Shown one piece after another: positions 1 to 64,000 of a stretch of 64,000 nucleotides of DNA. Under the pieces are notes generated by a model. It did no database searches. It was not told the DNA's origin and worked only from the letters and a program-made list of their open reading frames with translations. The stretch comes from Candidatus Latescibacterota bacterium (GTDB lineage: Bacteria; Latescibacterota; UBA2968; UBA8231): NCBI GenBank assembly GCA_965248355.1, contig OZ252098.1:1568001-1632000 (forward strand), written 5' to 3'. The position numbers and the translations under genes are program-made. Positions within the stretch are counted from its first letter, which is position 1, and every line of letters starts with the position of its first letter.

Positions 1-20
1 CGGTATCTTGCGCTGCACGT

Positions 21-1448
21 ATGATGGATCCACAGCGATACAGGCAACTCTTCCTGGACGACGACGCTGTCGAGTCCATGTCAGGACTTCGGCGCGTAAT
101 GCATCGACCCGCCTACGCGGGCCCCGTCGTGTGGCCCGACCGCGCCAGGGGCGAGCGCGCCGTGCAGAGCAGCAGCGTGCCGCAGTGGAATCGGGAACGA
201 GGCCTCTGGGAGTGGTGGTACAAGGGATTCACAACGCATACGGACGAGTACCTGACCCTCTACGCCACGTCCGTGGACGGCGTTCATTGGGATACGCCGG
301 ACGTGGAATTGCACGAGTGCTTCGCTGCGGACACGGCCAACCTCTGCCACGTCATCCGCGACGATCTCGATGCGGACCCTCGGCGCCGCTACAAGGGGCT
401 CTTCAGCGACGGCGGGCACATGGACCGCTATCCGGGCGTGTCGGCGGACGGTTTCCAGTGGGAGATTTCGCAAGGGCCGCCCATTCCCAGCCAGGACACT
501 TCGACCCTCGTGTACGACGACATCGGCAGCCGCTACCTCGCCATCGTCAAGCACCGCACCGAGTGGGGAAGATCCGCCTTCCTGTCGACCAGTCCGGACT
601 TCGTCGACTGGACGGATCCGGAACTGGTACTCCACACCGACGAAATCGACCAGGAGAACCGCGAACGTCGAATTCAGGCCGTCGTCGACGACCCCGCCTA
701 CCTGTCACCACCCGTGGTCGATGGCCGACCCTACCTGGCCCAGCTCTACATGATGCCGGTCCTGCCTTACGAAGGGATCTACGTCGGCTTTCCCCTGCTC
801 TTCAATCCCTCGGGCGCCGATGGAGCGCAGTGCAATCACACCGGCCTGAACCAGGTGGAGCTCGCCGTCTCGCGCGACGCCCGCCAATGGGAGCGGGTCG
901 CGGACCGGGCGATCTTCCTCGGTGTCGAACCCTGGGAAGGCGGCTCCAGATTCGGCAACGCCCAGGTCGCTCTGTGCGGAGCCCCGATCGTCCGGGACGA
1001 GGAGCTCTGGATCTACTACCTGGCCTGTCGCTATCGAGGACACCGTGACCTGTTCGCGGATCTCGATCCGGCGATCTACAACGACGATTTCTTCGATCCG
1101 TCCACCGTCATCTGCCTGGCCAGGCTGCGGCGGGACGGTTTCGTATCCCTCACGCCGTCGGCCGAGGCAGGCGAAGTGGTCACCAGGCCATTCAGATGGA
1201 CACAAGGGAAGCTGTTCGTAAACGCCGCCGTGGAGTCCGGTGGTGAGATCGGGGTCGAGGTAGTCGATGCCGTCAGCCTCCGACCACTGCCGGGCCGGTC
1301 GGCCGGCGAGTGCGTGGCACCGCGCGGCGATCAGCCCGCCGGTGAGATCGGATGGAATGAGGGGAGCCATGCCCCATTGGGTGCAAGATCCATCCGCCTG
1401 CGATTCCGCCTGCGTCGTGCCCGCCTGTACTCCTTCTGGCTGTCATGA
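21..1448 (+). CDS. Glycoside hydrolase-like five-bladed beta-propeller protein (GH32/GH43/GH130-like clan), function unknown
   Basis: 475 aa ORF with repeated Asp-box-like blades (YATSVDGVHW, SADGFQW, STSPDFVDW, SRDARQW). N-terminal QLFLDD and C-terminal RLRRDGFVS/LRFRL...LYSFW ends are typical of this hypothetical family. Confidence 0.65.
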   Translation: MMDPQRYRQLFLDDDAVESMSGLRRVMHRPAYAGPVVWPDRARGERAVQSSSVPQWNRERGLWEWWYKGFTTHTDEYLTLYATSVDGVHWDTPDVELHECFAADTANLCHVIRDDLDADPRRRYKGLFSDGGHMDRYPGVSADGFQWEISQGPPIPSQDTSTLVYDDIGSRYLAIVKHRTEWGRSAFLSTSPDFVDWTDPELVLHTDEIDQENRERRIQAVVDDPAYLSPPVVDGRPYLAQLYMMPVLPYEGIYVGFPLLFNPSGADGAQCNHTGLNQVELAVSRDARQWERVADRAIFLGVEPWEGGSRFGNAQVALCGAPIVRDEELWIYYLACRYRGHRDLFADLDPAIYNDDFFDPSTVICLARLRRDGFVSLTPSAEAGEVVTRPFRWTQGKLFVNAAVESGGEIGVEVVDAVSLRPLPGRSAGECVAPRGDQPAGEIGWNEGSHAPLGARSIRLRFRLRRARLYSFWLS

Positions 1449-1543
1449 TCGCGACGGCCGAATTCGCTCCGCCCGACACCAGGGCGGGTAATGTCGCCGG
1501 CTCCCACAGCCGCGGTTCCCCCGCCTCCGCCCAGGAGCTTCGG

Positions 1544-2045
1544 TCAGCTGGATGCAGGCCGCTGCAGAAGGTGCGGACAGTGTCTCTCGGCCAGACTCAG
1601 GCGCTCGTGCAGCTCGGTGAGCCACAACGACTTGACGCTGCAAAGCTGCTCGACTGTCAGGTTCCTGGCGTTGTGCACGAGCGTACTGCCCAGATTGGCG
1701 CCGGACAGATCGGCGTTCTCGAGATCCGCGTCATGGAGGAGGGCGCTGCGCAGGTCGACGTCGCTGAGGTCGGCCCGCCGCAGGTCGCCACGGGCCAACT
1801 TGGCGCCCCTGAGGTCCGCCCCGTGGAGATCGGCCCCGCACAGAATGGCTTTCTCCAGGTTCGCACTGCTCAGATCGGCGCCGCAGGTCGGCTTGGGTCA
1901 GACCGGACAGGTCCATGCCGCGAAGGGTGGCGCCACGGAGATGAGCCACGCGCAGGTCGGGCACGATGCCAGGATTGTCCCGGCGCCACTGGTTCCACGA
2001 GTGGGAGCCTTGTTTGATCAGGGCCACATGTTCCGGATCAGCCAT
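1544..2045 (-). pseudogene. Pentapeptide-repeat protein, frameshifted near 1882
   Basis: The 5' ORF MADPEHVALIKQGSHSWNQWRRDNP..DLRVAHLRGATLRGMDLSGLTQADL continues in another frame as GADLSSANLEKAILCGADLHGADLRGAKLARGDLRRADLSDVDLRSALLHDADLENADLSGANL. The A(D/N)LxG repeats span the shift. Confidence 0.8.
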
Positions 2046-2074
2046 GCAATTCTCTCAAACTCTGGAGGCTCCCA

Positions 2075-3016
2075 CTGTTCAGCTTACCCGGCCACTACAT
2101 CGGCGACGCTTGGTACTTCGTCGACGCAGACCGGCAGGCCCACTGTTACTTCCTGACGGCCCCCGACAGCCTGCCTCTCGACGAGCGCTGGTGGAACTGG
2201 GACATCGGCCACGCCACCAGCCGGGATCTCGTCCACTGGGAGTACGTCGGCCTGGCGCTGACGCGGGGTGCCGGCCACGCTTGGGACAGCAAGAAGCTGG
2301 CCACCGGCTCCGTCATCGAGCGCCACGGCCGGTTCTGGATGGCCTACACCGGCATCCGCCGGGACGATCCCCACCTGGTGCAACGAGTCGGCATGGCGGT
2401 CTCCGACGACCTCACTACCTGGACCAAGGTCGAGGGCAACCCGGTGACACAGGCCGACGGAGTCATGTACGAGAAGATCGGCACCGGCGAACGGGCCATG
2501 GGGCACTGGCGGGATCCCTTCCTGCTGGATTGCGGCGATCGGGTGCTCCAGTACGTCTGCGCCCGCACGCAGAGCGATGGCCAGGGTTGCGTGGCCGTGG
2601 CCTCGTCGACGGACATGGTCCGCTGGAAGCTGGAGCAGCCTCTCGTGGTCGACGTCATGACCGAGGAGATCGAGGTTCCCCAGGTGCATCGCATCGGCGC
2701 CCGCTACTACCTCCTCTTCGCGACCTTCCTTCGCGTCATCCTGCCTGAGTTTCGCCAAGAGCACCCCACCCACGAATTCAAGAACAGCGACTTCTCGATG
2801 GTGGGCCCGTCGCCTCAAGGTCCGTTCTCAATTCACGGAACGGGGGACGTTCATCCCCAAGCGCCGAATCCATATGCCTGCCAGCTAGTGGCCTTCCGCG
2901 GCGAGTGGTTTCTTCTGGGGACGGTGGTCCGTACCGCCAGTGGAGACGGAGACGACTACATAACCGATCCCATGCCGATCGTTGCCGGCGAAACCGGAAT
3001 CCACGCACTGACCTGA
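2075..3016 (+). CDS. GH32-like (beta-fructosidase-type) beta-propeller hydrolase, probable CTG start
   Basis: The frame of ORF 2339..3016 is open upstream to CTG at 2075, which lies 6 nt after GGAGG (2064-2068). This adds IGDAWYF..HCYFL..IGHATSRDLVHW..LATGSV. WRDPF and EVP motifs follow downstream. Confidence 0.75.
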   Translation: MFSLPGHYIGDAWYFVDADRQAHCYFLTAPDSLPLDERWWNWDIGHATSRDLVHWEYVGLALTRGAGHAWDSKKLATGSVIERHGRFWMAYTGIRRDDPHLVQRVGMAVSDDLTTWTKVEGNPVTQADGVMYEKIGTGERAMGHWRDPFLLDCGDRVLQYVCARTQSDGQGCVAVASSTDMVRWKLEQPLVVDVMTEEIEVPQVHRIGARYYLLFATFLRVILPEFRQEHPTHEFKNSDFSMVGPSPQGPFSIHGTGDVHPQAPNPYACQLVAFRGEWFLLGTVVRTASGDGDDYITDPMPIVAGETGIHALT

Positions 3017-3047
3017 CCCCTGCCTTCGTTCCAAAGATCCCTCCTCG

Positions 3048-4973
3048 TTACAACCTGTAGACCACGTTGTCCGTCATCCCGGCAAAATAGTCTACCACAA
3101 CCCAGAACCCCATGGAGAAGAACTGGCCCACCACGAGGCCGATAAAGAACGGTTTGCCTTTCCGGTAGAGAATTGATCCTCCGTATTTCAGCATCAGACC
3201 CTTGACGGACCAGGATATGAACACGCTCATCATGATCGAGTCCGTCATCCACATGGAGCTGATAGGCAGACTCAAGGGATGGATGGGAAACCCCAGATAG
3301 CGCTGCTTCAGCCACATGAGGAGTCCCATCAGACCGCCGCCGTATGCCGTCCAGAGCCAACCTCCCCAATTGGGGCCGGCCGGGTTCAACAGATTGCGCG
3401 AGGTGAAATTGAAGGGGTAGTGCACGAGGCCTCTGAAGAAACCGCTCAAATTGACCGCCCCGTAGCTGTATCCCAGGGCGACCTGCATCCAGATCGAGGA
3501 CACGACGCTTACCAGGACCGCCACCAGAATGCCCCAAAGCAGCAGGCGCCGGCTGCCGCGGATGTGTTGCTCAGCGATCTTCAGGGCGTTGGCGCAGGCG
3601 GCCATCAAGAAGATCCGCAGTTCTCCCGCCCACACGAATGTGTACCCCAATGCGGTCACACCCGGCGCCCCCAGGGCCTCCACGCCAAAGCCGGAAACCA
3701 TGAAATTGCCGGGGTTCATGGGCGCTCTGGTGATGAAGAATCCGCCCTCGGTGACCATCCGCGTGAGGCCGATGAATATCACGAACGCCACCAACAGAGT
3801 CAGGCCGGCCGACCAGGGAGCAAGGCCCGTCTGGCACAGCCACCACCACATGAATCCACTCCCCATGAGCAGGGTGAAGGCGGCCGCGCGGTACGACATG
3901 ATCTCTTCACTGTCATCCACCTGCACGTCGCCTCGAAAGGCTTTGCGAAACACGGCGCGCAAGTGGCTTCGGCCCATCCACAGCCCCCAGAGCACGAAGA
4001 CGATCATGGCCCCCATGTTCTGGTGTGCCAACACGGGTACCGTAACCCATTCCATGCTCTCATTGGTGGTGATCCCCAAGTACTGGAGGGCCCCCTCCTG
4101 CAGCTTGGCTATGAGGTTGAGCAACCAGATTCCCAGGGAGATGTCCCGGCTCAGAAAGTAGGTGAATCCGATCGTCGCAAAGCTGAGCTGAGGGGTCAGG
4201 ACAGTAGTGCGGGAGAGAAAGGGGATGGATGTGTACAGCGAGACGTCGGGTACGCTTGGATCGTATTCGTGCAGGGCGATGAGAGACCCCACGGCACAGG
4301 GAATGCTCAGGCCGATCCAGAAGGAGAGGCAACGGAACAGCGGCGGCAGCAGCTTCCCTTGCTCCCGGTCGATCATGGCCAACGATGGCTGCATCAGGGG
4401 GTACTGCAAGCGCTCCTGATTCATCCACTGCCGCCGGAGAATGACCATGACGGCGATCATCACCAGGAACAGGGCCAGCAGGAACGGGGCCCACGCGATC
4501 AGCGGGGGCAGCCACGCATCCCAGGCAATCGCCCCATGAGGGTTCCCCTCGTAAAAATCCTGGATCGCCTTCGGATCCTGTGGCACCAACCAGGGGGGGA
4601 TCTCCCTCATGAACAGGTCTCCCCACCTGTTCTCCGGCGTGGCGTAGTACTGGGCGCCGCTCAGGTACGGAATGAAGAAGGAGGTGAGCCCCATGGACGG
4701 GATGGTGGCTGCCGCCAGGGCCATGATGTAGACGAGGGTGATCTCAGAGGTGGAAAGATGCCAGGGGCGCCGCAACCACCCCATGAGCGGATTCAACACC
4801 GCCACGAGGACAAAGAGGATGAACAGGGCTATGGGAGAGGCGAAATCCTGGGCCATGCGGCTCCCGCGAATGACGTTGTCCCCGTATATCACACCCACGC
4901 CGACAAAGACACTCACCGCGGTTCCGATGAGAAATGCGCGTTTCGTGACTCTATCGGATGGCCCGATGGACAT
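3048..4973 (-). CDS. Polytopic membrane protein, DUF6785/DUF6784-type putative peptide transporter
   Basis: 641 aa with many TM segments. Motifs LRRQWMNQERLQYPL, FPIHPL and LLKYGG-like..KPFFIGLVVG are characteristic of this family. Confidence 0.7.
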   Translation of the reverse strand: MSIGPSDRVTKRAFLIGTAVSVFVGVGVIYGDNVIRGSRMAQDFASPIALFILFVLVAVLNPLMGWLRRPWHLSTSEITLVYIMALAAATIPSMGLTSFFIPYLSGAQYYATPENRWGDLFMREIPPWLVPQDPKAIQDFYEGNPHGAIAWDAWLPPLIAWAPFLLALFLVMIAVMVILRRQWMNQERLQYPLMQPSLAMIDREQGKLLPPLFRCLSFWIGLSIPCAVGSLIALHEYDPSVPDVSLYTSIPFLSRTTVLTPQLSFATIGFTYFLSRDISLGIWLLNLIAKLQEGALQYLGITTNESMEWVTVPVLAHQNMGAMIVFVLWGLWMGRSHLRAVFRKAFRGDVQVDDSEEIMSYRAAAFTLLMGSGFMWWWLCQTGLAPWSAGLTLLVAFVIFIGLTRMVTEGGFFITRAPMNPGNFMVSGFGVEALGAPGVTALGYTFVWAGELRIFLMAACANALKIAEQHIRGSRRLLLWGILVAVLVSVVSSIWMQVALGYSYGAVNLSGFFRGLVHYPFNFTSRNLLNPAGPNWGGWLWTAYGGGLMGLLMWLKQRYLGFPIHPLSLPISSMWMTDSIMMSVFISWSVKGLMLKYGGSILYRKGKPFFIGLVVGQFFSMGFWVVVDYFAGMTDNVVYRL

Positions 4974-5012
4974 TCTGCGACTTTGTCGAGGCAGAGGCGC
5001 GCCAGGAGAGGA

Positions 5013-6293
5013 TCAATACACGTCCTGAGCGCAGCGCGCAGCGCCGGTATCCGGAAACAGAAGGGAGAGGGCGGCCCCATGGTCCGGGTGCGCGGCGAGT
5101 CCGCCCTCCTCGAGGAGACATGGCAGGCGTCGCCCGTTGTAGATCAGGGAGCAGAGATCGCTGCCGCCGATCTCCAACCGCAGGAGTTCGCCCCTTCCGA
5201 ACTCCTGCGCATGACCATCTTCGCGAAAGCGTACTTCCACCCTGAAACCAGCCGCCTCGGCGCGCCTGTCGAGAAGAGTTCGGATGCGCTGCACGTACAG
5301 GTCGCGGTCCTGAAGGCGCACCCATATCTCCCCGTGTCCTGTCCGATGTTCGGGAGACAGAGTCTCGATCCGGGGACGCAGGGGGTGGCAGGATGGGATC
5401 GCCAGGTGAGCGGCCGGCACACCCCGGTCGCGCCAATCTCGAAGGGTGGAGCGCAGCAACCCGGCGGCGACATCCTCAGCTCCGGGCCGGCAAGCCCACT
5501 CGCTGACCGTTCCTCCGTCCAGTGTCTCGAGCACGACGACATAGGCCAGAGGCCGGTCGTGACCGGCCACGAGAACCGTCATGGGGACTGAGGTAAAGAG
5601 CTTTGGTTGCCGCTGAAGCCTGCGCTCCCAGAATGGAACCGTCCTCGACCATGAGCCGCTGACCCGGCTGTAGAGAACCTCGTAGATCTCGTTGAGGGTC
5701 TCGGCGTCCCCGGGCGTGCCCGGACGTGACTCCACGGGCGCGGGCCATTCATTGCAATAGGTGTCCGGATCGTAGGTGTCCGGATCCAGACCATCGAGAT
5801 GGAGGGTCAGGCAGGGGTTCTCGATGATTGCCTTCTTGTAGCCCAGCCGACTGTAGAAGCCGGAGCGCTCTGCCGACGTGTGCAGGTAGGAGATCGCCAA
5901 GCCATGCTGCTTCATTCGGGCGAAGGAGGCGCGCATCAAATGCGCTCCGATGCCCTGACCCCGGAACCGGACAGCCGTGCAAACCGTACCGACGAGCCCG
6001 GCCGGAACTCCTACGCCCGAGCACGACAACAGGCCGGTGCGCACTCCCATATGGCTCACCACGCGGCCATCGACCTCGGCTACCAGCAGGTGGGCCGGAT
6101 CGTACCACGGTTCCTGCTCCAGGACCTCGAGGCTCCCCGGACTTGCCCCGACCGCCTGGGGAAAGGCCGCGGCGATGATCTCCTTTGCGTCCGGATAGTC
6201 CGTTGGCACCAAACCGCGGCAGTTCACCTCACCTGCATTCACCGTGGCCCAGCGACGCATCATGAGGCCCTGATCCTGGCCCGATGCCGCCAC
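5013..6293 (-). CDS. GNAT-family acetyltransferase (Eis-like)
   Basis: Acetyl-CoA binding motif VCTAVRFRGQGIG and FYSRLGY. The true start may be about 30 nt downstream of 6293 (MMRRW). Confidence 0.8.
   Translation of the reverse strand: MAASGQDQGLMMRRWATVNAGEVNCRGLVPTDYPDAKEIIAAAFPQAVGASPGSLEVLEQEPWYDPAHLLVAEVDGRVVSHMGVRTGLLSCSGVGVPAGLVGTVCTAVRFRGQGIGAHLMRASFARMKQHGLAISYLHTSAERSGFYSRLGYKKAIIENPCLTLHLDGLDPDTYDPDTYCNEWPAPVESRPGTPGDAETLNEIYEVLYSRVSGSWSRTVPFWERRLQRQPKLFTSVPMTVLVAGHDRPLAYVVVLETLDGGTVSEWACRPGAEDVAAGLLRSTLRDWRDRGVPAAHLAIPSCHPLRPRIETLSPEHRTGHGEIWVRLQDRDLYVQRIRTLLDRRAEAAGFRVEVRFREDGHAQEFGRGELLRLEIGGSDLCSLIYNGRRLPCLLEEGGLAAHPDHGAALSLLFPDTGAARCAQDVY
5758..5786. repeat. 15-bp-period tandem duplication inside the GNAT gene (DPDTY x2)
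   Basis: taggtgtccggatc occurs at 5758-5771 and 5773-5786. Confidence 0.8.
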
Positions 6294-6534
6294 CGGTGGG
6301 CCCGAGGGCCGGATGGGCCCGTCAACCGGACTTCCGGGGTCGAATACCGAGTCGAGGGCCGGACGCCTTCCCGGCCGCCTCCCCGGACATCGGCCTTGAA
6401 ATGGGTCCGACAGCCCCGGGCGCTTTCGAGCGGAAATCAGCCGTGACTAGACGGACGTATATACAGGAGCCGCCAGGGGTGCTGTCAAGGTCATCGTCAC
6501 CGGATGCGATCGATGGAGAGGAGATCATTTCTTC

Positions 6535-6564
6535 TTGACTTCTCATTGCTTGCTGCGCTACATT
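6535..6564 (+). promoter_or_regulatory. Putative sigma70 promoter for the envelope operon
   Basis: TTGACT (6535-6540), 18 nt spacer, TACATT (6559-6564) in an AT-richer intergenic region. A strong RBS (AAGGAG) precedes ATG 6657. Confidence 0.5.
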
Positions 6565-6656
6565 GACGGTCTTTCAGGTGGTACTTCTGACTTTGAAGAT
6601 GTGCCCGGGAAAAAGAGACATAAGTCCAATATCACCAGACACTAAGGAGAGAACCC

Positions 6657-8681
6657 ATGGCTCTGGTGGACCTTGCACGAAGAATGGCAATAACAGCGGC
6701 ATCGCTGCTGATCCTCTTCGGGGTTTCAGATGCCCAGGAGGAGCGTTTCTCGCGCTACGTAGGCTCCGAGGATCTGGGCCTCAACGACATGGACAGCGGC
6801 GGCAAGCCTTCGACGGCCGCCATCAGTGGCTTGACGGACATCACGGACTATGCCTTCGACGGCTCGGACCTGACCATTCCGTTTACACTTGAGGGGACGC
6901 AAACCGGTTCAGCGACGGTGTGGCTGGTCATCTACACCTCCGGCCAGAAGCCGCCCTTGACGATTGAAGGAGAAGGGCCTCCTCCCCACATCAAGGGCAA
7001 CTACGCCGATCCGGGATGGCATGTCTTCCAAGGGGTGGACTGGCTGGTCTACAGGTCTGACGGCGAGCGCTTTGATGCAGGCGACAACGAAATCGTCTGG
7101 AATGGCCGCGACATGGGCGGCAACGTGGTGGAAAAGGGCTCGTACGATCTCTTCCTGGCGGCCTTCGACGCCGACGCGAGGGCACACATCGTCGGCTACG
7201 CTCCGGGCCGGGGCGGCACGGGAGAAATGCTCATCGTCGATCCCGACGCCGAAACGCTGACGCGTCCCTACGAGTGGGTCGTCGACATGAACAACGACTT
7301 CATCAACAACCCCTCGGCGGCCACGTTCATCGACCGCACCGAAATCCACAATTCGGCTCCAGATGCGGGCGAAATTCCGGTCGGCCGTCACGTGTTCTGG
7401 TGGACGGACAGCGACCGGGAGCTGCCCTTCCACGTCTTCGACATGACCCCGCTCGGTTCGAGCGGCAACATCACCGACGACATGATGACCTATGTCGCCA
7501 ACGGTCAGAACCAGGGCGGTGGGCTGCTCTTCACGGGCACCTACGACCCTGTGGCACAAACGGCCGACGTCAACGAGGACTGGGGCGCGGACCATGGTGC
7601 CGTCAACGGATTCATCGATTACAAGGAGCTGCAGCCCACCCGCAAGTACGCGGTCCAGACCAACCCGGAGAAAACCAAGATTTACACCACCACCGGGATC
7701 GACGGCCTGATCGGCACGGTCGCCGTCTGGGATCTGGCAAGCGGCGAGAATCTCGCCTTGTGGGATCTATCCGAGATCTTCCTGTACGACAACAACGGCA
7801 GCGACCGGTGCGGCGGACCTGGTTGGTCAGGGCGGGACTACGCGGGTCAGCCCCCTGCCGAGGGTTTGACCCTCTCCGGACACCACACCTCGATCGTCAT
7901 GCGCCAGGACTACGATACCGGTGAGATCATGTGGATCAACCGGAACGGCGACGGCTTTGGCGACATGTACGTGCCGAAGACTTTTGGGGAGGAGCCGATT
8001 TACGGCCACACCTCGGGGGACGGCGCCAAGTACGGCATGAATGCGACGAAATGGGGCTGGACCTCCATTTCCCATACCGCCGTGAACTTCACCGATTACG
8101 GGTCCATGTTGGGTGAGGATGGCTCAGGGCTGTTCCTGTTTCAGCCGACGAACATTCCCAGTTCCGTTGCCAATTGGACAATGGTCGTCGACCACGACGA
8201 CAGCGCCTGGGACGGCTTCTACATCAGTGTAGGCGAGAATGACCCCGAGTTCAGATCGAATGACTGGGCGCCGCCCAAGCCCGAGGACGCCATCATCGAT
8301 TACTATTCCTACAAGTATTTCGTCCACCTGCCCTACGATCAGAAGCGGGTGAGCCTGGGCGAGATGCCGACGGCCGTTGCCGAGTTGGGCGGTGCCCTGC
8401 CTGCCAGCGCGGAACTGGGCGATGCCTATCCCAACCCGTTCAATCCCGAGACCACCATTCACTTCTCCCTGCCCTGGGAAGCACCGGTCAAGGTCGAGGT
8501 CTTCAATGACCAGGGCCAGCTGGTGACGACGCTGGTCAACGATCACATGGGTCCGGGGAACTTCTCCGTCACTTGGGACGGCAGAGATGCGAACGGCTCC
8601 GAGGTTGCGAGCGGGGTATACCTCTACAAGATCGAGAGTGTCAACCTGAGGTTGAGCAAGAAGGTCACCTTCCTCAAGTAG
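6657..8681 (+). CDS. Secreted surface protein with an internal FlgD-Ig domain and a C-terminal T9SS type A-like/FlgD-Ig sorting tail
   Basis: Signal peptide, N-terminal IPFTL..IVWNGRDMGGNVVEKGSY, and C-terminal AYPNPFNPETTIHFSLP..TWDGRDANGSEVASGVYLYKI..KKVTFLK. Confidence 0.85.
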   Translation: MALVDLARRMAITAASLLILFGVSDAQEERFSRYVGSEDLGLNDMDSGGKPSTAAISGLTDITDYAFDGSDLTIPFTLEGTQTGSATVWLVIYTSGQKPPLTIEGEGPPPHIKGNYADPGWHVFQGVDWLVYRSDGERFDAGDNEIVWNGRDMGGNVVEKGSYDLFLAAFDADARAHIVGYAPGRGGTGEMLIVDPDAETLTRPYEWVVDMNNDFINNPSAATFIDRTEIHNSAPDAGEIPVGRHVFWWTDSDRELPFHVFDMTPLGSSGNITDDMMTYVANGQNQGGGLLFTGTYDPVAQTADVNEDWGADHGAVNGFIDYKELQPTRKYAVQTNPEKTKIYTTTGIDGLIGTVAVWDLASGENLALWDLSEIFLYDNNGSDRCGGPGWSGRDYAGQPPAEGLTLSGHHTSIVMRQDYDTGEIMWINRNGDGFGDMYVPKTFGEEPIYGHTSGDGAKYGMNATKWGWTSISHTAVNFTDYGSMLGEDGSGLFLFQPTNIPSSVANWTMVVDHDDSAWDGFYISVGENDPEFRSNDWAPPKPEDAIIDYYSYKYFVHLPYDQKRVSLGEMPTAVAELGGALPASAELGDAYPNPFNPETTIHFSLPWEAPVKVEVFNDQGQLVTTLVNDHMGPGNFSVTWDGRDANGSEVASGVYLYKIESVNLRLSKKVTFLK

Positions 8682-8701
8682 GAGGCTCTCAGATGTTTCT
8701 C

Positions 8702-8737
8702 AAGTGCCACCGGTCTGTTGCCGGTGGCACTTTTTTT
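8702..8737 (+). terminator. Rho-independent terminator/attenuator
   Basis: Perfect 12-bp stem aagtgccaccgg/ccggtggcactt with a 7-nt loop, running into a T7 tract (8731-8737), 20 nt after the stop codon. Confidence 0.9.
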
Positions 8738-8783
8738 GCCAAGAGACACCATAGAGACGAATCCCATAGGGAGGTGTGCCAGA

Positions 8784-10919
8784 GTGGACATTGGAAGATC
8801 TCTCCGCGCGGTGGCGCTCCCTGCCGCAGGGCTGTTGCTGGCACTCCACTGGCCGGTGGCTGCGCAGCTTCTCGAACGCGCTCCCATCGATACCTGGGCC
8901 ACCACGACCTACTATCTGGGCTACGCCGAATTTCCGGAGGCGACCAATGGCCGCATCCGCATAGCCGCCGCAGACCGCTATGACCTCTTCCTCAATGGGG
9001 ATCTGGTAGGGCGGGACGACGACCCCGGATCGGCCGAGGTCTACGATGTTCTGTTCAAGAAACGCACCAACATGGTGGCCGTCGTCGTCGGACATGACGG
9101 GACCACCGCCAGCGGCTACGGGCTGTTCTGCGTGCTGGAGGCCGATGGGGTGCTCATGCCGAGTTCCCCCACGGACCGCAGGACACCGTGGTTCTGGACC
9201 GATTTTGCTCTTCCAAACGAAGAGAAGGCCGAGTGGACGGAGCTGAGGCTCAACGAGCTTTCCGATCATGAGCAGGACGGCCAGAGCGTGACCTGGCGAA
9301 CGGTACAGGCCGGTACCCTCGACCCGCACGGATTCCCGGAGTTTGCCCACCTGGATCTCACCAGGGCCCGCAGCATAGCGGGCTTTCCCGGCGGCCTCGA
9401 CGGCAGCCGGGGTGGCCTGCGGCTGCGATCCTTCAAGGGGCAGAACCTCGCCTTCAACACCTTCTCCCGCGAACCCAAGCTCATCGACGGAGATATCGGC
9501 TCCCCGAAGAGCTACGGCAAAGGGGGGCGCGCACTGTTCGAGGAGGTTGAAGTCGACCTGGGGCGCCTGTTTCCAATCAACCGCGTAAGGGTTATCACGC
9601 AGCCCCCGGGGAGTTCCGGAAGCTACGAGGACAACTCGCTGCGTGGATACAGCGTTCTTGTCAGCAAGGACGGGGTCAACTACCTCGGTGTGGGGTCTCA
9701 GAACCAGATCACTGACTTCAACGAGACGGCGGTCGACTTCCCCACCATCATCGCCCGCTACATACGCATGGTGGTCACCGAGTTCGCCAACCGCAACGCC
9801 CTCCCCAAGGTCGGCGAGCTCGAAGTCTTTGGAGAGGGTCTCGATCGGCAGGGAACCTACCTCTCCCCTCCCCTCGATTTCGGTTCCACTGAGCGCAAGA
9901 ATTTCGACCGCGCCTTGCGGTTCGGCGACCCTTCAGCCACCGGGGAGATGGCCCTCCAGTTCCGCAGCGGAGACGATGGCGAGACCTGGAGCGGCTGGTC
10001 GACCTGGAGTCGGGATTCCGAGATTCAGCTCGCCGTGCCTGAACCCCGCCGCTTTCTCCAGTTCCAGGCGCTCATGCGGACATCCGACTCTTTCCAGGGT
10101 CCACAACTGGACAGCCTTGTCGTGCTCTACAGCGGTGCTCCCTTGCCGGCAACCGAAGCGGTAGCCTCAATCGTGCCGCTCCAGGCGCCCATCGGAGAGG
10201 ATGCGACATTCACCTATTCCCTCGAGCTCGAGATCGGCAACCAGGATTCCGGGATCGATCGCCTCGTAATCCTCACCTCGTGGCCGGCCCAGCTGGACAT
10301 CTCAAGCGTCGCCGGGGCCGTCAGCATCGACCTGGACCGAACCTACGCGACCGGGGATTCGCTCGTGATCGCCTTCGATCCCCCTATCGGCTCAGACGTG
10401 GAGATCGAGATTCCCTTCACATCCCGGCTGCTATCCGCGAGCCACACATTCCAGGGGCTGCTGTATGCACCGGGTACCGATCTCGCTCTTTCCGTCCAAC
10501 CGCGGGAAGGAGAGGATCCGCTCACGGGGCTGGCCTATTCGGTGGTCTCGGAGGCGGCGAGCTTCGATCTCCCTATTCTGCAGAATGTGCGCCCTTTTCC
10601 CCCCGTATTCACACCCAACGACGACGGGATCAACGATGGAGTCGGCTTCGGATTCACTCTGGGAAGAGTGTCCGCCGCACCCGTGCGCGTCGAGATCTAC
10701 GCCCTCGACGGCAACCTGGTCCGGACCCTGCCCGAGCAGCGCCTGAGTGCCGGCTATTCCGGGCCCTCCGACAGCGGGCGGGCGACGTTTCACTTCTCCT
10801 GGGATGGACGCGCACAGAGCGGGGACATCCTCTCCCCCGGACTGTACTTGTACCGCCTCGTGGTCGACACGGAGCCCGATCCTGAGATCGCCACCGGGGT
10901 CGTAGCAATCGCGTATTGA
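8784..10919 (+). CDS. Secreted discoidin (F5/8 type C) domain protein with a C-terminal FlgD-Ig/gliding-motility-like tail
   Basis: GGAGG then GTG at 8784, signal peptide, VDLGRLFPINRVRV..SKDGVNY..ARYIRM..ELEVFG, and C-terminal PVFTPNDDGIND..WDGRAQSG..PGLYLYRL. Confidence 0.8.
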   Translation: MDIGRSLRAVALPAAGLLLALHWPVAAQLLERAPIDTWATTTYYLGYAEFPEATNGRIRIAAADRYDLFLNGDLVGRDDDPGSAEVYDVLFKKRTNMVAVVVGHDGTTASGYGLFCVLEADGVLMPSSPTDRRTPWFWTDFALPNEEKAEWTELRLNELSDHEQDGQSVTWRTVQAGTLDPHGFPEFAHLDLTRARSIAGFPGGLDGSRGGLRLRSFKGQNLAFNTFSREPKLIDGDIGSPKSYGKGGRALFEEVEVDLGRLFPINRVRVITQPPGSSGSYEDNSLRGYSVLVSKDGVNYLGVGSQNQITDFNETAVDFPTIIARYIRMVVTEFANRNALPKVGELEVFGEGLDRQGTYLSPPLDFGSTERKNFDRALRFGDPSATGEMALQFRSGDDGETWSGWSTWSRDSEIQLAVPEPRRFLQFQALMRTSDSFQGPQLDSLVVLYSGAPLPATEAVASIVPLQAPIGEDATFTYSLELEIGNQDSGIDRLVILTSWPAQLDISSVAGAVSIDLDRTYATGDSLVIAFDPPIGSDVEIEIPFTSRLLSASHTFQGLLYAPGTDLALSVQPREGEDPLTGLAYSVVSEAASFDLPILQNVRPFPPVFTPNDDGINDGVGFGFTLGRVSAAPVRVEIYALDGNLVRTLPEQRLSAGYSGPSDSGRATFHFSWDGRAQSGDILSPGLYLYRLVVDTEPDPEIATGVVAIAY

Positions 10920-10924
10920 GGCCT

Positions 10925-13609
10925 ATGCGCCATCCCCTCACCCTGATCCTCTGCTTCCTCCTGTGGGCCGTTCCGTCCGGCGGCCAGTTCCTCTCCAGGG
11001 ATACCCGCAAGCTGTGGGCCAACGAGGTGTTCGAGAACTACGGGGCCAACGGGTACCGGGACTACGATTTCGAGGAGGAGAATCGCCGTTTCGACATCTT
11101 CGGAGACCTCCTGATCGACGGCATCGATATCGTCGAATACAGCGAGGTACGCCGCAATGCGCCCGGACAGATAGGCAGCTACGAATCGCGCAGCGACGGC
11201 TACGACAACTTTTTTCAGAAACTCGTCATCGCCGACGAGGGGTTTGGCCGCTGGTCAACGCGGCTGATCATCGGCGAGCACCTGCGCACCGTCTTCACGC
11301 CCATGACCCTGAATCTCCCGAATTTCAACGGGGTCCGGTGGGATGGCTCATCGCGCAAGAGCCGATTCACTTTCATCGCCACGCACCTGAGAGATCCGCT
11401 CATTTTCCACAATCAGCTCGAGGAACGCCGGGTCTTCGGCACGGGTCTGGTAGGCGGACATTGGGAAAGCCAGGTGGGCGACATCCTCAAGATAGGCACG
11501 ACCTACGTCAACGCGCACCGCTTCGACGCCGAGGCCAGTGCCACCCTCAACGGCCTGAAGGGTGATGTTCCGGGCGTGGTCCAGGAGGGCGGGCTGCGCC
11601 GGGTCTTCGTTTTCTTCACCGACGACGCGCCCCACGATGCCGCGCCAGGGGCAACGGTCCACGGATTGACGATGTACGCAGACGGGATGGCCGTGGAACA
11701 GGTGCGAGTGGGGAAGATCGAGCGCATACTCGACCGCATCCCCGTTACCTCCGACCGAAGCAACACCGTCCCGCTGAATCCAAACGATGTGCACTACCTC
11801 CGCCGCAACGGCTCCTGGCTCCCGGCGGTGGTCGAGGCCAGCAACGTCAACTTCATTCCCATCCTGCTGGACCGCATCACGCTGCCGGCGGCGCCGGCTG
11901 GGAGTGGAGCGCCCCTGGTGGCCAATGGCACGGACGTGGTCTTCTACGAGTACGAGGTCCCCCACGGCGCCCGCGACGTCCGCTTCGAGGCGATTCTGGC
12001 CAACGACTACAGCGTCGACGTGGTCGGAGGCATGCAGGTACCCCTCTTCGATTCGGGGACCGACTACGGTGATCTTTTTTACGACTGGAACAATACGTTG
12101 CGAGCCAAGGGCAACCCGGGCAGCAGTTCCAACCTGCGCCGGGTGCACTTCCGCTACGGGCTTCCCACCGGTCTGGAAATACTGGGCTTCGACTTCGAGG
12201 CCGAGATCCTGGGCAGCAGCATCCAGGGCGAATACGCGCGCAGCACGAGATTCCTGAAGACTCCTGCCTCCGGCGGGGCTCGTCACGACCGCAAGAGTTC
12301 GACCTTCCATGTGAACCTCTTGAGATCTCTTGGCTCGAATGCGGAAGTGGGTCTGGAATGGTTCGATGTTCCATCCGACTACACCACCGATTTCCCCCTC
12401 TTTCGGGACTCGTCCCAGGGGTTTCCGGTGGGCGGCAAAGTCTATGATCGCTTTGCCCTGGTCGAGGACAACGACGATCTGGATACCTGGCCGGACCGGG
12501 CGGAACACGGGGACCCCCTTGCCTTCTACTCTCGCTCAACGGCAGAGGGCTACGGGGTCTTCCCGGGGTTGGACCTGAACCGGGACGGGCGGCTGGACCT
12601 CAACGTGGGCGGCAATGCCTATACACCTTTCCTGGGCTACTACATCGATCCCCCCGAGCTCGTCTACGGTGATGATTTCAACAACAACGGAATCGCCGAC
12701 CTGCGAGAGAACGACAACCTGCCGGACTACCTCTACCCCTTGGACCATCGCGGCTTGCACGCCTTCGTCTCCGTGAAGCCCACAGCGCGTTCCCTCGTGC
12801 GTTTCGGGGGATACCGCATGGGTCAGCCGATTCTGGGATTGTCCAGCCACGTGGCCTACGTGGAAGGCCAATACGAGCGCAAATGGAAGGAGTCCGGGCA
12901 CCTCCGTTTGAACCACCGGCTCAAATGGGCGGAGGATGATATTCCCAACACCATCTACCAGTTCGTCGATGAAGAGAGGCTGCCGACCGGTCTGCTCCGT
13001 AGGAGCCGCTACGAGCTGCAACCGGACCTGCTGCAGGATCGGGACAGCATCGACAACCTGACCCATCTCGAGGCCAGGGTGAAGGTCCTGCCCGGTCTGA
13101 ATATTCACAATGTCCTCTCATTCACGCACATCGACCTGGGGGGGGCGCCCCTCGATGATCCGCTCACGGCGGCGCCGGGTACGATCACCCACTTTTCAAT
13201 GGTCAACAAGGCGGACTACACCTGGCATTGGAACCCCTTCAAGATCATTACGCAGTTCAAGCACATCTTCCAGCGCAGCAAGTTCCCCGAGCGCGTCATT
13301 GCGGACAGACAGACGCGTTGGCTCATTCCCATTGTCCGCATGGACTACCAGGTGGGCCCCAACACAAGCCTCAAGACCGGCGTTCAAGGCCTTCCCCTGC
13401 TGCCGGAGAGATCCCTCGATCCCACCGCCAGTCCGGAGAGGAATTTCCACCGCCGTACCTGGACCGCCTTTCTGCAGAACAGAAGCAACCACCGCGGCTA
13501 TGACTTGACTTTGTTGTTCGGAACGTACCGCACCCATACCCGCTATACGGGCTCCCCGCGGCCGTCCCTGGGCTACGTGGAATACTTCTTCAAGGTCTTC
13601 ATAGGGTGA
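10925..13609 (+). CDS. Large exported hypothetical protein, paralogue A (putative outer-membrane beta-barrel with Ca-binding loops)
   Basis: Signal peptide. Motifs FTPMTL..NGVRWD, VEDNDDLDTWPD, GVFPGLDLNRDG and YGDDFNNNGIADLREND are shared with the next two genes. Ends YFFKVFIG. Confidence 0.8.
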   Translation: MRHPLTLILCFLLWAVPSGGQFLSRDTRKLWANEVFENYGANGYRDYDFEEENRRFDIFGDLLIDGIDIVEYSEVRRNAPGQIGSYESRSDGYDNFFQKLVIADEGFGRWSTRLIIGEHLRTVFTPMTLNLPNFNGVRWDGSSRKSRFTFIATHLRDPLIFHNQLEERRVFGTGLVGGHWESQVGDILKIGTTYVNAHRFDAEASATLNGLKGDVPGVVQEGGLRRVFVFFTDDAPHDAAPGATVHGLTMYADGMAVEQVRVGKIERILDRIPVTSDRSNTVPLNPNDVHYLRRNGSWLPAVVEASNVNFIPILLDRITLPAAPAGSGAPLVANGTDVVFYEYEVPHGARDVRFEAILANDYSVDVVGGMQVPLFDSGTDYGDLFYDWNNTLRAKGNPGSSSNLRRVHFRYGLPTGLEILGFDFEAEILGSSIQGEYARSTRFLKTPASGGARHDRKSSTFHVNLLRSLGSNAEVGLEWFDVPSDYTTDFPLFRDSSQGFPVGGKVYDRFALVEDNDDLDTWPDRAEHGDPLAFYSRSTAEGYGVFPGLDLNRDGRLDLNVGGNAYTPFLGYYIDPPELVYGDDFNNNGIADLRENDNLPDYLYPLDHRGLHAFVSVKPTARSLVRFGGYRMGQPILGLSSHVAYVEGQYERKWKESGHLRLNHRLKWAEDDIPNTIYQFVDEERLPTGLLRRSRYELQPDLLQDRDSIDNLTHLEARVKVLPGLNIHNVLSFTHIDLGGAPLDDPLTAAPGTITHFSMVNKADYTWHWNPFKIITQFKHIFQRSKFPERVIADRQTRWLIPIVRMDYQVGPNTSLKTGVQGLPLLPERSLDPTASPERNFHRRTWTAFLQNRSNHRGYDLTLLFGTYRTHTRYTGSPRPSLGYVEYFFKVFIG

Positions 13610-16395
13610 ACATGCCTGGACCGCACCGGAGAATCCCCGTCTGTATCGTGCTCCTGCTGGGAGCGCTGGGGAACCCGCTGTCGGCTCAACTCCTCTTCCG
13701 GTCCGCTGAGCCCTATGCCAACTATGCCTACGAAGGCTACTGGCCCTACGAGTCGGTGGTGTACGGCAGGGATCGCACGCCGCAGTTCGACAACCTGGGG
13801 CAATTCGTCATGAGCGGCTCGAGTGTCTTCGAGCTCCAGCAGCTTCACTCTCCTGGACGGGAAGATGGGAGCAGAATCAGCAAACCCAGGCTCTACAACA
13901 GCTATCTGAACCGACTGGTCGTCGCCAACGACAGCTACAAGGGCGTGGACACGCGCTTCATGATGGGCGACCGGATCCGCACCAAGTTCACACCCCTGAC
14001 CCTGGACCAGGCCGCCATGAACGGGATCCGCATGGATACCCGTTCCGATAGACTGTCACTCATCCTCGTCGGCTCGCGGGTGGACCGGCCCATATTCGAA
14101 TCCCCGGGAGACAGGGATCAATTCCTTCACGGCTCTCAGTTCGCCTCCTTCCGTCCCCGCTTGGCCACCTACCTGGTGGGCGCCGACCTGCGCACCCGGT
14201 GGACCGGTCTGGACGTGGGTATCAGCTGGGTCAACCAGTTCCGCACAGATACCTTCAAGGACATCGGAAAGAACAGCATCAGGGGAACCCTGCCCGCTAC
14301 CGACAGCCCGCCCGAATGGCTGGTGGTGCGGGTAGCCGATCAGAATCCCCATGACGATGCAGGGGTGCGGGTGCGGCGGGCGGTGGTGGTGCTCAACGGG
14401 CGCCAGGTCGAGCACACGCCGGGACCCTACGACAGGCTTTCTCCAGCGGACCTCACCCTCACGGTCACCGAGCACCCGAACCGGACGATCATCCCGCCCA
14501 TCTGGACGGCCCAGGGCCAGCTGGTGATAAACTATCCACACCTGGAGCCCACCCCACAGGGCTTCTACGAAACCCGCGGCGAGGGCAGCTTGCTGTTCTG
14601 GTTCAGGGTGCCCTCCCATTTCATCGGGACGGACACCCTTGCCGTTAGTCGGGCCCAGGTGGATCTGGATATGGCCGGGGACTACGTGGTCGAGCTGGCC
14701 GAGGTATACAAGCAGACCCCCATAACCAACAACCCCGCCACCTATTTCCATACCGCCGCGCAGGCGAAAGGCCGGCCCTCCGACCTGAACGACTATCGCC
14801 GGGTACGGGTTCGCTACGGCCGCCAGACCGCGCGCACGCTGGCCAGCGTGCACATGAATCTGGATATCAAGGGCTATCTGTTGCACGCCGAGTATGCAAG
14901 GAGCTTTTCCCATCGCGCCTACCCGGCCCTCACCGGCTCCCGGGGCGGCCTCTTTCAAAGCGATAGTCCCGCCTGGTATGTCCTGGGCCGCCGCGACTGG
15001 GACCGTTTCAGCCTGGGCGGCGAGCTCTTCGCCATGGATGCGGATTACTCCACTACCCTGTCGGTCCAGGACAGGGCCTTCCAAAGCTACACCGACGCCT
15101 TCAGCGGAAACTTCCAGCGATTCGAACCGCGGCTGCCCGACAGGATCGGCCCGAACCGGGCCGACGCGACGTACACCCTTGAATTCTCCACGGTAGACGA
15201 CAACGACGACAAGGACCCGTACCCAGACGTCTACTTCCTGCGCCGCCCTGCTCCCCGAGGACGTTTCCTCATGGACCCGGACGGCATCTTCCCGGGTCTG
15301 GACTCAGATCTGAACGGGCGTCCGGATATCAATGAGAACGCCAACCGGGTTCCGGACTACCACGAGCCCTTCCTGCTCTACAACGTCAATCCCGACGCCT
15401 ACGAATACGGCGACGACATGAACAACAACGCCGTCATCGACGTGCGTGAGGACGACCAGAAGCCTGATTTCCCCTACGATCCGGACCGGCGGGGCGTCCA
15501 TCTCTTCGTCCTGTTCCGCCCGCGCAAGGACATGTCCGTAACACTCGGCCGCCATGAGACGGAAGCCCCCAGTGCCGGCTCCCGGGCAGAGATGATCTAC
15601 GGCCGCTACGAGTACGATCGCCGGCTGCCTTACCTGGTGGACCTCTACGCCGTGGAGCGGCTCAAGCGAGTCCGGGACGACATCAGGGACGACGTCTTCG
15701 GCGTGGCACGGAACCCGATCTACTTCGAGCCGGATGTGATTCCGCTCAACATATTGACCCAGGAAGAACTCCTCAATCCCCTGGGCGAGGCGGTGCTGTT
15801 GCGGGACCCATTGCTCATGCGACGCAGCTGGGTGAACACCGCCTACGTTCGTGCCCGCTTCATCCGGATGCCGCCACTGAACGTGGAGCTGAGCCTGAAG
15901 TACGAGCTGAATTTCCAGCAGGAGACAACTCTGCAGCCGGACAATACGGTCAGCGGTCTGGCCCTTGTGGCCAAGGCAGACTACGAGTGGCGCCCGTGGA
16001 AGCAACTGCGGGTGATCCCCCAGCTCAAGTGGCTTCGGCAACGGCTCGAGGACGACGAGCGACGGGTTCTGGAAATCCACGAACGCTACTTCTATCCCAT
16101 TCTGCGCCTGGAATACCCGCTCTCATCACGGATGACGGCCAAGTTGGGAGCCCAGGGATTCCCGTTTCTGAAAAGCACCTACCGCAGCGAGGTTATCCCG
16201 GGGCTGGATTTCGACTCGGAGGTGTACGTCGTCATGGTGAGCAACACCTCATCCTATGTCGGCTATCAGCTCAACCTCAATGCCGGGTTCGAAAGGCGCA
16301 AGAGATCGTTCCTCGACGACTCCCTCGCCGCCCAGGACATCAACTACTCGCGGATCTTCCTCCGCGTCATCGCCGGCCTGAAGCCACTCTTCTAG
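13606..16395 (+). CDS. Large exported hypothetical protein, paralogue B
   Basis: GTGA overlap with the previous stop. Motifs FTPLTL..NGIRMD, VDDNDDKDPYPD, GIFPGLDSDLNG, YGDDMNNNAVIDVREDD. Ends IFLRVIAGLKPLF. Confidence 0.8.
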   Translation: MNMPGPHRRIPVCIVLLLGALGNPLSAQLLFRSAEPYANYAYEGYWPYESVVYGRDRTPQFDNLGQFVMSGSSVFELQQLHSPGREDGSRISKPRLYNSYLNRLVVANDSYKGVDTRFMMGDRIRTKFTPLTLDQAAMNGIRMDTRSDRLSLILVGSRVDRPIFESPGDRDQFLHGSQFASFRPRLATYLVGADLRTRWTGLDVGISWVNQFRTDTFKDIGKNSIRGTLPATDSPPEWLVVRVADQNPHDDAGVRVRRAVVVLNGRQVEHTPGPYDRLSPADLTLTVTEHPNRTIIPPIWTAQGQLVINYPHLEPTPQGFYETRGEGSLLFWFRVPSHFIGTDTLAVSRAQVDLDMAGDYVVELAEVYKQTPITNNPATYFHTAAQAKGRPSDLNDYRRVRVRYGRQTARTLASVHMNLDIKGYLLHAEYARSFSHRAYPALTGSRGGLFQSDSPAWYVLGRRDWDRFSLGGELFAMDADYSTTLSVQDRAFQSYTDAFSGNFQRFEPRLPDRIGPNRADATYTLEFSTVDDNDDKDPYPDVYFLRRPAPRGRFLMDPDGIFPGLDSDLNGRPDINENANRVPDYHEPFLLYNVNPDAYEYGDDMNNNAVIDVREDDQKPDFPYDPDRRGVHLFVLFRPRKDMSVTLGRHETEAPSAGSRAEMIYGRYEYDRRLPYLVDLYAVERLKRVRDDIRDDVFGVARNPIYFEPDVIPLNILTQEELLNPLGEAVLLRDPLLMRRSWVNTAYVRARFIRMPPLNVELSLKYELNFQQETTLQPDNTVSGLALVAKADYEWRPWKQLRVIPQLKWLRQRLEDDERRVLEIHERYFYPILRLEYPLSSRMTAKLGAQGFPFLKSTYRSEVIPGLDFDSEVYVVMVSNTSSYVGYQLNLNAGFERRKRSFLDDSLAAQDINYSRIFLRVIAGLKPLF

Positions 16396-16401
16396 GGAAG
16401 C

Positions 16402-19400
16402 ATGACGAGCCACTTGCGATTCAGCTTGTTCACCGCGTCGGTCCTCCTCCTTCTCGCGGGCGCCCTGCGAGGGCAAGAGGAGACGCAGCAGGGGCCGGAA
16501 CTGGTTGACCAGCTGCCGTCGCGCATTCTGCCGGACCAACCTTTCCTAGGCCGCTTCGGCGAGGCCCCCTACAGAAACTACGGGTTGGAGAACTACTCCC
16601 GCCGGCCTGAATTCACCAGCAATCTGGCATATCACTACAACACCATGGGTGATCCTCTCATATACGGCACCCGGGCGGTGAACTGGGTCGAGCGCCGCGG
16701 ACTTGGCGTGCAACGGGGGTATTCCGCCATAGGCGAGACCGGAGGTCACGGCGAGACGGGAAACGCCTACCAGCGTCTCTTCGATCACGTACTGATCGGC
16801 ACCGATGGCACGGACTCGTGGCAGGCCAAGTTCATCTACGGGGATGAAGTTCGCTCGTCGCTCACACCCCTGACGATGAAGCTGTCCAACATGAACGGTC
16901 TTCGCGTCGACGTGGGCACCGACAACGACAGTTTCTCGGCTTTGTTCTCAACCCTTCCCTGGTCCCGCAACTCGGCTCAGGGCGTCACCCCGGACGGCGG
17001 ACCCAGCGCCAGGGTCCCCACCATGATGCTCTCCGCCCACTACGAACGCAAGGTCGGCTTCCTCAACTTCGGAGGCACCTTCCTCAACGTGCACCAGTAC
17101 GAGCCGCTCATGTCAAGCGAGTTCGAAACCCTGCAGGGCGTGGCCGGAGCCGTTCAGACCGCGCCGGCCATGGTCGCACTCCGCATCCTGGACGACTCCC
17201 CACAGGATGGCAGGGGGGGACCGGTCTTGCACGATGTCAAGGTGTACGTAAACGGCGAGCCGCGCCCCGAGCTGGAGCCCTTTGTCGTCCACCTCCACAA
17301 ACGCGGTGACGAGCGGCAGATCTACGTGGCGCCCCTCCTGAACTCGGGGGAGCGCTTTGGCCTGCCACCGCGGCCCGAGGCCAACAATTACCAGACCGTC
17401 AATGCAGGCGGCCTGTTCAGCACCTATGAAGCCTACATAAACACGGCCCGCATCGATCCCCAGGTGTTCTACCGGGGCTACGAGTTTCCCTTCTTCATCG
17501 ACCACCTCCTCTATCGCGACTTCAAGCTCCACGGGCCCGACTACGTCGTGGATGCCGAGAACGACAGGACGGTGCACACCGAGTTCGCCCATGAGCTGGC
17601 CGAGCCCTCCGGGGACTTCCTCGGCTTGTACACCATGACAGATCTGCCCCAGGCCTTCGACGGTGAGACCTATGGTGTTCTCTACGTGGACCTCGAGTCC
17701 CTTCGCCAGTTCATCACCTCGGTGGAAATCGAGCTGACCCTGGCCAACGACTACCGCGTGGAGATGTCCCAGATCCCCATGGCCCGGTCGACCGAGCGTC
17801 CGCCGGTTGACAACCATTCCCAGCGCTACCGCTACGCTTCCTTTTTCCGCACCGTGGCCCGCGCCGGCGGCAATCCCCAGGACGGGGTCCCCAGGAAGGT
17901 CAGGATCAAGGTGGGAGCGCCCACGGGAATGCGGCTCACAAGCCTCAACGCCAACGGCGTATTCAAGGGTTTCCAGATCAATGCCGAACTCGCGGGGAGC
18001 AGCCAATACCATCAGTACATCAGCGGCCCTCCGGGACCGCGTCTGCCTCAGGATGCCCTTCCCATCAACGCCCTCGAGCGGGCCAAGAGGCCCGGAGCCC
18101 GGCACACCATAAGCGACCGGTCCTACTACGTTACCGTGCAGCGGGATTTCAAGCGCTGGGGATTGGGCGGCGAGTGGTTCTCCATGGGACCCCTCTACAC
18201 GACCGAATTCCGCAGCTTCATCGCCGCCGACGAGTTCAATCTCCAGGGCTTCCCGATCCCCTTCAACAACACCCTCATCCACCGGATGGTCGAAGACAAC
18301 GACGACAACGACCGCTACCCGGACAGCTGGTACGTCTTCTTCGACAAGAAGCAGGCCCAGACGGACATCGATGGGGTCTTCCCGGGACTGGATGCGGACA
18401 GCGACGGGATTCCGGACACCAACCGCAACCTGAACCAGGAGCCGGACTACCTGGAACCCTTCCTCATGTACGGCGCGGACCCCCAGGTCTTCGACTACGG
18501 CCTCGATCTCAACCACAACGACTACATCGACTCCCGGGAAAACGACTGGGAGGCGGATCTGCCGTACGATCCGGATCTGAAGGGTCTGCACCTGTACGGA
18601 AGCTACAAGCCGCTGCCGGGCCTGAAGCTGACGCTGGGTTCCATGGATGCCCAACAGAACGCGGGCGCCCTGCCCAGCGAGGTCCTCTACACCCGCCTGG
18701 GCTACGCTCGGAGCGTACCGACCATCGGGCGCTTCTTCAGCGAGCTCTCCGTGGAGCGGGTACGCGATGGCGTGGCGGATCCCTTGAGTGTGTACAGTGA
18801 CCGGGTGCTCACCGAGGCCGAACAGAACGAGATCTTCTCCATCAACCAGCGCAACCAGCAGATAGCCCCCTTCCGCGAGGAGATCCGCGAGGATCCGCTG
18901 AACTACAAGAACAGCACGTTCACGCGGCTCTTCACCGAGGCTCATTGGCATTTGGTGCCGCATCTCAACATGCACAACAAGGTCAAGGTAGAGGTCAACC
19001 ATCAGCACGGGGGAGAACTCTTCGACAAGTCCGAGCAGGAAGGGGACCGCCGGTCGCGGTGGACCATGGCCCACAAGATCGACTACGATTGGAAGATCCG
19101 GCCCCGCGTCAGCTTGTTCTGCGGGTTCAAGTTCCGCTACCACAAGGAGTGGCAGCGCAGCCAGGGGCTGCCCGCGGTGCACGAGCGGCACCTGATTCCC
19201 CTCATGAAGCTCGAGTATCGACTTACCGGGCGGACCCGCTTCCAATTCGGGGTTCAGGGGATCACTTCCAGGCTTCCTTACTCGGTAACCGACTTCGTCC
19301 GTCCCGAAGAGGACTTCCAGCAGCGCGACACCGTGTTCATGATGACGAATCTGTCCAGGTATTTCGGTTACATCATCTCCTCCAATGCCGGATTGCGGTT

Positions 19401-19500
19401 TCGACTGAAGGAGTTCAGCGATCCGGCTGTTGATCAGACCCGAAGTGAGCGCTTCACGGCCGTTTTCATCAACGCCATTCTGGGCTTCGAGGACGACTGA
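16402..19500 (+). CDS. Large exported hypothetical protein, paralogue C
   Basis: Motifs LTPLTM..NGLRVD, VEDNDDNDRYPD, GVFPGLDADSDG, YGLDLNHNDYIDSREND. Ends VFINAILGFEDD. Confidence 0.8.
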   Translation: MTSHLRFSLFTASVLLLLAGALRGQEETQQGPELVDQLPSRILPDQPFLGRFGEAPYRNYGLENYSRRPEFTSNLAYHYNTMGDPLIYGTRAVNWVERRGLGVQRGYSAIGETGGHGETGNAYQRLFDHVLIGTDGTDSWQAKFIYGDEVRSSLTPLTMKLSNMNGLRVDVGTDNDSFSALFSTLPWSRNSAQGVTPDGGPSARVPTMMLSAHYERKVGFLNFGGTFLNVHQYEPLMSSEFETLQGVAGAVQTAPAMVALRILDDSPQDGRGGPVLHDVKVYVNGEPRPELEPFVVHLHKRGDERQIYVAPLLNSGERFGLPPRPEANNYQTVNAGGLFSTYEAYINTARIDPQVFYRGYEFPFFIDHLLYRDFKLHGPDYVVDAENDRTVHTEFAHELAEPSGDFLGLYTMTDLPQAFDGETYGVLYVDLESLRQFITSVEIELTLANDYRVEMSQIPMARSTERPPVDNHSQRYRYASFFRTVARAGGNPQDGVPRKVRIKVGAPTGMRLTSLNANGVFKGFQINAELAGSSQYHQYISGPPGPRLPQDALPINALERAKRPGARHTISDRSYYVTVQRDFKRWGLGGEWFSMGPLYTTEFRSFIAADEFNLQGFPIPFNNTLIHRMVEDNDDNDRYPDSWYVFFDKKQAQTDIDGVFPGLDADSDGIPDTNRNLNQEPDYLEPFLMYGADPQVFDYGLDLNHNDYIDSRENDWEADLPYDPDLKGLHLYGSYKPLPGLKLTLGSMDAQQNAGALPSEVLYTRLGYARSVPTIGRFFSELSVERVRDGVADPLSVYSDRVLTEAEQNEIFSINQRNQQIAPFREEIREDPLNYKNSTFTRLFTEAHWHLVPHLNMHNKVKVEVNHQHGGELFDKSEQEGDRRSRWTMAHKIDYDWKIRPRVSLFCGFKFRYHKEWQRSQGLPAVHERHLIPLMKLEYRLTGRTRFQFGVQGITSRLPYSVTDFVRPEEDFQQRDTVFMMTNLSRYFGYIISSNAGLRFRLKEFSDPAVDQTRSERFTAVFINAILGFEDD

Positions 19501-19505
19501 GACCC

Positions 19506-22500
19506 ATGACCCTGTTCCTTGTAGTTACCGCGCTCACCCTGGGGGGGACCTTCTTTGCCTCTCGAGTGCCCAATGAAGGTGACATGGTCAACACCTTCCG
19601 GGAGGCCCAGCGATTCTATGCCGAGGGCGCCTACGATCAGGCCATCGCCCAGTATGAGGCCGTCTCGAAGATACGCAGCCGGGCCCTGCGTTCCGAGAGG
19701 ATCCAGGTAGCCGTGGGTCAGGGGGAGTTTCCCCTGCAGGAGGCTGCCGACTATCAGATCGGCAACTCCTACGCCAAGGTCTACGAAGACCACGCCAGGG
19801 GCGCGGAAGACGAGCGCCGCGGGAGCCGGCGCGCAGAACTCGAGACGAAAGCCGACAGCGCCTTTGCGGCTGCAGCGAGTGCCTTTCAGCGGGTTATCGC
19901 CGGCTCCACCAGCGAGGTGTTGAAGGTGCAGGCCTACGGAAGGCTCATCGACCTCAATTTCAAGGCCAGGAGGTACCCCGAGGTGATCGAGGCGGCCCGG
20001 GCCCTGAGCGCGACCTATCCCGAGGATCCGCGGGTCGTCGTGGGCTACTACAACACCGGGTGGGCCCTGTACAAGATGAAGGACTACGACGGGGCCATCG
20101 ACGCCTTCGAAGCACTCCTCGCCCGGTTCCCCACCGGTTATCGGGCGGACCGCAGCCTCTTCCAGATCGGCGAGTGCTACCTGGAAACGGGCCGGTACGA
20201 GCAGGCCATGGACGCCTACCGTCAGTTGATAGACCGCCAGCAGGTCCAGGATCTGACCGAGGTGGAACTGCGGCGGATACAGCGAGAGAAGATCGCCGGT
20301 CTCGTGGATGAGACCGCCCTGGAGCTGGCGGCCAAGGCACAGATTCGCATCGGCACCTGCTATGCGCGGCTGGGCCGCTATGAGGAGGGGTTGAGCGCCT
20401 ATCGGCAGGTGATCACTCTCTTCGGCTCGGAGCGGAACCTGGTTGAGGAGGCTTACCTGCGCATGGCAGACCTTCACCAGGAGACGGGCGACTTCGATGC
20501 CAGCATCCGCACCTATCGGGAGGCTATCGATCAGTCCGCCCACCGCACGCTGAGGGCCCGAATTCAGTACGCGCTGGCAGAGAGCTATTTCTCGCGGGCG
20601 AGGTATGACGCTGCGGTCCGGGAGTATCGAGTCTACCTCGATGGGTATGGCGATATCGCACTGGCGGCCGGTTTCACCCAGGGACGCGTTCGCTATCGCA
20701 TCGGGAGCGCCTACCAGCAACTGGCCGACAGCGCGGAGGGCCAGGACAGGCCGGCGGTGGACGACTGGTTGAAGCGGGCCATCGCCCAGTACGACACGCT
20801 GTGCTCGGACGAGACCTCGCCCTACTTCCTGGACGCGCGCTTCAACCGGGCCCTGGCCTTCCAGTCTCTTGGCACGGACAGCTCCCTGGCCTTGGCAGAG
20901 GAGAAGTTCGGAGCGATCGTCCAGGAAGCGGTAGACCAGGGCTACGTCCAGCGCGCCCTGGTGCAACTGAGTGAGCTCCACTATGAGCGAGGCCAATACG
21001 ACCAGGCGGCGCGGACCTCGCAGAAGCTCCTGGATGCCTGGCCCGACAGCGACTACAAGGACAAGGCGTACATGCGCCTCGCCCTCTCGCACCAGGCCGC
21101 GGGCGATCCCGAGCGCGCCCTCCCCGCCTTTCTGGAGGTGCCCGAGAGCTCTCCCCTCTTCGCCCGCGCGCGCCTCGGTGGAGGACACGGTCTGCTGAAC
21201 GCGGGCCGATTCTCCGAGGCCGCCCGGGTCCTGGCGGAGGGTTTGTCGAGGGTAGATGACGACGTGCAGCGAAGCAGTTTCAACTACCTCCTCGGTCAGG
21301 CTTACGGCGGGCTGGGAGAGAACTCCAGGGCTGTAACCCACTTCTCCGCGGCCCTCGAGTATCCGGTGGCGCCGGAACTGGCCCAGGCCCTGCGTTTCAG
21401 CCGCGGCAATGCCGCTTTCTCCATAGAAGCGTATGACCTTGCCGAGAAGGACTTCGCCTGGATCGTGGACCACGTGCACGACCAGGAGAAAATCCGGTCC
21501 GCCAAGGACGCTCTGGCCCTGATCTATGTGAGGCAGAACCGCGGGACCGAAGCCGTGCGGACCCTGGGCGACATGGCCGCCGAAGCCACGAGTCCCGAAG
21601 AGCGAGCCCATCTCCTGAGTCGCCTGATGGACTTGCACTACCAGGAGAACAACCACACGGAGACGATCGCCCTGAGCCGGCGGTTGATCGACCTCGACTT
21701 CGCAGATGAGTTGAGCCCGGGTCAGGCCTACCGGCGCAAAGAGAAGGCCTACTTCCTCATGGGCGATGCGCTGGCGCGGCTCGACCGCAGCGCCGAAGCC
21801 GCCGAGGTCTTCACCACGGCCCTGCAACGCTTCCCCGAGTCCTACTTCGCCACGGATATGCGGCTGGCGCTAGGTGTCCACTATTTCGAGCAGGGCGAGC
21901 TCGAGCGGGCCAAGGGGGTCTTCGTCGACCTCGTCAAAGCCGACTCCCGCCCCGACCACCGGCTCATGGCGGGCTTCTATCTGGCCAATACCCAATACAG
22001 CTTGAGGGAGTTCGACCGGGCCCGGACCTCCTTCGACCAATTGCTGCGGGACTACCCGGAGGCGCAGGCCCTGCCGGATCTCCTCTTCGGCCTCGCGGAG
22101 AGCCATTACCAGCTGGGAGACTTCGAGGCGGCCATCCACCACTACCAGCGCATTCTCGCGGAATTCCCTCGGGATGCCACGGCCGCTCGTTCGCTGTACA
22201 ACACGGCCTGGTGTCTCATCGAACTCAAGAGGCAGGACGAGGCGATGGAGGCCTTTCGCACCCTCCTCGAACGGTATCCGCGAAGTGAGTTCGCGTCCTC
22301 GGCCCAGTTCACGCTGGCCGACGATGCCTACAACCGCGGGTTCCATGAAGAGGCCATGAGGACCTACCGCCTCGTTCAGGAGCGATTCCCCGGAGATCCC
22401 CTGGCGGCCCAGGTGCCGCGCCTTCTCTCCGAGATCACCGAGGCCATCGCGTACAAGCACTACGAGCAGGCTCTCGCGTTGATGAATTCGGCCAGGACGG

Positions 22501-22763
22501 CCGAAGAGGAGACCCGGCGGAAGGAATACTTCGAGCAGGCCATAAGCTCGTTCCAGGAGATCAGCGCCCGCTATCCCGGCACGGAGAGCGAACTGGGTGC
22601 GCTGAGCAATATGGGAGTCTGCCTGGAAGAACTGCGGCAATGGCGCGAGGCCGTGGCGGTGTACGATCAGGTGATCGAGATGTACAATGAAAAGCGGGCG
22701 AGCAAGGAAGTCTTCCAGTTCGTCAAGGCCCACAAGGACTGGATCGTCACAACGAGGCTGTGA
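19506..22763 (+). CDS. Giant TPR-repeat protein (BamD/CpoB-like repeats) with an N-terminal membrane anchor or signal
   Basis: 1085 aa of repeats such as YDGAIDAFEALLARFPTGYRADRSLFQIGECY and FEAAIHHYQRILAEFP. Confidence 0.9.
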   Translation: MTLFLVVTALTLGGTFFASRVPNEGDMVNTFREAQRFYAEGAYDQAIAQYEAVSKIRSRALRSERIQVAVGQGEFPLQEAADYQIGNSYAKVYEDHARGAEDERRGSRRAELETKADSAFAAAASAFQRVIAGSTSEVLKVQAYGRLIDLNFKARRYPEVIEAARALSATYPEDPRVVVGYYNTGWALYKMKDYDGAIDAFEALLARFPTGYRADRSLFQIGECYLETGRYEQAMDAYRQLIDRQQVQDLTEVELRRIQREKIAGLVDETALELAAKAQIRIGTCYARLGRYEEGLSAYRQVITLFGSERNLVEEAYLRMADLHQETGDFDASIRTYREAIDQSAHRTLRARIQYALAESYFSRARYDAAVREYRVYLDGYGDIALAAGFTQGRVRYRIGSAYQQLADSAEGQDRPAVDDWLKRAIAQYDTLCSDETSPYFLDARFNRALAFQSLGTDSSLALAEEKFGAIVQEAVDQGYVQRALVQLSELHYERGQYDQAARTSQKLLDAWPDSDYKDKAYMRLALSHQAAGDPERALPAFLEVPESSPLFARARLGGGHGLLNAGRFSEAARVLAEGLSRVDDDVQRSSFNYLLGQAYGGLGENSRAVTHFSAALEYPVAPELAQALRFSRGNAAFSIEAYDLAEKDFAWIVDHVHDQEKIRSAKDALALIYVRQNRGTEAVRTLGDMAAEATSPEERAHLLSRLMDLHYQENNHTETIALSRRLIDLDFADELSPGQAYRRKEKAYFLMGDALARLDRSAEAAEVFTTALQRFPESYFATDMRLALGVHYFEQGELERAKGVFVDLVKADSRPDHRLMAGFYLANTQYSLREFDRARTSFDQLLRDYPEAQALPDLLFGLAESHYQLGDFEAAIHHYQRILAEFPRDATAARSLYNTAWCLIELKRQDEAMEAFRTLLERYPRSEFASSAQFTLADDAYNRGFHEEAMRTYRLVQERFPGDPLAAQVPRLLSEITEAIAYKHYEQALALMNSARTAEEETRRKEYFEQAISSFQEISARYPGTESELGALSNMGVCLEELRQWREAVAVYDQVIEMYNEKRASKEVFQFVKAHKDWIVTTRL

Positions 22764-22770
22764 GTAGAGA

Positions 22771-24009
22771 ATGAACTCCAGGCCCGATCGTTTCAGCTCT
22801 GCCAGCGACGGCATCGACCGGCGCAGATTGCTGGCCGAGACCCGGGGGCTAGTGGCCGTCGGTCTGTTGATCAGCATGGGGCTTCTGGGGGGGGCTTTCC
22901 TCTACTTCATAGCAGTGCCCAAGGAGAGGAAGGCCCCGCCGCCGCCGATCGCCGAGCTCGTCATCCGCAAACCCAGGGCCTCGAAGCCGTTCCAACTCAA
23001 GCGCCAGCGCCTGGCGCCGCGAGCCCTGATCAGAAGAGTGAGCGCCCTGAAGCCCCGCCTGGCCATGGCCGCGCCACGCCTCAGCGGTGCGTCCATGTTC
23101 GGACGGATTGAGACCTTCGACTACGCCGTCGAGACCGATGTTCAGATCAACCTCCAGACCGGCCCCGTCGAGTTCTCCGCGGCCCGGGTCACCGGTACGA
23201 AGGAGCCGGAGAAGCGCATCGCCATGCACGAGGAACTGCTCGACCTGGATGCGCTCGATACCGGGAAATACAAGGGGCTCATCATTCAGGATCCGACGGA
23301 CCGTCGCAAGGTCAAGGGGTTCGTCTACCTCGGTACGGCGTGGGCCACCGATCTGGAGCCGATCTTCGACAGCGCCGCCAAGGCGATTCCCAATCTCGTC
23401 GATGCGGTCAATGCCCTGACCGGCATCACCGCAAAGGTGGATGAGCACCTGTTCGTCGATTCCCAGGAGCTCTTTCGGACACCCTTCGTCTACATCACCG
23501 CGCAGGAAGCCTTCGAACTGACGGATCGGGAGAAGACCAACCTCGAGAAATACATGCGCCAGGGAGGGTTCGTCTTTGCCGACAACGCCAACGCCGTCGT
23601 CGAATTCAGTCAGGCCGAGGCATCCCTGCGTCAGATTTTCCGAGACGCCCTGGGCTCACAAGGTCAATTCCGGCCCATACCCAACACCCATCCCCTGTAC
23701 CACACATTCTACGATTTTGACGGCCCTCCGGTCGGATCGGAGCTGGATGTCCCCTCCGACCAGGAGCAGTGGTCCATCTCCTACCGCATCGTCGCTCAGC
23801 ACTCCTATCACCTTGAAGGCGTGTTCCTGGGTGACCGTCTCGTTGCTCTCTACTCGGACAAGGGATACGTCCACAAGTGGGCGGAGAACTACGGCAACGA
23901 GCCGCAGTTGCGCTTCGGCATCAACGTGGTCGTCTTCGCTCTGACCCAGGAAGGCTCGATCGCGCAGCAGCAGATCGACTATTTCAGTGAAGGCGGTGGA
24001 GAACAGTGA
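22771..24009 (+). CDS. Membrane-anchored DUF4159 domain protein with a Pro/Lys-rich linker
   Basis: N-terminal TM helix, KAPPPPIAELVIRKPR linker, and C-terminal PFVYIT..NLEKYMRQGGFVFAD..HPLYHTFYDF..FGINVVVFALT. Confidence 0.75.
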   Translation: MNSRPDRFSSASDGIDRRRLLAETRGLVAVGLLISMGLLGGAFLYFIAVPKERKAPPPPIAELVIRKPRASKPFQLKRQRLAPRALIRRVSALKPRLAMAAPRLSGASMFGRIETFDYAVETDVQINLQTGPVEFSAARVTGTKEPEKRIAMHEELLDLDALDTGKYKGLIIQDPTDRRKVKGFVYLGTAWATDLEPIFDSAAKAIPNLVDAVNALTGITAKVDEHLFVDSQELFRTPFVYITAQEAFELTDREKTNLEKYMRQGGFVFADNANAVVEFSQAEASLRQIFRDALGSQGQFRPIPNTHPLYHTFYDFDGPPVGSELDVPSDQEQWSISYRIVAQHSYHLEGVFLGDRLVALYSDKGYVHKWAENYGNEPQLRFGINVVVFALTQEGSIAQQQIDYFSEGGGEQ

Positions 24010-24088
24010 ACCTGTCACGCCGTCTCCGCGGATCGCCGCATCATCGAGGCCCCGATAGAACATCCTCTGCCGAAAAGGAGTAGCCGGA

Positions 24089-24826
24089 ATGTGGGAGATC
24101 ATAAAGAGCGGCGGCCCTCTCATGGTGCCCCTGGTCGGATGCGCCGTGTTGTCCCTCGCCTTCATCATCGAGCGCTTGTGGGTGTTCAGCCGCCTGCCCG
24201 GCCGCACCCAGGCCCAGGAGGACCTGCAACGGTTCGAGTCCGCACTCGTCCGTGGAGGTGAGGACGCCGTGGTGGAGGAGTGCAACCAGGGGAAGGGGGT
24301 GCTCAACTACGTCTTTGCCTCCCTGTTGACGCGTCACAATACCCTCATGCTGGAGCAACGGGAATTCCAGGAGACGCACGAGGAGATCATCCAGCTTTCC
24401 GAGGCCGGCGGCGGCGGGCCGATGGGGCGTTTCATCGAGATGCGGCAGGAATTGGCCGACTTGAAGGAAGAGCTCGTGATCGAGACCGAAAAGGCCTCGC
24501 GGCTGTACCTGGGAAAGCACCTGCCTGTCTTGAGGATGATAGGGAACATCAGTCCCCTGTTGGGGTTGCTGGGGACGATCCTCGGAATGATCGTTGCGTT
24601 CGAGTCCATCGCCGCGGCCGGTACCGGAGACCCGAAGGTGGTGGCCGACGGGATCTCCCAAGCCCTGGTCACGACGGCGAGCGGGTTGATCGTCGCGATC
24701 CCCACGATCGTGGCCTACGGGTACCTGGCGCGCAGGGCCGAGTTGTTCCTTGACCAGGTCGAGGTCTTCGGTCACGCCTTTTCGAGCACCCTGATCAGTG
24801 CCGGGCAGCGAAAGAAGAAGGACTAG
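24089..24826 (+). CDS. MotA/TolQ/ExbB proton channel protein
   Basis: MWEIIKSGGPLMVPL..ERL and ISPLLGLLGTILGMIVAF..GISQALVTTASGLIVAIP. RBS AAGGAG. Confidence 0.93.
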   Translation: MWEIIKSGGPLMVPLVGCAVLSLAFIIERLWVFSRLPGRTQAQEDLQRFESALVRGGEDAVVEECNQGKGVLNYVFASLLTRHNTLMLEQREFQETHEEIIQLSEAGGGGPMGRFIEMRQELADLKEELVIETEKASRLYLGKHLPVLRMIGNISPLLGLLGTILGMIVAFESIAAAGTGDPKVVADGISQALVTTASGLIVAIPTIVAYGYLARRAELFLDQVEVFGHAFSSTLISAGQRKKKD

Positions 24827-24898
24827 TCCTTCATCCTGGGAGTGCAGGAGAGTCACCACGGATCCGGGAGTGGAGCGCCTCTCCCTCCACCACGCGCG

Positions 24899-26068
24899 AT
24901 GCGAAGCATGGCGGCCTGCATCCTCCGGCAAGCCCTCCTTCCGGCCCTGCTGCCGGCGCTCGCCGCCGCGGCGGCGGCCGGCGCCGGCAGCGCCGACTGG
25001 CCCTCCTTCCGGGGCGGCCCCGGACTGACGGGACAGGCCGGGGCGCCGCTGCGCGAGCCCCTGCGCCTGGCCTGGTCCCTCGACACGTCGGCCTCGGCCG
25101 ACTCCGGCCGCTACGGCGGCATCGAGTCCACGGCGGCCGTCATCGGCGAGACCGCCTACGTGGGCACCCTCGACGGGCGGCTGCTGGCGGTGAGTCTGAC
25201 GGAGGGCGGCATCCTGTGGAGCTACGACGCCGTGGCCGAGATCAAGTCCTCGCCCGCGGTGGCCGGCGGGGTGGTCTACGTGGGTGACGAGGACGGCTTC
25301 CTGCACGCCGTGGACGCCGCCTCGGGCGCCCGCCGCTGGCGCTTCACCGCCGGGGGGGCGATGACGGCCCCGCCCACGGTGGCCGGGGGCCGCGTGCTGG
25401 CGGGCAGCTACGACAACTCCCTCTACTGCCTGTCGGCGTCCGACGGCCGCCTCCTGTGGCGCGCGGCCACGGGCGGGTTCGTGCACGGCGCCGCGGCCGT
25501 GGCCGGGACCACGGCGGTCAGCGCCGGCTGTGACGGGATCCTGCGGCGCCTGGACCTCCAGAGCGGCCAGGAGCTGGCCTCCGTCGATCTGGCCACCTAT
25601 GCGGCCGCCAGCTGCGCCGTGGCCGGAGGGCGCGCCTACCTGGGCACCTTCGGCGACGAGGTTCTCGCCGTCGACCTGGAGAGCGCCCGGGTGGTGTGGC
25701 GCTACCGGCCCGCCGGGGGCCGCTTTCCCTTCTACGCCTCGGCGGCCGTGGCCGGGGACCGCGTCATCGCCGGGGGCCGCGACAGCCGGGTGCACGCCCT
25801 CGACGCCGATACCGGGGAGGCCCTGTGGATCTTCGCCGCCGGCGCCCGCGTCGACGCCTCCCCCGTGGTCGCCGGCGAGCGGGTCTACGCCGCGTCCATG
25901 CGGGGCGTCCTGCACGGGCTGGACCTTGCCACGGGCGCCGAGATGTGGACCTTCGAGGGGGCCTCCGCCTTCGCCGCCTCCCCCGCCGTGGCCTCCGGCC
26001 GGCTGGTGATCGGCGACACCGACGGCGTGCTCCACTGCTTCGCCGCCGCGCCCATGGAGACGGAATGA
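24899..26068 (+). CDS. PQQ-binding-like (BamB-type) beta-propeller protein
   Basis: Signal peptide, DWPSFRG, and repeated SSPAV..VYVG..DG.LHAVDAASG..RWRF blades. Confidence 0.88.
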   Translation: MRSMAACILRQALLPALLPALAAAAAAGAGSADWPSFRGGPGLTGQAGAPLREPLRLAWSLDTSASADSGRYGGIESTAAVIGETAYVGTLDGRLLAVSLTEGGILWSYDAVAEIKSSPAVAGGVVYVGDEDGFLHAVDAASGARRWRFTAGGAMTAPPTVAGGRVLAGSYDNSLYCLSASDGRLLWRAATGGFVHGAAAVAGTTAVSAGCDGILRRLDLQSGQELASVDLATYAAASCAVAGGRAYLGTFGDEVLAVDLESARVVWRYRPAGGRFPFYASAAVAGDRVIAGGRDSRVHALDADTGEALWIFAAGARVDASPVVAGERVYAASMRGVLHGLDLATGAEMWTFEGASAFAASPAVASGRLVIGDTDGVLHCFAAAPMETE

Positions 26069-27432
26069 CCGCGACCTCCCCCACCGCCGGAACCCGGCCC
26101 GAGCCGGCCACCACGCGCCTGGACCGGATGCTCACCGACACCGGCGTGGGCAGCGTCTTCGTCTCCAACTACCCGCCCTACTCCTTCTGGCGCGCCGACC
26201 AGGTCCCCGCCGCCGAGGCGGTGCTGCAGTCCCCCGCCGGCAGCAGCCCCCCGGACCTCGGGCTCTACCTGCACATCCCCTTCTGCCGGAAGCGCTGCAA
26301 GTTCTGCTACTTCCGCGTCTACGTGGACCGCAACGCCGGCGAGATCCGGCGCTACCTCGACGCCCTCGGCCGCGAGATCGAGACCTATTCCCGGCGCCCC
26401 CGGATCGCCGGCCGGGCCCTGAGGTTCGTCTATTTCGGCGGCGGCACCCCCTCCTACATCAGCGCCCGGGACCTGCGCTCCCTGGCCGCCCGCGCCCAGG
26501 CGGCCATGTCCTGGGGCGAGGCCGACGAGATCGCCTTCGAGTGCGAGCCGGGCACCCTGACCGAGGCCAAGGTGGCCGCCATCGCCGACATCGGCGTCAC
26601 CCGCCTGAGCCTGGGCGTGGAGCACCTGAACGACGACGTCCTGCGGGAGAACGGCCGCGCCCACATCAGCCGCGAGGTCTACCGGTCGATGCCCTGGATC
26701 CGGGCCGCCGGCTTCCGCCAGGTCAACGTCGACCTCATGGCCGGCCTGGTCTCCGACAACTGGGAGAGCTGGCGCGACACGGTAACCCGCGCCATCGACC
26801 TCGACGCCGACAGCGTCACCATCTACCAGATGGAGCTGCCATACAACACCCTCTACTCGAAGGCGATCTCCGACGGGCGGCGGCGGGAGCTGATCCTGGC
26901 CGACTGGCGCACGAAGCGGGACTGGCACGCCCATGCCATCGAGGCCCTGACCGCGGCCGGGTACGAGCAGACCAGCGCCTACACCCTGGTGCGCAGGGGC
27001 CGGCCCGCCGCCTTCGTCTACCGCGACGCCCTGTGGCGGGGCAGCGACATGATCGGCGCCGGCGTCTCCTCCATCTCCCACGTGGGCGGCGTGCACTTCC
27101 AGAACGCGGACTCGTGGGAGGAATACCTGACCGCCCTCGACCAGGACCGGCTGCCCATCGGCCGCGCCCTGCCCACCACCCCGGATCAGCGGCTGGTGCG
27201 GGAGATGATCCTGCAGCTCAAGCTCGGCCGTATCCGCCCGTCCGGCTTTCGGGACAAGTTCGGAGTCGACGTGCTCTCCGAGTTCGGCTCGGCCTGGGAG
27301 AACCTGCAGGCGGAGGGCATGCTCACCGCCGGCCCCGGGGAGGTGCGGCTCACTCCCGACGGGCTGTTGCGCGTCGACCAGCTTCTGCCCCTGTTCTACG
27401 CCCCCGAGTTCCAGAACGCCCGCTACACCTGA
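26065..27432 (+). CDS. HemN/coproporphyrinogen III oxidase-like radical SAM enzyme
   Basis: LYLHIPFCRKRCKFCYF (CxxxCxxC), YFGGGTPS, RLSLGV. ATGA overlap with the upstream gene. Confidence 0.9.
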   Translation: MTATSPTAGTRPEPATTRLDRMLTDTGVGSVFVSNYPPYSFWRADQVPAAEAVLQSPAGSSPPDLGLYLHIPFCRKRCKFCYFRVYVDRNAGEIRRYLDALGREIETYSRRPRIAGRALRFVYFGGGTPSYISARDLRSLAARAQAAMSWGEADEIAFECEPGTLTEAKVAAIADIGVTRLSLGVEHLNDDVLRENGRAHISREVYRSMPWIRAAGFRQVNVDLMAGLVSDNWESWRDTVTRAIDLDADSVTIYQMELPYNTLYSKAISDGRRRELILADWRTKRDWHAHAIEALTAAGYEQTSAYTLVRRGRPAAFVYRDALWRGSDMIGAGVSSISHVGGVHFQNADSWEEYLTALDQDRLPIGRALPTTPDQRLVREMILQLKLGRIRPSGFRDKFGVDVLSEFGSAWENLQAEGMLTAGPGEVRLTPDGLLRVDQLLPLFYAPEFQNARYT

Positions 27433-27446
27433 AGGAGTCACCCACC

Positions 27447-28706
27447 GTGAACCGACCTGCCGCTTTCCGGCCCCGACAGCTCCTCTGGACCGTGGCCATG
27501 ACGGGGCTCGCCGCGGCGGCCCCCGCCCCCGCCGAGAATCCGGCCCCGGCCGCCGACTGGCCCCAGTTCCTCGGTCCCCACCGCAGCGGCGCCGTCGAGG
27601 ACAGCGTCGCCGTGTGGCCGGCGGAGGGCCCCGCCGTCCTCTGGCGGCGGCCGGCCGGCGACGGGTTCTCCGGCATCGCCGTGGCCGGAGGCCGCGCCTA
27701 CACCCTGTGGGCGGAGGACCGGCGGGAGTACCTGTTCTGCCTGGACGCCGCCGACGGCCGCGAGTTGTGGCGCCTCGACACGGGGGGCAAGTATTTCGAG
27801 CCCCAGGGCGGCAACGGTCCCCGCAGCACCCCCGCCGTGGCCGGCGACCACGTCTACGCCCTCGGGGCCACGGGGCGGCTGGTGGCGGTGCGCGCCTCCA
27901 CGGGGGAGTTGCTCTGGAGCGCCGACCTGCCCACCCGCTTCGGCAGCGCCATGCCGCGCTGGGGGTTCTCCGGCTCCCCCCTGGTGGAGGGGGACCTGCT
28001 GCTGGTGGAGACCGCGGGCGGCTCCGACCGCGCCCTGAGCGCCTTGAACCGCTTCACCGGCGAGGTCGTCTGGAGCGCGCACAGCGACCCGGGTGGCTAC
28101 AGCTCCCCGGTGGCCGTCGACCTGGCGGGCCTGCGCCAGGCCGTGTTCTTCACACGCTCGGGGCTGGTGGCGGTGGCCCCGGCCGACGGCCGCCTGCTGT
28201 GGCGCCGGGAGTGGGAGACGCCCCACGGCGTCAACGCCGCGACCCCCCTGGTGATCCCCCCCGACGGCCTGTTCATCTCCAGCGGCTACGACAAGGGCGC
28301 CGCCCTTTTCCGCGTCAGCCGCGACGGCGAGGCCCTGAAGGCCGAGACCGCCTGGACCTCGCGCTTCATGAGCAATCAGATCAGCACCAGCGTCTACACC
28401 GGCGGCCATCTCTACGGCTTCGACGACACCATCCTCAAGTGCATCTCCGCGGAGACCGGCGCCGAGGCCTGGAAGGTCCGGGGCTACGGCATGGGCACCC
28501 TCATGCGGGCCGGGGAGATGCTGGTGGTGCTCTCCGACAGCGGCCTGCTGGCCCTGGTGCGGGCCGACCCGGAGGCCCACCAGGAGCTGGCCCGGGCCCA
28601 GGTGCTCGAGGGCAGCCGCTGCTGGACCGCGCCGGCCCTGGCCGGGGGACGGCTGTTCCTGCGCGACGACCGCGAGATCGTCTGCGTCGACCTGACCCCG
28701 GGCTGA
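27447..28706 (+). CDS. PQQ-binding-like beta-propeller protein
   Basis: AAGGAG RBS then GTG 27447. Motifs DWPQFLGPHRSG, GPRSTP, GYSSP, WTAPALAGGRLFLRD. Confidence 0.85.
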   Translation: MNRPAAFRPRQLLWTVAMTGLAAAAPAPAENPAPAADWPQFLGPHRSGAVEDSVAVWPAEGPAVLWRRPAGDGFSGIAVAGGRAYTLWAEDRREYLFCLDAADGRELWRLDTGGKYFEPQGGNGPRSTPAVAGDHVYALGATGRLVAVRASTGELLWSADLPTRFGSAMPRWGFSGSPLVEGDLLLVETAGGSDRALSALNRFTGEVVWSAHSDPGGYSSPVAVDLAGLRQAVFFTRSGLVAVAPADGRLLWRREWETPHGVNAATPLVIPPDGLFISSGYDKGAALFRVSRDGEALKAETAWTSRFMSNQISTSVYTGGHLYGFDDTILKCISAETGAEAWKVRGYGMGTLMRAGEMLVVLSDSGLLALVRADPEAHQELARAQVLEGSRCWTAPALAGGRLFLRDDREIVCVDLTPG

Positions 28707-28710
28707 GGTC

Positions 28711-29967
28711 TTGACCGACCCCCTGCCGCGGCTCCAGCACCTGCTCGCCGAGGTGCTGGAAGGCAATCCCTTCTACGGCCCGCGGCTGCGCGCCGCGGGG
28801 GTGCGCTCCCCCGGCGACGTGTCGAGCCTGGCCGACTACGGGCGCCTGCCCTTCACCACCAAGCAGGAGCTGTCCGTCGACCAGGCCGCCCACCCGCCGT
28901 ACGGCACCAACCTCACCTACCCCCTCGACCGTTACGTGCGCCTGCACCAGACCTCCGGCACCACCGGCCAACGGCTGCGCTGGCTCGACACGCAGGCCGG
29001 CTGGGACTGGTTCACGGGGTGCTGGATGGAGGTCTACCGCGGGGCCGGCGTGCGGGCCTCGGACCGCCTGTTCTTCGCCTTCTCCTTCGCCCCCTTCATC
29101 GGCTTCTGGAGCGCCTTCGACGCCGCCGCCCGCATGGGTTTCATGGTCATTCCCGGCGGCGGCATGTCCTCGGTGCAGCGCCTGGAGGCCCTGCGCGCCA
29201 ACGACGCCACCGTGCTCGTGTGCACGCCCACCTACGCCCTGCACCTGGCCCAAGTGGCCCGAGACCAGGGCCTGGACCTTGCCGCCACGGCGGTGCGCAC
29301 CACCATCCACGCCGGCGAGCCGGGGGCCTCGCTGCCGGCCACCCGGGCGCGCATCGAGCAGGCCTGGGGGGCGCGCTGCTTCGATCACGCCGGCGCCACC
29401 GAGGTCGGCGCCTGGGGCTTCGAATGCGGCCAGCAGGACGGGCTGCACCTGAACGAGGAGGAATTCCTCTGCGAGATCCTCGAGCCGGGCACGGACCGCC
29501 CCGCCCACGAGGGCGAGCTGGTGATCACCAACCTCGGCCGCACCGGCTCCCCCGTGATCCGCTACCGGACCGGCGACCGGGTGCGCTGGCACGAGTCCGG
29601 ATCCTGCCCATGCGGGCGGACCTGGAGGCGCCTCGCCGGCGGCGTCATCGGCCGCCTCGACGACGCCCTGGTGGTGCGCGGCGTCAACCTCTACCCGAGC
29701 GCCATCGAGAACGTGGTGAGGGGCTTCCCCGAGGTGGAGGAATTCGCCGTCCACGTGCGCCGCCCCGGGGACCTGGACGAGCTGGAGATCGAGGTCGAGG
29801 TCGGCGCCGGACGGCGGGGACCGGCCGAGGTGGTGGAGGCCCTGACGGCGGCGGCGCACCGCGAGCTGGCGGTCCGCCCGAGGTTAAGCGCCGTGGCCCC
29901 GGGAAGCCTGCCCCGCTTCGAGCTGAAGGCGCGGCGCGTCACCGACCACCGGGAGCCGGCCTCGTGA
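28711..29967 (+). CDS. Phenylacetate-CoA ligase family (PaaK-like) adenylating enzyme
   Basis: LPFTTKQEL, HQTSGTTG, AGEPG, GATEVG, RYRTGD, GRLDD..VRGVNLYP. Confidence 0.88.
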   Translation: MTDPLPRLQHLLAEVLEGNPFYGPRLRAAGVRSPGDVSSLADYGRLPFTTKQELSVDQAAHPPYGTNLTYPLDRYVRLHQTSGTTGQRLRWLDTQAGWDWFTGCWMEVYRGAGVRASDRLFFAFSFAPFIGFWSAFDAAARMGFMVIPGGGMSSVQRLEALRANDATVLVCTPTYALHLAQVARDQGLDLAATAVRTTIHAGEPGASLPATRARIEQAWGARCFDHAGATEVGAWGFECGQQDGLHLNEEEFLCEILEPGTDRPAHEGELVITNLGRTGSPVIRYRTGDRVRWHESGSCPCGRTWRRLAGGVIGRLDDALVVRGVNLYPSAIENVVRGFPEVEEFAVHVRRPGDLDELEIEVEVGAGRRGPAEVVEALTAAAHRELAVRPRLSAVAPGSLPRFELKARRVTDHREPAS

Positions 29968-31208
29968 AGGACCGCTACGATGTCGTCGTCGCCGGCGGCG
30001 GTCCGGCGGGAGCCACGGTGGCCGCCCTGGTGGCCGAGGGCGGGTACCGGGTCCTGCTCCTGGAGCGGGAGCCCACGCCCCCCTTCAAGGTCGGCGAGTC
30101 CCTCATGCCGGCGACCTGGTGGACCTTCCGGCGCCTGGGCCTGCTGGAGCGGCTCCAGGCCAGCGCCTTCCCGAGAAAGCACAGCGTCCAGTTCTTCGGG
30201 GGCTCGGGCCGCGCTTCGGCGCCGTTCTACTTCTCCGAGTTCGACTCCGGCGAGAGCGCCGTGACCTGGCAGGTCCTGCGTAGCGACTTCGACGCCATGA
30301 TGCTGGACAACGCCGGCGCCAAAGGCGCCGAGATCGTTCAGGGCGCCACGGTTCTCGACGTCCGCTTCGAGGGCGACAAGGCCGCGGGCGTACGCGTCCG
30401 CGAGCCCGGCGGGGCCGTGCGAGAGATCGACGCCGCCGTCACCGTCGACGCCACCGGCCAGAGCGCCCTGCTGGCGCGCCGGCTCAAGCTGGCCGAGACC
30501 GAGCCCAATCTGCGGAAGGCCTCCCTCTACACCCACTACAGCGGAGGCTTGCGCGACGATGGCGTCGACGAGGGCGCCACCCTGATCCTGCACACGCGGG
30601 ATAAGGATTCCTGGTTCTGGTACATCCCCCTGCCCGACGACCGCGTCAGCGTCGGCGTCGTGGGCGACCGCGACTACCTGCTGCGCCGCGCCGGGAGGCC
30701 GTCGCCGCAGCGCGTCTTCGAGGAGGAGCTGGCCGCCTGCCCCGCCCTGGGGGAACGCCTCGCCCCGTCCCGGCAGGTGCTGCCCATGAAGGTCACCCGC
30801 GACTTCTCCTACCGCGCCCGGCGCATCGCCGGCGACGGCTGGGTGCTGGTGGGCGACGCCTTCGGCTTCCTCGACCCCATCTACTCCTCCGGAGTGCTGC
30901 TCGCCCTGAAGTCCGGCGAGATGGCCGCCGACGCCATCGTCTCGGCGTTGGCCGACGGCGAGCCCACGGCGGAGCGTCTGGGCGCCTTCGGACCCGACTT
31001 CACCCGCGGCATGGAGGCGGTACGCAAGCTGGTCTACGCCTTCTACACGAAGGAGTTCAGCTTCGCCGAGTTCCTCCAGGCCCATCCCCACTGCAAGCGG
31101 GGCCTGGTGGACATCCTCAGCGGCAACCTCTACGACGAGAGGGTCCACGAGATCTTCGAGCCCATGGCCGGCGTCTGCCCGCTGCCGGAGGAGATGTTGT
31201 TGGGGTGA
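29964..31208 (+). CDS. FAD-dependent oxidoreductase, flavin-dependent halogenase-like
   Basis: GTG start at 29964. DVVVAGGGPAG, KVGESL, FPRK, WFWYIP (WxWxIP halogenase motif), GDAFGFLDPIYSSGV. Confidence 0.8.
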   Translation: MKDRYDVVVAGGGPAGATVAALVAEGGYRVLLLEREPTPPFKVGESLMPATWWTFRRLGLLERLQASAFPRKHSVQFFGGSGRASAPFYFSEFDSGESAVTWQVLRSDFDAMMLDNAGAKGAEIVQGATVLDVRFEGDKAAGVRVREPGGAVREIDAAVTVDATGQSALLARRLKLAETEPNLRKASLYTHYSGGLRDDGVDEGATLILHTRDKDSWFWYIPLPDDRVSVGVVGDRDYLLRRAGRPSPQRVFEEELAACPALGERLAPSRQVLPMKVTRDFSYRARRIAGDGWVLVGDAFGFLDPIYSSGVLLALKSGEMAADAIVSALADGEPTAERLGAFGPDFTRGMEAVRKLVYAFYTKEFSFAEFLQAHPHCKRGLVDILSGNLYDERVHEIFEPMAGVCPLPEEMLLG

Positions 31209-31236
31209 GGGGCGGGAAGAGGAGGACCGGCTCTCG

Positions 31237-31264
31237 TTGACAAACTCAACACATCTGGTATTTT
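31237..31264 (+). promoter_or_regulatory. Sigma70 promoter for Thoeris
   Basis: TTGACA (31237-31242), 16 nt spacer, TATTTT (31259-31264) preceded by a TGn extended -10. Confidence 0.65.
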
Positions 31265-31315
31265 ACTCACGCTCATCCCACTACGCGAACCCAATTTCAG
31301 AGAGAGAGCTATAGG

Positions 31316-32146
31316 TTGAGGGGTGCTACTCTTGGCATAGCGAAACATCCGGGGAGATCATTGGGCCACTTCATCTGTGCATTTGGCGTGCTCTGGACAC
31401 TCATTGAGGGACTAACCCATTTTCTGCCAACACTCGACATTCGAGGGGCGCTTTCCCTCCTCATTGTAATCGCCATTGGTGTGATCTACTCAGCGTATAG
31501 GATGCATCGTCCGTCCTCGGTCATTTTCGGCATTGCCCACACAAACACCAAGATCCAGATTTCCTTTGGGGATCTTTTCTGTGAGGAAGGAGTAAGGTGC
31601 ATTCCAGTCAATGAGTTCTTCGACAGTGAGCTCGGGCTTCCGGTCTCACAGGATAGTCTTCATGGGATTTTTCTGTCCCGGTGCTTCGGAGGGCATTCTC
31701 CCGCATTCGACGAGGTCATCTGTGATGAACTTGCGGATACCACATCCGAGCTGATAGAGAGAGATCAAGGGAAGAGGGTGAGATATCCCATTGGTGCGAC
31801 CGCTATCGTGCCAAGCAATTCAGATCGCTATCTGTGCTTCGCTCTTTCCCGCACCGATACTGCAACTCTCAAAGCGGAAGCAGATGTCCCGACGCTGTGG
31901 CGGGCACTCGAGGGGCTCTACTCCAAGGCTCGGACTTCCCTTGGGGGATCCCCTCTCGTTCTGCCTCTTGTCGGAAGCGGCCTATCAGCCGTAGACCTTC
32001 CTGCAAGAGATCTCCTGGATTTGATCATTCTCTCTATCATTGCTGAGAGCAAGAAGCGGCAAGTAACCATGCTCATCAAGATAATACTCACACCTGATCG
32101 ATTCGCTGAAGTCGATCTTACAGAAGTCCACAATCATTGGAGGTGA
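31316..32146 (+). CDS. thsA: Thoeris type II effector ThsA (2 TM helices + macro domain, DUF6430-like)
   Basis: Two N-terminal TM helices, then IQISFGDLF..IPVNEFFD..SLHG..YPIG..LPLVGSGLS. Directly upstream of a TIR gene. Confidence 0.82.
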   Translation: MRGATLGIAKHPGRSLGHFICAFGVLWTLIEGLTHFLPTLDIRGALSLLIVIAIGVIYSAYRMHRPSSVIFGIAHTNTKIQISFGDLFCEEGVRCIPVNEFFDSELGLPVSQDSLHGIFLSRCFGGHSPAFDEVICDELADTTSELIERDQGKRVRYPIGATAIVPSNSDRYLCFALSRTDTATLKAEADVPTLWRALEGLYSKARTSLGGSPLVLPLVGSGLSAVDLPARDLLDLIILSIIAESKKRQVTMLIKIILTPDRFAEVDLTEVHNHWR

Positions 32147-32150
32147 AGCC

Positions 32151-32719
32151 ATGGCATACAGAAATGGGAACTACTCCGCCTTTTACGTCGATGAACCTTT
32201 TTCGGAAACCAACCTTGGAGCCCACTCAGCCAAGGATTTTCTGTCCTACAACTTGCTGAGGGCATGGAAAGGCGCCGATTCCTCCTTTCCCTTTGTCGAT
32301 TCACACAACAAGAACTATGACGTTAGAGACGACAGCGACTGGGAACGAACTCTCAAACCGCGGATCCGTGAACGACTGAGTAACTCTAAGAACATTATTC
32401 TCTTTTTGAGCTCAATAACCAAGAGTTCGAGGGCTCTTCGAGAGGAAATCGACTATGGGATCAACACAAACGGTCTACCGGTCATCGTCGTGTACCCGGA
32501 ATATGCAGAGAAATCAGACATCATCACTTGTACTTCAGAGACGATTAGGCAGAGCATCAAGAACCTCTGGGACAATTTGCCGATATTTCGCAATTCTATG
32601 AATGCTGTGCCAACACTACATGTCCAAACAAGAAAGCCCTGATAAGAAGAGCACTCGAAGATGAGGACCTCATGATCAACACCAAGTGTAACCCTGAAAC
32701 CTATTTCTATCCATGTTGA
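32151..32719 (+). pseudogene. thsB: Thoeris ThsB TIR-domain protein with an apparent 1-nt deletion near 32625 (ORF stops at 32642)
   Basis: MAYRNGNYSAFY..YNLLRAWK..FVDSH..TLKPRIRERLSNSKNIILFLS..ALREEIDYG. A shifted frame continues NKKALIRRALEDEDLMINTKCNPETYFYPC to TGA at 32717-32719. Confidence 0.78.
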
Positions 32720-32745
32720 AGTGCCCCCTATCTTCTATTGGCGAA

Positions 32746-32869
32746 GAGCGGGGCGACAACGCCATCCTCGATCTGGGGCCCGGCGCTCTTGGTCCACTGC
32801 CGAGTGGCCGGAGTCCCACCTCTCTGCTGGCGGGTAACCCTCGGCCGACTCGGGGAGGCGGCGCCCTGA
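32746..32869 (+). pseudogene. Decayed remnant of the 3' end of the propeller gene 45914..47212
   Basis: 32746-32793 matches 46970-47019. ccgagtggccg(a)gagtcccacct at 32800-32821 matches 47089-47111. The remnant ends gcgccctga, like the intact gene at 47212. Confidence 0.7.
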
Positions 32870-33120
32870 AATGTCTCATCGAGTGGGGCGCCTGAATGGA
32901 CCGCGACCCACCTTGGTCCTGCTCAGCGGACACCGGCCCTGGCCTCCCTGCTGGGCAGCGATCCCGGGGCATGGACGGCTCATCAGCAAGAGCGTCTGGT
33001 GATCGATTAGGGCGCGCCCCTCCGAGGAGAACCCGTCTTTCTCCAGAAGCGTCGGGGAACAGGGCACGGCATCCCGGTCTACCCTGCCACCCCCTCTCCT
33101 GACCCAACAAGGACCTTGCG

Positions 33121-33612
33121 ATGAGACCGATCTGCCTTTCTTGGGCTGCTGTCGTCCTACTGGCAGCCTGTTCAGACGAGAAACCCTCCTCGCCCGGCGT
33201 CAGCGATGAGGAGTCGGCGCAGCAGTTCCGAAAGGAGGAGACCTACGACCACACTCGAGCGGGGGCGCGGCTGATCCTGTCATTTGACGCGGAGGCCAAC
33301 GCCTTCACCGGGACGGTGCAGAATACCACCGGGGGCACGCTGTCGCGAGTGCGGGTCGAGGTTCACCTGTCGAACGGAACGGAACTTGGGCCGACGACCC
33401 CGGTGGACCTGGCGCCCGGCCAGACTGTTCCGGTCGCCCTGGTGGCCACCAGCGAGCCCTTCGATACGTGGAGTGCCCATCCCGAAGTTGGCGGCGGAGA
33501 GGACGAAGGGGGCGAGCATGCAGGAGATGGTGAGCACGACGGAGAAGGCGGCGGCGAGCACGACGGCGAGGGTGACGAAGGCGGGGAGAGCGGCGGCGAA
33601 CACTCCGGCTGA
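33121..33612 (+). CDS. Lipoprotein with a small beta-sandwich domain and an acidic Gly/Glu/His-rich tail
   Basis: Lipobox LLAAC. Tail GGEHAGDGEHDGEGGGEHDGEGDEGGESGGEHSG. Confidence 0.8.
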   Translation: MRPICLSWAAVVLLAACSDEKPSSPGVSDEESAQQFRKEETYDHTRAGARLILSFDAEANAFTGTVQNTTGGTLSRVRVEVHLSNGTELGPTTPVDLAPGQTVPVALVATSEPFDTWSAHPEVGGGEDEGGEHAGDGEHDGEGGGEHDGEGDEGGESGGEHSG

Positions 33613-33798
33613 CCCGTCACAGTCTCTACTTCAAGGATGTTATTGCCCGGTTTTGGCCCCGTTCCCCGCTGCCGAAGGACGGACTCCGGCGAGGCCACGG
33701 AACACGGCGACCCCTCTCCCCTGCCCGAGGCCCCTGAGGCGTCCAGAAGGCTGCCACCAACTCCAAAGCGTGTTGACAGGGGTAATGGCCGGGGTGGA

Positions 33799-34266
33799 CT
33801 ATTCCTTCGACGATCGATCAATGGAGAGAGCCGTCTGAAATACCCGATCCCTTCCGTGCAGCCACTTGGCGAGCCCTCGGGCGATCCCGATTTCACCCCC
33901 CTTGCGCAGGGCGCACTCCCAGACGACCGCAACTCGCCAGCCTGTCTCGAGGAGCTCGCCTTGAGTGCGTCGGTCCCGTTCCACGTTGGAATCGAACTTG
34001 GCTTGCCAGAACTCCGCGCGGGTGCTCGGCGTAGCAGCGTACGGGCAGCCGGGATGGCGGTGCCAGAAGCAGCCGTGAACGAAGCACACCGCTCCGAATC
34101 GCCGAAACACCAAGTCGGGAGTGCCGGGGAGTTTCCGGTCGTGCAGACGGTACCGGAGACCGAGCGCATGGACGGCCCGTCGGAGTACGAGCTCGGGAAC
34201 AGTGTCCCCGCTTCCGATCCCCGCCATCATGCGCGAACGGGTCGCCCGATCGACAATATCCGGCAT
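33799..34266 (-). CDS. vsr: Very short patch repair endonuclease
   Basis: DIVDRATRSRMMAGI..PE..LPGTPDLVF..FVHGCFWHRH..GWRVAVVWEC. Confidence 0.95.
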   Translation of the reverse strand: MPDIVDRATRSRMMAGIGSGDTVPELVLRRAVHALGLRYRLHDRKLPGTPDLVFRRFGAVCFVHGCFWHRHPGCPYAATPSTRAEFWQAKFDSNVERDRRTQGELLETGWRVAVVWECALRKGGEIGIARGLAKWLHGRDRVFQTALSIDRSSKE

Positions 34267-34439
34267 GGTCAGTTACTCCCGATTCTTGGCCATTGCTGCA
34301 AACGAATTCACGGGAAATCCTTGCAAATGATCAAGCTGTGCGCGAGCCCCGCCTGTACTCCCGAACGGGGTCGGTGTCTCAGCCAGTCGCACTGTGGACT
34401 GGCGCGCCTGGCCTCAGAGTCGCCGGTCAGGGTTGGGTC

Positions 34440-35999
34440 GTGAGGCGTATAGTGCCCATCGTGGATCTGTTCTCGGGGCCGGGAGGACTCGGGGAGGGAT
34501 TCACCGCGTTCCGAAGCCCAAAGGGCAGACGCAGATTCCGTATCGAGCTGTCCATCGAGAAGGACCGCGTAGCCCATCGCACGCTGCTGCTGCGCGCGTT
34601 TCTCCGTCAATTCGGGACACGTTTCCCTTCGGAGTACTACGATTTCCTGAACGGAGTGACGGACGAACCGGACTGGGCAGAGCTCTACCCCAAGCACTGG
34701 GCAAGCGCGTGCGACGACACCAAATGCCTGGAACTGGGCACCCCGGATGCGGATGGGTTTCTGCAGCGCAGGATCGGCCAGATTCGGGCCAAACATGGTG
34801 GACGGACGGTGCTGCTGGGTGGCCCGCCGTGCCAGTCCTATTCCATCGCCGGCAGATCACGCAACGCCGGCAATAGCGAGTACCACCCTGAGGAGGACCA
34901 CCGTCAGTCTCTCTACGAGCACTACGCAAAGGTACTCCAGAAGCTTCGCCCCTCGATTGCCGTCATGGAGAACGTCAAGGGGATGCTCTCCGCTCAGCAC
35001 AATGGAGACCAGATCTTCCCACAGGTCATGGACAGTCTCCGCCACTCGGGCGGGAAGGACAGATACCGGCTCTTTGCTCTGCACTCCCGCTCGAAGGGTC
35101 AGAGTTGGGACGAGGGGTTGATGCCGAAGGACTTCCTCCTGCATGCAGAAGACTACGGAGTCCCGCAGTCACGTCATCGGGTGTTCATCATTGGCGTACG
35201 AAGCGACCTTGCCAAGGCACTTCCCGATGGCTGCCTCCCGAAATTGGAGCCATGGACGGACACCGTTTCCGTCAAGGAAATCATCGGTTCCATGCCGAAA
35301 CTTCGCAGTCGCCTCAGTCGGGACGACGATGCTCGGTCCTGGCAGCGTGCGGTACGGGAGGCCTGCAAATTGGTCAGGGCCATTCGCCCGAAGATGTCTC
35401 GAAAGGAGGCGAAGCAATTCAGGAAGGCCATAGCCCGGGCCGAGGCTACGGCAACGGGTCGTGCACCCCGGTGCGCCAAAGCTCGCGGCAAGGTTCGGCT
35501 GCCCGCTCGATGCCCTTCAGAGATTGGTGAGTGGATCCTGGACCAAAACCTCAAAGTCCTTCCCAACAACGAGACGAGGGCTCACATGGCTCCGGATCTC
35601 TCCCGCTACCTGTTTGCCGCAGCATTCGGGTGGGCCTTCGGACGCTCCCCGAAGAGCTCCGACTTCCCCGAAGAGCTTGCACCGGATCACACCAGTTGGA
35701 ACACGGGCAACTTCGATGACCGCTACAGGGTCCAGATTGACGACCAGCCCTCAACGACCGTCACGAGTCACATCGCCAAGGATGGTCACTACTTCATCCA
35801 TCCAGACCCTGGTCAATGCCGGAGTCTCACCGTGAGAGAGGTCGCCCGTCTCCAGACCTTTCCCGACAACTACCTCTTCCACGGCAGCCGCTCTCAGCAG
35901 TATGTCCAAGTGGGCAACGCGGTCCCTCCGTTTCTCGCATACCAGATCGCCAGGATTCTCTGGAGTGTTCTTGACAGTCACGAGCGGATTCGCAGGTGA
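34440..35999 (+). CDS. dcm: C5 DNA cytosine methyltransferase
   Basis: Motifs DLFSGPGG (I), GGPPCQ (IV), MENV (VI), QSRHRVF (VIII), RSLTVREVARLQTFP (IX), QVGNAVPP (X). GTG start inferred. Confidence 0.95.
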   Translation: MRRIVPIVDLFSGPGGLGEGFTAFRSPKGRRRFRIELSIEKDRVAHRTLLLRAFLRQFGTRFPSEYYDFLNGVTDEPDWAELYPKHWASACDDTKCLELGTPDADGFLQRRIGQIRAKHGGRTVLLGGPPCQSYSIAGRSRNAGNSEYHPEEDHRQSLYEHYAKVLQKLRPSIAVMENVKGMLSAQHNGDQIFPQVMDSLRHSGGKDRYRLFALHSRSKGQSWDEGLMPKDFLLHAEDYGVPQSRHRVFIIGVRSDLAKALPDGCLPKLEPWTDTVSVKEIIGSMPKLRSRLSRDDDARSWQRAVREACKLVRAIRPKMSRKEAKQFRKAIARAEATATGRAPRCAKARGKVRLPARCPSEIGEWILDQNLKVLPNNETRAHMAPDLSRYLFAAAFGWAFGRSPKSSDFPEELAPDHTSWNTGNFDDRYRVQIDDQPSTTVTSHIAKDGHYFIHPDPGQCRSLTVREVARLQTFPDNYLFHGSRSQQYVQVGNAVPPFLAYQIARILWSVLDSHERIRR

Positions 36000-36080
36000 T
36001 GTGTGCGCCGTCTTCCGCGCCTTCCGATGCGTGACCTCGGACCGATCACCCAGACCACCCCTTGGCGCAGTGAAGACTCC

Positions 36081-37580
36081 ATGACCTCCGAAGCAGACTC
36101 ACGAGAAAGGGAACTTCCTCCTCGGGCCTCGATGCTCGTGGAGAGCCTGCGAGACATCGGCTATTCCTTGCAGACAGCCGTGGCCGATGTCATCGACAAC
36201 TCACTGACCGCAGGAGCCCGCAAGATCGAACTCCACGCGGAAACGCATGCGGAAGACCCTGCGATCGGAATTCTCGACGACGGGACCGGCATGACGCGAG
36301 CGGAACTCCTCGAAGCGATGCGCCCGGGCAGCCGGAGCCCCCTTGAAGAGCGGACGGCCACGGACCTTGGCCGATTCGGGCTTGGACTCAAGACGGCGTC
36401 CTTCTCGCAGTGCCGCCGATTGACCGTGATCACCCGCAGAGCGGGGACAATGTCCTGCGCGGTCTGGGACTTGGACAGGGTCGCGGCGAGCGACAGGTGG
36501 ATTGTCGAGCTTCCCGAGGAGGTCGGGAGGATTCCGTGGTCAGACCGCCTCGTGGCGGACGGCACGCTAGTCGTCTGGCAGAAACTCGACCGCTTGGTCG
36601 GTCCCGACGGGCAAGGAGATCGAGGGGACCTCGTTCGCCAACTCGACGAGACGGCGAATCACGTCGAGTTCGTGTTCCACCGGTTCCTCTCCGGCATGGA
36701 GTATCGGGATGGGAGCGTAGAGATCTCCCTCAACGGCCGCGAGTTAACTCCCTTCGATCCGTTCCATTCGAATCATCCGGCCACCCAGCACCATCACGGT
36801 GAGACCTTCGCGCTTGCCGACCAGGAGATCCGGATCCGGCCCGTCACCCTCCCCCATCACGACAAGGTCTCGAAGGAAGACTGGAGACGTTACGCCGGGC
36901 CGGAAGGATACGTGAAGAACCAGGGCTTCTACCTGTACCGAAACCGGCGGCTCATCGTCCACGGCACTTGGTTCGGCCTGGCCCGTCAGCTTGAGCTCAC
37001 AAAACTCTGCCGCGTCCGCATTGACATGCCCAGTAGCCTCGACGCGGAGTGGAAGATCGACGTCAAGAAGGCTTCGGCCCAACCTCCACCTCCAGTTCGC
37101 GAGAGACTTCGCCGCATCATCGATCAGCTCGGGATCCCGTCAATTCGGGCATACAGGCAACGCGGCTCCCGGCTGGTCGATGACAGCCGTTTGCCGGTCT
37201 GGACGCGGTCGCAGGACAAAAACGAGATCTCGTACGCCCTCGACACCGAACATCCGCTCTTCTCTGCATTTCAGGGGCAGATCGATGCAGAGAGGGCTGA
37301 TGACTTCAGGAAGCTTCTCGGACTCATCGTTTCCACGCTGCCCATTGATGCACTATACGAAGATGTCAGCGCAAGCGCCGAGTCCGTGGTGCCCACGCTG
37401 CTAGCGCCAGAGGACTTCCGGGAGATCGTGGAAGTGACTTGGCGCGCTCTCGCGGCCCGGGGGGTCTCGGAGACTGACGCGGAGGCTCGAATGCGCTCGG
37501 CTGATCCATTCCGCTCACGGTGGGAGGAGGCGGCCAGCGTGCTCAGATTCCTGAAGACGGAAGGGAAGGAGGAATCGTGA
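36081..37580 (+). CDS. MORC/MutL-type GHKL ATPase (MzaB-like)
   Basis: SLRDIGYS..ADVIDNS, DDGTGM, DLGRFGLGLKTASFSQ, QGFYLYRNRRLI, WKIDVKK. Confidence 0.9.
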   Translation: MTSEADSRERELPPRASMLVESLRDIGYSLQTAVADVIDNSLTAGARKIELHAETHAEDPAIGILDDGTGMTRAELLEAMRPGSRSPLEERTATDLGRFGLGLKTASFSQCRRLTVITRRAGTMSCAVWDLDRVAASDRWIVELPEEVGRIPWSDRLVADGTLVVWQKLDRLVGPDGQGDRGDLVRQLDETANHVEFVFHRFLSGMEYRDGSVEISLNGRELTPFDPFHSNHPATQHHHGETFALADQEIRIRPVTLPHHDKVSKEDWRRYAGPEGYVKNQGFYLYRNRRLIVHGTWFGLARQLELTKLCRVRIDMPSSLDAEWKIDVKKASAQPPPPVRERLRRIIDQLGIPSIRAYRQRGSRLVDDSRLPVWTRSQDKNEISYALDTEHPLFSAFQGQIDAERADDFRKLLGLIVSTLPIDALYEDVSASAESVVPTLLAPEDFREIVEVTWRALAARGVSETDAEARMRSADPFRSRWEEAASVLRFLKTEGKEES

Positions 37581-40279
37581 CCGATCTCGACAAGCTCAAG
37601 GCGGCGGTCGGTGCCTTGCTCGGTACCGATCTGCCGACGCAGGGGGGGATTCGCGAGTACATTCACCAGCTTCGGCCTTCCTTTTCTAGTGTCACTGACG
37701 AGGAGGCGAACCAGCTTGCTCTCTGGTTCGAGGAAGTTCACGGCGTCACCATGAGAGACGGCGCCGCCCTTCAGGAAGCAGGCTTCGAGCCCTGGCTGGA
37801 GGACGCGCGTGCCGGACTGGATACCTACTACTGGGACCGCTACCACAAACTCCTGGTGAGCAGGGACTTCTCCAGACAGGTACTTGCCACGCTGGACATC
37901 GTGACGGATCGAGTACTCGGCTTCCTCGAGAATCCGACCAAGCCGGGACAGTGGGATCGACGAGGCATGGTTGTCGGTCATGTCCAGTCCGGCAAGACCG
38001 CCAACTACACGGGCCTGGTCTGCAAGGCTGCGGACGCCGGGTACAAGGTGATCGTCATCATCGCCGGCATCCACAACAACCTGCGGAATCAGACTCAACG
38101 ACGAATCGACGAGGGATTCGTGGGATTCGACAGCACGAGCAATCTGCTGCGCAGGACGCTCCCACGCCAGACTGTCGTCGGCGTCGGCCGCTTCGATCCC
38201 CGGCGAAGGCCCGCCGCGTTCACCACCTCCCAGCGGGATTTCAACAAGACGATCGCCGACAGCGTCGGGGTCCCCCTCCAGAACCTCGTCGAACCGGCAG
38301 TGTTCGTCATCAAGAAGAATCCGAATACGCTGCGAAACCTCATCGAATGGCTGACTGCGCACAATGCGCAACGCGGTACCTCGACAATCCGGGAGACGAT
38401 GCTCCTGATCGATGACGAGGCGGACAACGCGTCCATAAACATCCGGCATCGGCAGGACGAGATCTCCAGGATCAACGGCCAGATCCGGCAGCTCCTTCGA
38501 CTCTTCGATCGGAGCTGCTATGTCGGCTACACTGCCACTCCGTTTGCGAACATTTTCATCGATCCCGACAGCGACGACGAGATGCTTGGTCACGATCTCT
38601 TTCCCCGTGACTTCATCGTCAGCCTGGACCCGCCGGACAACTATTTTGGGCCTACCAAGGTGTTCACGGACGACGCGGAGCGTATCGTGCGCCATATCGA
38701 CGACCACGCTGACGTGTTGCCCCTCAGGCATCGAATCGATCACCCGGTCACTGAACTGCCCGAAACTCTGAAGGCAGCTGTACGCGTCTTCGTCGTGGCG
38801 CGTGCCATCCGCCTCGCCCGCGGGCACGGGGGCCGGCACAACTCCATGCTGGTGAACGTGTCCCGATTTGTCGCCGTCCAAGGCCAGATCCGCAACGAGA
38901 TCCATGCGCTTGTCGGGGACATTCGCAGCAGCGCTCGGGTCAACGGGGCGACACCGCCTGCCCAAGCGATGCGTGACCCGGAAATCGCGAAACTGCGTCA
39001 GGCGTTCGAGGAGCACTACGCGGACTGCGGGATAGCTTGGCCTGTGGTGCAGTCGAGGCTGCATGAGAGCGCCAGCGCGATGAACGTTGTCGAGGTAAAC
39101 AACCGGGCGCCGAGTTCCTTGGACTACGCGGGGCACCAGACGTCGGGGCTGAACGTGATCGCCGTCGGGGGGTTCTCGCTTTCCCGTGGCCTGACGCTGG
39201 AGGGGCTTCTCGTCAGCTACTTTCTGCGGAACTCCATGATGTACGACACGCTGCTGCAGATGGGCCGGTGGTTCGGCTACCGAGGTGGGTACGAGGATCT
39301 CTGCCGTGTCTGGATGCCCGAAGAGGCAGAGGGCTGGTACACGCACATTACCGACTCCATCGAGGAGCTCCGAGACGAGCTGACGCGAATGCAGAGCGTG
39401 AACGCCACACCGAAAGATTTCGGGCTTCGGGTGCGCAGCCATCCGGACACGCTCGTCGTCACCGCCCGCAACAAGATGGGCACCGGCACCAGCTTGCGGG
39501 TGCTGATCGGCTTGGCGAATCACTTCGTGGAGACCGCGATCCTGCGGCGTGACTCCTCCAGTCTGGAAGCGAACCGGCAGGCAGCGATCACCCTTGCCGG
39601 GCAACTTCGGAGCAACGGACTTCCGCCGGAGCAGGGACAAGAGGTCGGGGGCGGTCGCCTAGTACGGCGTGTGCCGGTGCAGTTCGTGGACGCGTTTCTC
39701 CTTGTTTTCCGCAATCACCATGGTGCCCCGATCACCGAAACCGGGCCAGTCCGTGAGTACATCAGGCAACGCCAAGCGGACGAGCTTCGCGAGTGGGACA
39801 TTCTCTTCGCCGGGGTCACGCCGAAACAGGCATCGGCCAAGCCCTTGCGGGACTCCAGTCTCGGCTTCCCACTCATCTGCCAGCGTCGCGCCGCGGGCAA
39901 CCGCAGCGACGCGGAGACGCTGATGGTCACCAACAAGCAGCGTGTCAGCTCAAGGGGCATCGCACGGATCGGGCTCGACGAGGAGGTGGCTCGCGAGGTA
40001 GAGGACGAGTACGACACGAAGAACGCCTCGGCGAAGAGGCGAGCGAACTATCCCGACCGGATCTACGGCCCTGTTCGCACGAGGGCGTTGCTCGTGGTTC
40101 ACCTGCTTGCGATTGGCGCCGAGGACGACGATCTGCGCGGACAGCAGCCAGTGGTGGCATGGAGCATCAGCTTCCCGGCTACCCAGCGGGAAGAAGAGAG
40201 GGTTGAGTACGTAGTCAACACCACTTGGGAACACGAACATTACGCAGACGACGGGGAGGATCCGGACGATGACGAGTGA
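37577..40279 (+). CDS. Z1-domain SF2 helicase/endonuclease (MzaC-like)
   Basis: GHVQSGKT Walker A, LIDDEADNAS, YVGYTATPFAN, SRGLTLEGL..DTLLQMGRWFGYR. Confidence 0.92.
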   Translation: MTDLDKLKAAVGALLGTDLPTQGGIREYIHQLRPSFSSVTDEEANQLALWFEEVHGVTMRDGAALQEAGFEPWLEDARAGLDTYYWDRYHKLLVSRDFSRQVLATLDIVTDRVLGFLENPTKPGQWDRRGMVVGHVQSGKTANYTGLVCKAADAGYKVIVIIAGIHNNLRNQTQRRIDEGFVGFDSTSNLLRRTLPRQTVVGVGRFDPRRRPAAFTTSQRDFNKTIADSVGVPLQNLVEPAVFVIKKNPNTLRNLIEWLTAHNAQRGTSTIRETMLLIDDEADNASINIRHRQDEISRINGQIRQLLRLFDRSCYVGYTATPFANIFIDPDSDDEMLGHDLFPRDFIVSLDPPDNYFGPTKVFTDDAERIVRHIDDHADVLPLRHRIDHPVTELPETLKAAVRVFVVARAIRLARGHGGRHNSMLVNVSRFVAVQGQIRNEIHALVGDIRSSARVNGATPPAQAMRDPEIAKLRQAFEEHYADCGIAWPVVQSRLHESASAMNVVEVNNRAPSSLDYAGHQTSGLNVIAVGGFSLSRGLTLEGLLVSYFLRNSMMYDTLLQMGRWFGYRGGYEDLCRVWMPEEAEGWYTHITDSIEELRDELTRMQSVNATPKDFGLRVRSHPDTLVVTARNKMGTGTSLRVLIGLANHFVETAILRRDSSSLEANRQAAITLAGQLRSNGLPPEQGQEVGGGRLVRRVPVQFVDAFLLVFRNHHGAPITETGPVREYIRQRQADELREWDILFAGVTPKQASAKPLRDSSLGFPLICQRRAAGNRSDAETLMVTNKQRVSSRGIARIGLDEEVAREVEDEYDTKNASAKRRANYPDRIYGPVRTRALLVVHLLAIGAEDDDLRGQQPVVAWSISFPATQREEERVEYVVNTTWEHEHYADDGEDPDDDE

Positions 40280-41270
40280 CGATCCTTGGAGCAGGATCGC
40301 CGCACCACCCGCCCAAGCTTCGCGGATCAACGCTCGGCGTGTCACCCAGGCAAACCCCTGGGGTCTGTACTGGGCCGTGGACAGCGATCGCAACGTTCTC
40401 CTTATCCTCCAGCACGGGGGGACGATTCGACCGTCACGCCGCCTGCCGAAGCTCCGTGGCCTCCGGGTCGAAGCGCTGCCCGCGGAGGATGGATCGGACG
40501 CGCGGATCCTCATCCGGCTGACGGACCCGGAGCAGAGGGACATCTTCCTGCGATTCTGTCGCGACATCGTCGACGCCACAAATCTCGCACAGACCGAAGA
40601 ACAGGCCGTGGAGCGGTTCCTCGCCCGTACCTGGCGGTGGCACCGGCTTCTCCAGGGTGGTGGAGACAGGCGTCTCAGCGATGAGCAGCAGAGGGGACTG
40701 ATCGGCGAATTGATGGTGCTTGAGGGGCACCTGCTTCCCGTGCTCGCTCCCCCTAATGCGGTGAGGTGCTGGACAGGCCCCCTGGATGCTCCTCATGACT
40801 TCGAGATTGCCGGGATCCACGTCGAGGCCAAGGCGCATGGTTCCGCCCCCCGTCGCGCGACCATCTCCTCCGAGCATCAGCTCGACAAAGGCAGCCACAG
40901 ACTGTTCCTTCACGTTACCGAAGTGACGACCTCGGCACAGGGAGGGCCGGAGGGGTTTACGCTGACCGACATTGCAAACAGAATACGCGCCGCTCTGGCG
41001 GAGGGGGACATGGCCGCTGTCGATCTCTTCGAGGAGCGACTCGACGCGGTCGGATTCAAATGGACGGATGACTACTCGGACAAGCCGTGGACAATCGGCC
41101 AAGAAGCCCTTTACGAAGTACGCGAAGGATTTCCACGAATAACGGCGGGCATGGTTCCGGCAGGCGTCACAAATGTCCGTTACACGATCTCCCTTCCTGA
41201 CTGCGAGGCATTTCGGGTCGTTCCCGCATCTCTGCCCATCACGGTGCCGGGGGTTGCTGATGACAATTGA
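40269..41270 (+). CDS. PD-(D/E)XK motif protein (DUF4420, MzaD-like)
   Basis: QRGLIGEL, WTGP..HDF..VEAK, ISSEHQL, FPRIT..VRYTISL. Confidence 0.88.
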   Translation: MTSDDPWSRIAAPPAQASRINARRVTQANPWGLYWAVDSDRNVLLILQHGGTIRPSRRLPKLRGLRVEALPAEDGSDARILIRLTDPEQRDIFLRFCRDIVDATNLAQTEEQAVERFLARTWRWHRLLQGGGDRRLSDEQQRGLIGELMVLEGHLLPVLAPPNAVRCWTGPLDAPHDFEIAGIHVEAKAHGSAPRRATISSEHQLDKGSHRLFLHVTEVTTSAQGGPEGFTLTDIANRIRAALAEGDMAAVDLFEERLDAVGFKWTDDYSDKPWTIGQEALYEVREGFPRITAGMVPAGVTNVRYTISLPDCEAFRVVPASLPITVPGVADDN

Positions 41271-43344
41271 GGAATTCGCGGCAGGGTTCTTCCAGGATGT
41301 GCTGGCCGAAGCCGATGCCGACGGCCAGTACCAGGAGGATGTCTTCTTCCACAGGTTCTGCGAGCACCTGATGGAGGCCGGTGAGCTGGACTCTGCCGAC
41401 CGGGTTCCGTATCAGGGCCAGCCGGGGAGAGGCATTCGCGTCGACGGGTACGGGGGGGATCCGGCCGAGGATGACTCGGACATACTCAGTCTGCTGATCT
41501 GCGACTTTCATCCTTCAGAGACGGTGGGGCGGTTGGTGGGAAGCGAGATGAACGCCATCTTCCGGCGCTTGTCCAATTTCCTCCGGCATGCCCTCGATCG
41601 GGAGTGGCGTGACCAGCTGGAGGAGACAAGCCCCGCTTTCGGGCTGGCGGACCTGATAAGCACCCGTTGGGGTCGCATCGGCCGAGTCAGGCTGTTTCTG
41701 ATTACGAACCGCGAACTGAGCGAGCGAGTCGACGGCCGGGCAGCGGAGGAGCATGACGGCAGGAAGATCACCTACAGTGTGTGGGATATACGACGACTCT
41801 ACACGCAGGCGACAATCGGGCAAGGTCGAGAGGACATCGAGATCGATCTCCTCGGAGATTTCCACCCCCTCCCCATACTCCCCGCGCATCAGCCTGAAGC
41901 TGACCATGAATCCTACCTGACCATAATACCCGGGACTGTGCTTGCGGACATCTATGATCGGTGGGGTGCCCGTCTACTCGAACAGAACGTGAGGGTTTTC
42001 CTGCAGGCGCGCGGAAAGGTCAACAAGGGGATCCGGATCACCTTGGAGAACGAGCCGTCCATGTTCTTCGCGTACAACAACGGCATTACCGCGACAGCCG
42101 AAGAAGTCGAAATCGAGGACAGTGGTGGCAGCCTGTCGCTTCGCCGACTGAGGAACTTCCAGATCGTGAATGGCGGCCAGACCACGGCCTCCATTCATGC
42201 GGCCAAACGCGCCAAGATCGACCTGTCACGCACCTTCGTACAGATGAAGCTCTCTGTTGTCAGTCAAGAACTGGGCACCAGGCTGGTGCCCAAGATCTCC
42301 GAGTTCGCCAACAGCCAGAACCGCGTGAACGCGGCGGACTTTTTCGCCAACCACCCCTTCCATGTACGTATGGAGGGATTCTCCCGTCGAATCCACGCCC
42401 CGACACCGGACGGCACGTTCCGGCAGTCGAAGTGGTTCTATGAGCGAGCCCGAGGTCAATACGCGGATGCTCGCGCTGGCCTGACGCAGGCCCAGCGCAG
42501 GAAGTTCGATCTGGAGCACCCCCGCTCCCAACTCTTCACGAAGACGGATCTTGCGAAGTTCGTGAACGTCTGGAATCAGCGCCCTCACGAGGTGAGCCTG
42601 GGTGCGCAGAAGAACTTCGCCATCTTCGCACGGCAAATCGGTCAGGCTTGGAAGAAGAACCCGAACGACCTCAACGAGTCTTGGTATCGCGAAGCGATTG
42701 CCAAGGCGATTGTCTTCAAGGCGACCGAGCGGCTTGTCTCCGAGCAGCCCTGGTACCAGGGCGGGTATCGCGCCAATATCGTCGCCCATGCGATCGCCAA
42801 GATCGCGCACGACGTGGATGAACGGGAGCGCGCCGTGGATTTCCAAGCTATCTGGCGCGGCCAAGAGCCGACTCCTGGGATCAAGGGTGCCTTGACCACT
42901 GCGGCCGAAGCCGTGCATGAAGTCCTGATCAATCCTGCCCAAGGCATCAGCAATGTGACCGAGTGGGCGAAGAAGCAGGCGTGCTGGGAGCGGGTCCGCA
43001 GGCTGACCATTTCCTGGCCAAGGCCATTTCTCGCCGAACTCATCTCAGCCGAGGAACGCAAAGACGCAGATCGCGGTGCTCGCCAGGAACAACGGGAATT
43101 GAACGACATCGAAGCACAGATCGCCGTCGTCAAGGCCGGACCCGCGTTCTGGGCCGAGGCTGTGAAATGGGCCGACGCCCGGGAATTGCTGTCGCCGACA
43201 GAACTCGGCGTTCTGAGCCACTTGGTGACGGGAGGAACTCCGACCGAAAGACAGTCCCAAGTTGCAGTTCAGGCGCTCAGTCGGCTGCAAGCGGAGGGAT
43301 ACACTGGGCAACTCAATGACGCGCCGGGGGAGGAGGATCCATGA
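41260..43344 (+). CDS. AIPR family protein (MzaE-like)
   Basis: LLEQNVRVFLQ, FFAYNNGIT, QIVNGGQTT, ANSQN, WFYERARGQY. Confidence 0.93.
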   Translation: MTIEEFAAGFFQDVLAEADADGQYQEDVFFHRFCEHLMEAGELDSADRVPYQGQPGRGIRVDGYGGDPAEDDSDILSLLICDFHPSETVGRLVGSEMNAIFRRLSNFLRHALDREWRDQLEETSPAFGLADLISTRWGRIGRVRLFLITNRELSERVDGRAAEEHDGRKITYSVWDIRRLYTQATIGQGREDIEIDLLGDFHPLPILPAHQPEADHESYLTIIPGTVLADIYDRWGARLLEQNVRVFLQARGKVNKGIRITLENEPSMFFAYNNGITATAEEVEIEDSGGSLSLRRLRNFQIVNGGQTTASIHAAKRAKIDLSRTFVQMKLSVVSQELGTRLVPKISEFANSQNRVNAADFFANHPFHVRMEGFSRRIHAPTPDGTFRQSKWFYERARGQYADARAGLTQAQRRKFDLEHPRSQLFTKTDLAKFVNVWNQRPHEVSLGAQKNFAIFARQIGQAWKKNPNDLNESWYREAIAKAIVFKATERLVSEQPWYQGGYRANIVAHAIAKIAHDVDERERAVDFQAIWRGQEPTPGIKGALTTAAEAVHEVLINPAQGISNVTEWAKKQACWERVRRLTISWPRPFLAELISAEERKDADRGARQEQRELNDIEAQIAVVKAGPAFWAEAVKWADARELLSPTELGVLSHLVTGGTPTERQSQVAVQALSRLQAEGYTGQLNDAPGEEDP

Positions 43345-43555
43345 AGAAGGCTGACTCGGACGAGCTGCGTCAGAGTCTCGCCGTGAAGATCTCGGTCCTG
43401 GTGTCCGGGGCAAGTATCTGGAATCCTTTCGGTCAGGGACAAATCTGGTTCTACTCCACCCGGACGTTGCGAAAGCTTTTTCAACGGACGAGGCCGTGAA
43501 CGATGCTCTCAGGTCGTTCATGGACGCAGCAGAGGAGTCGGAGGACTCTACTTAG
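43316..43555 (+). pseudogene. Relic of a BrnT/BrnA-like toxin-antitoxin pair: last 12 codons of the toxin plus a frameshifted antitoxin
   Basis: 43316-43354 reads MTRRGRRIHEEG*, a BrnT-like tail. It overlaps ATG 43341 MKKADSDELR, which after a shift at about 43371 continues ESRREDLGPGVRGKYLESFRSGTNLVLLHPDVAKAFSTDEAVNDALRSFM..* at 43555. Confidence 0.7.
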
Positions 43556-43644
43556 GAATACCGGTTGACATACAACTTCACATCTTTGCCCAGAGCCCTC
43601 TTGATCCGCACACCGACCCTTCCCGGCACCCTTGGCTTCGCCGT

Positions 43645-43986
43645 CTGCCTGATCGCCGCGTGCCTCCTCGCCCCGGCCGTCCCTGCCCCGGCCGCAGACG
43701 GGCCCCGGTGGCGGGGTCCGCAGCGGGACGGCCGCGCCCCCGGCTTCCAGACGCCCGCAGCTTGGCCGGAGAGCCTCCACCGCGAGTGGCGCACCGAGGT
43801 CGGCGAGGGGCATGCCGGGCCGGTCGTCGTGGGCGACCGCGTGTACGTGCACGCCCGGCTCGACGACCTGGAAACCCTCTCCTGCCTGTCTCTAAGCTCG
43901 GGCGAGGTGCTCTGGCGGCAGACGAACCCGGCGCCCCACGAGATGCATCCGGCGGCGCGGGGCCACGGCAAGGGCCCCAAGTCCAC
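43645..43986 (+). repeat. 342-bp imperfect direct repeat (copy 2 at 45970-46311): truncated 5' copy of the propeller gene
   Basis: Both copies encode CLIAACLLAP..REWRTEVGEGHAGPVVVGDRVYVHARLDDLETLSCLSL..EMHPAARGHGKGPKST. Copy 1 stops at 44008. Confidence 0.95.
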
Positions 43987-44068
43987 TATATTGACCGGTC
44001 CTGTTTGATCGAGCGCTTTCACTTCACCCATGTCAGCCACTACTCCCACATCGGTGGAAGGATCGCCC

Positions 44069-45025
44069 ATGCAGTCTGAGTACGAGGCCTGGCACAAGGC
44101 AGCCTGGGAAGAGGTCTACGGCTTCCGTGATTCCGCCACGACCGTGGAGGACGCCTACGGTCCGGGCAATCCTCAACATCGGCTGGCGCCGGAGTTCTTC
44201 GAGTTCTATCGGAGGAACCGCCCGGGAAGAGACGCTACCCACGCCCTGGGCAATGCTCTTCTGATGTGGAGCAACCTCAAGGGCGTCAGTCACCGCGTGC
44301 AACAGGAGATCAGGCACATCTCCGTTGAAGAGGACGTTTGGGAACACGCTGCCAGCTCCCTGCATCAGATCTTCTGGCAGGATGACAGGGAGGAAGAAGG
44401 CCTGGCGCTTCTGCAGGATCTCTCGGAAAGAGTCATCCCGCCGAGAAGCCGAACGGCTCTGCTCTTCGAACTCTCCCAACACCTGGTGGATAGGGGCGAG
44501 CCCGCCAAGGCCCGTGATGGCTTCAACCAAATCATCGAGTGGAACGCTTCCGAGGGGCACGTCATGTCCGCCCAGGGGTACATCCACGAACTCGAGCACC
44601 TGAACATCGGGCAGCCGGCACCCCTGTTCACGCAGGAAGCCATCGATGGAACCTCCGTCGAGCTTGCCAGCTATCGGGGCAGGATCACTCTGCTTCACTT
44701 CTGGGGAACGTCCTGCGGACCATGCAAGTTGATCTACCCTGATCTTCGGTCCCTGGCCCAGGAGTACTCGGAGAGTGACCTGGTTCTGGTCGGTCTGTCA
44801 TATGACCAGGATCCCGAGGTGCTGAGGTCGACCATACGTGAGCAGAGATTCACCTGGCCGCAGATCTGTGAGGGGAATGGCTGGAAGGACGAGGTCTTTC
44901 GATTGTACAACGTGACGGCTGCGCCTACGGCGTATGTGATTGATGGATCCGGCCTCATCGTCCGCAAGATCGAGGGCGGGGATCGCGGCGGGGAGCTTCG
45001 GGAACTGGTTCGATCACTGGTGTGA
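44069..45025 (+). CDS. TlpA/redoxin-family thiol-disulfide protein with an N-terminal helical domain
   Basis: IGQPAPLF..LLHFWGTSCGPCK..YNVTAAPTAYVIDGSG. Confidence 0.85.
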   Translation: MQSEYEAWHKAAWEEVYGFRDSATTVEDAYGPGNPQHRLAPEFFEFYRRNRPGRDATHALGNALLMWSNLKGVSHRVQQEIRHISVEEDVWEHAASSLHQIFWQDDREEEGLALLQDLSERVIPPRSRTALLFELSQHLVDRGEPAKARDGFNQIIEWNASEGHVMSAQGYIHELEHLNIGQPAPLFTQEAIDGTSVELASYRGRITLLHFWGTSCGPCKLIYPDLRSLAQEYSESDLVLVGLSYDQDPEVLRSTIREQRFTWPQICEGNGWKDEVFRLYNVTAAPTAYVIDGSGLIVRKIEGGDRGGELRELVRSLV

Positions 45026-45083
45026 AGGCGCGCCTTCCCTGGACACCAAGAAGCCTCCACTTGGCCTGTGAGCGAGGGTTGTA

Positions 45084-45917
45084 GTGATCCTTGGGTGCAT
45101 AGGGGATGTGCACGGTCGTGCCTGTCACGCCCTTGCGCTCCTGGCGAGATGGCAGGCCATGCGAGGCCAGAGATTCGATCTGGTCGTACAGGTTGGAGAC
45201 CTGGGTGTTCTCCCCGATCAAGAGACCGGGGAGAGACCGTACGACAGATTCTCCGAGTGGGATTCATCCGTCTACGACCTCTATGACATCGTCATGGCCA
45301 CGGGCGACCATGCGCAACTTCGCAGAGAGTTTTCTGAGAAGATCGGAACTCCGATTCACGTTGTGGCGGGAAACCACGATGAGTTTTCAGCGATCCGTGG
45401 AGTTGGTGAATCAGACTACCGGGCCCCCACTCCGATCGATCCGCATGGTCTCTTCTGTCTTGTTCCAGACGGATACACTTTGGATGTTGACGGTGCAGTG
45501 ATCGGGTTCTGCAAGGGAGGAGATCCCCGAGCGCTGGATGGGGTCCATTCAGGTCGGGTCGATGTGCTCGTATCGCACGAGGGAGGATTTGACAACATCG
45601 CAGGAGAGGAGCTCCCTGACGGACCCGAGGTCACGATCCAGTATCTGAAACTCAAGAAGCCTCGATTTCATCTGTTCGGTCATTTTCATCACGCCGTGGG
45701 GCCGGTCATGGTCCACGAGACGGAATGTGTTCAGCTCGCGAGCGTCGTAAGCAATCCTAGAGATCCAGCCCTTCGAGTAGTCAATGACGGTTGCATTGGC
45801 GCACTGGATACAGGGTCTGGCAGGTTTGAGTTCATGAGCGGTGCCTGGTTGCGGGATTGCGGGCGCCATGGCGGACTTCAGTTGCTGGCTGACCTCCTCC
45901 ACGAAGGGCTACCATGA
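45084..45917 (+). CDS. Calcineurin-like metallophosphoesterase
   Basis: GDVHG, QVGDLG, GNHDE, SHE and FGHFH motifs. Confidence 0.88.
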   Translation: MILGCIGDVHGRACHALALLARWQAMRGQRFDLVVQVGDLGVLPDQETGERPYDRFSEWDSSVYDLYDIVMATGDHAQLRREFSEKIGTPIHVVAGNHDEFSAIRGVGESDYRAPTPIDPHGLFCLVPDGYTLDVDGAVIGFCKGGDPRALDGVHSGRVDVLVSHEGGFDNIAGEELPDGPEVTIQYLKLKKPRFHLFGHFHHAVGPVMVHETECVQLASVVSNPRDPALRVVNDGCIGALDTGSGRFEFMSGAWLRDCGRHGGLQLLADLLHEGLP

Positions 45918-47212
45918 GTCTCGATGGGAATCGAATTGCGGCGGCGTCCTGGCAGCCTCTTGGGGCCGCCTGCCTGATCGCCGCGTGCCTCCTCGCCCCG
46001 GCCTCCCCCGCGCCGGGCGGGGACTGGCCCCAGTGGCGGGGTCCGGAGCGGGACGGCCGCGCCCCCGACTTCCAAGCGCCCGCAGCCTGGCCCGACAGCC
46101 TGCGCCGCGAGTGGCGCACCGAGGTCGGCGAGGGGCATGCCGGGCCGGTGGTGGTGGGCGACCGCGTGTACGTCCACGCCCGGCTCGACGACCTGGAGAC
46201 CCTCTCCTGCCTGTCCCTGGCCTCGGGCGAGGTGCTGTGGCGGCGGACCAACCCGGCGCCCTACGAGATGCATCCGGCGGCCCGGGGGCACGGCAAGGGC
46301 CCCAAGTCGACGCCGGCCGCCGCCGGGGGACGCGTCTTCACCCTGGGCATCACCGGCATCCTGTCCTGCCGCGGCGCGGCCGGCGGAGAGCTGCTGTGGC
46401 GCTGGGACTCCGAGGGCCGGTTCCCCGCAACGGCGCCGGTCTTCGGCACGGCCACGTCTCCCCTGGTCGTCGGCGACCTGGTGATCGCTCACCTGGGCGG
46501 CCCCGGCCGCGGGGCCCTGCTGGCACTGGCGGCCGACAGCGGCGCGGAGCGCTGGCGCTGGGAGGGCGACGGTCCGGGATACGCCTCCCCTTTGGTGGTG
46601 GACGCCGGTGGGCCGGTGCTGGTGACGCAGTCGGAGCGGTTCTGTCTGGCCCTCGACGCGGCCACCGGGCAGGAGCTGTGGCGACGCCCCTTCACCACCC
46701 CGTACGACCAGAACATCGTCACGCCCGTCCTTCTCGGGCCGGGGACCGTGGCCGTCTCCGGCCTGGAGCAGGGCACGCTGGCCGTCCGTCTCGAGCGCGG
46801 TGAGGCCGGACTTCAGGTGCGGGAGCTCTGGCACAACGAACAGGACTGGCTCTACATGGCCTCGCCGGTGGTCGCCGGCGGCCGCCTCTTCGGGTTGACC
46901 CGCAAATACCGGGGGCGGTTGTTCTGCCTGGACGCGCGCACCGGCGAGAGGCTCTGGGAAGGTCCCGGAGAGCTGGGCGACAATGCCGTCCTCGTCGACC
47001 TGGGCCCGGCGCTTCTGGTGCTGACCACCGAGGCGCGCCTGGCCGTGGTCTCCACCTCGGCGCCGGAATTCTCCCTTCTGGCGGAGTACCGAGTGGCCGA
47101 GAGTCCCACCTGGGCCCACCCGGCCCTGGCCGGCGAGCGGATCCTCGTGAAAGACAGGACCCATCTCGCCTGCTGGCGGCTGCCCGCCGAAGCCGCGGAG
47201 ACCGCGCCCTGA
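45914..47212 (+). CDS. PQQ-binding-like beta-propeller protein (intact copy)
   Basis: DWPQWRGPERDG, GPKSTP, GYASP, WAHPALAG. Confidence 0.88.
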   Translation: MSLDGNRIAAASWQPLGAACLIAACLLAPASPAPGGDWPQWRGPERDGRAPDFQAPAAWPDSLRREWRTEVGEGHAGPVVVGDRVYVHARLDDLETLSCLSLASGEVLWRRTNPAPYEMHPAARGHGKGPKSTPAAAGGRVFTLGITGILSCRGAAGGELLWRWDSEGRFPATAPVFGTATSPLVVGDLVIAHLGGPGRGALLALAADSGAERWRWEGDGPGYASPLVVDAGGPVLVTQSERFCLALDAATGQELWRRPFTTPYDQNIVTPVLLGPGTVAVSGLEQGTLAVRLERGEAGLQVRELWHNEQDWLYMASPVVAGGRLFGLTRKYRGRLFCLDARTGERLWEGPGELGDNAVLVDLGPALLVLTTEARLAVVSTSAPEFSLLAEYRVAESPTWAHPALAGERILVKDRTHLACWRLPAEAAETAP

Positions 47213-47250
47213 CCTCACCTTGAGCGCATGAACCCGCGCGAGGAGGCCCC

Positions 47251-48141
47251 ATGAACTACAGGCGTCTGTTGCCCATACTGGCAGGGTCGGCATCTCTGTT
47301 GCTCGCCGGGCCCGAAGCGGCCAGGGCCTGCGGAGGCTTCTTCTGCACGACGGCCCCGATGGATCAGGCGGGGGAACGCATCCTCTTCGCAGCCAGGGAC
47401 GGCGTGGTGACCACCCACGTGCAGATCCAGTACAGCGGCGAGGCCGCCGACTTCGCCTGGGTCCTGCCGGTGCCCTCACCTCCCGAGATCCGGGTCAGCC
47501 GCGACGAGCTTTTCAGCCAGCTCGACTTCGCCACCAGCCCGATCTTCTCTCTCGGTCTCGACGGGGCGTACGACAGGTGCGGTTACCAGGTGGAAGACTT
47601 CCTGGGTGGATGCAGCACCTGCGCCCAGACAGATGGCTTTCCCGTGGAGGTCGTCTCCAGGGATCGCGTCGGCCCCTACGAGAGCGTGGTCATAGCGGCC
47701 GAGGACGCCGAGGCGGTGGTGGACTGGCTCACCGACAACGGCTACCAACTGGGCGATACGGGCCCCGAACTGTTGTCCCCTACCTCGGGGCCTCCCGAGA
47801 TCATCCTGCGCCCGACCCTCGTGGAAGAAGTCGGTTCCACAAGCGGACCCGCCCGCTTCACCCTGCTGGAAAACTACCCGAACCCCTTCAACTCGAGAAC
47901 GGTCATACCCTTCAGGACTTCGATACCCGAGGGGAAGCAGGTGGACGCCACTCTGCGCATTTTCAATGTCCTCGGACAGCCGGTGCGCACGGTGTGGAAG
48001 GGAAAGGCGGGGGCGGGAGAGTCCCAGGTACACTGGGACGGTCTGGATGAGACCGGAACGCCCGTGCCCAGCGGGACCTACCTCTACCAGCTGGATGCCG
48101 GCTCCATCCGTATGAGCCGCAAGCTGACAGTGTTGAGTTGA
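47251..48141 (+). CDS. Internally deleted DUF2330-like protein fused to a T9SS-like/FlgD-Ig tail (possible pseudogene)
   Basis: ACGGFFC..DQAGERILF..QIQYSGEAADFAWVLPVP..VGPYE..WLTDNGY stops abruptly and joins ENYPNPFNSRTVI..WDGLDETG..SGTYLYQL. Confidence 0.7.
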   Translation: MNYRRLLPILAGSASLLLAGPEAARACGGFFCTTAPMDQAGERILFAARDGVVTTHVQIQYSGEAADFAWVLPVPSPPEIRVSRDELFSQLDFATSPIFSLGLDGAYDRCGYQVEDFLGGCSTCAQTDGFPVEVVSRDRVGPYESVVIAAEDAEAVVDWLTDNGYQLGDTGPELLSPTSGPPEIILRPTLVEEVGSTSGPARFTLLENYPNPFNSRTVIPFRTSIPEGKQVDATLRIFNVLGQPVRTVWKGKAGAGESQVHWDGLDETGTPVPSGTYLYQLDAGSIRMSRKLTVLS

Positions 48142-48163
48142 TCCTCGACTTCACGGAGACGGA

Positions 48164-48454
48164 ATGAGCGACGACAAAGAGCCTGCGGCCGATTCGGCCG
48201 CCCCCGAGGCAGACCGCGGAGCCCCCGCGACTGACAGGCCGCGGGCCCACCACTTCGTATACCTGCTGCTGGGGATCCTCTACCTGCTGCACAACGACCT
48301 GTGGCTGTGGGACGACGGCCGCCTGCTGGCCGGACTGCCCGCGGGGCTGGTCTACCACGTCGGCTTCTGCGCCGCCGCCGCCGGGATCCTCTACCTGCTG
48401 GTGACCCGGGCCTGGCCGGAGCACCTCGACGAGCAGGGGGAGGAGCAGCCTTGA
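48164..48454 (+). CDS. Small membrane protein (DUF3311-like partner of an SSS transporter)
   Basis: LHNDLWLW..GLPAGLVYH, two TM helices, overlaps the symporter start. Confidence 0.75.
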   Translation: MSDDKEPAADSAAPEADRGAPATDRPRAHHFVYLLLGILYLLHNDLWLWDDGRLLAGLPAGLVYHVGFCAAAAGILYLLVTRAWPEHLDEQGEEQP

Positions 48455-49911
48455 CCCTCGCCGTCATCGCCGTCTACCTCGGCCTCGTGATCCTCGTCGG
48501 CTCCCTGAGCCACCGGCTCTTCCGGGGCACGGGCGAGGACTACTTCGTGGCCAGCCGCTCCATCGGCCCCTTCCTCCTGCTCATGTCCCTCTTCGGGACC
48601 AACATGACGGCCTTCGCCATCCTCGGGGCCTCGGGCGAGGCCTACCACGCGGGCATCGGCGTGTTCTCCCTCATGGCCTCCTCCTCGGCCCTCGTCATCC
48701 CCTGCGTGTTCTTCTTCGTCGGCACCCGCGTGTGGGCCCTCGGCAAGCGCCACGGATTCCTGACCCAGGCCGAGTTCTTCCGCCAGCGCTGGCAGTCGGA
48801 CGGGCTCGGCCTGCTGCTGTTCGCCGTCCTCGTGGCCCTGCTGGTGCCCTACCTCCTGATCGGCATCATGGCCGGCGGCCTGACCCTGCAGCAGATCACC
48901 GGCGGCCAGGTGCCCGAGTGGGCCGGCGGCCTGCTGGTCTGCGCCGTGGTCATGACCTACGTCTGCTACGGCGGGCTGCGCGGCACGGCCTGGGCCAACG
49001 CCTTCCAGACCCTGGTCTTCACCATCCTGGGTGGGGTCGCGTTCTACGTCATCATCAGCCGCCTGGGCGGCCTGCAGGCGGCCATGACCGCCGTCGGCGA
49101 GGCCCACCCCGACCTGCTGGTGCGCGGCGACCACATCAAGCCCCTGAAGCTGCTCACCTACACCTGCATCCCCCTGTCGGTGGGCATGTTCCCGCACATG
49201 TTCATGCACTGGCTCACGGCGCGCAGCGCCCGCACCTTCCGCACGCCCCTGGTCCTCTACCCGCTGTGCATCGCCGCCGTGTGGGTGCCCAGCGTCGTCC
49301 TCGGCGTCTCGGGGCGCCTCGACTTCCCGGCCCTGAAGGGCCCGGCGGCCAACTCGATCCTCGTGCGCCTCATCGACCTGCACGCCCCGGAGGTGATGGC
49401 CGGCCTGCTGGCGGCCGGAGTGTTCGCCGCGGTCATGTCCTCCCTCGACTCCCAGGTCCTGTCGGTGGGCACCATGTTCACCCAGGACGTGGTGCGCCGC
49501 TACGGCTCCCGCGACGGCATGTCCGAGCGCCGGCAGGTCCTCTACGGACGCCTCTTCGTGGTCCTCGTCCTGATCGTGGCCTACGTCCTGGCCCAGGTCT
49601 CGAACCGCTCGATCTTCCAGCTCGGGGTCTGGTCCTTCACCGGCTTCGCCTCCCTCTTCCCGGTGGTGGCGGCCGCCGTGTTCTGGCGGCGCAGCACCCG
49701 CCACGGCGCCTTCGCCTCCATCGCCAGCGTCGTCGTCCTCTGGACCTGGTTCTTCAGCCGCGGCTGGGAGAGCCCGGGCTACACCCTGGCCGGCGGCGTC
49801 ATGCCCGTGGCCGTCATCCTCGCCGTCTCGGCGGCCGCCATGGTCCTCGTGTCGCTGGCCACGCGGCCGCCGGACCGCTCCGTGGTCGACCGCTTCTTCC
49901 CCCAGGACTGA
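48451..49911 (+). CDS. Sodium:solute symporter family protein
   Basis: TTG start with AGGAG RBS. EDYFVASRSIG, YGGLRGTAWAN, AAVMSSLDSQ. Confidence 0.92.
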   Translation: MTLAVIAVYLGLVILVGSLSHRLFRGTGEDYFVASRSIGPFLLLMSLFGTNMTAFAILGASGEAYHAGIGVFSLMASSSALVIPCVFFFVGTRVWALGKRHGFLTQAEFFRQRWQSDGLGLLLFAVLVALLVPYLLIGIMAGGLTLQQITGGQVPEWAGGLLVCAVVMTYVCYGGLRGTAWANAFQTLVFTILGGVAFYVIISRLGGLQAAMTAVGEAHPDLLVRGDHIKPLKLLTYTCIPLSVGMFPHMFMHWLTARSARTFRTPLVLYPLCIAAVWVPSVVLGVSGRLDFPALKGPAANSILVRLIDLHAPEVMAGLLAAGVFAAVMSSLDSQVLSVGTMFTQDVVRRYGSRDGMSERRQVLYGRLFVVLVLIVAYVLAQVSNRSIFQLGVWSFTGFASLFPVVAAAVFWRRSTRHGAFASIASVVVLWTWFFSRGWESPGYTLAGGVMPVAVILAVSAAAMVLVSLATRPPDRSVVDRFFPQD

Positions 49912-49917
49912 GCCACC

Positions 49918-51231
49918 GTGAGGGTTGCCTGCATCACCGCCGGCGCCGGCGGCATGTACTGCGGCAGCTGCATCCACGACAACACCCTGGCCGCGGCCCT
50001 GATGCGCCTCGGCGTCGACGTGACCCTCGTGCCCACGTACACCCCCCTGCGCACCGACGAGGAGAGCGTCAGCCTGGAGCGCGTGTTCTACGGCGGCATC
50101 AGCGTCTACCTGGCGCAGAAGTCCGCCCTCGTGCGGCGCCTGCCCCCCTGGGCGACGCGCCCCCTCGACCGGCCGGGGCTGCTGCGCTGGGCCGCCGGCC
50201 GCTTCGCGGGATCGACCGAGGCCCGGGACCTGGGCGCCCTCACCCTCTCGGTGCTGCGGGGCGAGGAGGGGCGCCAGCGCCGCCAGCTGGAGGAGCTGTG
50301 CCGGTGGCTGGCGCGGGACCTGCGTCCGGATCTCGTGCAGCTCACCAACACCATGTTCGCCGGTCTGGCGGGGCCGCTGAAGCGGGCCCTCGGCCGGCCG
50401 GTGCTGTGCGCCGTCCAGGGGGAGGAGATCTTCCTCGACCGCCTCGTGGAGCCCTTCCGCGCCCAGGCCCGCGAGGAGCTGCGCCGGCGCGCCGCCGAGG
50501 TGGACGGGTTCCTGTCGCCGAGCGCCGTGTACGCCGATTTCATGGCCGGCTACCTGGATGTGCCGAGGGACCGCTTCCACGTGGTGCCCCTCGGCCTGCG
50601 GCTGGAGGGGCACGGCCCGCCCCCGGAGACAGGGCGGGGCCCCGGACCGTTCCGCATCGGCTTCCTGGCCCGCATCTGCCCGGAGAAGGGCCTGCACGTG
50701 GCCGCCGGCGCCCTGCGCCTGCTGGCCGAGCGCCTGGGGCCCGAGGCCGTGCGCCTGGAGGCCGCCGGCTGGCTGGGCCCGGCGGACCGCGCCTGGTTCG
50801 AGGAGGTGAAGGGCGGGCTCGAGGCCGACGGTCTGGCCTTCGCGTACCACGGCGCCGTGGACCGCGCCGGCAAGATCGAGTTCCTTCGGAGCCTGCACGC
50901 CCTGACCGTGCCGGCCCCCTACCACGAGCCCAAGGGCCTGTACGTGCTCGAGGCGCTGGCCAACGGCGTCCCCGTGGTGCAGCCCCGGCACGGCGCCTTC
51001 CCGGAGCTGGTGGAGGGCACCGGCGGCGGCCTGCTCGTGGACGCGGCGGAGCCGGAGGCGGTGGCCGCGGGGCTGCAGGCGCTCTTCGAGGACGAGGAAC
51101 ACCGCCTGCGCCTCGGCCGCCAGGGCCGGGAGGCGGTGCACGAGAGATACGGCGACGCGGTGATGGCGGCGCGGACCCGCGAGATCTACGAGCGCTTCCT
51201 GCCCCGGCCCGAACGAAAGGATGCCCCATGA
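49918..51231 (+). CDS. Glycosyltransferase family 4
   Basis: ARICPEKGL and EPKGLYVLEALANGVPVVQPRHGAFPE. Unusual N-terminal GMYCGSC motif. Confidence 0.9.
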   Translation: MRVACITAGAGGMYCGSCIHDNTLAAALMRLGVDVTLVPTYTPLRTDEESVSLERVFYGGISVYLAQKSALVRRLPPWATRPLDRPGLLRWAAGRFAGSTEARDLGALTLSVLRGEEGRQRRQLEELCRWLARDLRPDLVQLTNTMFAGLAGPLKRALGRPVLCAVQGEEIFLDRLVEPFRAQAREELRRRAAEVDGFLSPSAVYADFMAGYLDVPRDRFHVVPLGLRLEGHGPPPETGRGPGPFRIGFLARICPEKGLHVAAGALRLLAERLGPEAVRLEAAGWLGPADRAWFEEVKGGLEADGLAFAYHGAVDRAGKIEFLRSLHALTVPAPYHEPKGLYVLEALANGVPVVQPRHGAFPELVEGTGGGLLVDAAEPEAVAAGLQALFEDEEHRLRLGRQGREAVHERYGDAVMAARTREIYERFLPRPERKDAP

Positions 51232-51692
51232 CGTGGCTGCTCTTCGCGCTGATGACCGTGTTCTGCTGGGGGGCCTACGGGGTGCTGCTGCACACCGGCG
51301 TGACGGCCATGGCCGATCCGGTGAACGGACGCTTCAAGGCCTTCCTCTTCGTGGGCGCCGCTTACCTGGTGGTGGCGGTCCTGGGCTCGCTGATCGCCCT
51401 GAAGGTCAACAACGTGCAGTGGCAGAGCCTGCCCGCCTCGGGCATCGCCTGGTCGACGATCGCCGGCGTCGCGGGCGCCGCCGGGGCCTTCGGCATCCTG
51501 CTGGCCTTCGGCGCCGGAGGCACGCCGGCCGTGGTCATGTCCCTCGTCTTCGCCGGGGCCCCCGTGGTCAACGCCGTGGTGGCCATGGCCGCGCACCCGC
51601 CGGCGGGCGGGGCCCTCAACTGGCCCTTCGTCCTCGGCGTCCTCATGGCCGCCGGCGGCGGGTTCCTGGTGACCCTCTTCCGCCCCACCTGA
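51228..51692 (+). CDS. Small multi-TM membrane protein (EamA/DMT-like)
   Basis: MTWLLFALMTVFCWGAYGVLLH..VMSLVFAGAPVVNA, five hydrophobic segments, ATGA overlap. Confidence 0.75.
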   Translation: MTWLLFALMTVFCWGAYGVLLHTGVTAMADPVNGRFKAFLFVGAAYLVVAVLGSLIALKVNNVQWQSLPASGIAWSTIAGVAGAAGAFGILLAFGAGGTPAVVMSLVFAGAPVVNAVVAMAAHPPAGGALNWPFVLGVLMAAGGGFLVTLFRPT

Positions 51693-51697
51693 GCCCG

Positions 51698-52120
51698 GTG
51701 GCCTCCGAGTTCCGCACCCGGCGCCGCATCGAGTTCGAGGACACGGACGCGGCCCGGATCGTTCACTTCTCGCGCTTCTACGCCTTCATGGAACAGGCCG
51801 AGCACGCCTTCCTGCGCTCCCTCGGCCTGTCCGTGGACATGGAGATCGAGGGCCGCCGTCTCGGCTGGCCGCGGCTGGCGGCGTCGTGCGAGTTCCTCGA
51901 GCCCGTGCGCTTCGAGGAGGAGGTCGAGGTCCACCTCACCGTCAAGCGCAAGGGGCGGAAGTCGATGACCTGGGCCGTCGAGTTCTCCCGCGGCGGCCGG
52001 GCCGTGGCCCGCGGCGAGATCACCTCGGTCTGCTGCCTGTGCGGGGAGGACGGGTCCCTCACGGCGATTCCGATCCCCGAGGTCTTCGCCTCCCGGATCG
52101 AGGAGCACGGACCGGCCTAG
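51698..52120 (+). CDS. Acyl-CoA thioesterase (4HBT/YbgC hot-dog fold)
   Basis: RRIEFEDTDAARIVHFSRFYAFMEQAEH. Confidence 0.9.
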   Translation: MASEFRTRRRIEFEDTDAARIVHFSRFYAFMEQAEHAFLRSLGLSVDMEIEGRRLGWPRLAASCEFLEPVRFEEEVEVHLTVKRKGRKSMTWAVEFSRGGRAVARGEITSVCCLCGEDGSLTAIPIPEVFASRIEEHGPA

Positions 52121-52813
52121 GTGGGCGGCCCGGACCGATCCCGAGCGCCGGCCCTCGTCCTGCGCCGGCTGAGCAAGTCCTTCGGCGGCGGCGCCGTGCC
52201 CGTCCTCGTGGAGATCGATCTCACCCTGGAGACCGGCGCGTCGGTGGCCGTCACCGGCCCCTCCGGATCGGGCAAGAGCACCCTGCTGCACCTGGTCGGC
52301 ACCCTCGACGAGCCCACCGGCGGGAGCCTCGAGGTGGACGGCGCCGACCCCTTCGCCCTCGGCGAGACCGACCTGGCCCGCTTCCGCAACGACGTGATCG
52401 GCTTCGTCTTCCAGGACCATCACCTGCTGCCCCAGCTCGACGTGCTCGAGAACGTGCTGCTGCCCACCCTCGCCTTCGGAGCGCCCGGGGACGACGACGA
52501 GGAACGGGCCCGGGACCTGATCGAGCGCGTCGGCCTGTCCCACCGGCTCGGGCACCGGCCGGGGCAGCTCTCCGGCGGCGAGCGCCAGCGGGCGGCGGTG
52601 GCCCGGGCCCTGATCCGCCGCCCGCGGCTGCTGCTGTGCGACGAGCCCACGGGCGGCCTCGACCGGACCACGGCCGGGGCGGTGGCCGACCTGCTCTTCG
52701 AGCTGCACCGCCAGGAGGGCGCCCTGCTCCTGCTCGCCACCCACCACGAGGGGCTGGCCGGGCGCTGCGACCGCGTCCTCGAGCTGCGCGACGGACGGTG
52801 CTTCGAAGCCTGA
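52121..52813 (+). CDS. ABC transporter ATP-binding protein (LolD/MacB type)
   Basis: GPSGSGKST, GFVFQ, LSGGERQR, LCDEPTG. Confidence 0.95.
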   Translation: MGGPDRSRAPALVLRRLSKSFGGGAVPVLVEIDLTLETGASVAVTGPSGSGKSTLLHLVGTLDEPTGGSLEVDGADPFALGETDLARFRNDVIGFVFQDHHLLPQLDVLENVLLPTLAFGAPGDDDEERARDLIERVGLSHRLGHRPGQLSGGERQRAAVARALIRRPRLLLCDEPTGGLDRTTAGAVADLLFELHRQEGALLLLATHHEGLAGRCDRVLELRDGRCFEA

Positions 52814-55800
52814 TCCACTACCGGCGGGTGCACGCCGCAACGGCCCTCGCCGCGGCGGTGTGCGCGGCCGTGCTCACCGGCGCCCTGGTCGTGGGCGACT
52901 CGGTGCGCGACAGCCTGCGGAACCTGGCCCTGGACCGTCTGGGGCGGGTGGAGCACGCCGTGGTGCGGGCCCGCCTCCTGCGCGCCGGGCTGGCCGCGGA
53001 ATGGCCCGCGGGCACGGCGCCGGTCCTGCTCCGGCCCGGGGCCGCCGCCCACGCCGCCTCCGGCGCCCGGGCCGGCGGGCTCCAGGTCCTCGGCGTGGAC
53101 GGCCGCTTCGCGGACCTGTTCCCGGAGGGCGAGGCCGCCGCGGCCCTCGCCGCCTTCCTCGACGGAGCCGGGGACCGGCCGGTGGGATCGCCGGCCGTGC
53201 TGCTCACCGAGAGCCTGGCCCGCGAGCTGAACGCGGCTCCCGGCGATCTCCTGCTCCTGAGCCTGCAGCGCCCGCCCGAGGTCAACCCGGAGACCCTCTT
53301 CGGCCGCCGCCGGCCGGAGGAGGTGGTGCGCCGCCTGCGCTGCGCGGTGGCCGGCGTGGTCCCGGAGCGGGGGCCGGGCCGGTTCGCCATGGAGGCGCAC
53401 CAGAGGGCGCCGCGCATCCTCTTCGCCCGCCTGGGGGACCTGCAGCGGGCCCTCGATCTCGCCGGCCGCGCCGATCTCCTGCTGGTGCCCGGATCCGCGC
53501 AGGGCCCGCCCTCCGACCCGGGGAGGCTGCGCCGGCGGCTCGACGAGGCCCTGGAGCTGGCCGACCTCGACCTGGTCCTGGAGGACCGCGGCGACCACCT
53601 GTCCCTGGAGAGCCGCCGGTTCGTGCTCGATCACGGCCTCGGCGGGAGCGTCCTGGCCGCGGCCCGGCGACTGGGGCTGCCGAGCCTCGCCGTGTCCACC
53701 TACCTGGCCAATGCGATCGACGTGGGGGACCGCTCGCTGCCGTACTCGACGATCGCCGCCCTGGAGGCCGATCCACCCGGGAGCTGGGGCCCCGTACCGC
53801 CCGCCGGGAAGGGACTCGTTCTCAACGACTGGGCGGCGCTCGATCTGGGGGCCGGCGCCGGCGACGAGGCGGTCCTCCACTACTACGCCTTCGGCCCGCG
53901 GGAGGAACTGATCGAGCGCCGGGCGGCCCTCCAGATCTCCGGCCGGGCGACGATGACCGGCCTGGGGGCGGACCCGGGCCTGACCCCCGACTACCCGGGG
54001 ATCGGCGAGGCGGGCCGCATGTCGGACTGGTCGGCGCCCTTCCCCGTCGACCTGGGCCGCATCCGGCCGCGGGACGAGGACTACTGGGACCGCTACCGCG
54101 CCGCCCCCAAGGCCTTCCTCTCCCGCGAGGAGGGCCGCCGCCTGTTCTCCAGCCGCCTCGGGGAGCTGACCTCCGTGCGCCTGCAGCCGGCCGAGGGCGA
54201 GAGCCTGGAGAGCGCGGCCCGGCGGTTCACGGAGGCCCTGCTCGAGGAGGTCGGTTCCGCGGCCGCCGGCTACGAGGTGCGGCCCCTGCGCGCCGCGGGC
54301 CTGGCCGCCGCCGAAGGTGCCACCGACTTCGGAGGCCTGTTCCTCGGCTTCAGCCTGTTCCTCATCGCGGCGGCCTCCCTGCTCACGGGACTGCTCTTCC
54401 GGCTGGGGGTGGAGCAGCGGGCCGGGGAGGCCGGCCTGCTCCTGGCCGCCGGGTTCCCGCCGAAGGCGGTGCGCCGGCGCCTGCGGGCCGAGGCCCTGGT
54501 CGTCGCCGGCGTCGGCTGCGCCCTCGGCCTGGCCGGCGCCGCGGGGTACGGCTGGCTGATGATGGCCGGTCTGCGCACCTGGTGGCAGGCCGCCGTGGGC
54601 ACCTCGGCCCTCCACCTGCACCTGTCGCCGGCGACCCTGGCCTCCGGCGCCCTGCTGTCCATGGCGGCGGTCCTTGCGGCCATGGGGCTCACCCTTCGCC
54701 GCCTGGGGCGCACACCGGCCCGGACGCTGCTGGCCGGAGCCGTCGAGGCCGGGGCCCCCGGTCCGGGACGCGGATCCCGGATCCTGGCGCCGGCGGCGGC
54801 GCTGGCCGGCCTGGCCCTCGCCGGGTCCGCCGCCTTCGGCGCGGCCTCCCCGGGGCTGGCGGCCGGCCTGTTCTTCGCCGCCGGAGCCCTGTTGCTGGTG
54901 GCCGGGCTGGCCCTGTTCTCGCAGTGGATGCGGAGGGCCCGGACGGCATCGGCCCGCCCCCGGCGTTCCGCATCGATCGCCGCCGCCGGGGCCCGCAACA
55001 TCCCGCGCCACCCCGGCCGCAGCCTCACCGCCGTGGGCCTGGTGGCCTGCGCCGTCTTCGTCATCGCCGCCGTCGGCGCCCACCGCCCCACAGTTGTCTC
55101 GGACGGCCAACTCCCGCCGGGGGCAGGGGGGTTCGCCGTGGTGGCCGAGTCGGACCTGCCCGTGCACGGCGACCTGAACGACGCCGCCGTCCGCCGGGGG
55201 CTGGGGCTGCCCGCGACCCTGGAGGAAAGCCTGGGATCCATCCGCATCCTGCAGTTGCGCTCGCGGCCGGGGGAGGACGTGAGCTGCCTGAACCTCTACC
55301 GGCCCGGGCGGCCGCGCCTGCTCGGAGCGCCGCCGGCCCTGATCGAGAGGGGCGGCTTCCCCTTCGCCTCCCATGTGCCCCTGGCCCCGCACATGGCCGG
55401 CAACCCCTGGCGGCTGCTGGAGGAGGATCTCGGCCCCGGCGTGGTGGCCGCCGTGGCCGACGCCAACTCGGCCCAGTGGATCCTGCACCGGGGCCTGGGG
55501 GAGGACCTGACCATCCACGACGCCGCGGGCCGGCCCGTGCGGCTGCGCCTGGTGGCCCTGCTGCAGGGCTCGATCTTCCAGAGCGAGCTGCTGATCGCCG
55601 AGGCCGCCTTCGAGCGCCTCTTCCCGGAGCGCGCCGGGTACGGCTTCTTCCTCATGGAGACGCCGTACGAGGCGCGGGTGCCGGCGCTGATCGCCGGCCT
55701 CGAGCGCGGCCTGCGCGACTTCGGCTTCGACGCCGCCCCCGCCGCCGGCCGCCTGGCCCGCTTTGCCGAGATCGAGAGCACCTACCTGTCCACCTTCCAG

Positions 55801-56151
55801 AGCCTCGGGGGCCTGGGCCTGCTGCTGGGCACCCTCGGGCTGGGCCTGCTGCTGCTGCGCAACGCCTTCGAACGGCGAGGCGAGCTGGCGGCCCTGCAGG
55901 CCTTCGGCTTCCGCCGCCGGAGACTGGCGCGGTTGCTGTTCTGGGAGACCGCCCTGCTGCTGCTGGCCGGCGTCGCCCTCGGCGCCCTGGCCGCGGCCGT
56001 GGCCAGCCTGCCGCACCTGGGGCCGCGGCTGCCGTGGGCCTCTCTCGGGTCGACCCTGGCGCTGGTGGTGGCCGCCGGATGGCTGGCCAACGCCGCCGCG
56101 GTGCGCCTGGCCCTGCGCGGCAACCTGCTGCCGGCGCTCAAGGGCGAGTGA
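52798..56151 (+). CDS. Large FtsX/MacB-type ABC permease (duplicated domains)
   Basis: GTG start at 52798. VLTGALVVGDSVR, FGGLFLGFSLFLI..EQR, YLSTFQSLGGLGLLLG..ERRGELA. Confidence 0.88.
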   Translation: MLRSLIHYRRVHAATALAAAVCAAVLTGALVVGDSVRDSLRNLALDRLGRVEHAVVRARLLRAGLAAEWPAGTAPVLLRPGAAAHAASGARAGGLQVLGVDGRFADLFPEGEAAAALAAFLDGAGDRPVGSPAVLLTESLARELNAAPGDLLLLSLQRPPEVNPETLFGRRRPEEVVRRLRCAVAGVVPERGPGRFAMEAHQRAPRILFARLGDLQRALDLAGRADLLLVPGSAQGPPSDPGRLRRRLDEALELADLDLVLEDRGDHLSLESRRFVLDHGLGGSVLAAARRLGLPSLAVSTYLANAIDVGDRSLPYSTIAALEADPPGSWGPVPPAGKGLVLNDWAALDLGAGAGDEAVLHYYAFGPREELIERRAALQISGRATMTGLGADPGLTPDYPGIGEAGRMSDWSAPFPVDLGRIRPRDEDYWDRYRAAPKAFLSREEGRRLFSSRLGELTSVRLQPAEGESLESAARRFTEALLEEVGSAAAGYEVRPLRAAGLAAAEGATDFGGLFLGFSLFLIAAASLLTGLLFRLGVEQRAGEAGLLLAAGFPPKAVRRRLRAEALVVAGVGCALGLAGAAGYGWLMMAGLRTWWQAAVGTSALHLHLSPATLASGALLSMAAVLAAMGLTLRRLGRTPARTLLAGAVEAGAPGPGRGSRILAPAAALAGLALAGSAAFGAASPGLAAGLFFAAGALLLVAGLALFSQWMRRARTASARPRRSASIAAAGARNIPRHPGRSLTAVGLVACAVFVIAAVGAHRPTVVSDGQLPPGAGGFAVVAESDLPVHGDLNDAAVRRGLGLPATLEESLGSIRILQLRSRPGEDVSCLNLYRPGRPRLLGAPPALIERGGFPFASHVPLAPHMAGNPWRLLEEDLGPGVVAAVADANSAQWILHRGLGEDLTIHDAAGRPVRLRLVALLQGSIFQSELLIAEAAFERLFPERAGYGFFLMETPYEARVPALIAGLERGLRDFGFDAAPAAGRLARFAEIESTYLSTFQSLGGLGLLLGTLGLGLLLLRNAFERRGELAALQAFGFRRRRLARLLFWETALLLLAGVALGALAAAVASLPHLGPRLPWASLGSTLALVVAAGWLANAAAVRLALRGNLLPALKGE

Positions 56152-56783
56152 GCGTGGCCCGGGCTCCCCTCACGGTCCGCCGCATCGCCGGGGCCCTTGC
56201 CGGCCGCGAGCCCGTGGTCCGGCCCGGCGGCGGGGAACGCGCCGCGGTAGCCCTGCTGCTGCACGATTCCGCGGAGGAGGAGGCGCCGCGGCTGCTGCTC
56301 ATCGAGCGCGCCCGGCGCGAGGGCGATCCCTGGTCCGGCGACCTGGCCTTCCCCGGCGGCCGCATGGAGCCCGGCGACGCCGGCGAGCGCGCCGCCGCCG
56401 AGCGCGAGACGGCCGAGGAGATCGCCGTCGATCTGGCCGCCGTCCGCTGCCTCGGGCGGCTCGACGACATGTCCGCCAGCCTGCTGCCCATGACGGTGGC
56501 CGCCTTCGTGTATTCCGTCGAATCCGCAACCGTTCCCGCCCTGTCCCTGTCGGAGGAGGTCACGGAGGCCTTCTGGGTCCCCCTGCCCGACCTCTTCGAC
56601 CGCCGCCGGCTGCGCGAGCACCGTCTGCGGCGGGGGACGGCCGAGCACCGCTTTCCCGCCCTCGACCTGCTCGGCCCCGGCCGCCCGCTCCTGTGGGGGC
56701 TCAGCTACCGGTTCATCCGCTCCCTGGGCGACCTGGTGGACGAGTCCCGACCCGAGACCGGGGCCCCGGAGCCCCCGCGGTGA
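56148..56783 (+). CDS. Nudix hydrolase, CoA pyrophosphatase-like
   Basis: AAVALLL..LLLIERA..WSGDLAFPGG..AAERETAEEI..WGLS. Confidence 0.88.
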   Translation: MSVARAPLTVRRIAGALAGREPVVRPGGGERAAVALLLHDSAEEEAPRLLLIERARREGDPWSGDLAFPGGRMEPGDAGERAAAERETAEEIAVDLAAVRCLGRLDDMSASLLPMTVAAFVYSVESATVPALSLSEEVTEAFWVPLPDLFDRRRLREHRLRRGTAEHRFPALDLLGPGRPLLWGLSYRFIRSLGDLVDESRPETGAPEPPR

Positions 56784-57970
56784 CCGCCGGCCCCTTCGTC
56801 GACGGGCCGCTGCTCCGGGCCCGCTTCGTCGGCCGCCCGAACCGCTTCCTCGTGCGCTGCCGCCTGGACGGCGGCCAGCGGGTCACCGCCTTCCTGCCCA
56901 ACCCCGGCCGCATGGACGAGCTGCTGTTCCCGGAGGTCGAGCTGACCCTCGTGCCGGCGCCGGCCGGCGGAGCCCGCCGCACGAGGTGGACCTGCGTCGC
57001 CGTCGAGCGCGAGGGCGAGACCCTGTTCCTCCACACCCACCGCACCAACGCCGTGGCCCGGCACCTGCTGGAGAGCGGCCGGGTCCCCAGGCTGCGCGGC
57101 TGGCGGATCGCCGCCTCGGAGGTGGCCGCCGGGCACAGCCGCTTCGACTTTTTGCTGCAGCGGGGAAGCCGGCGGCTGTGGCTCGAGGTCAAGTCCTGCA
57201 CCCTCTTCGGCAACGGCGTCGCCATGTTCCCGGACGCCGTCACCGAGCGCGGCCGGCGCCACCTGCTGGAGCTGGCGGCCATGCCGCGCGGACACGGCGA
57301 GCGGCCGGCCGTGATGTTCGTCGTGCACACGCGCTCGGCGCGCTGGTTCCTGCCCGACTACCACACGGACCTGGCCTTCAGCCGGACCCTGCTGGAGATC
57401 CGCCGGCAGGTGAGGATCCTGCCCGTGGCCGTGGGCTGGAACGCCGACCTGACCCTGCGGGAGGAGACCCGGCTGCTCGACATCCCCTGGGGCCATCTGC
57501 GGCGCGAGGCCGTGGACCGCGGCGCCTACCTGCTGCTGCTGCGGCTGGCGCGGCGGCGCCGGCTGCGGGTCGGCCGCCTGGGCGAGATCACCTTCGCGGC
57601 CGGGTGGCACATCTACGTGGGCTCTGCCATGGCCAACCTGACGGCGCGCCTGGAGCGCCACCGGCGGCGGAGGAAGCGCTTCCACTGGCACGTGGACTAC
57701 CTGCGCGACGCGGCCACCGAGGTCGCGGCCCTGCCGGTGCGGTCGTCGAGCCGCCGGGAGTGCGAGCTGGCCGCCGGCGCGGGCGCCCTCTTCCCCGCCG
57801 CCGTCGCCGGCTTCGGCTGTTCCGACTGCGGCTGCGGCAGCCACCTCTTCGCCGCCGGCGGCGATCCCCGGGACCGGCGCGACTTCCACGAGTGGCTGCA
57901 GAGTCACCGCATGTCGCACCCTCCTGGACCCTCCCCCGGCGGACTGGCCCGCCGGGGCCGCCTTCCGTAG
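56780..57970 (+). CDS. sfsA: SfsA DNA/RNA nuclease fused to a C-terminal DUF123 (GIY-YIG-like) domain
   Basis: RPNRF..LPNPGRM..SRFDF..LEVKSCTL..FPDAVTERGRRHL, then GAYLL..YVGSAM..HWHVDYL..GFGCSDCGCGSHLF. Confidence 0.85.
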   Translation: MTAGPFVDGPLLRARFVGRPNRFLVRCRLDGGQRVTAFLPNPGRMDELLFPEVELTLVPAPAGGARRTRWTCVAVEREGETLFLHTHRTNAVARHLLESGRVPRLRGWRIAASEVAAGHSRFDFLLQRGSRRLWLEVKSCTLFGNGVAMFPDAVTERGRRHLLELAAMPRGHGERPAVMFVVHTRSARWFLPDYHTDLAFSRTLLEIRRQVRILPVAVGWNADLTLREETRLLDIPWGHLRREAVDRGAYLLLLRLARRRRLRVGRLGEITFAAGWHIYVGSAMANLTARLERHRRRRKRFHWHVDYLRDAATEVAALPVRSSSRRECELAAGAGALFPAAVAGFGCSDCGCGSHLFAAGGDPRDRRDFHEWLQSHRMSHPPGPSPGGLARRGRLP

Positions 57971-58028
57971 TCTACCCTCGTCGTGCCGGCGGCCCCCGCC
58001 ACGGCTGCGCGCAACGAGGAGAGACACA

Positions 58029-58787
58029 TTGATCGACCTGTCCGGAAAGGTGGCCCTCGTCACCGGAGCCTCGCGCGGCATCGGCCGCGGCTGCGCCGTG
58101 GAGATGGCCCGCTGCGGCGCCGACGTGGCCGTCAACTACCGATCCCACGCCGACGAGGCGGAGGAGGTGGCCGCGGAGGTCCGCGCCTGCGGCCGCCGGG
58201 CCGAGACCTTCGGCGCCGACGTCTCCGACCGCGGCGCCGTGGAGGCCATGGTCGCCGGCGCCGTGGCCGCCCTCGGCCGCCTCGACATCGTCGTCGCCAA
58301 CGCCTACTACTCGAAGCGCCAGCCCTTCCTCGAGCTCGACGTGGACGAGGCCCGCCGGACCCTGGACGTCACCCTCTGGGGCGCCTTCCACGTGGCCCAG
58401 ACCGGGGCCCGGCAGATGGTCGCCGAGGGCCACGGCGGACACATCCTCTTCATCAGCTCCGTCCTCGGCTTCATCCCCTTCCCCACCTCGGCGCCCTACA
58501 ACACCGCCAAGGCCGGGGTGAACCACCTGGCCGCCACCATCGCCGCCGAGCTGGCCGAGCACCGCATCCGCGTCAACGTCATCGAGCCGGGGTGGACCGA
58601 TACCCCCGGGGAGCGGCAGTACTCCACCGAGGCCGAGCTGCAGCAGGGAGCCGAGGCCCTGCCGTGGAAGCGCCTGGGCCGGCCCGACGAGATCGGCAAG
58701 GCCGCCGCCTTCCTGTCCAGCGACGCCGCCGACTACATCACCGCCGCCAACCTGCGCGTCGACGGCGGTTTCTGGCTGCCGCGCTGA
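58029..58787 (+). CDS. SDR family oxidoreductase
   Basis: TGASRGIG, YNTAK, IRVNVIEPGW. Confidence 0.93.
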   Translation: MIDLSGKVALVTGASRGIGRGCAVEMARCGADVAVNYRSHADEAEEVAAEVRACGRRAETFGADVSDRGAVEAMVAGAVAALGRLDIVVANAYYSKRQPFLELDVDEARRTLDVTLWGAFHVAQTGARQMVAEGHGGHILFISSVLGFIPFPTSAPYNTAKAGVNHLAATIAAELAEHRIRVNVIEPGWTDTPGERQYSTEAELQQGAEALPWKRLGRPDEIGKAAAFLSSDAADYITAANLRVDGGFWLPR

Positions 58788-58791
58788 GACC

Positions 58792-60516
58792 TTGACCGGG
58801 ACGAAGGACAGACTGCGCAGCGCCGACTGGTTCAGCGGCGAGCCCAAGACCTCCTTCATCCACCGCAGCTGGATGAAGATCGAGGGCGTGCCCGACCACG
58901 AGTTCGAGGGCAAGCCCGTCATCGGCATCTGCAACACCTGGTCGGAGTTGACGCCGTGCAACGCCCACTTCCGCGACCTGGCCGAGATGGTCAAGCGCGG
59001 CGTCCTCGAGGCCGGCGGCTTCCCCGTCGAGTTCCCGGTCATGTCCCTGGGCGAGGCCCTCATGCGGCCCACGACCATGCTCTTCCGCAACCTCGTCTCC
59101 ATGGACGTGGAGGAGTCGATCCGGGCCAACCCGCTCGACGGGGTCGTGCTGCTGGCCGGCTGCGACAAGACCACCCCCTCGACGCTGATGGGCGCCGTCA
59201 GCTGCGACCTGCCGACCCTCGTCGTCTCCGGCGGGCCCATGCTCAACGGCAAGTTCCGGGGCCGCGACATCGGCTCCGGCACCGACGTGTGGCGGTTCTC
59301 CGAGGAGTTGCGGGCCGGCCGCATGACCGAGCACGAGTTCGCCGAGGCCGAGGCCTGCATGTCGCGCTCGGCCGGCCACTGCATGACCATGGGCACGGCC
59401 TCCACCATGGCCTGCATGGTCGAGGCCCTGGGCCTGACCCTGCCCGGGGGGGCGGCGATCCCGGCAGCGGACTCGCGCCGCAAGTCCCTGGCCCAGATGG
59501 CCGGCAACCGCATCGTGGCCATGGTGAGGGAGGACCTGCGCCCGTCGCGGATCCTCGGCCGCCCCGCCTTCGAGAACGCGATCCGGGTCAACGCCGCCAT
59601 CGGCGGCTCCACCAACTTCGTCGTGCACCTGCTGGCCCTGGCCGGCCGCGCCGGCGTCGAGCTGTCCCTGGACGACTTCGACGCCCTCGGCAGCCACCTG
59701 CCCCTGCTCGTCGACCTGATGCCCTCGGGGCGCTACCTGATGGAGGACTTCTACTACGCCGGGGGCCTGCCCGTGGTCATCCGCGAGCTGGAGCACCTGC
59801 TGCACATGGACGCCCTCACCGTCACCGGCCGCAGCCTGGACCAGGACACGGCCGGCGCATCCGGCCACGACCGGGAGGTCATCCGGCCCTTCGGCGAGCC
59901 CGTGCAGGAGGAGGCCGGTATCGCCGTGCTGCGCGGCAACCTGGCCGAGGACGGGGCGATCATCAAGCCCTCGGCGGCGACGCCGGAGCTGCTGCAGCAC
60001 CGCGGCCGGGCGGTGGTCTTCGAGGACATCGAGGACCTGCAGGCGCGCATCGACGACCCGGACCTGGACGTGGACGAGAGCTGCGTCCTCGTCCTCAAGG
60101 GCGCCGGCCCCCGGGGGTATCCCGGGATGGCCGAGGTCGGCAACCTGCCCATGCCGAAGAAGCTGGTCGAGGCCGGCGTGCGCGACATGGTGCGCATCTC
60201 CGACGGCCGCATGTCGGGCACCGCCTACGGCACCGTGGTCCTGCACACCTCCCCCGAGTCGGCCGTGGGCGGCGTCCTGGCCCTGGTGCGCAGCGGGGAC
60301 GAGGTCGAGCTGGACGTGCGGGGACGCGGCCTGCACCTGCACGTCGACGACGAAGAGCTGAACAGGCGCCGCGCCGCCTGGACCCCGCCGCCGGCCCACG
60401 ATACCCGGGGCTACGTCCGCCTCTACGTGGAGCACGTGCAGCAGGCCCACCTGGGGGTGGACTTCGACTTCCTGCGCGGCGGCTCGGGGGCGGTGGTCCG
60501 CAGGGAGGCCCATTGA
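58792..60516 (+). CDS. IlvD/Edd-family dehydratase (L-arabinonate/D-xylonate dehydratase type)
   Basis: IGICNTWSELTPCN, GCDKTTP, GHCMTMGTASTM, SDGRMSGT. Confidence 0.92.
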   Translation: MTGTKDRLRSADWFSGEPKTSFIHRSWMKIEGVPDHEFEGKPVIGICNTWSELTPCNAHFRDLAEMVKRGVLEAGGFPVEFPVMSLGEALMRPTTMLFRNLVSMDVEESIRANPLDGVVLLAGCDKTTPSTLMGAVSCDLPTLVVSGGPMLNGKFRGRDIGSGTDVWRFSEELRAGRMTEHEFAEAEACMSRSAGHCMTMGTASTMACMVEALGLTLPGGAAIPAADSRRKSLAQMAGNRIVAMVREDLRPSRILGRPAFENAIRVNAAIGGSTNFVVHLLALAGRAGVELSLDDFDALGSHLPLLVDLMPSGRYLMEDFYYAGGLPVVIRELEHLLHMDALTVTGRSLDQDTAGASGHDREVIRPFGEPVQEEAGIAVLRGNLAEDGAIIKPSAATPELLQHRGRAVVFEDIEDLQARIDDPDLDVDESCVLVLKGAGPRGYPGMAEVGNLPMPKKLVEAGVRDMVRISDGRMSGTAYGTVVLHTSPESAVGGVLALVRSGDEVELDVRGRGLHLHVDDEELNRRRAAWTPPPAHDTRGYVRLYVEHVQQAHLGVDFDFLRGGSGAVVRREAH

Positions 60517-60535
60517 GGCAGCTCGGAGACCTGTC

Positions 60536-61363
60536 GTGACGACGATCGCCTGGACCCCGGCGGAGGGTACGCCCGGGGAGATCCGCCGGCGCCTCCCCCG
60601 GCCCCTCGAGGCCCTGGCGCGGGGCGAGGTCCCCGCCCTCGTGCTGCGCGGCGCCTATCCCGCCGATCACTGCCGCGCCCTCATGGAGCGCTTCCGCGAG
60701 CGCGGCCTGCTCTACGATCCCCGCCGCACCGGCGAGGGCAAGGTCCAGCGCGTCGACATCGGCACCAGCTTCGGCCGTTACCGGGCCGACCCCGACCGGT
60801 TCTTCGAGCACTCGCGGCAGACGCACGAGCTGTTCGCCACCCTCTTCGACGGCTACCAGGATCCGGTGCGCACCATGTACCGGGCGCTGGCGGAGCTGGC
60901 TCCGGAGAAGCGGGTGATGACGGCGCGCGAGCCCGACGGCCGCGAGTACGGCCCCGCCATCTTCCGCGTCTACCACGCCGAGGTCGGCCACGGGCCCCAC
61001 TTCGACTCGGTGGCCAAGCGCACGAGGGCCACGGAGTACGCCGTGTCGCGTTTCCACCAGCAGTTCGCCGGCGTCCTCTGCTTCCAGAACTCCGAAGGCG
61101 GCGACACGGGCGAGCCCTACCTCTACAACTGCCCCTGGACGCCGGAGCTGCAGCCGGTGATGGCGGAACGGCGCTTCCCGGAGCACGTGGCCGCCAACGG
61201 CATCGAGCGCGCCCAGGTGCACCTCGAGCCGGGGGACCTCTACTTCTTCTTCTCCGAGAACGTGCACGAGGTGCCCGCCGTGGTGGGCGACCGGCCCCGG
61301 GCCGTGCTCGCCATGTTCATCGCCACCTCCGACGACGACGAGGAGATCTTCGTATGGGCGTGA
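60536..61363 (+). CDS. Putative 2OG-Fe(II) oxygenase-fold protein
   Basis: HFD...GDLYFF..HEV..R facial-triad pattern. Confidence 0.55.
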   Translation: MTTIAWTPAEGTPGEIRRRLPRPLEALARGEVPALVLRGAYPADHCRALMERFRERGLLYDPRRTGEGKVQRVDIGTSFGRYRADPDRFFEHSRQTHELFATLFDGYQDPVRTMYRALAELAPEKRVMTAREPDGREYGPAIFRVYHAEVGHGPHFDSVAKRTRATEYAVSRFHQQFAGVLCFQNSEGGDTGEPYLYNCPWTPELQPVMAERRFPEHVAANGIERAQVHLEPGDLYFFFSENVHEVPAVVGDRPRAVLAMFIATSDDDEEIFVWA

Positions 61364-62427
61364 GCCCCCCCGGCGGGGCGTGGCCGGACCCGGCCCCGGC
61401 GCCCGAGGAGCGCCAGACCAAGCGCCGCATCCCCTGGTACCGCACCCGCCTGGAGCGGCAGGTCCTGGCCGGGCTGAACCGCAAGAGCGACCTGCTGGGC
61501 CTGGCCCAGACCCTCGGCTTCCTGGGGACGCTGGCGGCCACCGGCGCCGCGGCCTGGTACGCCTCCCTGCATCTGACCTGGCCCTGGGTCGTGCTCGCCC
61601 TGTTCGTCCACGGCACGGGGTACAACTTCATCATCAACGGCTTCCACGAGCTGTGCCACAGCTCCGTCTTCCGCACGAGGTGGCTCAACCGCTTCTTCCT
61701 GCACGTGCTCAGCTTTCTCGGCTGGTACAACCCCGTGCACTTCTGGGCCAGCCACGCCGAGCATCACAAGTACACCCTCTACCCGCCCGAGGACGGCGAG
61801 GTCGTGCTGCCGGTGTACATGACCATGAAGGGCTACCTGAGGGGGGCCGTCATCGACTTCCGGGGCGCCTGGTACCGGATCCGCGGCGTCTTCCGCCGCG
61901 GCGTCCTCGGCCTTCTGAACCCCGGCTGGGAAACGATCCTCTTCCCGCCGGAGGAAATGGGGAAACGGAGGCGCCTCTTCCTCTGGGACCAGGTCCTGCT
62001 CGCCGGCCACGCGACGATCCTCGCGGGATCCCTCTACCTGGGCTGGTGGCAGCTGCCGCTACTGCTCACCTTCGCCTCCTTCCACGGCCGCTGGCTGTTC
62101 CTGCTGTGCAACAGCAGCCAGCACATCGGTCTCAGCGACGAGGTGTCCGACTTCCGTCTGAACTCGCGCACCTTCCTGCTCAACCCCGTGGTCCGCTTCC
62201 TCTACTGGCACATGAACTACCACATCGAGCACCACATGTACGCCGCCGTGCCCTGCTACCGGCTGGGGAAGCTGCATCGCGCCATCCGCCACGATCTGCC
62301 CCCCAGCCCGAGGGGACTGATCGCCACCTGGCGGGAGATCGCCGCCATCCAGAGGCGCCAGAAGCGGGAGCCCGGGTACCAGCACCTTCCGGAGCTGCCC
62401 CCCGGGGCGGGAGCGCCCGCGCCCTGA
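61360..62427 (+). CDS. Membrane fatty-acid desaturase/hydroxylase family protein (MocD-like)
   Basis: His boxes HELCH, HAEHH and HIEHH. Confidence 0.88.
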   Translation: MSPPGGAWPDPAPAPEERQTKRRIPWYRTRLERQVLAGLNRKSDLLGLAQTLGFLGTLAATGAAAWYASLHLTWPWVVLALFVHGTGYNFIINGFHELCHSSVFRTRWLNRFFLHVLSFLGWYNPVHFWASHAEHHKYTLYPPEDGEVVLPVYMTMKGYLRGAVIDFRGAWYRIRGVFRRGVLGLLNPGWETILFPPEEMGKRRRLFLWDQVLLAGHATILAGSLYLGWWQLPLLLTFASFHGRWLFLLCNSSQHIGLSDEVSDFRLNSRTFLLNPVVRFLYWHMNYHIEHHMYAAVPCYRLGKLHRAIRHDLPPSPRGLIATWREIAAIQRRQKREPGYQHLPELPPGAGAPAP

Positions 62428-62441
62428 GCGGCGGCGGCGAC

Positions 62442-64000
62442 GTGAGAGCCGTCTCGAGGACAGGCGCCGTCCGCAGCCTCGCCGCGGCCCTGCTGGTCGG
62501 GGCGGCGCCGGCGGCCGCGCTCGAGGCGGTCTCCGCCCTCTCCTACTACATGGAGGAAGCCGAAGGCCGGCTGGTCCTGAGCGACCTGCCCGCCGCCCCC
62601 GCGGACGCCGAGCTGCGGGCCGACGTGCTGGCCGGCGACCGGGTGCTGGCGCGCGACGCACCCGTCGTCCAGGGACGGCGGCCGTGGGTGGCCTTTCCGC
62701 TGCAGTCCCTGCCCGCGGGGTCCACCGAGCTGACCTGCCGCCTGCGTTCCGGGCGGGAGGACGCCGGCCGGGCCACGGCCGTGGTGACGCGGCGGCCGCC
62801 CCGGGCCAACGCCGTGCAGGTCGACCGCCTCGGCGGCGGCCTCCGCGTCGACGGCCTGCCCTGGTTCCCCTTCGGCTTCTACTGCTACTGGCCGGTGCAG
62901 CCGACCCTGGCCGCCGAGGAGGCGGTGCGGGGCTTCAACCTGATGAGCCCGTACCAACCCAACGACCCGGGCTCCCTGGAGCAGCGGCTCGCCTACCTGG
63001 ACCGCGCCGCCGCCGTGGGCCTGAAGGTCCACTACCAGCTGCTGGACGTGACCGGCGGCGGCGGCGTGTACAGCGGCGCCGGACCGGAGGTATCCCCCGA
63101 CCGGCGCCAGAGCTGGCTGCGCGAGGAGATCGAGGCCGTGCGCGACCACCCGGCGCTGCTGGCCTGGTACATCGCCGACGAGCCCGGCCTCCGGGGCGTC
63201 GACCCGGGGCGGATGCAACGCCTCTACGAGAGGGTGCGGGAGCTGGATCCCTACCACCCGGTGACCATGGTCTTCCTGAACGCCGGCGCCGCGCAGCCGT
63301 TCACGGCGGCGGTGGACGTGGCCATGGTCGATCCCTACCCCATCCCGAACGCGCCGCCGGCCAGCATCGGACCCGCCGTGGCCGCCGCCCGCTTGGGGCT
63401 GGGTCCGCGGACCCCCGTGTGGCTGGTGGGCCAGGCCTTCGGCGGCGGCGAGCACTGGACCCGCGAGCCCACGGCCCGGGAGCTGCGCCTGATGACGTGG
63501 CTGGCCATCGTCGAGGGGGCCACGGGCGTGCAGTACTTCATCCGCCACGGTCTGAGCGGGTTCCCCAAGTCGCCGGCGGCCTGGGCCGGGGCCGGCCGCG
63601 CCGCCCAGGAGGTCCAGGCCCTGACGCCGTACCTGCTGTCCCGGGAGCCGCCCCCCCTCGCGCTCCCCTCGCCGGAGGGGGTGCGCGCCGCGGCCTGGCG
63701 CCACGGCGGCGAGACCGTGATCGCCGCGGTCAACACCAGGAACCAGCCGCTGGCCTTCGAACTGCTCCTGCCGGGGACCGGGGCGGAGACCCTGGAGGCG
63801 GACGTCCTGTACGAGGATCGGGTCGTGCCCTTGCGAACGGTGTCGCGCGGGCGGAGCCCCGGCCTGCTGCGGCGGCCCCTGGGACTGGTCACCGGTCTGC
63901 TGCGGCGCGGCGGGGACGCGCCCGCGGCGCAAGACCTGCAGCTCGAGGACGTCATCGACGCCTACGGCGTCCGTCTCTACCGCCTGCGGGGTCCCGCTCC
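62442..64000 (+). CDS. Secreted glycoside hydrolase-like TIM-barrel protein (clan GH-A-like), truncated by the window end
   Basis: Open frame missing from the ORF track: signal peptide, VDGLPWFPFGFY, DHPALLAWYIADEP, LDPYHPV, DPYPIP. Confidence 0.7.
   Translation, partial: MRAVSRTGAVRSLAAALLVGAAPAAALEAVSALSYYMEEAEGRLVLSDLPAAPADAELRADVLAGDRVLARDAPVVQGRRPWVAFPLQSLPAGSTELTCRLRSGREDAGRATAVVTRRPPRANAVQVDRLGGGLRVDGLPWFPFGFYCYWPVQPTLAAEEAVRGFNLMSPYQPNDPGSLEQRLAYLDRAAAVGLKVHYQLLDVTGGGGVYSGAGPEVSPDRRQSWLREEIEAVRDHPALLAWYIADEPGLRGVDPGRMQRLYERVRELDPYHPVTMVFLNAGAAQPFTAAVDVAMVDPYPIPNAPPASIGPAVAAARLGLGPRTPVWLVGQAFGGGEHWTREPTARELRLMTWLAIVEGATGVQYFIRHGLSGFPKSPAAWAGAGRAAQEVQALTPYLLSREPPPLALPSPEGVRAAAWRHGGETVIAAVNTRNQPLAFELLLPGTGAETLEADVLYEDRVVPLRTVSRGRSPGLLRRPLGLVTGLLRRGGDAPAAQDLQLEDVIDAYGVRLYRLRGPA

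Follow-up and report, generated by a model that had tools for sequence, protein, structure and literature searches.

We found that positions 6657 to 24826 of the analyzed DNA (a 64,000-nucleotide stretch of a Latescibacterota genome, hereafter the window) contain one of several copies of a conserved envelope module rather than a chance neighborhood of genes. The module belongs to uncultured Latescibacterota and is apparently undescribed, and our literature search returned no paper describing it. We propose, with a probability of about 0.4, that it is a Ton/Sus-like machine for capture and uptake that is built from new parts; its predicted role is the capture and uptake of complex sugars. A sequence-only reading of the locus had seen in it a proton-energized system for the export or surface assembly of FlgD-Ig-tailed proteins. 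Its view of a conserved, apparently undescribed envelope module stands, but the general export of FlgD-Ig-tailed proteins does not.

The eight genes of the locus are real, co-oriented on the forward strand and tightly spaced, as their reading frames, coordinates, strands and profile matches verify, and neighboring genes overlap by as much as 4 bases or stand as much as 79 bases apart. The only sigma-70-like promoter match within positions 5900 to 25400 lies upstream of gene 1 (6535 to 6564, forward strand); it is a match to the consensus, of which shuffled sequence yields 3.5 on average. A terminator-like hairpin with a 13-bp stem and a T run (8702 to 8732, forward strand) closely follows gene 1. 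The start of gene 2 may lie anywhere from 8718 to about 8811 and, because 8718 falls within the hairpin, is probably later than this earliest position. On the reverse strand, at 3048 to 4973, a family match identifies a DUF6785/DUF6784 integral-membrane protein. The same family occurs near two other full module copies, so that it adjoins three of five, and the protein is a possible, weakly linked inner-membrane component of the module.

The 5.5 Mb genome carries five full copies of the module and many partial ones. The family of genes 3 to 5, which we model as outer-membrane barrels (see below), is encoded by 94 of 151 genomes from the phylum and forms 1152 clusters among 1.84 billion representatives (E ≤ 0.001). 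Of the 51 related loci for which 20 kb or more of sequence is available, 42 combine the barrel, a gene-2-like protein, the TPR protein and DUF4159. A one-barrel form, in the order gene-2-like, barrel, TPR, ExbB, ExbD, DUF4159, X, Y, is found in records labeled Zixibacteria, KSB1 and Zhuqueibacterota. The run ExbB-ExbD-ExbD comes immediately after the DUF4159 region in M3 and M5, two sister copies, and also in the window copy's orthologue from a genus mate (G065), and in a distant family ExbB comes next after the TPR gene. The expectation that the neighborhood would be conserved in other genomes is borne out by these copies and loci, also under other phylum labels.

The window's copy itself is trimmed. 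It lacks genes X and Y and two ExbD genes, all four of which are kept by the G065 orthologue; no ExbD follows gene 8 or occurs anywhere else in the 64-kb window. Its GC content is 0.623 versus 0.658 to 0.671 in sister copies and 0.689 in the genome, and the junction that joins gene 8 to a PQQ-propeller gene downstream occurs in this genome only. These features would fit a decaying or silent duplicate, which we nevertheless regard as very improbable: all eight reading frames are intact, sister copies M1 and M2 have no adjacent ExbB, and a sponge metatranscriptome library, in which DNA carry-over is possible, contains near-matching pieces for genes 1, 2, 4, 5, 6 and 8. The pieces are 185 to 616 letters long with 1 to 10 differing letters each (for gene 1, 3/494, 10/616 and 3/352). 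With both ExbD and the two accessory genes lost, the copy would either borrow from sister copies or work less well.

At the center of the module are genes 3 (10916 to 13609), 4 (13606 to 16395) and 5 (16402 to 19500), which encode the barrel paralogues of position classes 1, 2 and 3, respectively. That these are three exported paralogues proved true: the products of 897 to 1032 amino acids all have signal peptides and share 27 to 29% pairwise identity over their full length. At E ≤ 0.01, neither Pfam nor NCBIfam has a family that matches them, the PorP/SprF barrel model TIGR03519 included, and they match no PDB sequence. The AlphaFold2 model of gene 4 (pLDDT 76.9, pTM 0.77) has long beta-hairpins and folds as a large beta-barrel into which a beta domain is inserted at residues ~236 to 390. 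The C-terminal residue is Phe, and the structural matches of the model are outer-membrane barrels only. The earlier description of the paralogues as barrel-like is thus supported, and we model genes 3 to 5 as predicted large outer-membrane beta-barrels. The "Ca-loop" part of that description is retained as a conserved Asp/Asn-rich stretch (VDDNDDxD ... DxDxDG; residues ~496 to 625 of gene 4, modeled with low confidence), but calcium binding is a reading of the motif only, with no family match behind it. In a tree of 17 triplets, positions 1, 2 and 3 each cluster separately, with all 17 position-1 barrels in one clade (support 100). The clustering points to three separate, old lineages and hints at a hetero-oligomer.

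The absence of TonB-dependent receptor and SprA signatures from these barrels was confirmed by family profiles and Foldseek, which rule out both identities. Neither Plug (PF07715) nor TonB_dep_Rec (PF00593) matches genes 3 to 5, PF00593 occurs at 22 other places in the genome, and TM-scores of the gene 4 model against TonB-dependent receptors do not exceed 0.30. The top Foldseek match is the SlpA trimeric envelope connector of Deinococcus/Thermus (8ae1, E = 3e−8), whose trimeric assembly would suit three paralogues. Two homologues also reach 20.1 and 24.5 bits with SlpA_C (PF21620), below its cut-off of 35 bits. However, the TM-score of the SlpA match is only 0.19, gene 4 itself has no SlpA_C match at E ≤ 5, and the window's proteins have neither an SlpA_C match nor an SLH domain.

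Genes 1 and 2 encode exported proteins with different tails. Gene 1 (6657 to 8681) ends in a type-A T9SS tail with an NPFNP motif, and FlgD_ig (53.6 bits, cut-off 27), Por_Secre_tail (PF18962; 27.8 bits, cut-off 27) and the NCBIfam model TIGR04183 (32.9 bits, cut-off 23) mark it as a type-A cargo. Its body is probably a beta-propeller: it has a weak arylsulfotransferase-propeller match (16.9 bits), and its closest Atlas clusters, which serve as a lead only, are tailed proteins, part of them with NHL or propeller repeats. Gene 2 (8718 to 10919) encodes a beta-sandwich chain with a discoidin/CBM32-type domain (F5_F8_type_C, 43.2 bits, cut-off 28.2) and a type-B-like tail. Of the two FlgD-Ig/T9SS-like tails claimed earlier, the first is therefore secure, but the second is type-B-like and sub-threshold throughout (FlgD_ig 20.1, CHU_C 17.5 and TIGR04131 18.6 bits, the last with a cut-off of 35). 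TIGR04131 matches 18 of 19 tails related to that of gene 2 at E ≤ 0.01, all under the cut-off, CHU_C scores across gene-2-type tails range from 17.5 to 28.7 bits, and the motif FTPN(G/D)DGIND in gene 2 is common to its relatives. The structure model of gene 2 (pLDDT 87.4) is all-beta and matches multi-sandwich proteins and the lectin domain of galactose oxidase; compared with known structures, it matches no enzyme fold over its whole length, with all TM-scores ≤ 0.19. We model gene 2 as a discoidin-containing, non-enzymatic chain of beta-sandwiches and as a candidate surface binder.

The link between tails and barrels holds for one tail class. Of the 29 type-B-like tails in this genome, 28 are encoded no more than 13.2 kb from a barrel gene, and for 14 of these the distance is at most 100 bp; among 75 other tails, only 8 fall within 15 kb. 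A type-B-like tail also sits beside a barrel in genomes G012, G006 and G015 (1/1 each), and in G009 this is true of 8 of 13 tails. The 118 FlgD_ig matches of the genome, in contrast, are spread and mostly far from module loci. A profile search for a T9SS elsewhere in the genome detected SprA, PorU and a PorV-family barrel at 608, 556.7 and 246.5 bits, respectively. All three exceed their cut-offs and are encoded far from the locus. Because these components lie elsewhere and FlgD-Ig matches occur genome-wide, the locus is not a general exporter of tailed proteins.

A narrower form of that idea, confined to one tail class, is that the module anchors or exports gene-2-type proteins, with the barrels as their cognate outer-membrane partners and the TPR protein, DUF4159 and ExbBD powering delivery or release. 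In Bacteroidota, PorP/SprF barrels play this part for type-B CTD proteins. Besides the adjacency of tails and barrels, the idea fits the reported binding of type-B CTD proteins to PorP-like barrels (PMC9143113). No PorP/SprF scored over the cut-off in the genome or four genus mates (the only TIGR03519 match in the genome, at 16.8 bits, falls at the PorV-like gene), and GldL/PorL and GldM/PorM had no match in the genome and one weak match in 151 phylum genomes; these searches ran without a positive control, which weakens the argument. The module resembles the type-B/PorP-SprF arrangement in that a type-B-like tail gene adjoins its own barrel, in the combination of a proton motor with TPR proteins and in the presence of SprA, PorU and PorV in the genome. 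However, its barrels form a different family, occur in threes and are roughly three times as long as the PorP-family model with its 292 positions, and its motor is of the ExbB/ExbD type. In G003, moreover, barrel triplets adjoin DUF4159 yet type-B-like tails were not detected, so that a lectin partner is not present everywhere. Given that anchoring alone also leaves a dedicated motor and uptake-type neighbors unexplained, we consider this explanation rather unlikely, although it is the closest competitor of the uptake reading.

The identities of the remaining three proteins as a TPR protein, a DUF4159 protein and an ExbB channel are upheld. Gene 6 (19506 to 22763) encodes a TPR protein of 1085 amino acids that carries a hydrophobic segment at its N terminus and is predicted to be a periplasmic scaffold; it matches YbgF/CpoB-type units (233 bits over 7 stretches), BamD-like models and PorW/SprE, the last at 92.4 bits, under the cut-off of 250. 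Gene 7 (22771 to 24009) has one membrane helix as an inner-membrane anchor, a basic and proline-containing linker, and, as its sole Pfam match, DUF4159 at residues 200 to 391 (PF13709; 106.1 bits, cut-off 25.9), which places it in that family. Its characterization as TonB-like applies to this architecture of anchor, linker and C-terminal domain but not to its motifs: there is no TonB_C domain (PF03544 occurs at two places in the genome, both outside the window), and the membrane anchor of gene 7 and its clade lacks S-x3-H, which we take to be the TonB/TolA anchor motif. S-x3-H is present in the membrane helix of 21 of 59 related DUF4159 arms, including every arm of the one-barrel form, which, like the ExbB and ExbD genes that follow DUF4159 or TPR genes in other copies, favors a link between the arm and the motor. 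Gene 8 (24089 to 24826) is an ExbB/TolQ-type proton-channel subunit with three hydrophobic segments and belongs to the MotA_ExbB family (PF01618; 96.1 bits, cut-off 22.9); it scores below the cut-offs of the TolQ and ExbB equivalog models.

Such parts might instead form a motor-driven adhesin platform or envelope tether, in which an ExbBD-type motor moves or tensions barrels that carry lectin-like adhesins. Counterparts could be Myxococcus Agl-Glt, the SprB/SprF gliding track or a Tol-Pal-like connector. The Agl-Glt system is single-copy, serves motility or spore-coat assembly and has much smaller barrels, in all of which it differs from the module. Agl-Glt/Nfs resembles it in its parts list, in which one TolQ-like protein goes with two that are TolR-like, with TonB-like arms, TPR proteins in the periplasm, several barrels in the outer membrane and a surface adhesin. 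On the module's side, these parts are paralleled by a TolQ-like channel, a pair of TolR-like proteins (in sister copies), an arm anchored in the membrane, TPR units resembling YbgF/CpoB, outer-membrane barrels and adhesin-like surface proteins, and the SlpA matches described above also point toward a connector. In Bacteroidota, according to PMC12635249, a moving periplasmic track drives outer-membrane proteins. However, none of the eight proteins has a peptidoglycan-binding domain in Pfam or NCBIfam, and substrate diversity better accounts for five diverged copies and the many partial ones. We therefore judge a platform or tether to be unlikely, more so than anchoring or export.

Gene neighbors of the copies lean toward uptake. 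In copy M1, a sugar-binding protein and two permeases of a sugar ABC transporter lie between DUF4159 and ExbB, and a GlcNAc-2-epimerase-family gene occurs beside copies, as do CBM9, DUF4838 and a lyase resembling PcRGLX. The DUF6785/DUF6784 membrane proteins next to three of the five full copies belong to the same picture. The genome seems rich in such glycan genes, and this context is circumstantial. The module is similar to Ton/SusCD systems in its ExbB (with two ExbD in sister copies), its single-pass inner-membrane arm with a proline/basic linker, its large outer-membrane barrels with surface partners of a glycan-binding type and its many diverged copies near carbohydrate genes. It differs in that its barrels come in triplets and lack Plug and TonB_dep_Rec, its arm ends in DUF4159 instead of TonB_C, its surface partners have T9SS-type tails and are not lipoproteins, and a 1085-amino-acid TPR protein is a fixed part. 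Fibrobacter succinogenes, also of the FCB group, has a comparable run of genes for an outer-membrane protein, TPR proteins and ExbBD (FSU_2396-2403: OmpA, two TPR, ExbB, two ExbD, TonB). It includes TonB-family and OmpA-family proteins, unlike the module, and the likeness is drawn from gene content. PMC6851124 ties this run to polymer degradation by proteomics, reports that it rises on cellulose and gives the authors' proposal of Ton-driven cellodextrin uptake.

We hypothesize that the products of genes 1 and 2 would reach the cell surface through the SprA/PorV/PorU pathway encoded elsewhere, where the lectin-type chain of gene 2 may dock on the barrels by its type-B-like tail. The three barrels would act jointly as a hetero-oligomer. 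Spanning the periplasm, the giant TPR protein and the DUF4159 arm with its membrane anchor may link the barrels to a proton motor of ExbB and ExbD, which would gate the uptake of captured polymers. Against the uptake reading stand the barrels without Plug or TonB_dep_Rec matches, gene 7 without TonB_C or S-x3-H, the window's copy without ExbD, and the G003 triplets that adjoin DUF4159 without a type-B-like tail.

More broadly, and as a conjecture that we hold with low confidence, the candidate phyla around Bacteroidota may possess an unrecognized proton-driven trans-envelope machine in which ExbB/ExbD, DUF4159 and TPR proteins drive a hetero-trimeric giant-barrel complex with type-B-tailed lectins. 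If so, the machine would replace GldLM and PorP/SprF in lineages where neither is found, and it would represent a second, independently built way of powering cell-surface proteins.

The eight genes at 6657-24826 (genes 1 to 8) are all read from the + strand as first described; adjacent genes overlap by at most 4 bases or stand at most 79 bases apart. Gene 1 (6657-8681) ends in a type-A T9SS tail of the NPFNP form, which scores above the curated cut-offs; the ESM Atlas clusters closest to it consist of tailed proteins, of which some have NHL or propeller repeats (a lead only). A terminator-like hairpin with a 13-bp stem (8702-8732) lies directly 3′ of gene 1 and covers the first possible start of gene 2 (8718-10919), which carries a discoidin (F5/8 type C) domain above the cut-off and has only sub-threshold tail scores. 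Genes 3 to 5 are paralogues over their full length (27-29% identity) and have signal peptides. Gene 6 encodes a TPR protein of 1085 aa with YbgF/BamD-like units, gene 7 an N-terminal membrane helix followed by a basic/proline linker and a DUF4159 domain, and gene 8 a channel of the ExbB/TolQ type. No ExbD follows gene 8: the next gene encodes a PQQ-type propeller, and GC steps from ~0.62 to ~0.71 at the end of gene 8.

At E <= 0.01, genes 3 to 5 have no match in Pfam or NCBIfam, and they match no PDB sequence. Against solved structures, a single-sequence search of the barrels gave no match, and a profile search returned noise alone (E >= 0.09). The sequence-only reading had called the paralogues barrel-like, and gene 4 indeed models as an outer-membrane beta-barrel (AlphaFold2, alignment of 36 rows; pLDDT 76.9, pTM 0.77). 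The model consists almost entirely of long beta-hairpins, with about two dozen membrane-length strands counted on the secondary-structure line, a confident inserted beta domain (~236-390), and an acidic stretch of low confidence (~496-625). Its Foldseek matches in the PDB are all large outer-membrane barrels with TM-scores of 0.1-0.3, among them SlpA (E 3e-8), MtrB, LptD, TonB-dependent receptors, and SprA. VIA-align, which is independent of Foldseek, returned FhaC, BamA, TamA, and porins, that is, generic barrels (Z 9-14, the named ones 12-14; rmsd 5-12). Because the structural matches are to generic large barrels only and no sequence family covers them, we regard genes 3 to 5 as predicted barrels without a known family. 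Pfam SlpA_C has a sub-threshold match in two homologues, and in the ESM Atlas the barrels fall with unnamed Latescibacterota clusters, the nearest named one being DUF6029 receptor-like (0.89, a lead only). As to the "Ca-loop" ascribed to these proteins, a conserved Asp/Asn-rich motif is present, and no family model recognizes it. BcsC/PelB-type polysaccharide export was dropped as a candidate, the resemblance being that of generic barrels.

The source genome (one contig, 5.50 Mb, GC 0.689) holds 29 barrel ORFs by our own gene calls, with two pairs being fragments of single genes, one of which a transposase interrupts. At L041:7301-11342 (genome 2469301-2473342), a barrel gene is apparently split by a Mutator-family transposase gene; this locus also has TPR, DUF4159, and several tailed FG-GAP proteins. 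Five loci (copies M1 to M5, M4 being the window's) have the full order of a gene-1-like gene, a gene-2-like gene, three barrels, usually TPR, and then DUF4159. The sister copies add a small DUF5683 membrane protein, a protein of ~120 aa, a lipoprotein (X), a protein of ~310 aa (Y), and an ExbB-ExbD-ExbD set. Pfam gave no match at E <= 5 for X, Y, or the 118-aa protein; the X protein of M2 ends in a weakly TonB_C-like segment (20.1 bits). At further loci of the genome, one or two barrels accompany gene-2-like proteins.

Beyond this genome, the barrel family is present in 94 of 151 sampled genomes of the phylum, including all 63 of the window's family; it is missing from all genomes sampled in two sister families (30 and 19). 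When 1.84 billion representative proteins were searched with a profile, 1152 barrel clusters came up at E <= 0.001 (378 at E <= 1e-30). A scan of species-representative genomes returned 606 relatives, from which 71 loci were kept; their records are labeled mostly Latescibacterota, and also Gemmatimonadota, Zixibacteria, KSB1, Zhuqueibacterota, Handelsmanbacteria, "Cytophagia," and Myxococcales (MAG labels as given). HMMs made from the source genome's copies were used to score parts in the 51 of these 71 loci that are 20 kb or longer. In these best matches, many of them close kin so that the counts are not independent, we found a gene-2-like protein in 47, DUF4159 in 46, TPR in 45, X in 40, and a gene-1-like protein in 37, and barrel, gene-2-like protein, TPR, and DUF4159 together in 42. 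ExbB was found in 12 of the 51 and, in triplet forms, is sited past the 10-kb flank. In a one-barrel form under other phylum labels the order is gene-2-like, barrel, TPR, ExbB, ExbD, DUF4159 (one or two), X, and Y, and in a distant family of the phylum ExbB directly follows the TPR gene. The five full copies, the breadth of the barrel family within the phylum, and the loci with all four parts make this a conserved neighborhood, in keeping with the sequence-only reading of one system. At L063/L064 (G003:C2:764001-800000), also from a distant family, a barrel triplet stands after DUF4159 with a sulfatase-like gene downstream and neither a gene-1-like nor a gene-2-like protein nearby.

The three barrels also keep their order. 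In a FastTree phylogeny of 70 barrels (17 triplets, of which the source genome contributes five and related loci 12; 10 further source-genome barrels; and nine from loci with only one full-length barrel scored), all 17 first-position barrels form one clade with support of 100. The second and third positions likewise form one clade each (support 100), with one foreign row apiece. Barrels under other phylum labels branch outside the position clades, and each of the window's three barrels is sister to its counterpart in the related locus L076. It follows from these position-wise clades that the triplication predates the multiplication of the module, its order having been preserved. Such an old triplication with kept order argues for three non-redundant subunits.

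Export of FlgD-Ig-tailed proteins in general, proposed earlier for this locus, does not hold, because the source genome encodes SprA (TIGR04189, 608 bits), PorU (556.7 bits), and a PorV-family barrel (246.5 bits) far from it and has 118 FlgD_ig matches genome-wide. In searches run without a positive control, GldL and GldM had no match in the source genome, GldM had one weak match across the 151 phylum genomes, and no PorP/SprF exceeded the cut-off in five genomes of the genus. GldK was discarded, having matched only through its generic FGE-sulfatase part. Elsewhere in the window, a FlgD_ig-tailed DUF2330 protein (47299-48141) is followed at some distance by a WelO5-like halogenase adjoining a fatty-acid desaturase (60536-62427).

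The tail of gene 2 is of another kind. Gene 2 and its relatives share the motif F(T/S)PNGDG(I/V)ND; the type-B model TIGR04131 picks up 18 of 19 such tails (E <= 0.01), each with a score under its cut-off, and only five of the 19 match the type-A model. An HMM of these tails, run on all ORFs of the source genome, split its matches cleanly. Of the 29 matches with at least 65 bits, 28 have a barrel gene no more than 13.2 kb away (27 of them at most 7 kb and 14 at most 100 bp away), whereas 62 of the 75 matches below 50 bits have the type-A NPF(N/S) motif and only eight of the 75 have a barrel gene within 15 kb, five of these eight being gene-1 homologues of full copies. The one strong match in each of three compared genomes (G006, G012, and G015) adjoins a barrel, and of 13 in G009, eight are within 11 kb of barrels, two at 22-25 kb, and three far off. 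G003 has many barrels and no type-B-like tail anywhere in its genome. This linkage parallels that of type-B CTD proteins with PorP/SprF barrels in Bacteroidota, as described in PMC9143113. It favors the view that the module anchors or exports the type-B-tailed protein, a possibility that we nevertheless rate as somewhat unlikely. Gene 2 models as beta-sandwich domains strung in a chain (pLDDT 87.4). The matches are to multi-sandwich proteins and the galactose oxidase lectin domain, all with TM-scores <= 0.19; the structure search found no catalytic fold matching the whole protein.

The 59 DUF4159 arms compared share a helix, a conserved RKPR...K.F.LK linker, and the DUF4159 domain. TonB and TolA use an S-x3-H motif with ExbB/TolQ. 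In 21 of the 59 arms, those of every one-barrel form among them, the helix has this motif; gene 7 and its clade lack it. The single canonical TonB_C gene of the source genome goes with a separate ExbB-ExbD-ExbD set. At L042:593-4669 (genome 2126593-2130669), a "classic" short DUF4159 protein (228 aa, 229 bits) adjoins a DUF4175 protein and a tailed propeller protein, and the source genome therefore has a second, motor-free DUF4159 context. A Bat/MoxR context for the arm was dropped, that classic form being the one found there.

The window's copy is trimmed. Its DUF4159-ExbB part has an orthologue within the genus solely in G065, where the order is DUF4159, X, Y, ExbB (245 aa), ExbD, ExbD; L076 has DUF5683, a ~120-aa protein, DUF4159, X, and Y. 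Compared with these, the window's copy has lost X, Y, and both ExbD genes. GC of the window's copy is 0.623 versus 0.658-0.671 in the sister copies, and all eight reading frames are intact. Decay of this copy, which would be compatible with uptake, with anchoring or export, and with an adhesin platform alike, seems improbable to us. Contig pieces from one sponge metatranscriptome library lie on genes 1, 2, 4, 5, 6, and 8; each piece is 185 to 616 letters long and differs at 1 to 10 of them. Only this one RNA run had a small share. As it is stored as contigs, the pieces indicate that the sequences occur in an RNA library and say nothing of operon structure or of expression level, and uncovered stretches are uninformative. 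The host lineage is probably sponge-associated. In the RNA library, word depth is 7-47 for gene 1 contigs (6780-8680) versus 0-1.8 for genes 2 to 8. Contig depth cannot rank genes, so that this difference, together with the strong hairpin after gene 1, merely hints at separate transcription of gene 1.

After ExbB, the high-GC stretch 24842-31208 (0.71-0.73) encodes two PQQ-type propellers, a radical SAM/HemN_C protein, an AMP-binding enzyme, and a FAD halogenase-like protein. Among 10 genomes of the genus, the source genome alone joins this stretch to ExbB, and the downstream propeller gene is found elsewhere in four other genomes, with no ExbB beside it. Further on are a Thoeris-like pair (31316-32642, GC 0.585-0.64; ThsA Macro-domain protein, 142.8 bits, then ThsB TIR-like protein, 90 bits) and a defense-island-like run (34293-43344) with a C-5 cytosine methylase, a HATPase_c_3 protein, a Z1 domain protein, DUF4420 (PD-(D/E)XK-like), and an AIPR abortive-infection protein.

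Near the module copies we found a sugar-binding protein with two permeases, DUF4838, CBM9, a GlcNAc-2-epimerase-family gene, a PcRGLX-like lyase, and FG-GAP/ASPIC proteins. Three of the five full copies have DUF6785/DUF6784 integral-membrane proteins no more than ~10 kb away (window 3048-4973, - strand, upstream of the window's copy; L149:3584-5482; L043:11552-13501), and in two of the three cases a DUF4838 or glycoside-hydrolase-like gene adjoins these proteins. Because of the many diverged copies, the lectin-type partner, the uptake-type neighbors, and the precedent of Ton-driven uptake proposed in Fibrobacter (PMC6851124), we tentatively suggest, with a probability of roughly 40%, that the module serves Ton/Sus-like capture and uptake. 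A motor-driven adhesin platform or tether, for which there are parallels in the parts list (PMC12635249), strikes us as distinctly unlikely.

Our literature search found no paper describing the module, the Pfam paper alone on DUF4159, and nothing joining Latescibacteria and type IX secretion. In the portions of text available, relevant work on Latescibacter and ExbB describes classic TonB uptake, and a literature listing on T9SS, Fibrobacteres, Gemmatimonadetes, and PorM gave nothing on T9SS distribution outside Bacteroidota.

The data establish how the module is organized, with new barrels and a tail-specific surface partner alongside a TPR scaffold, a DUF4159 arm, and an ExbBD motor; its function is inferred. 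Only a few systems are known to perform proton-driven work at the outer membrane (Ton, Tol, T9SS/gliding, and Agl-Glt). Here the motor is recognizable, the barrel family has no Pfam or NCBIfam model, the arm ends in a domain of unknown function, and up to many copies occur per genome in widespread uncultured lineages. If polymers are taken up, the module would be a separately evolved counterpart to the utilization loci of Bacteroidota, and annotation of carbon use in these phyla would change. If type-B-tailed proteins are anchored or moved, the module would show how T9SS-type cargo is handled in genomes in which searches found neither the Bacteroidota motor nor PorP partners. Under either reading, DUF4159 and ~1150 unnamed protein clusters would gain a testable role.
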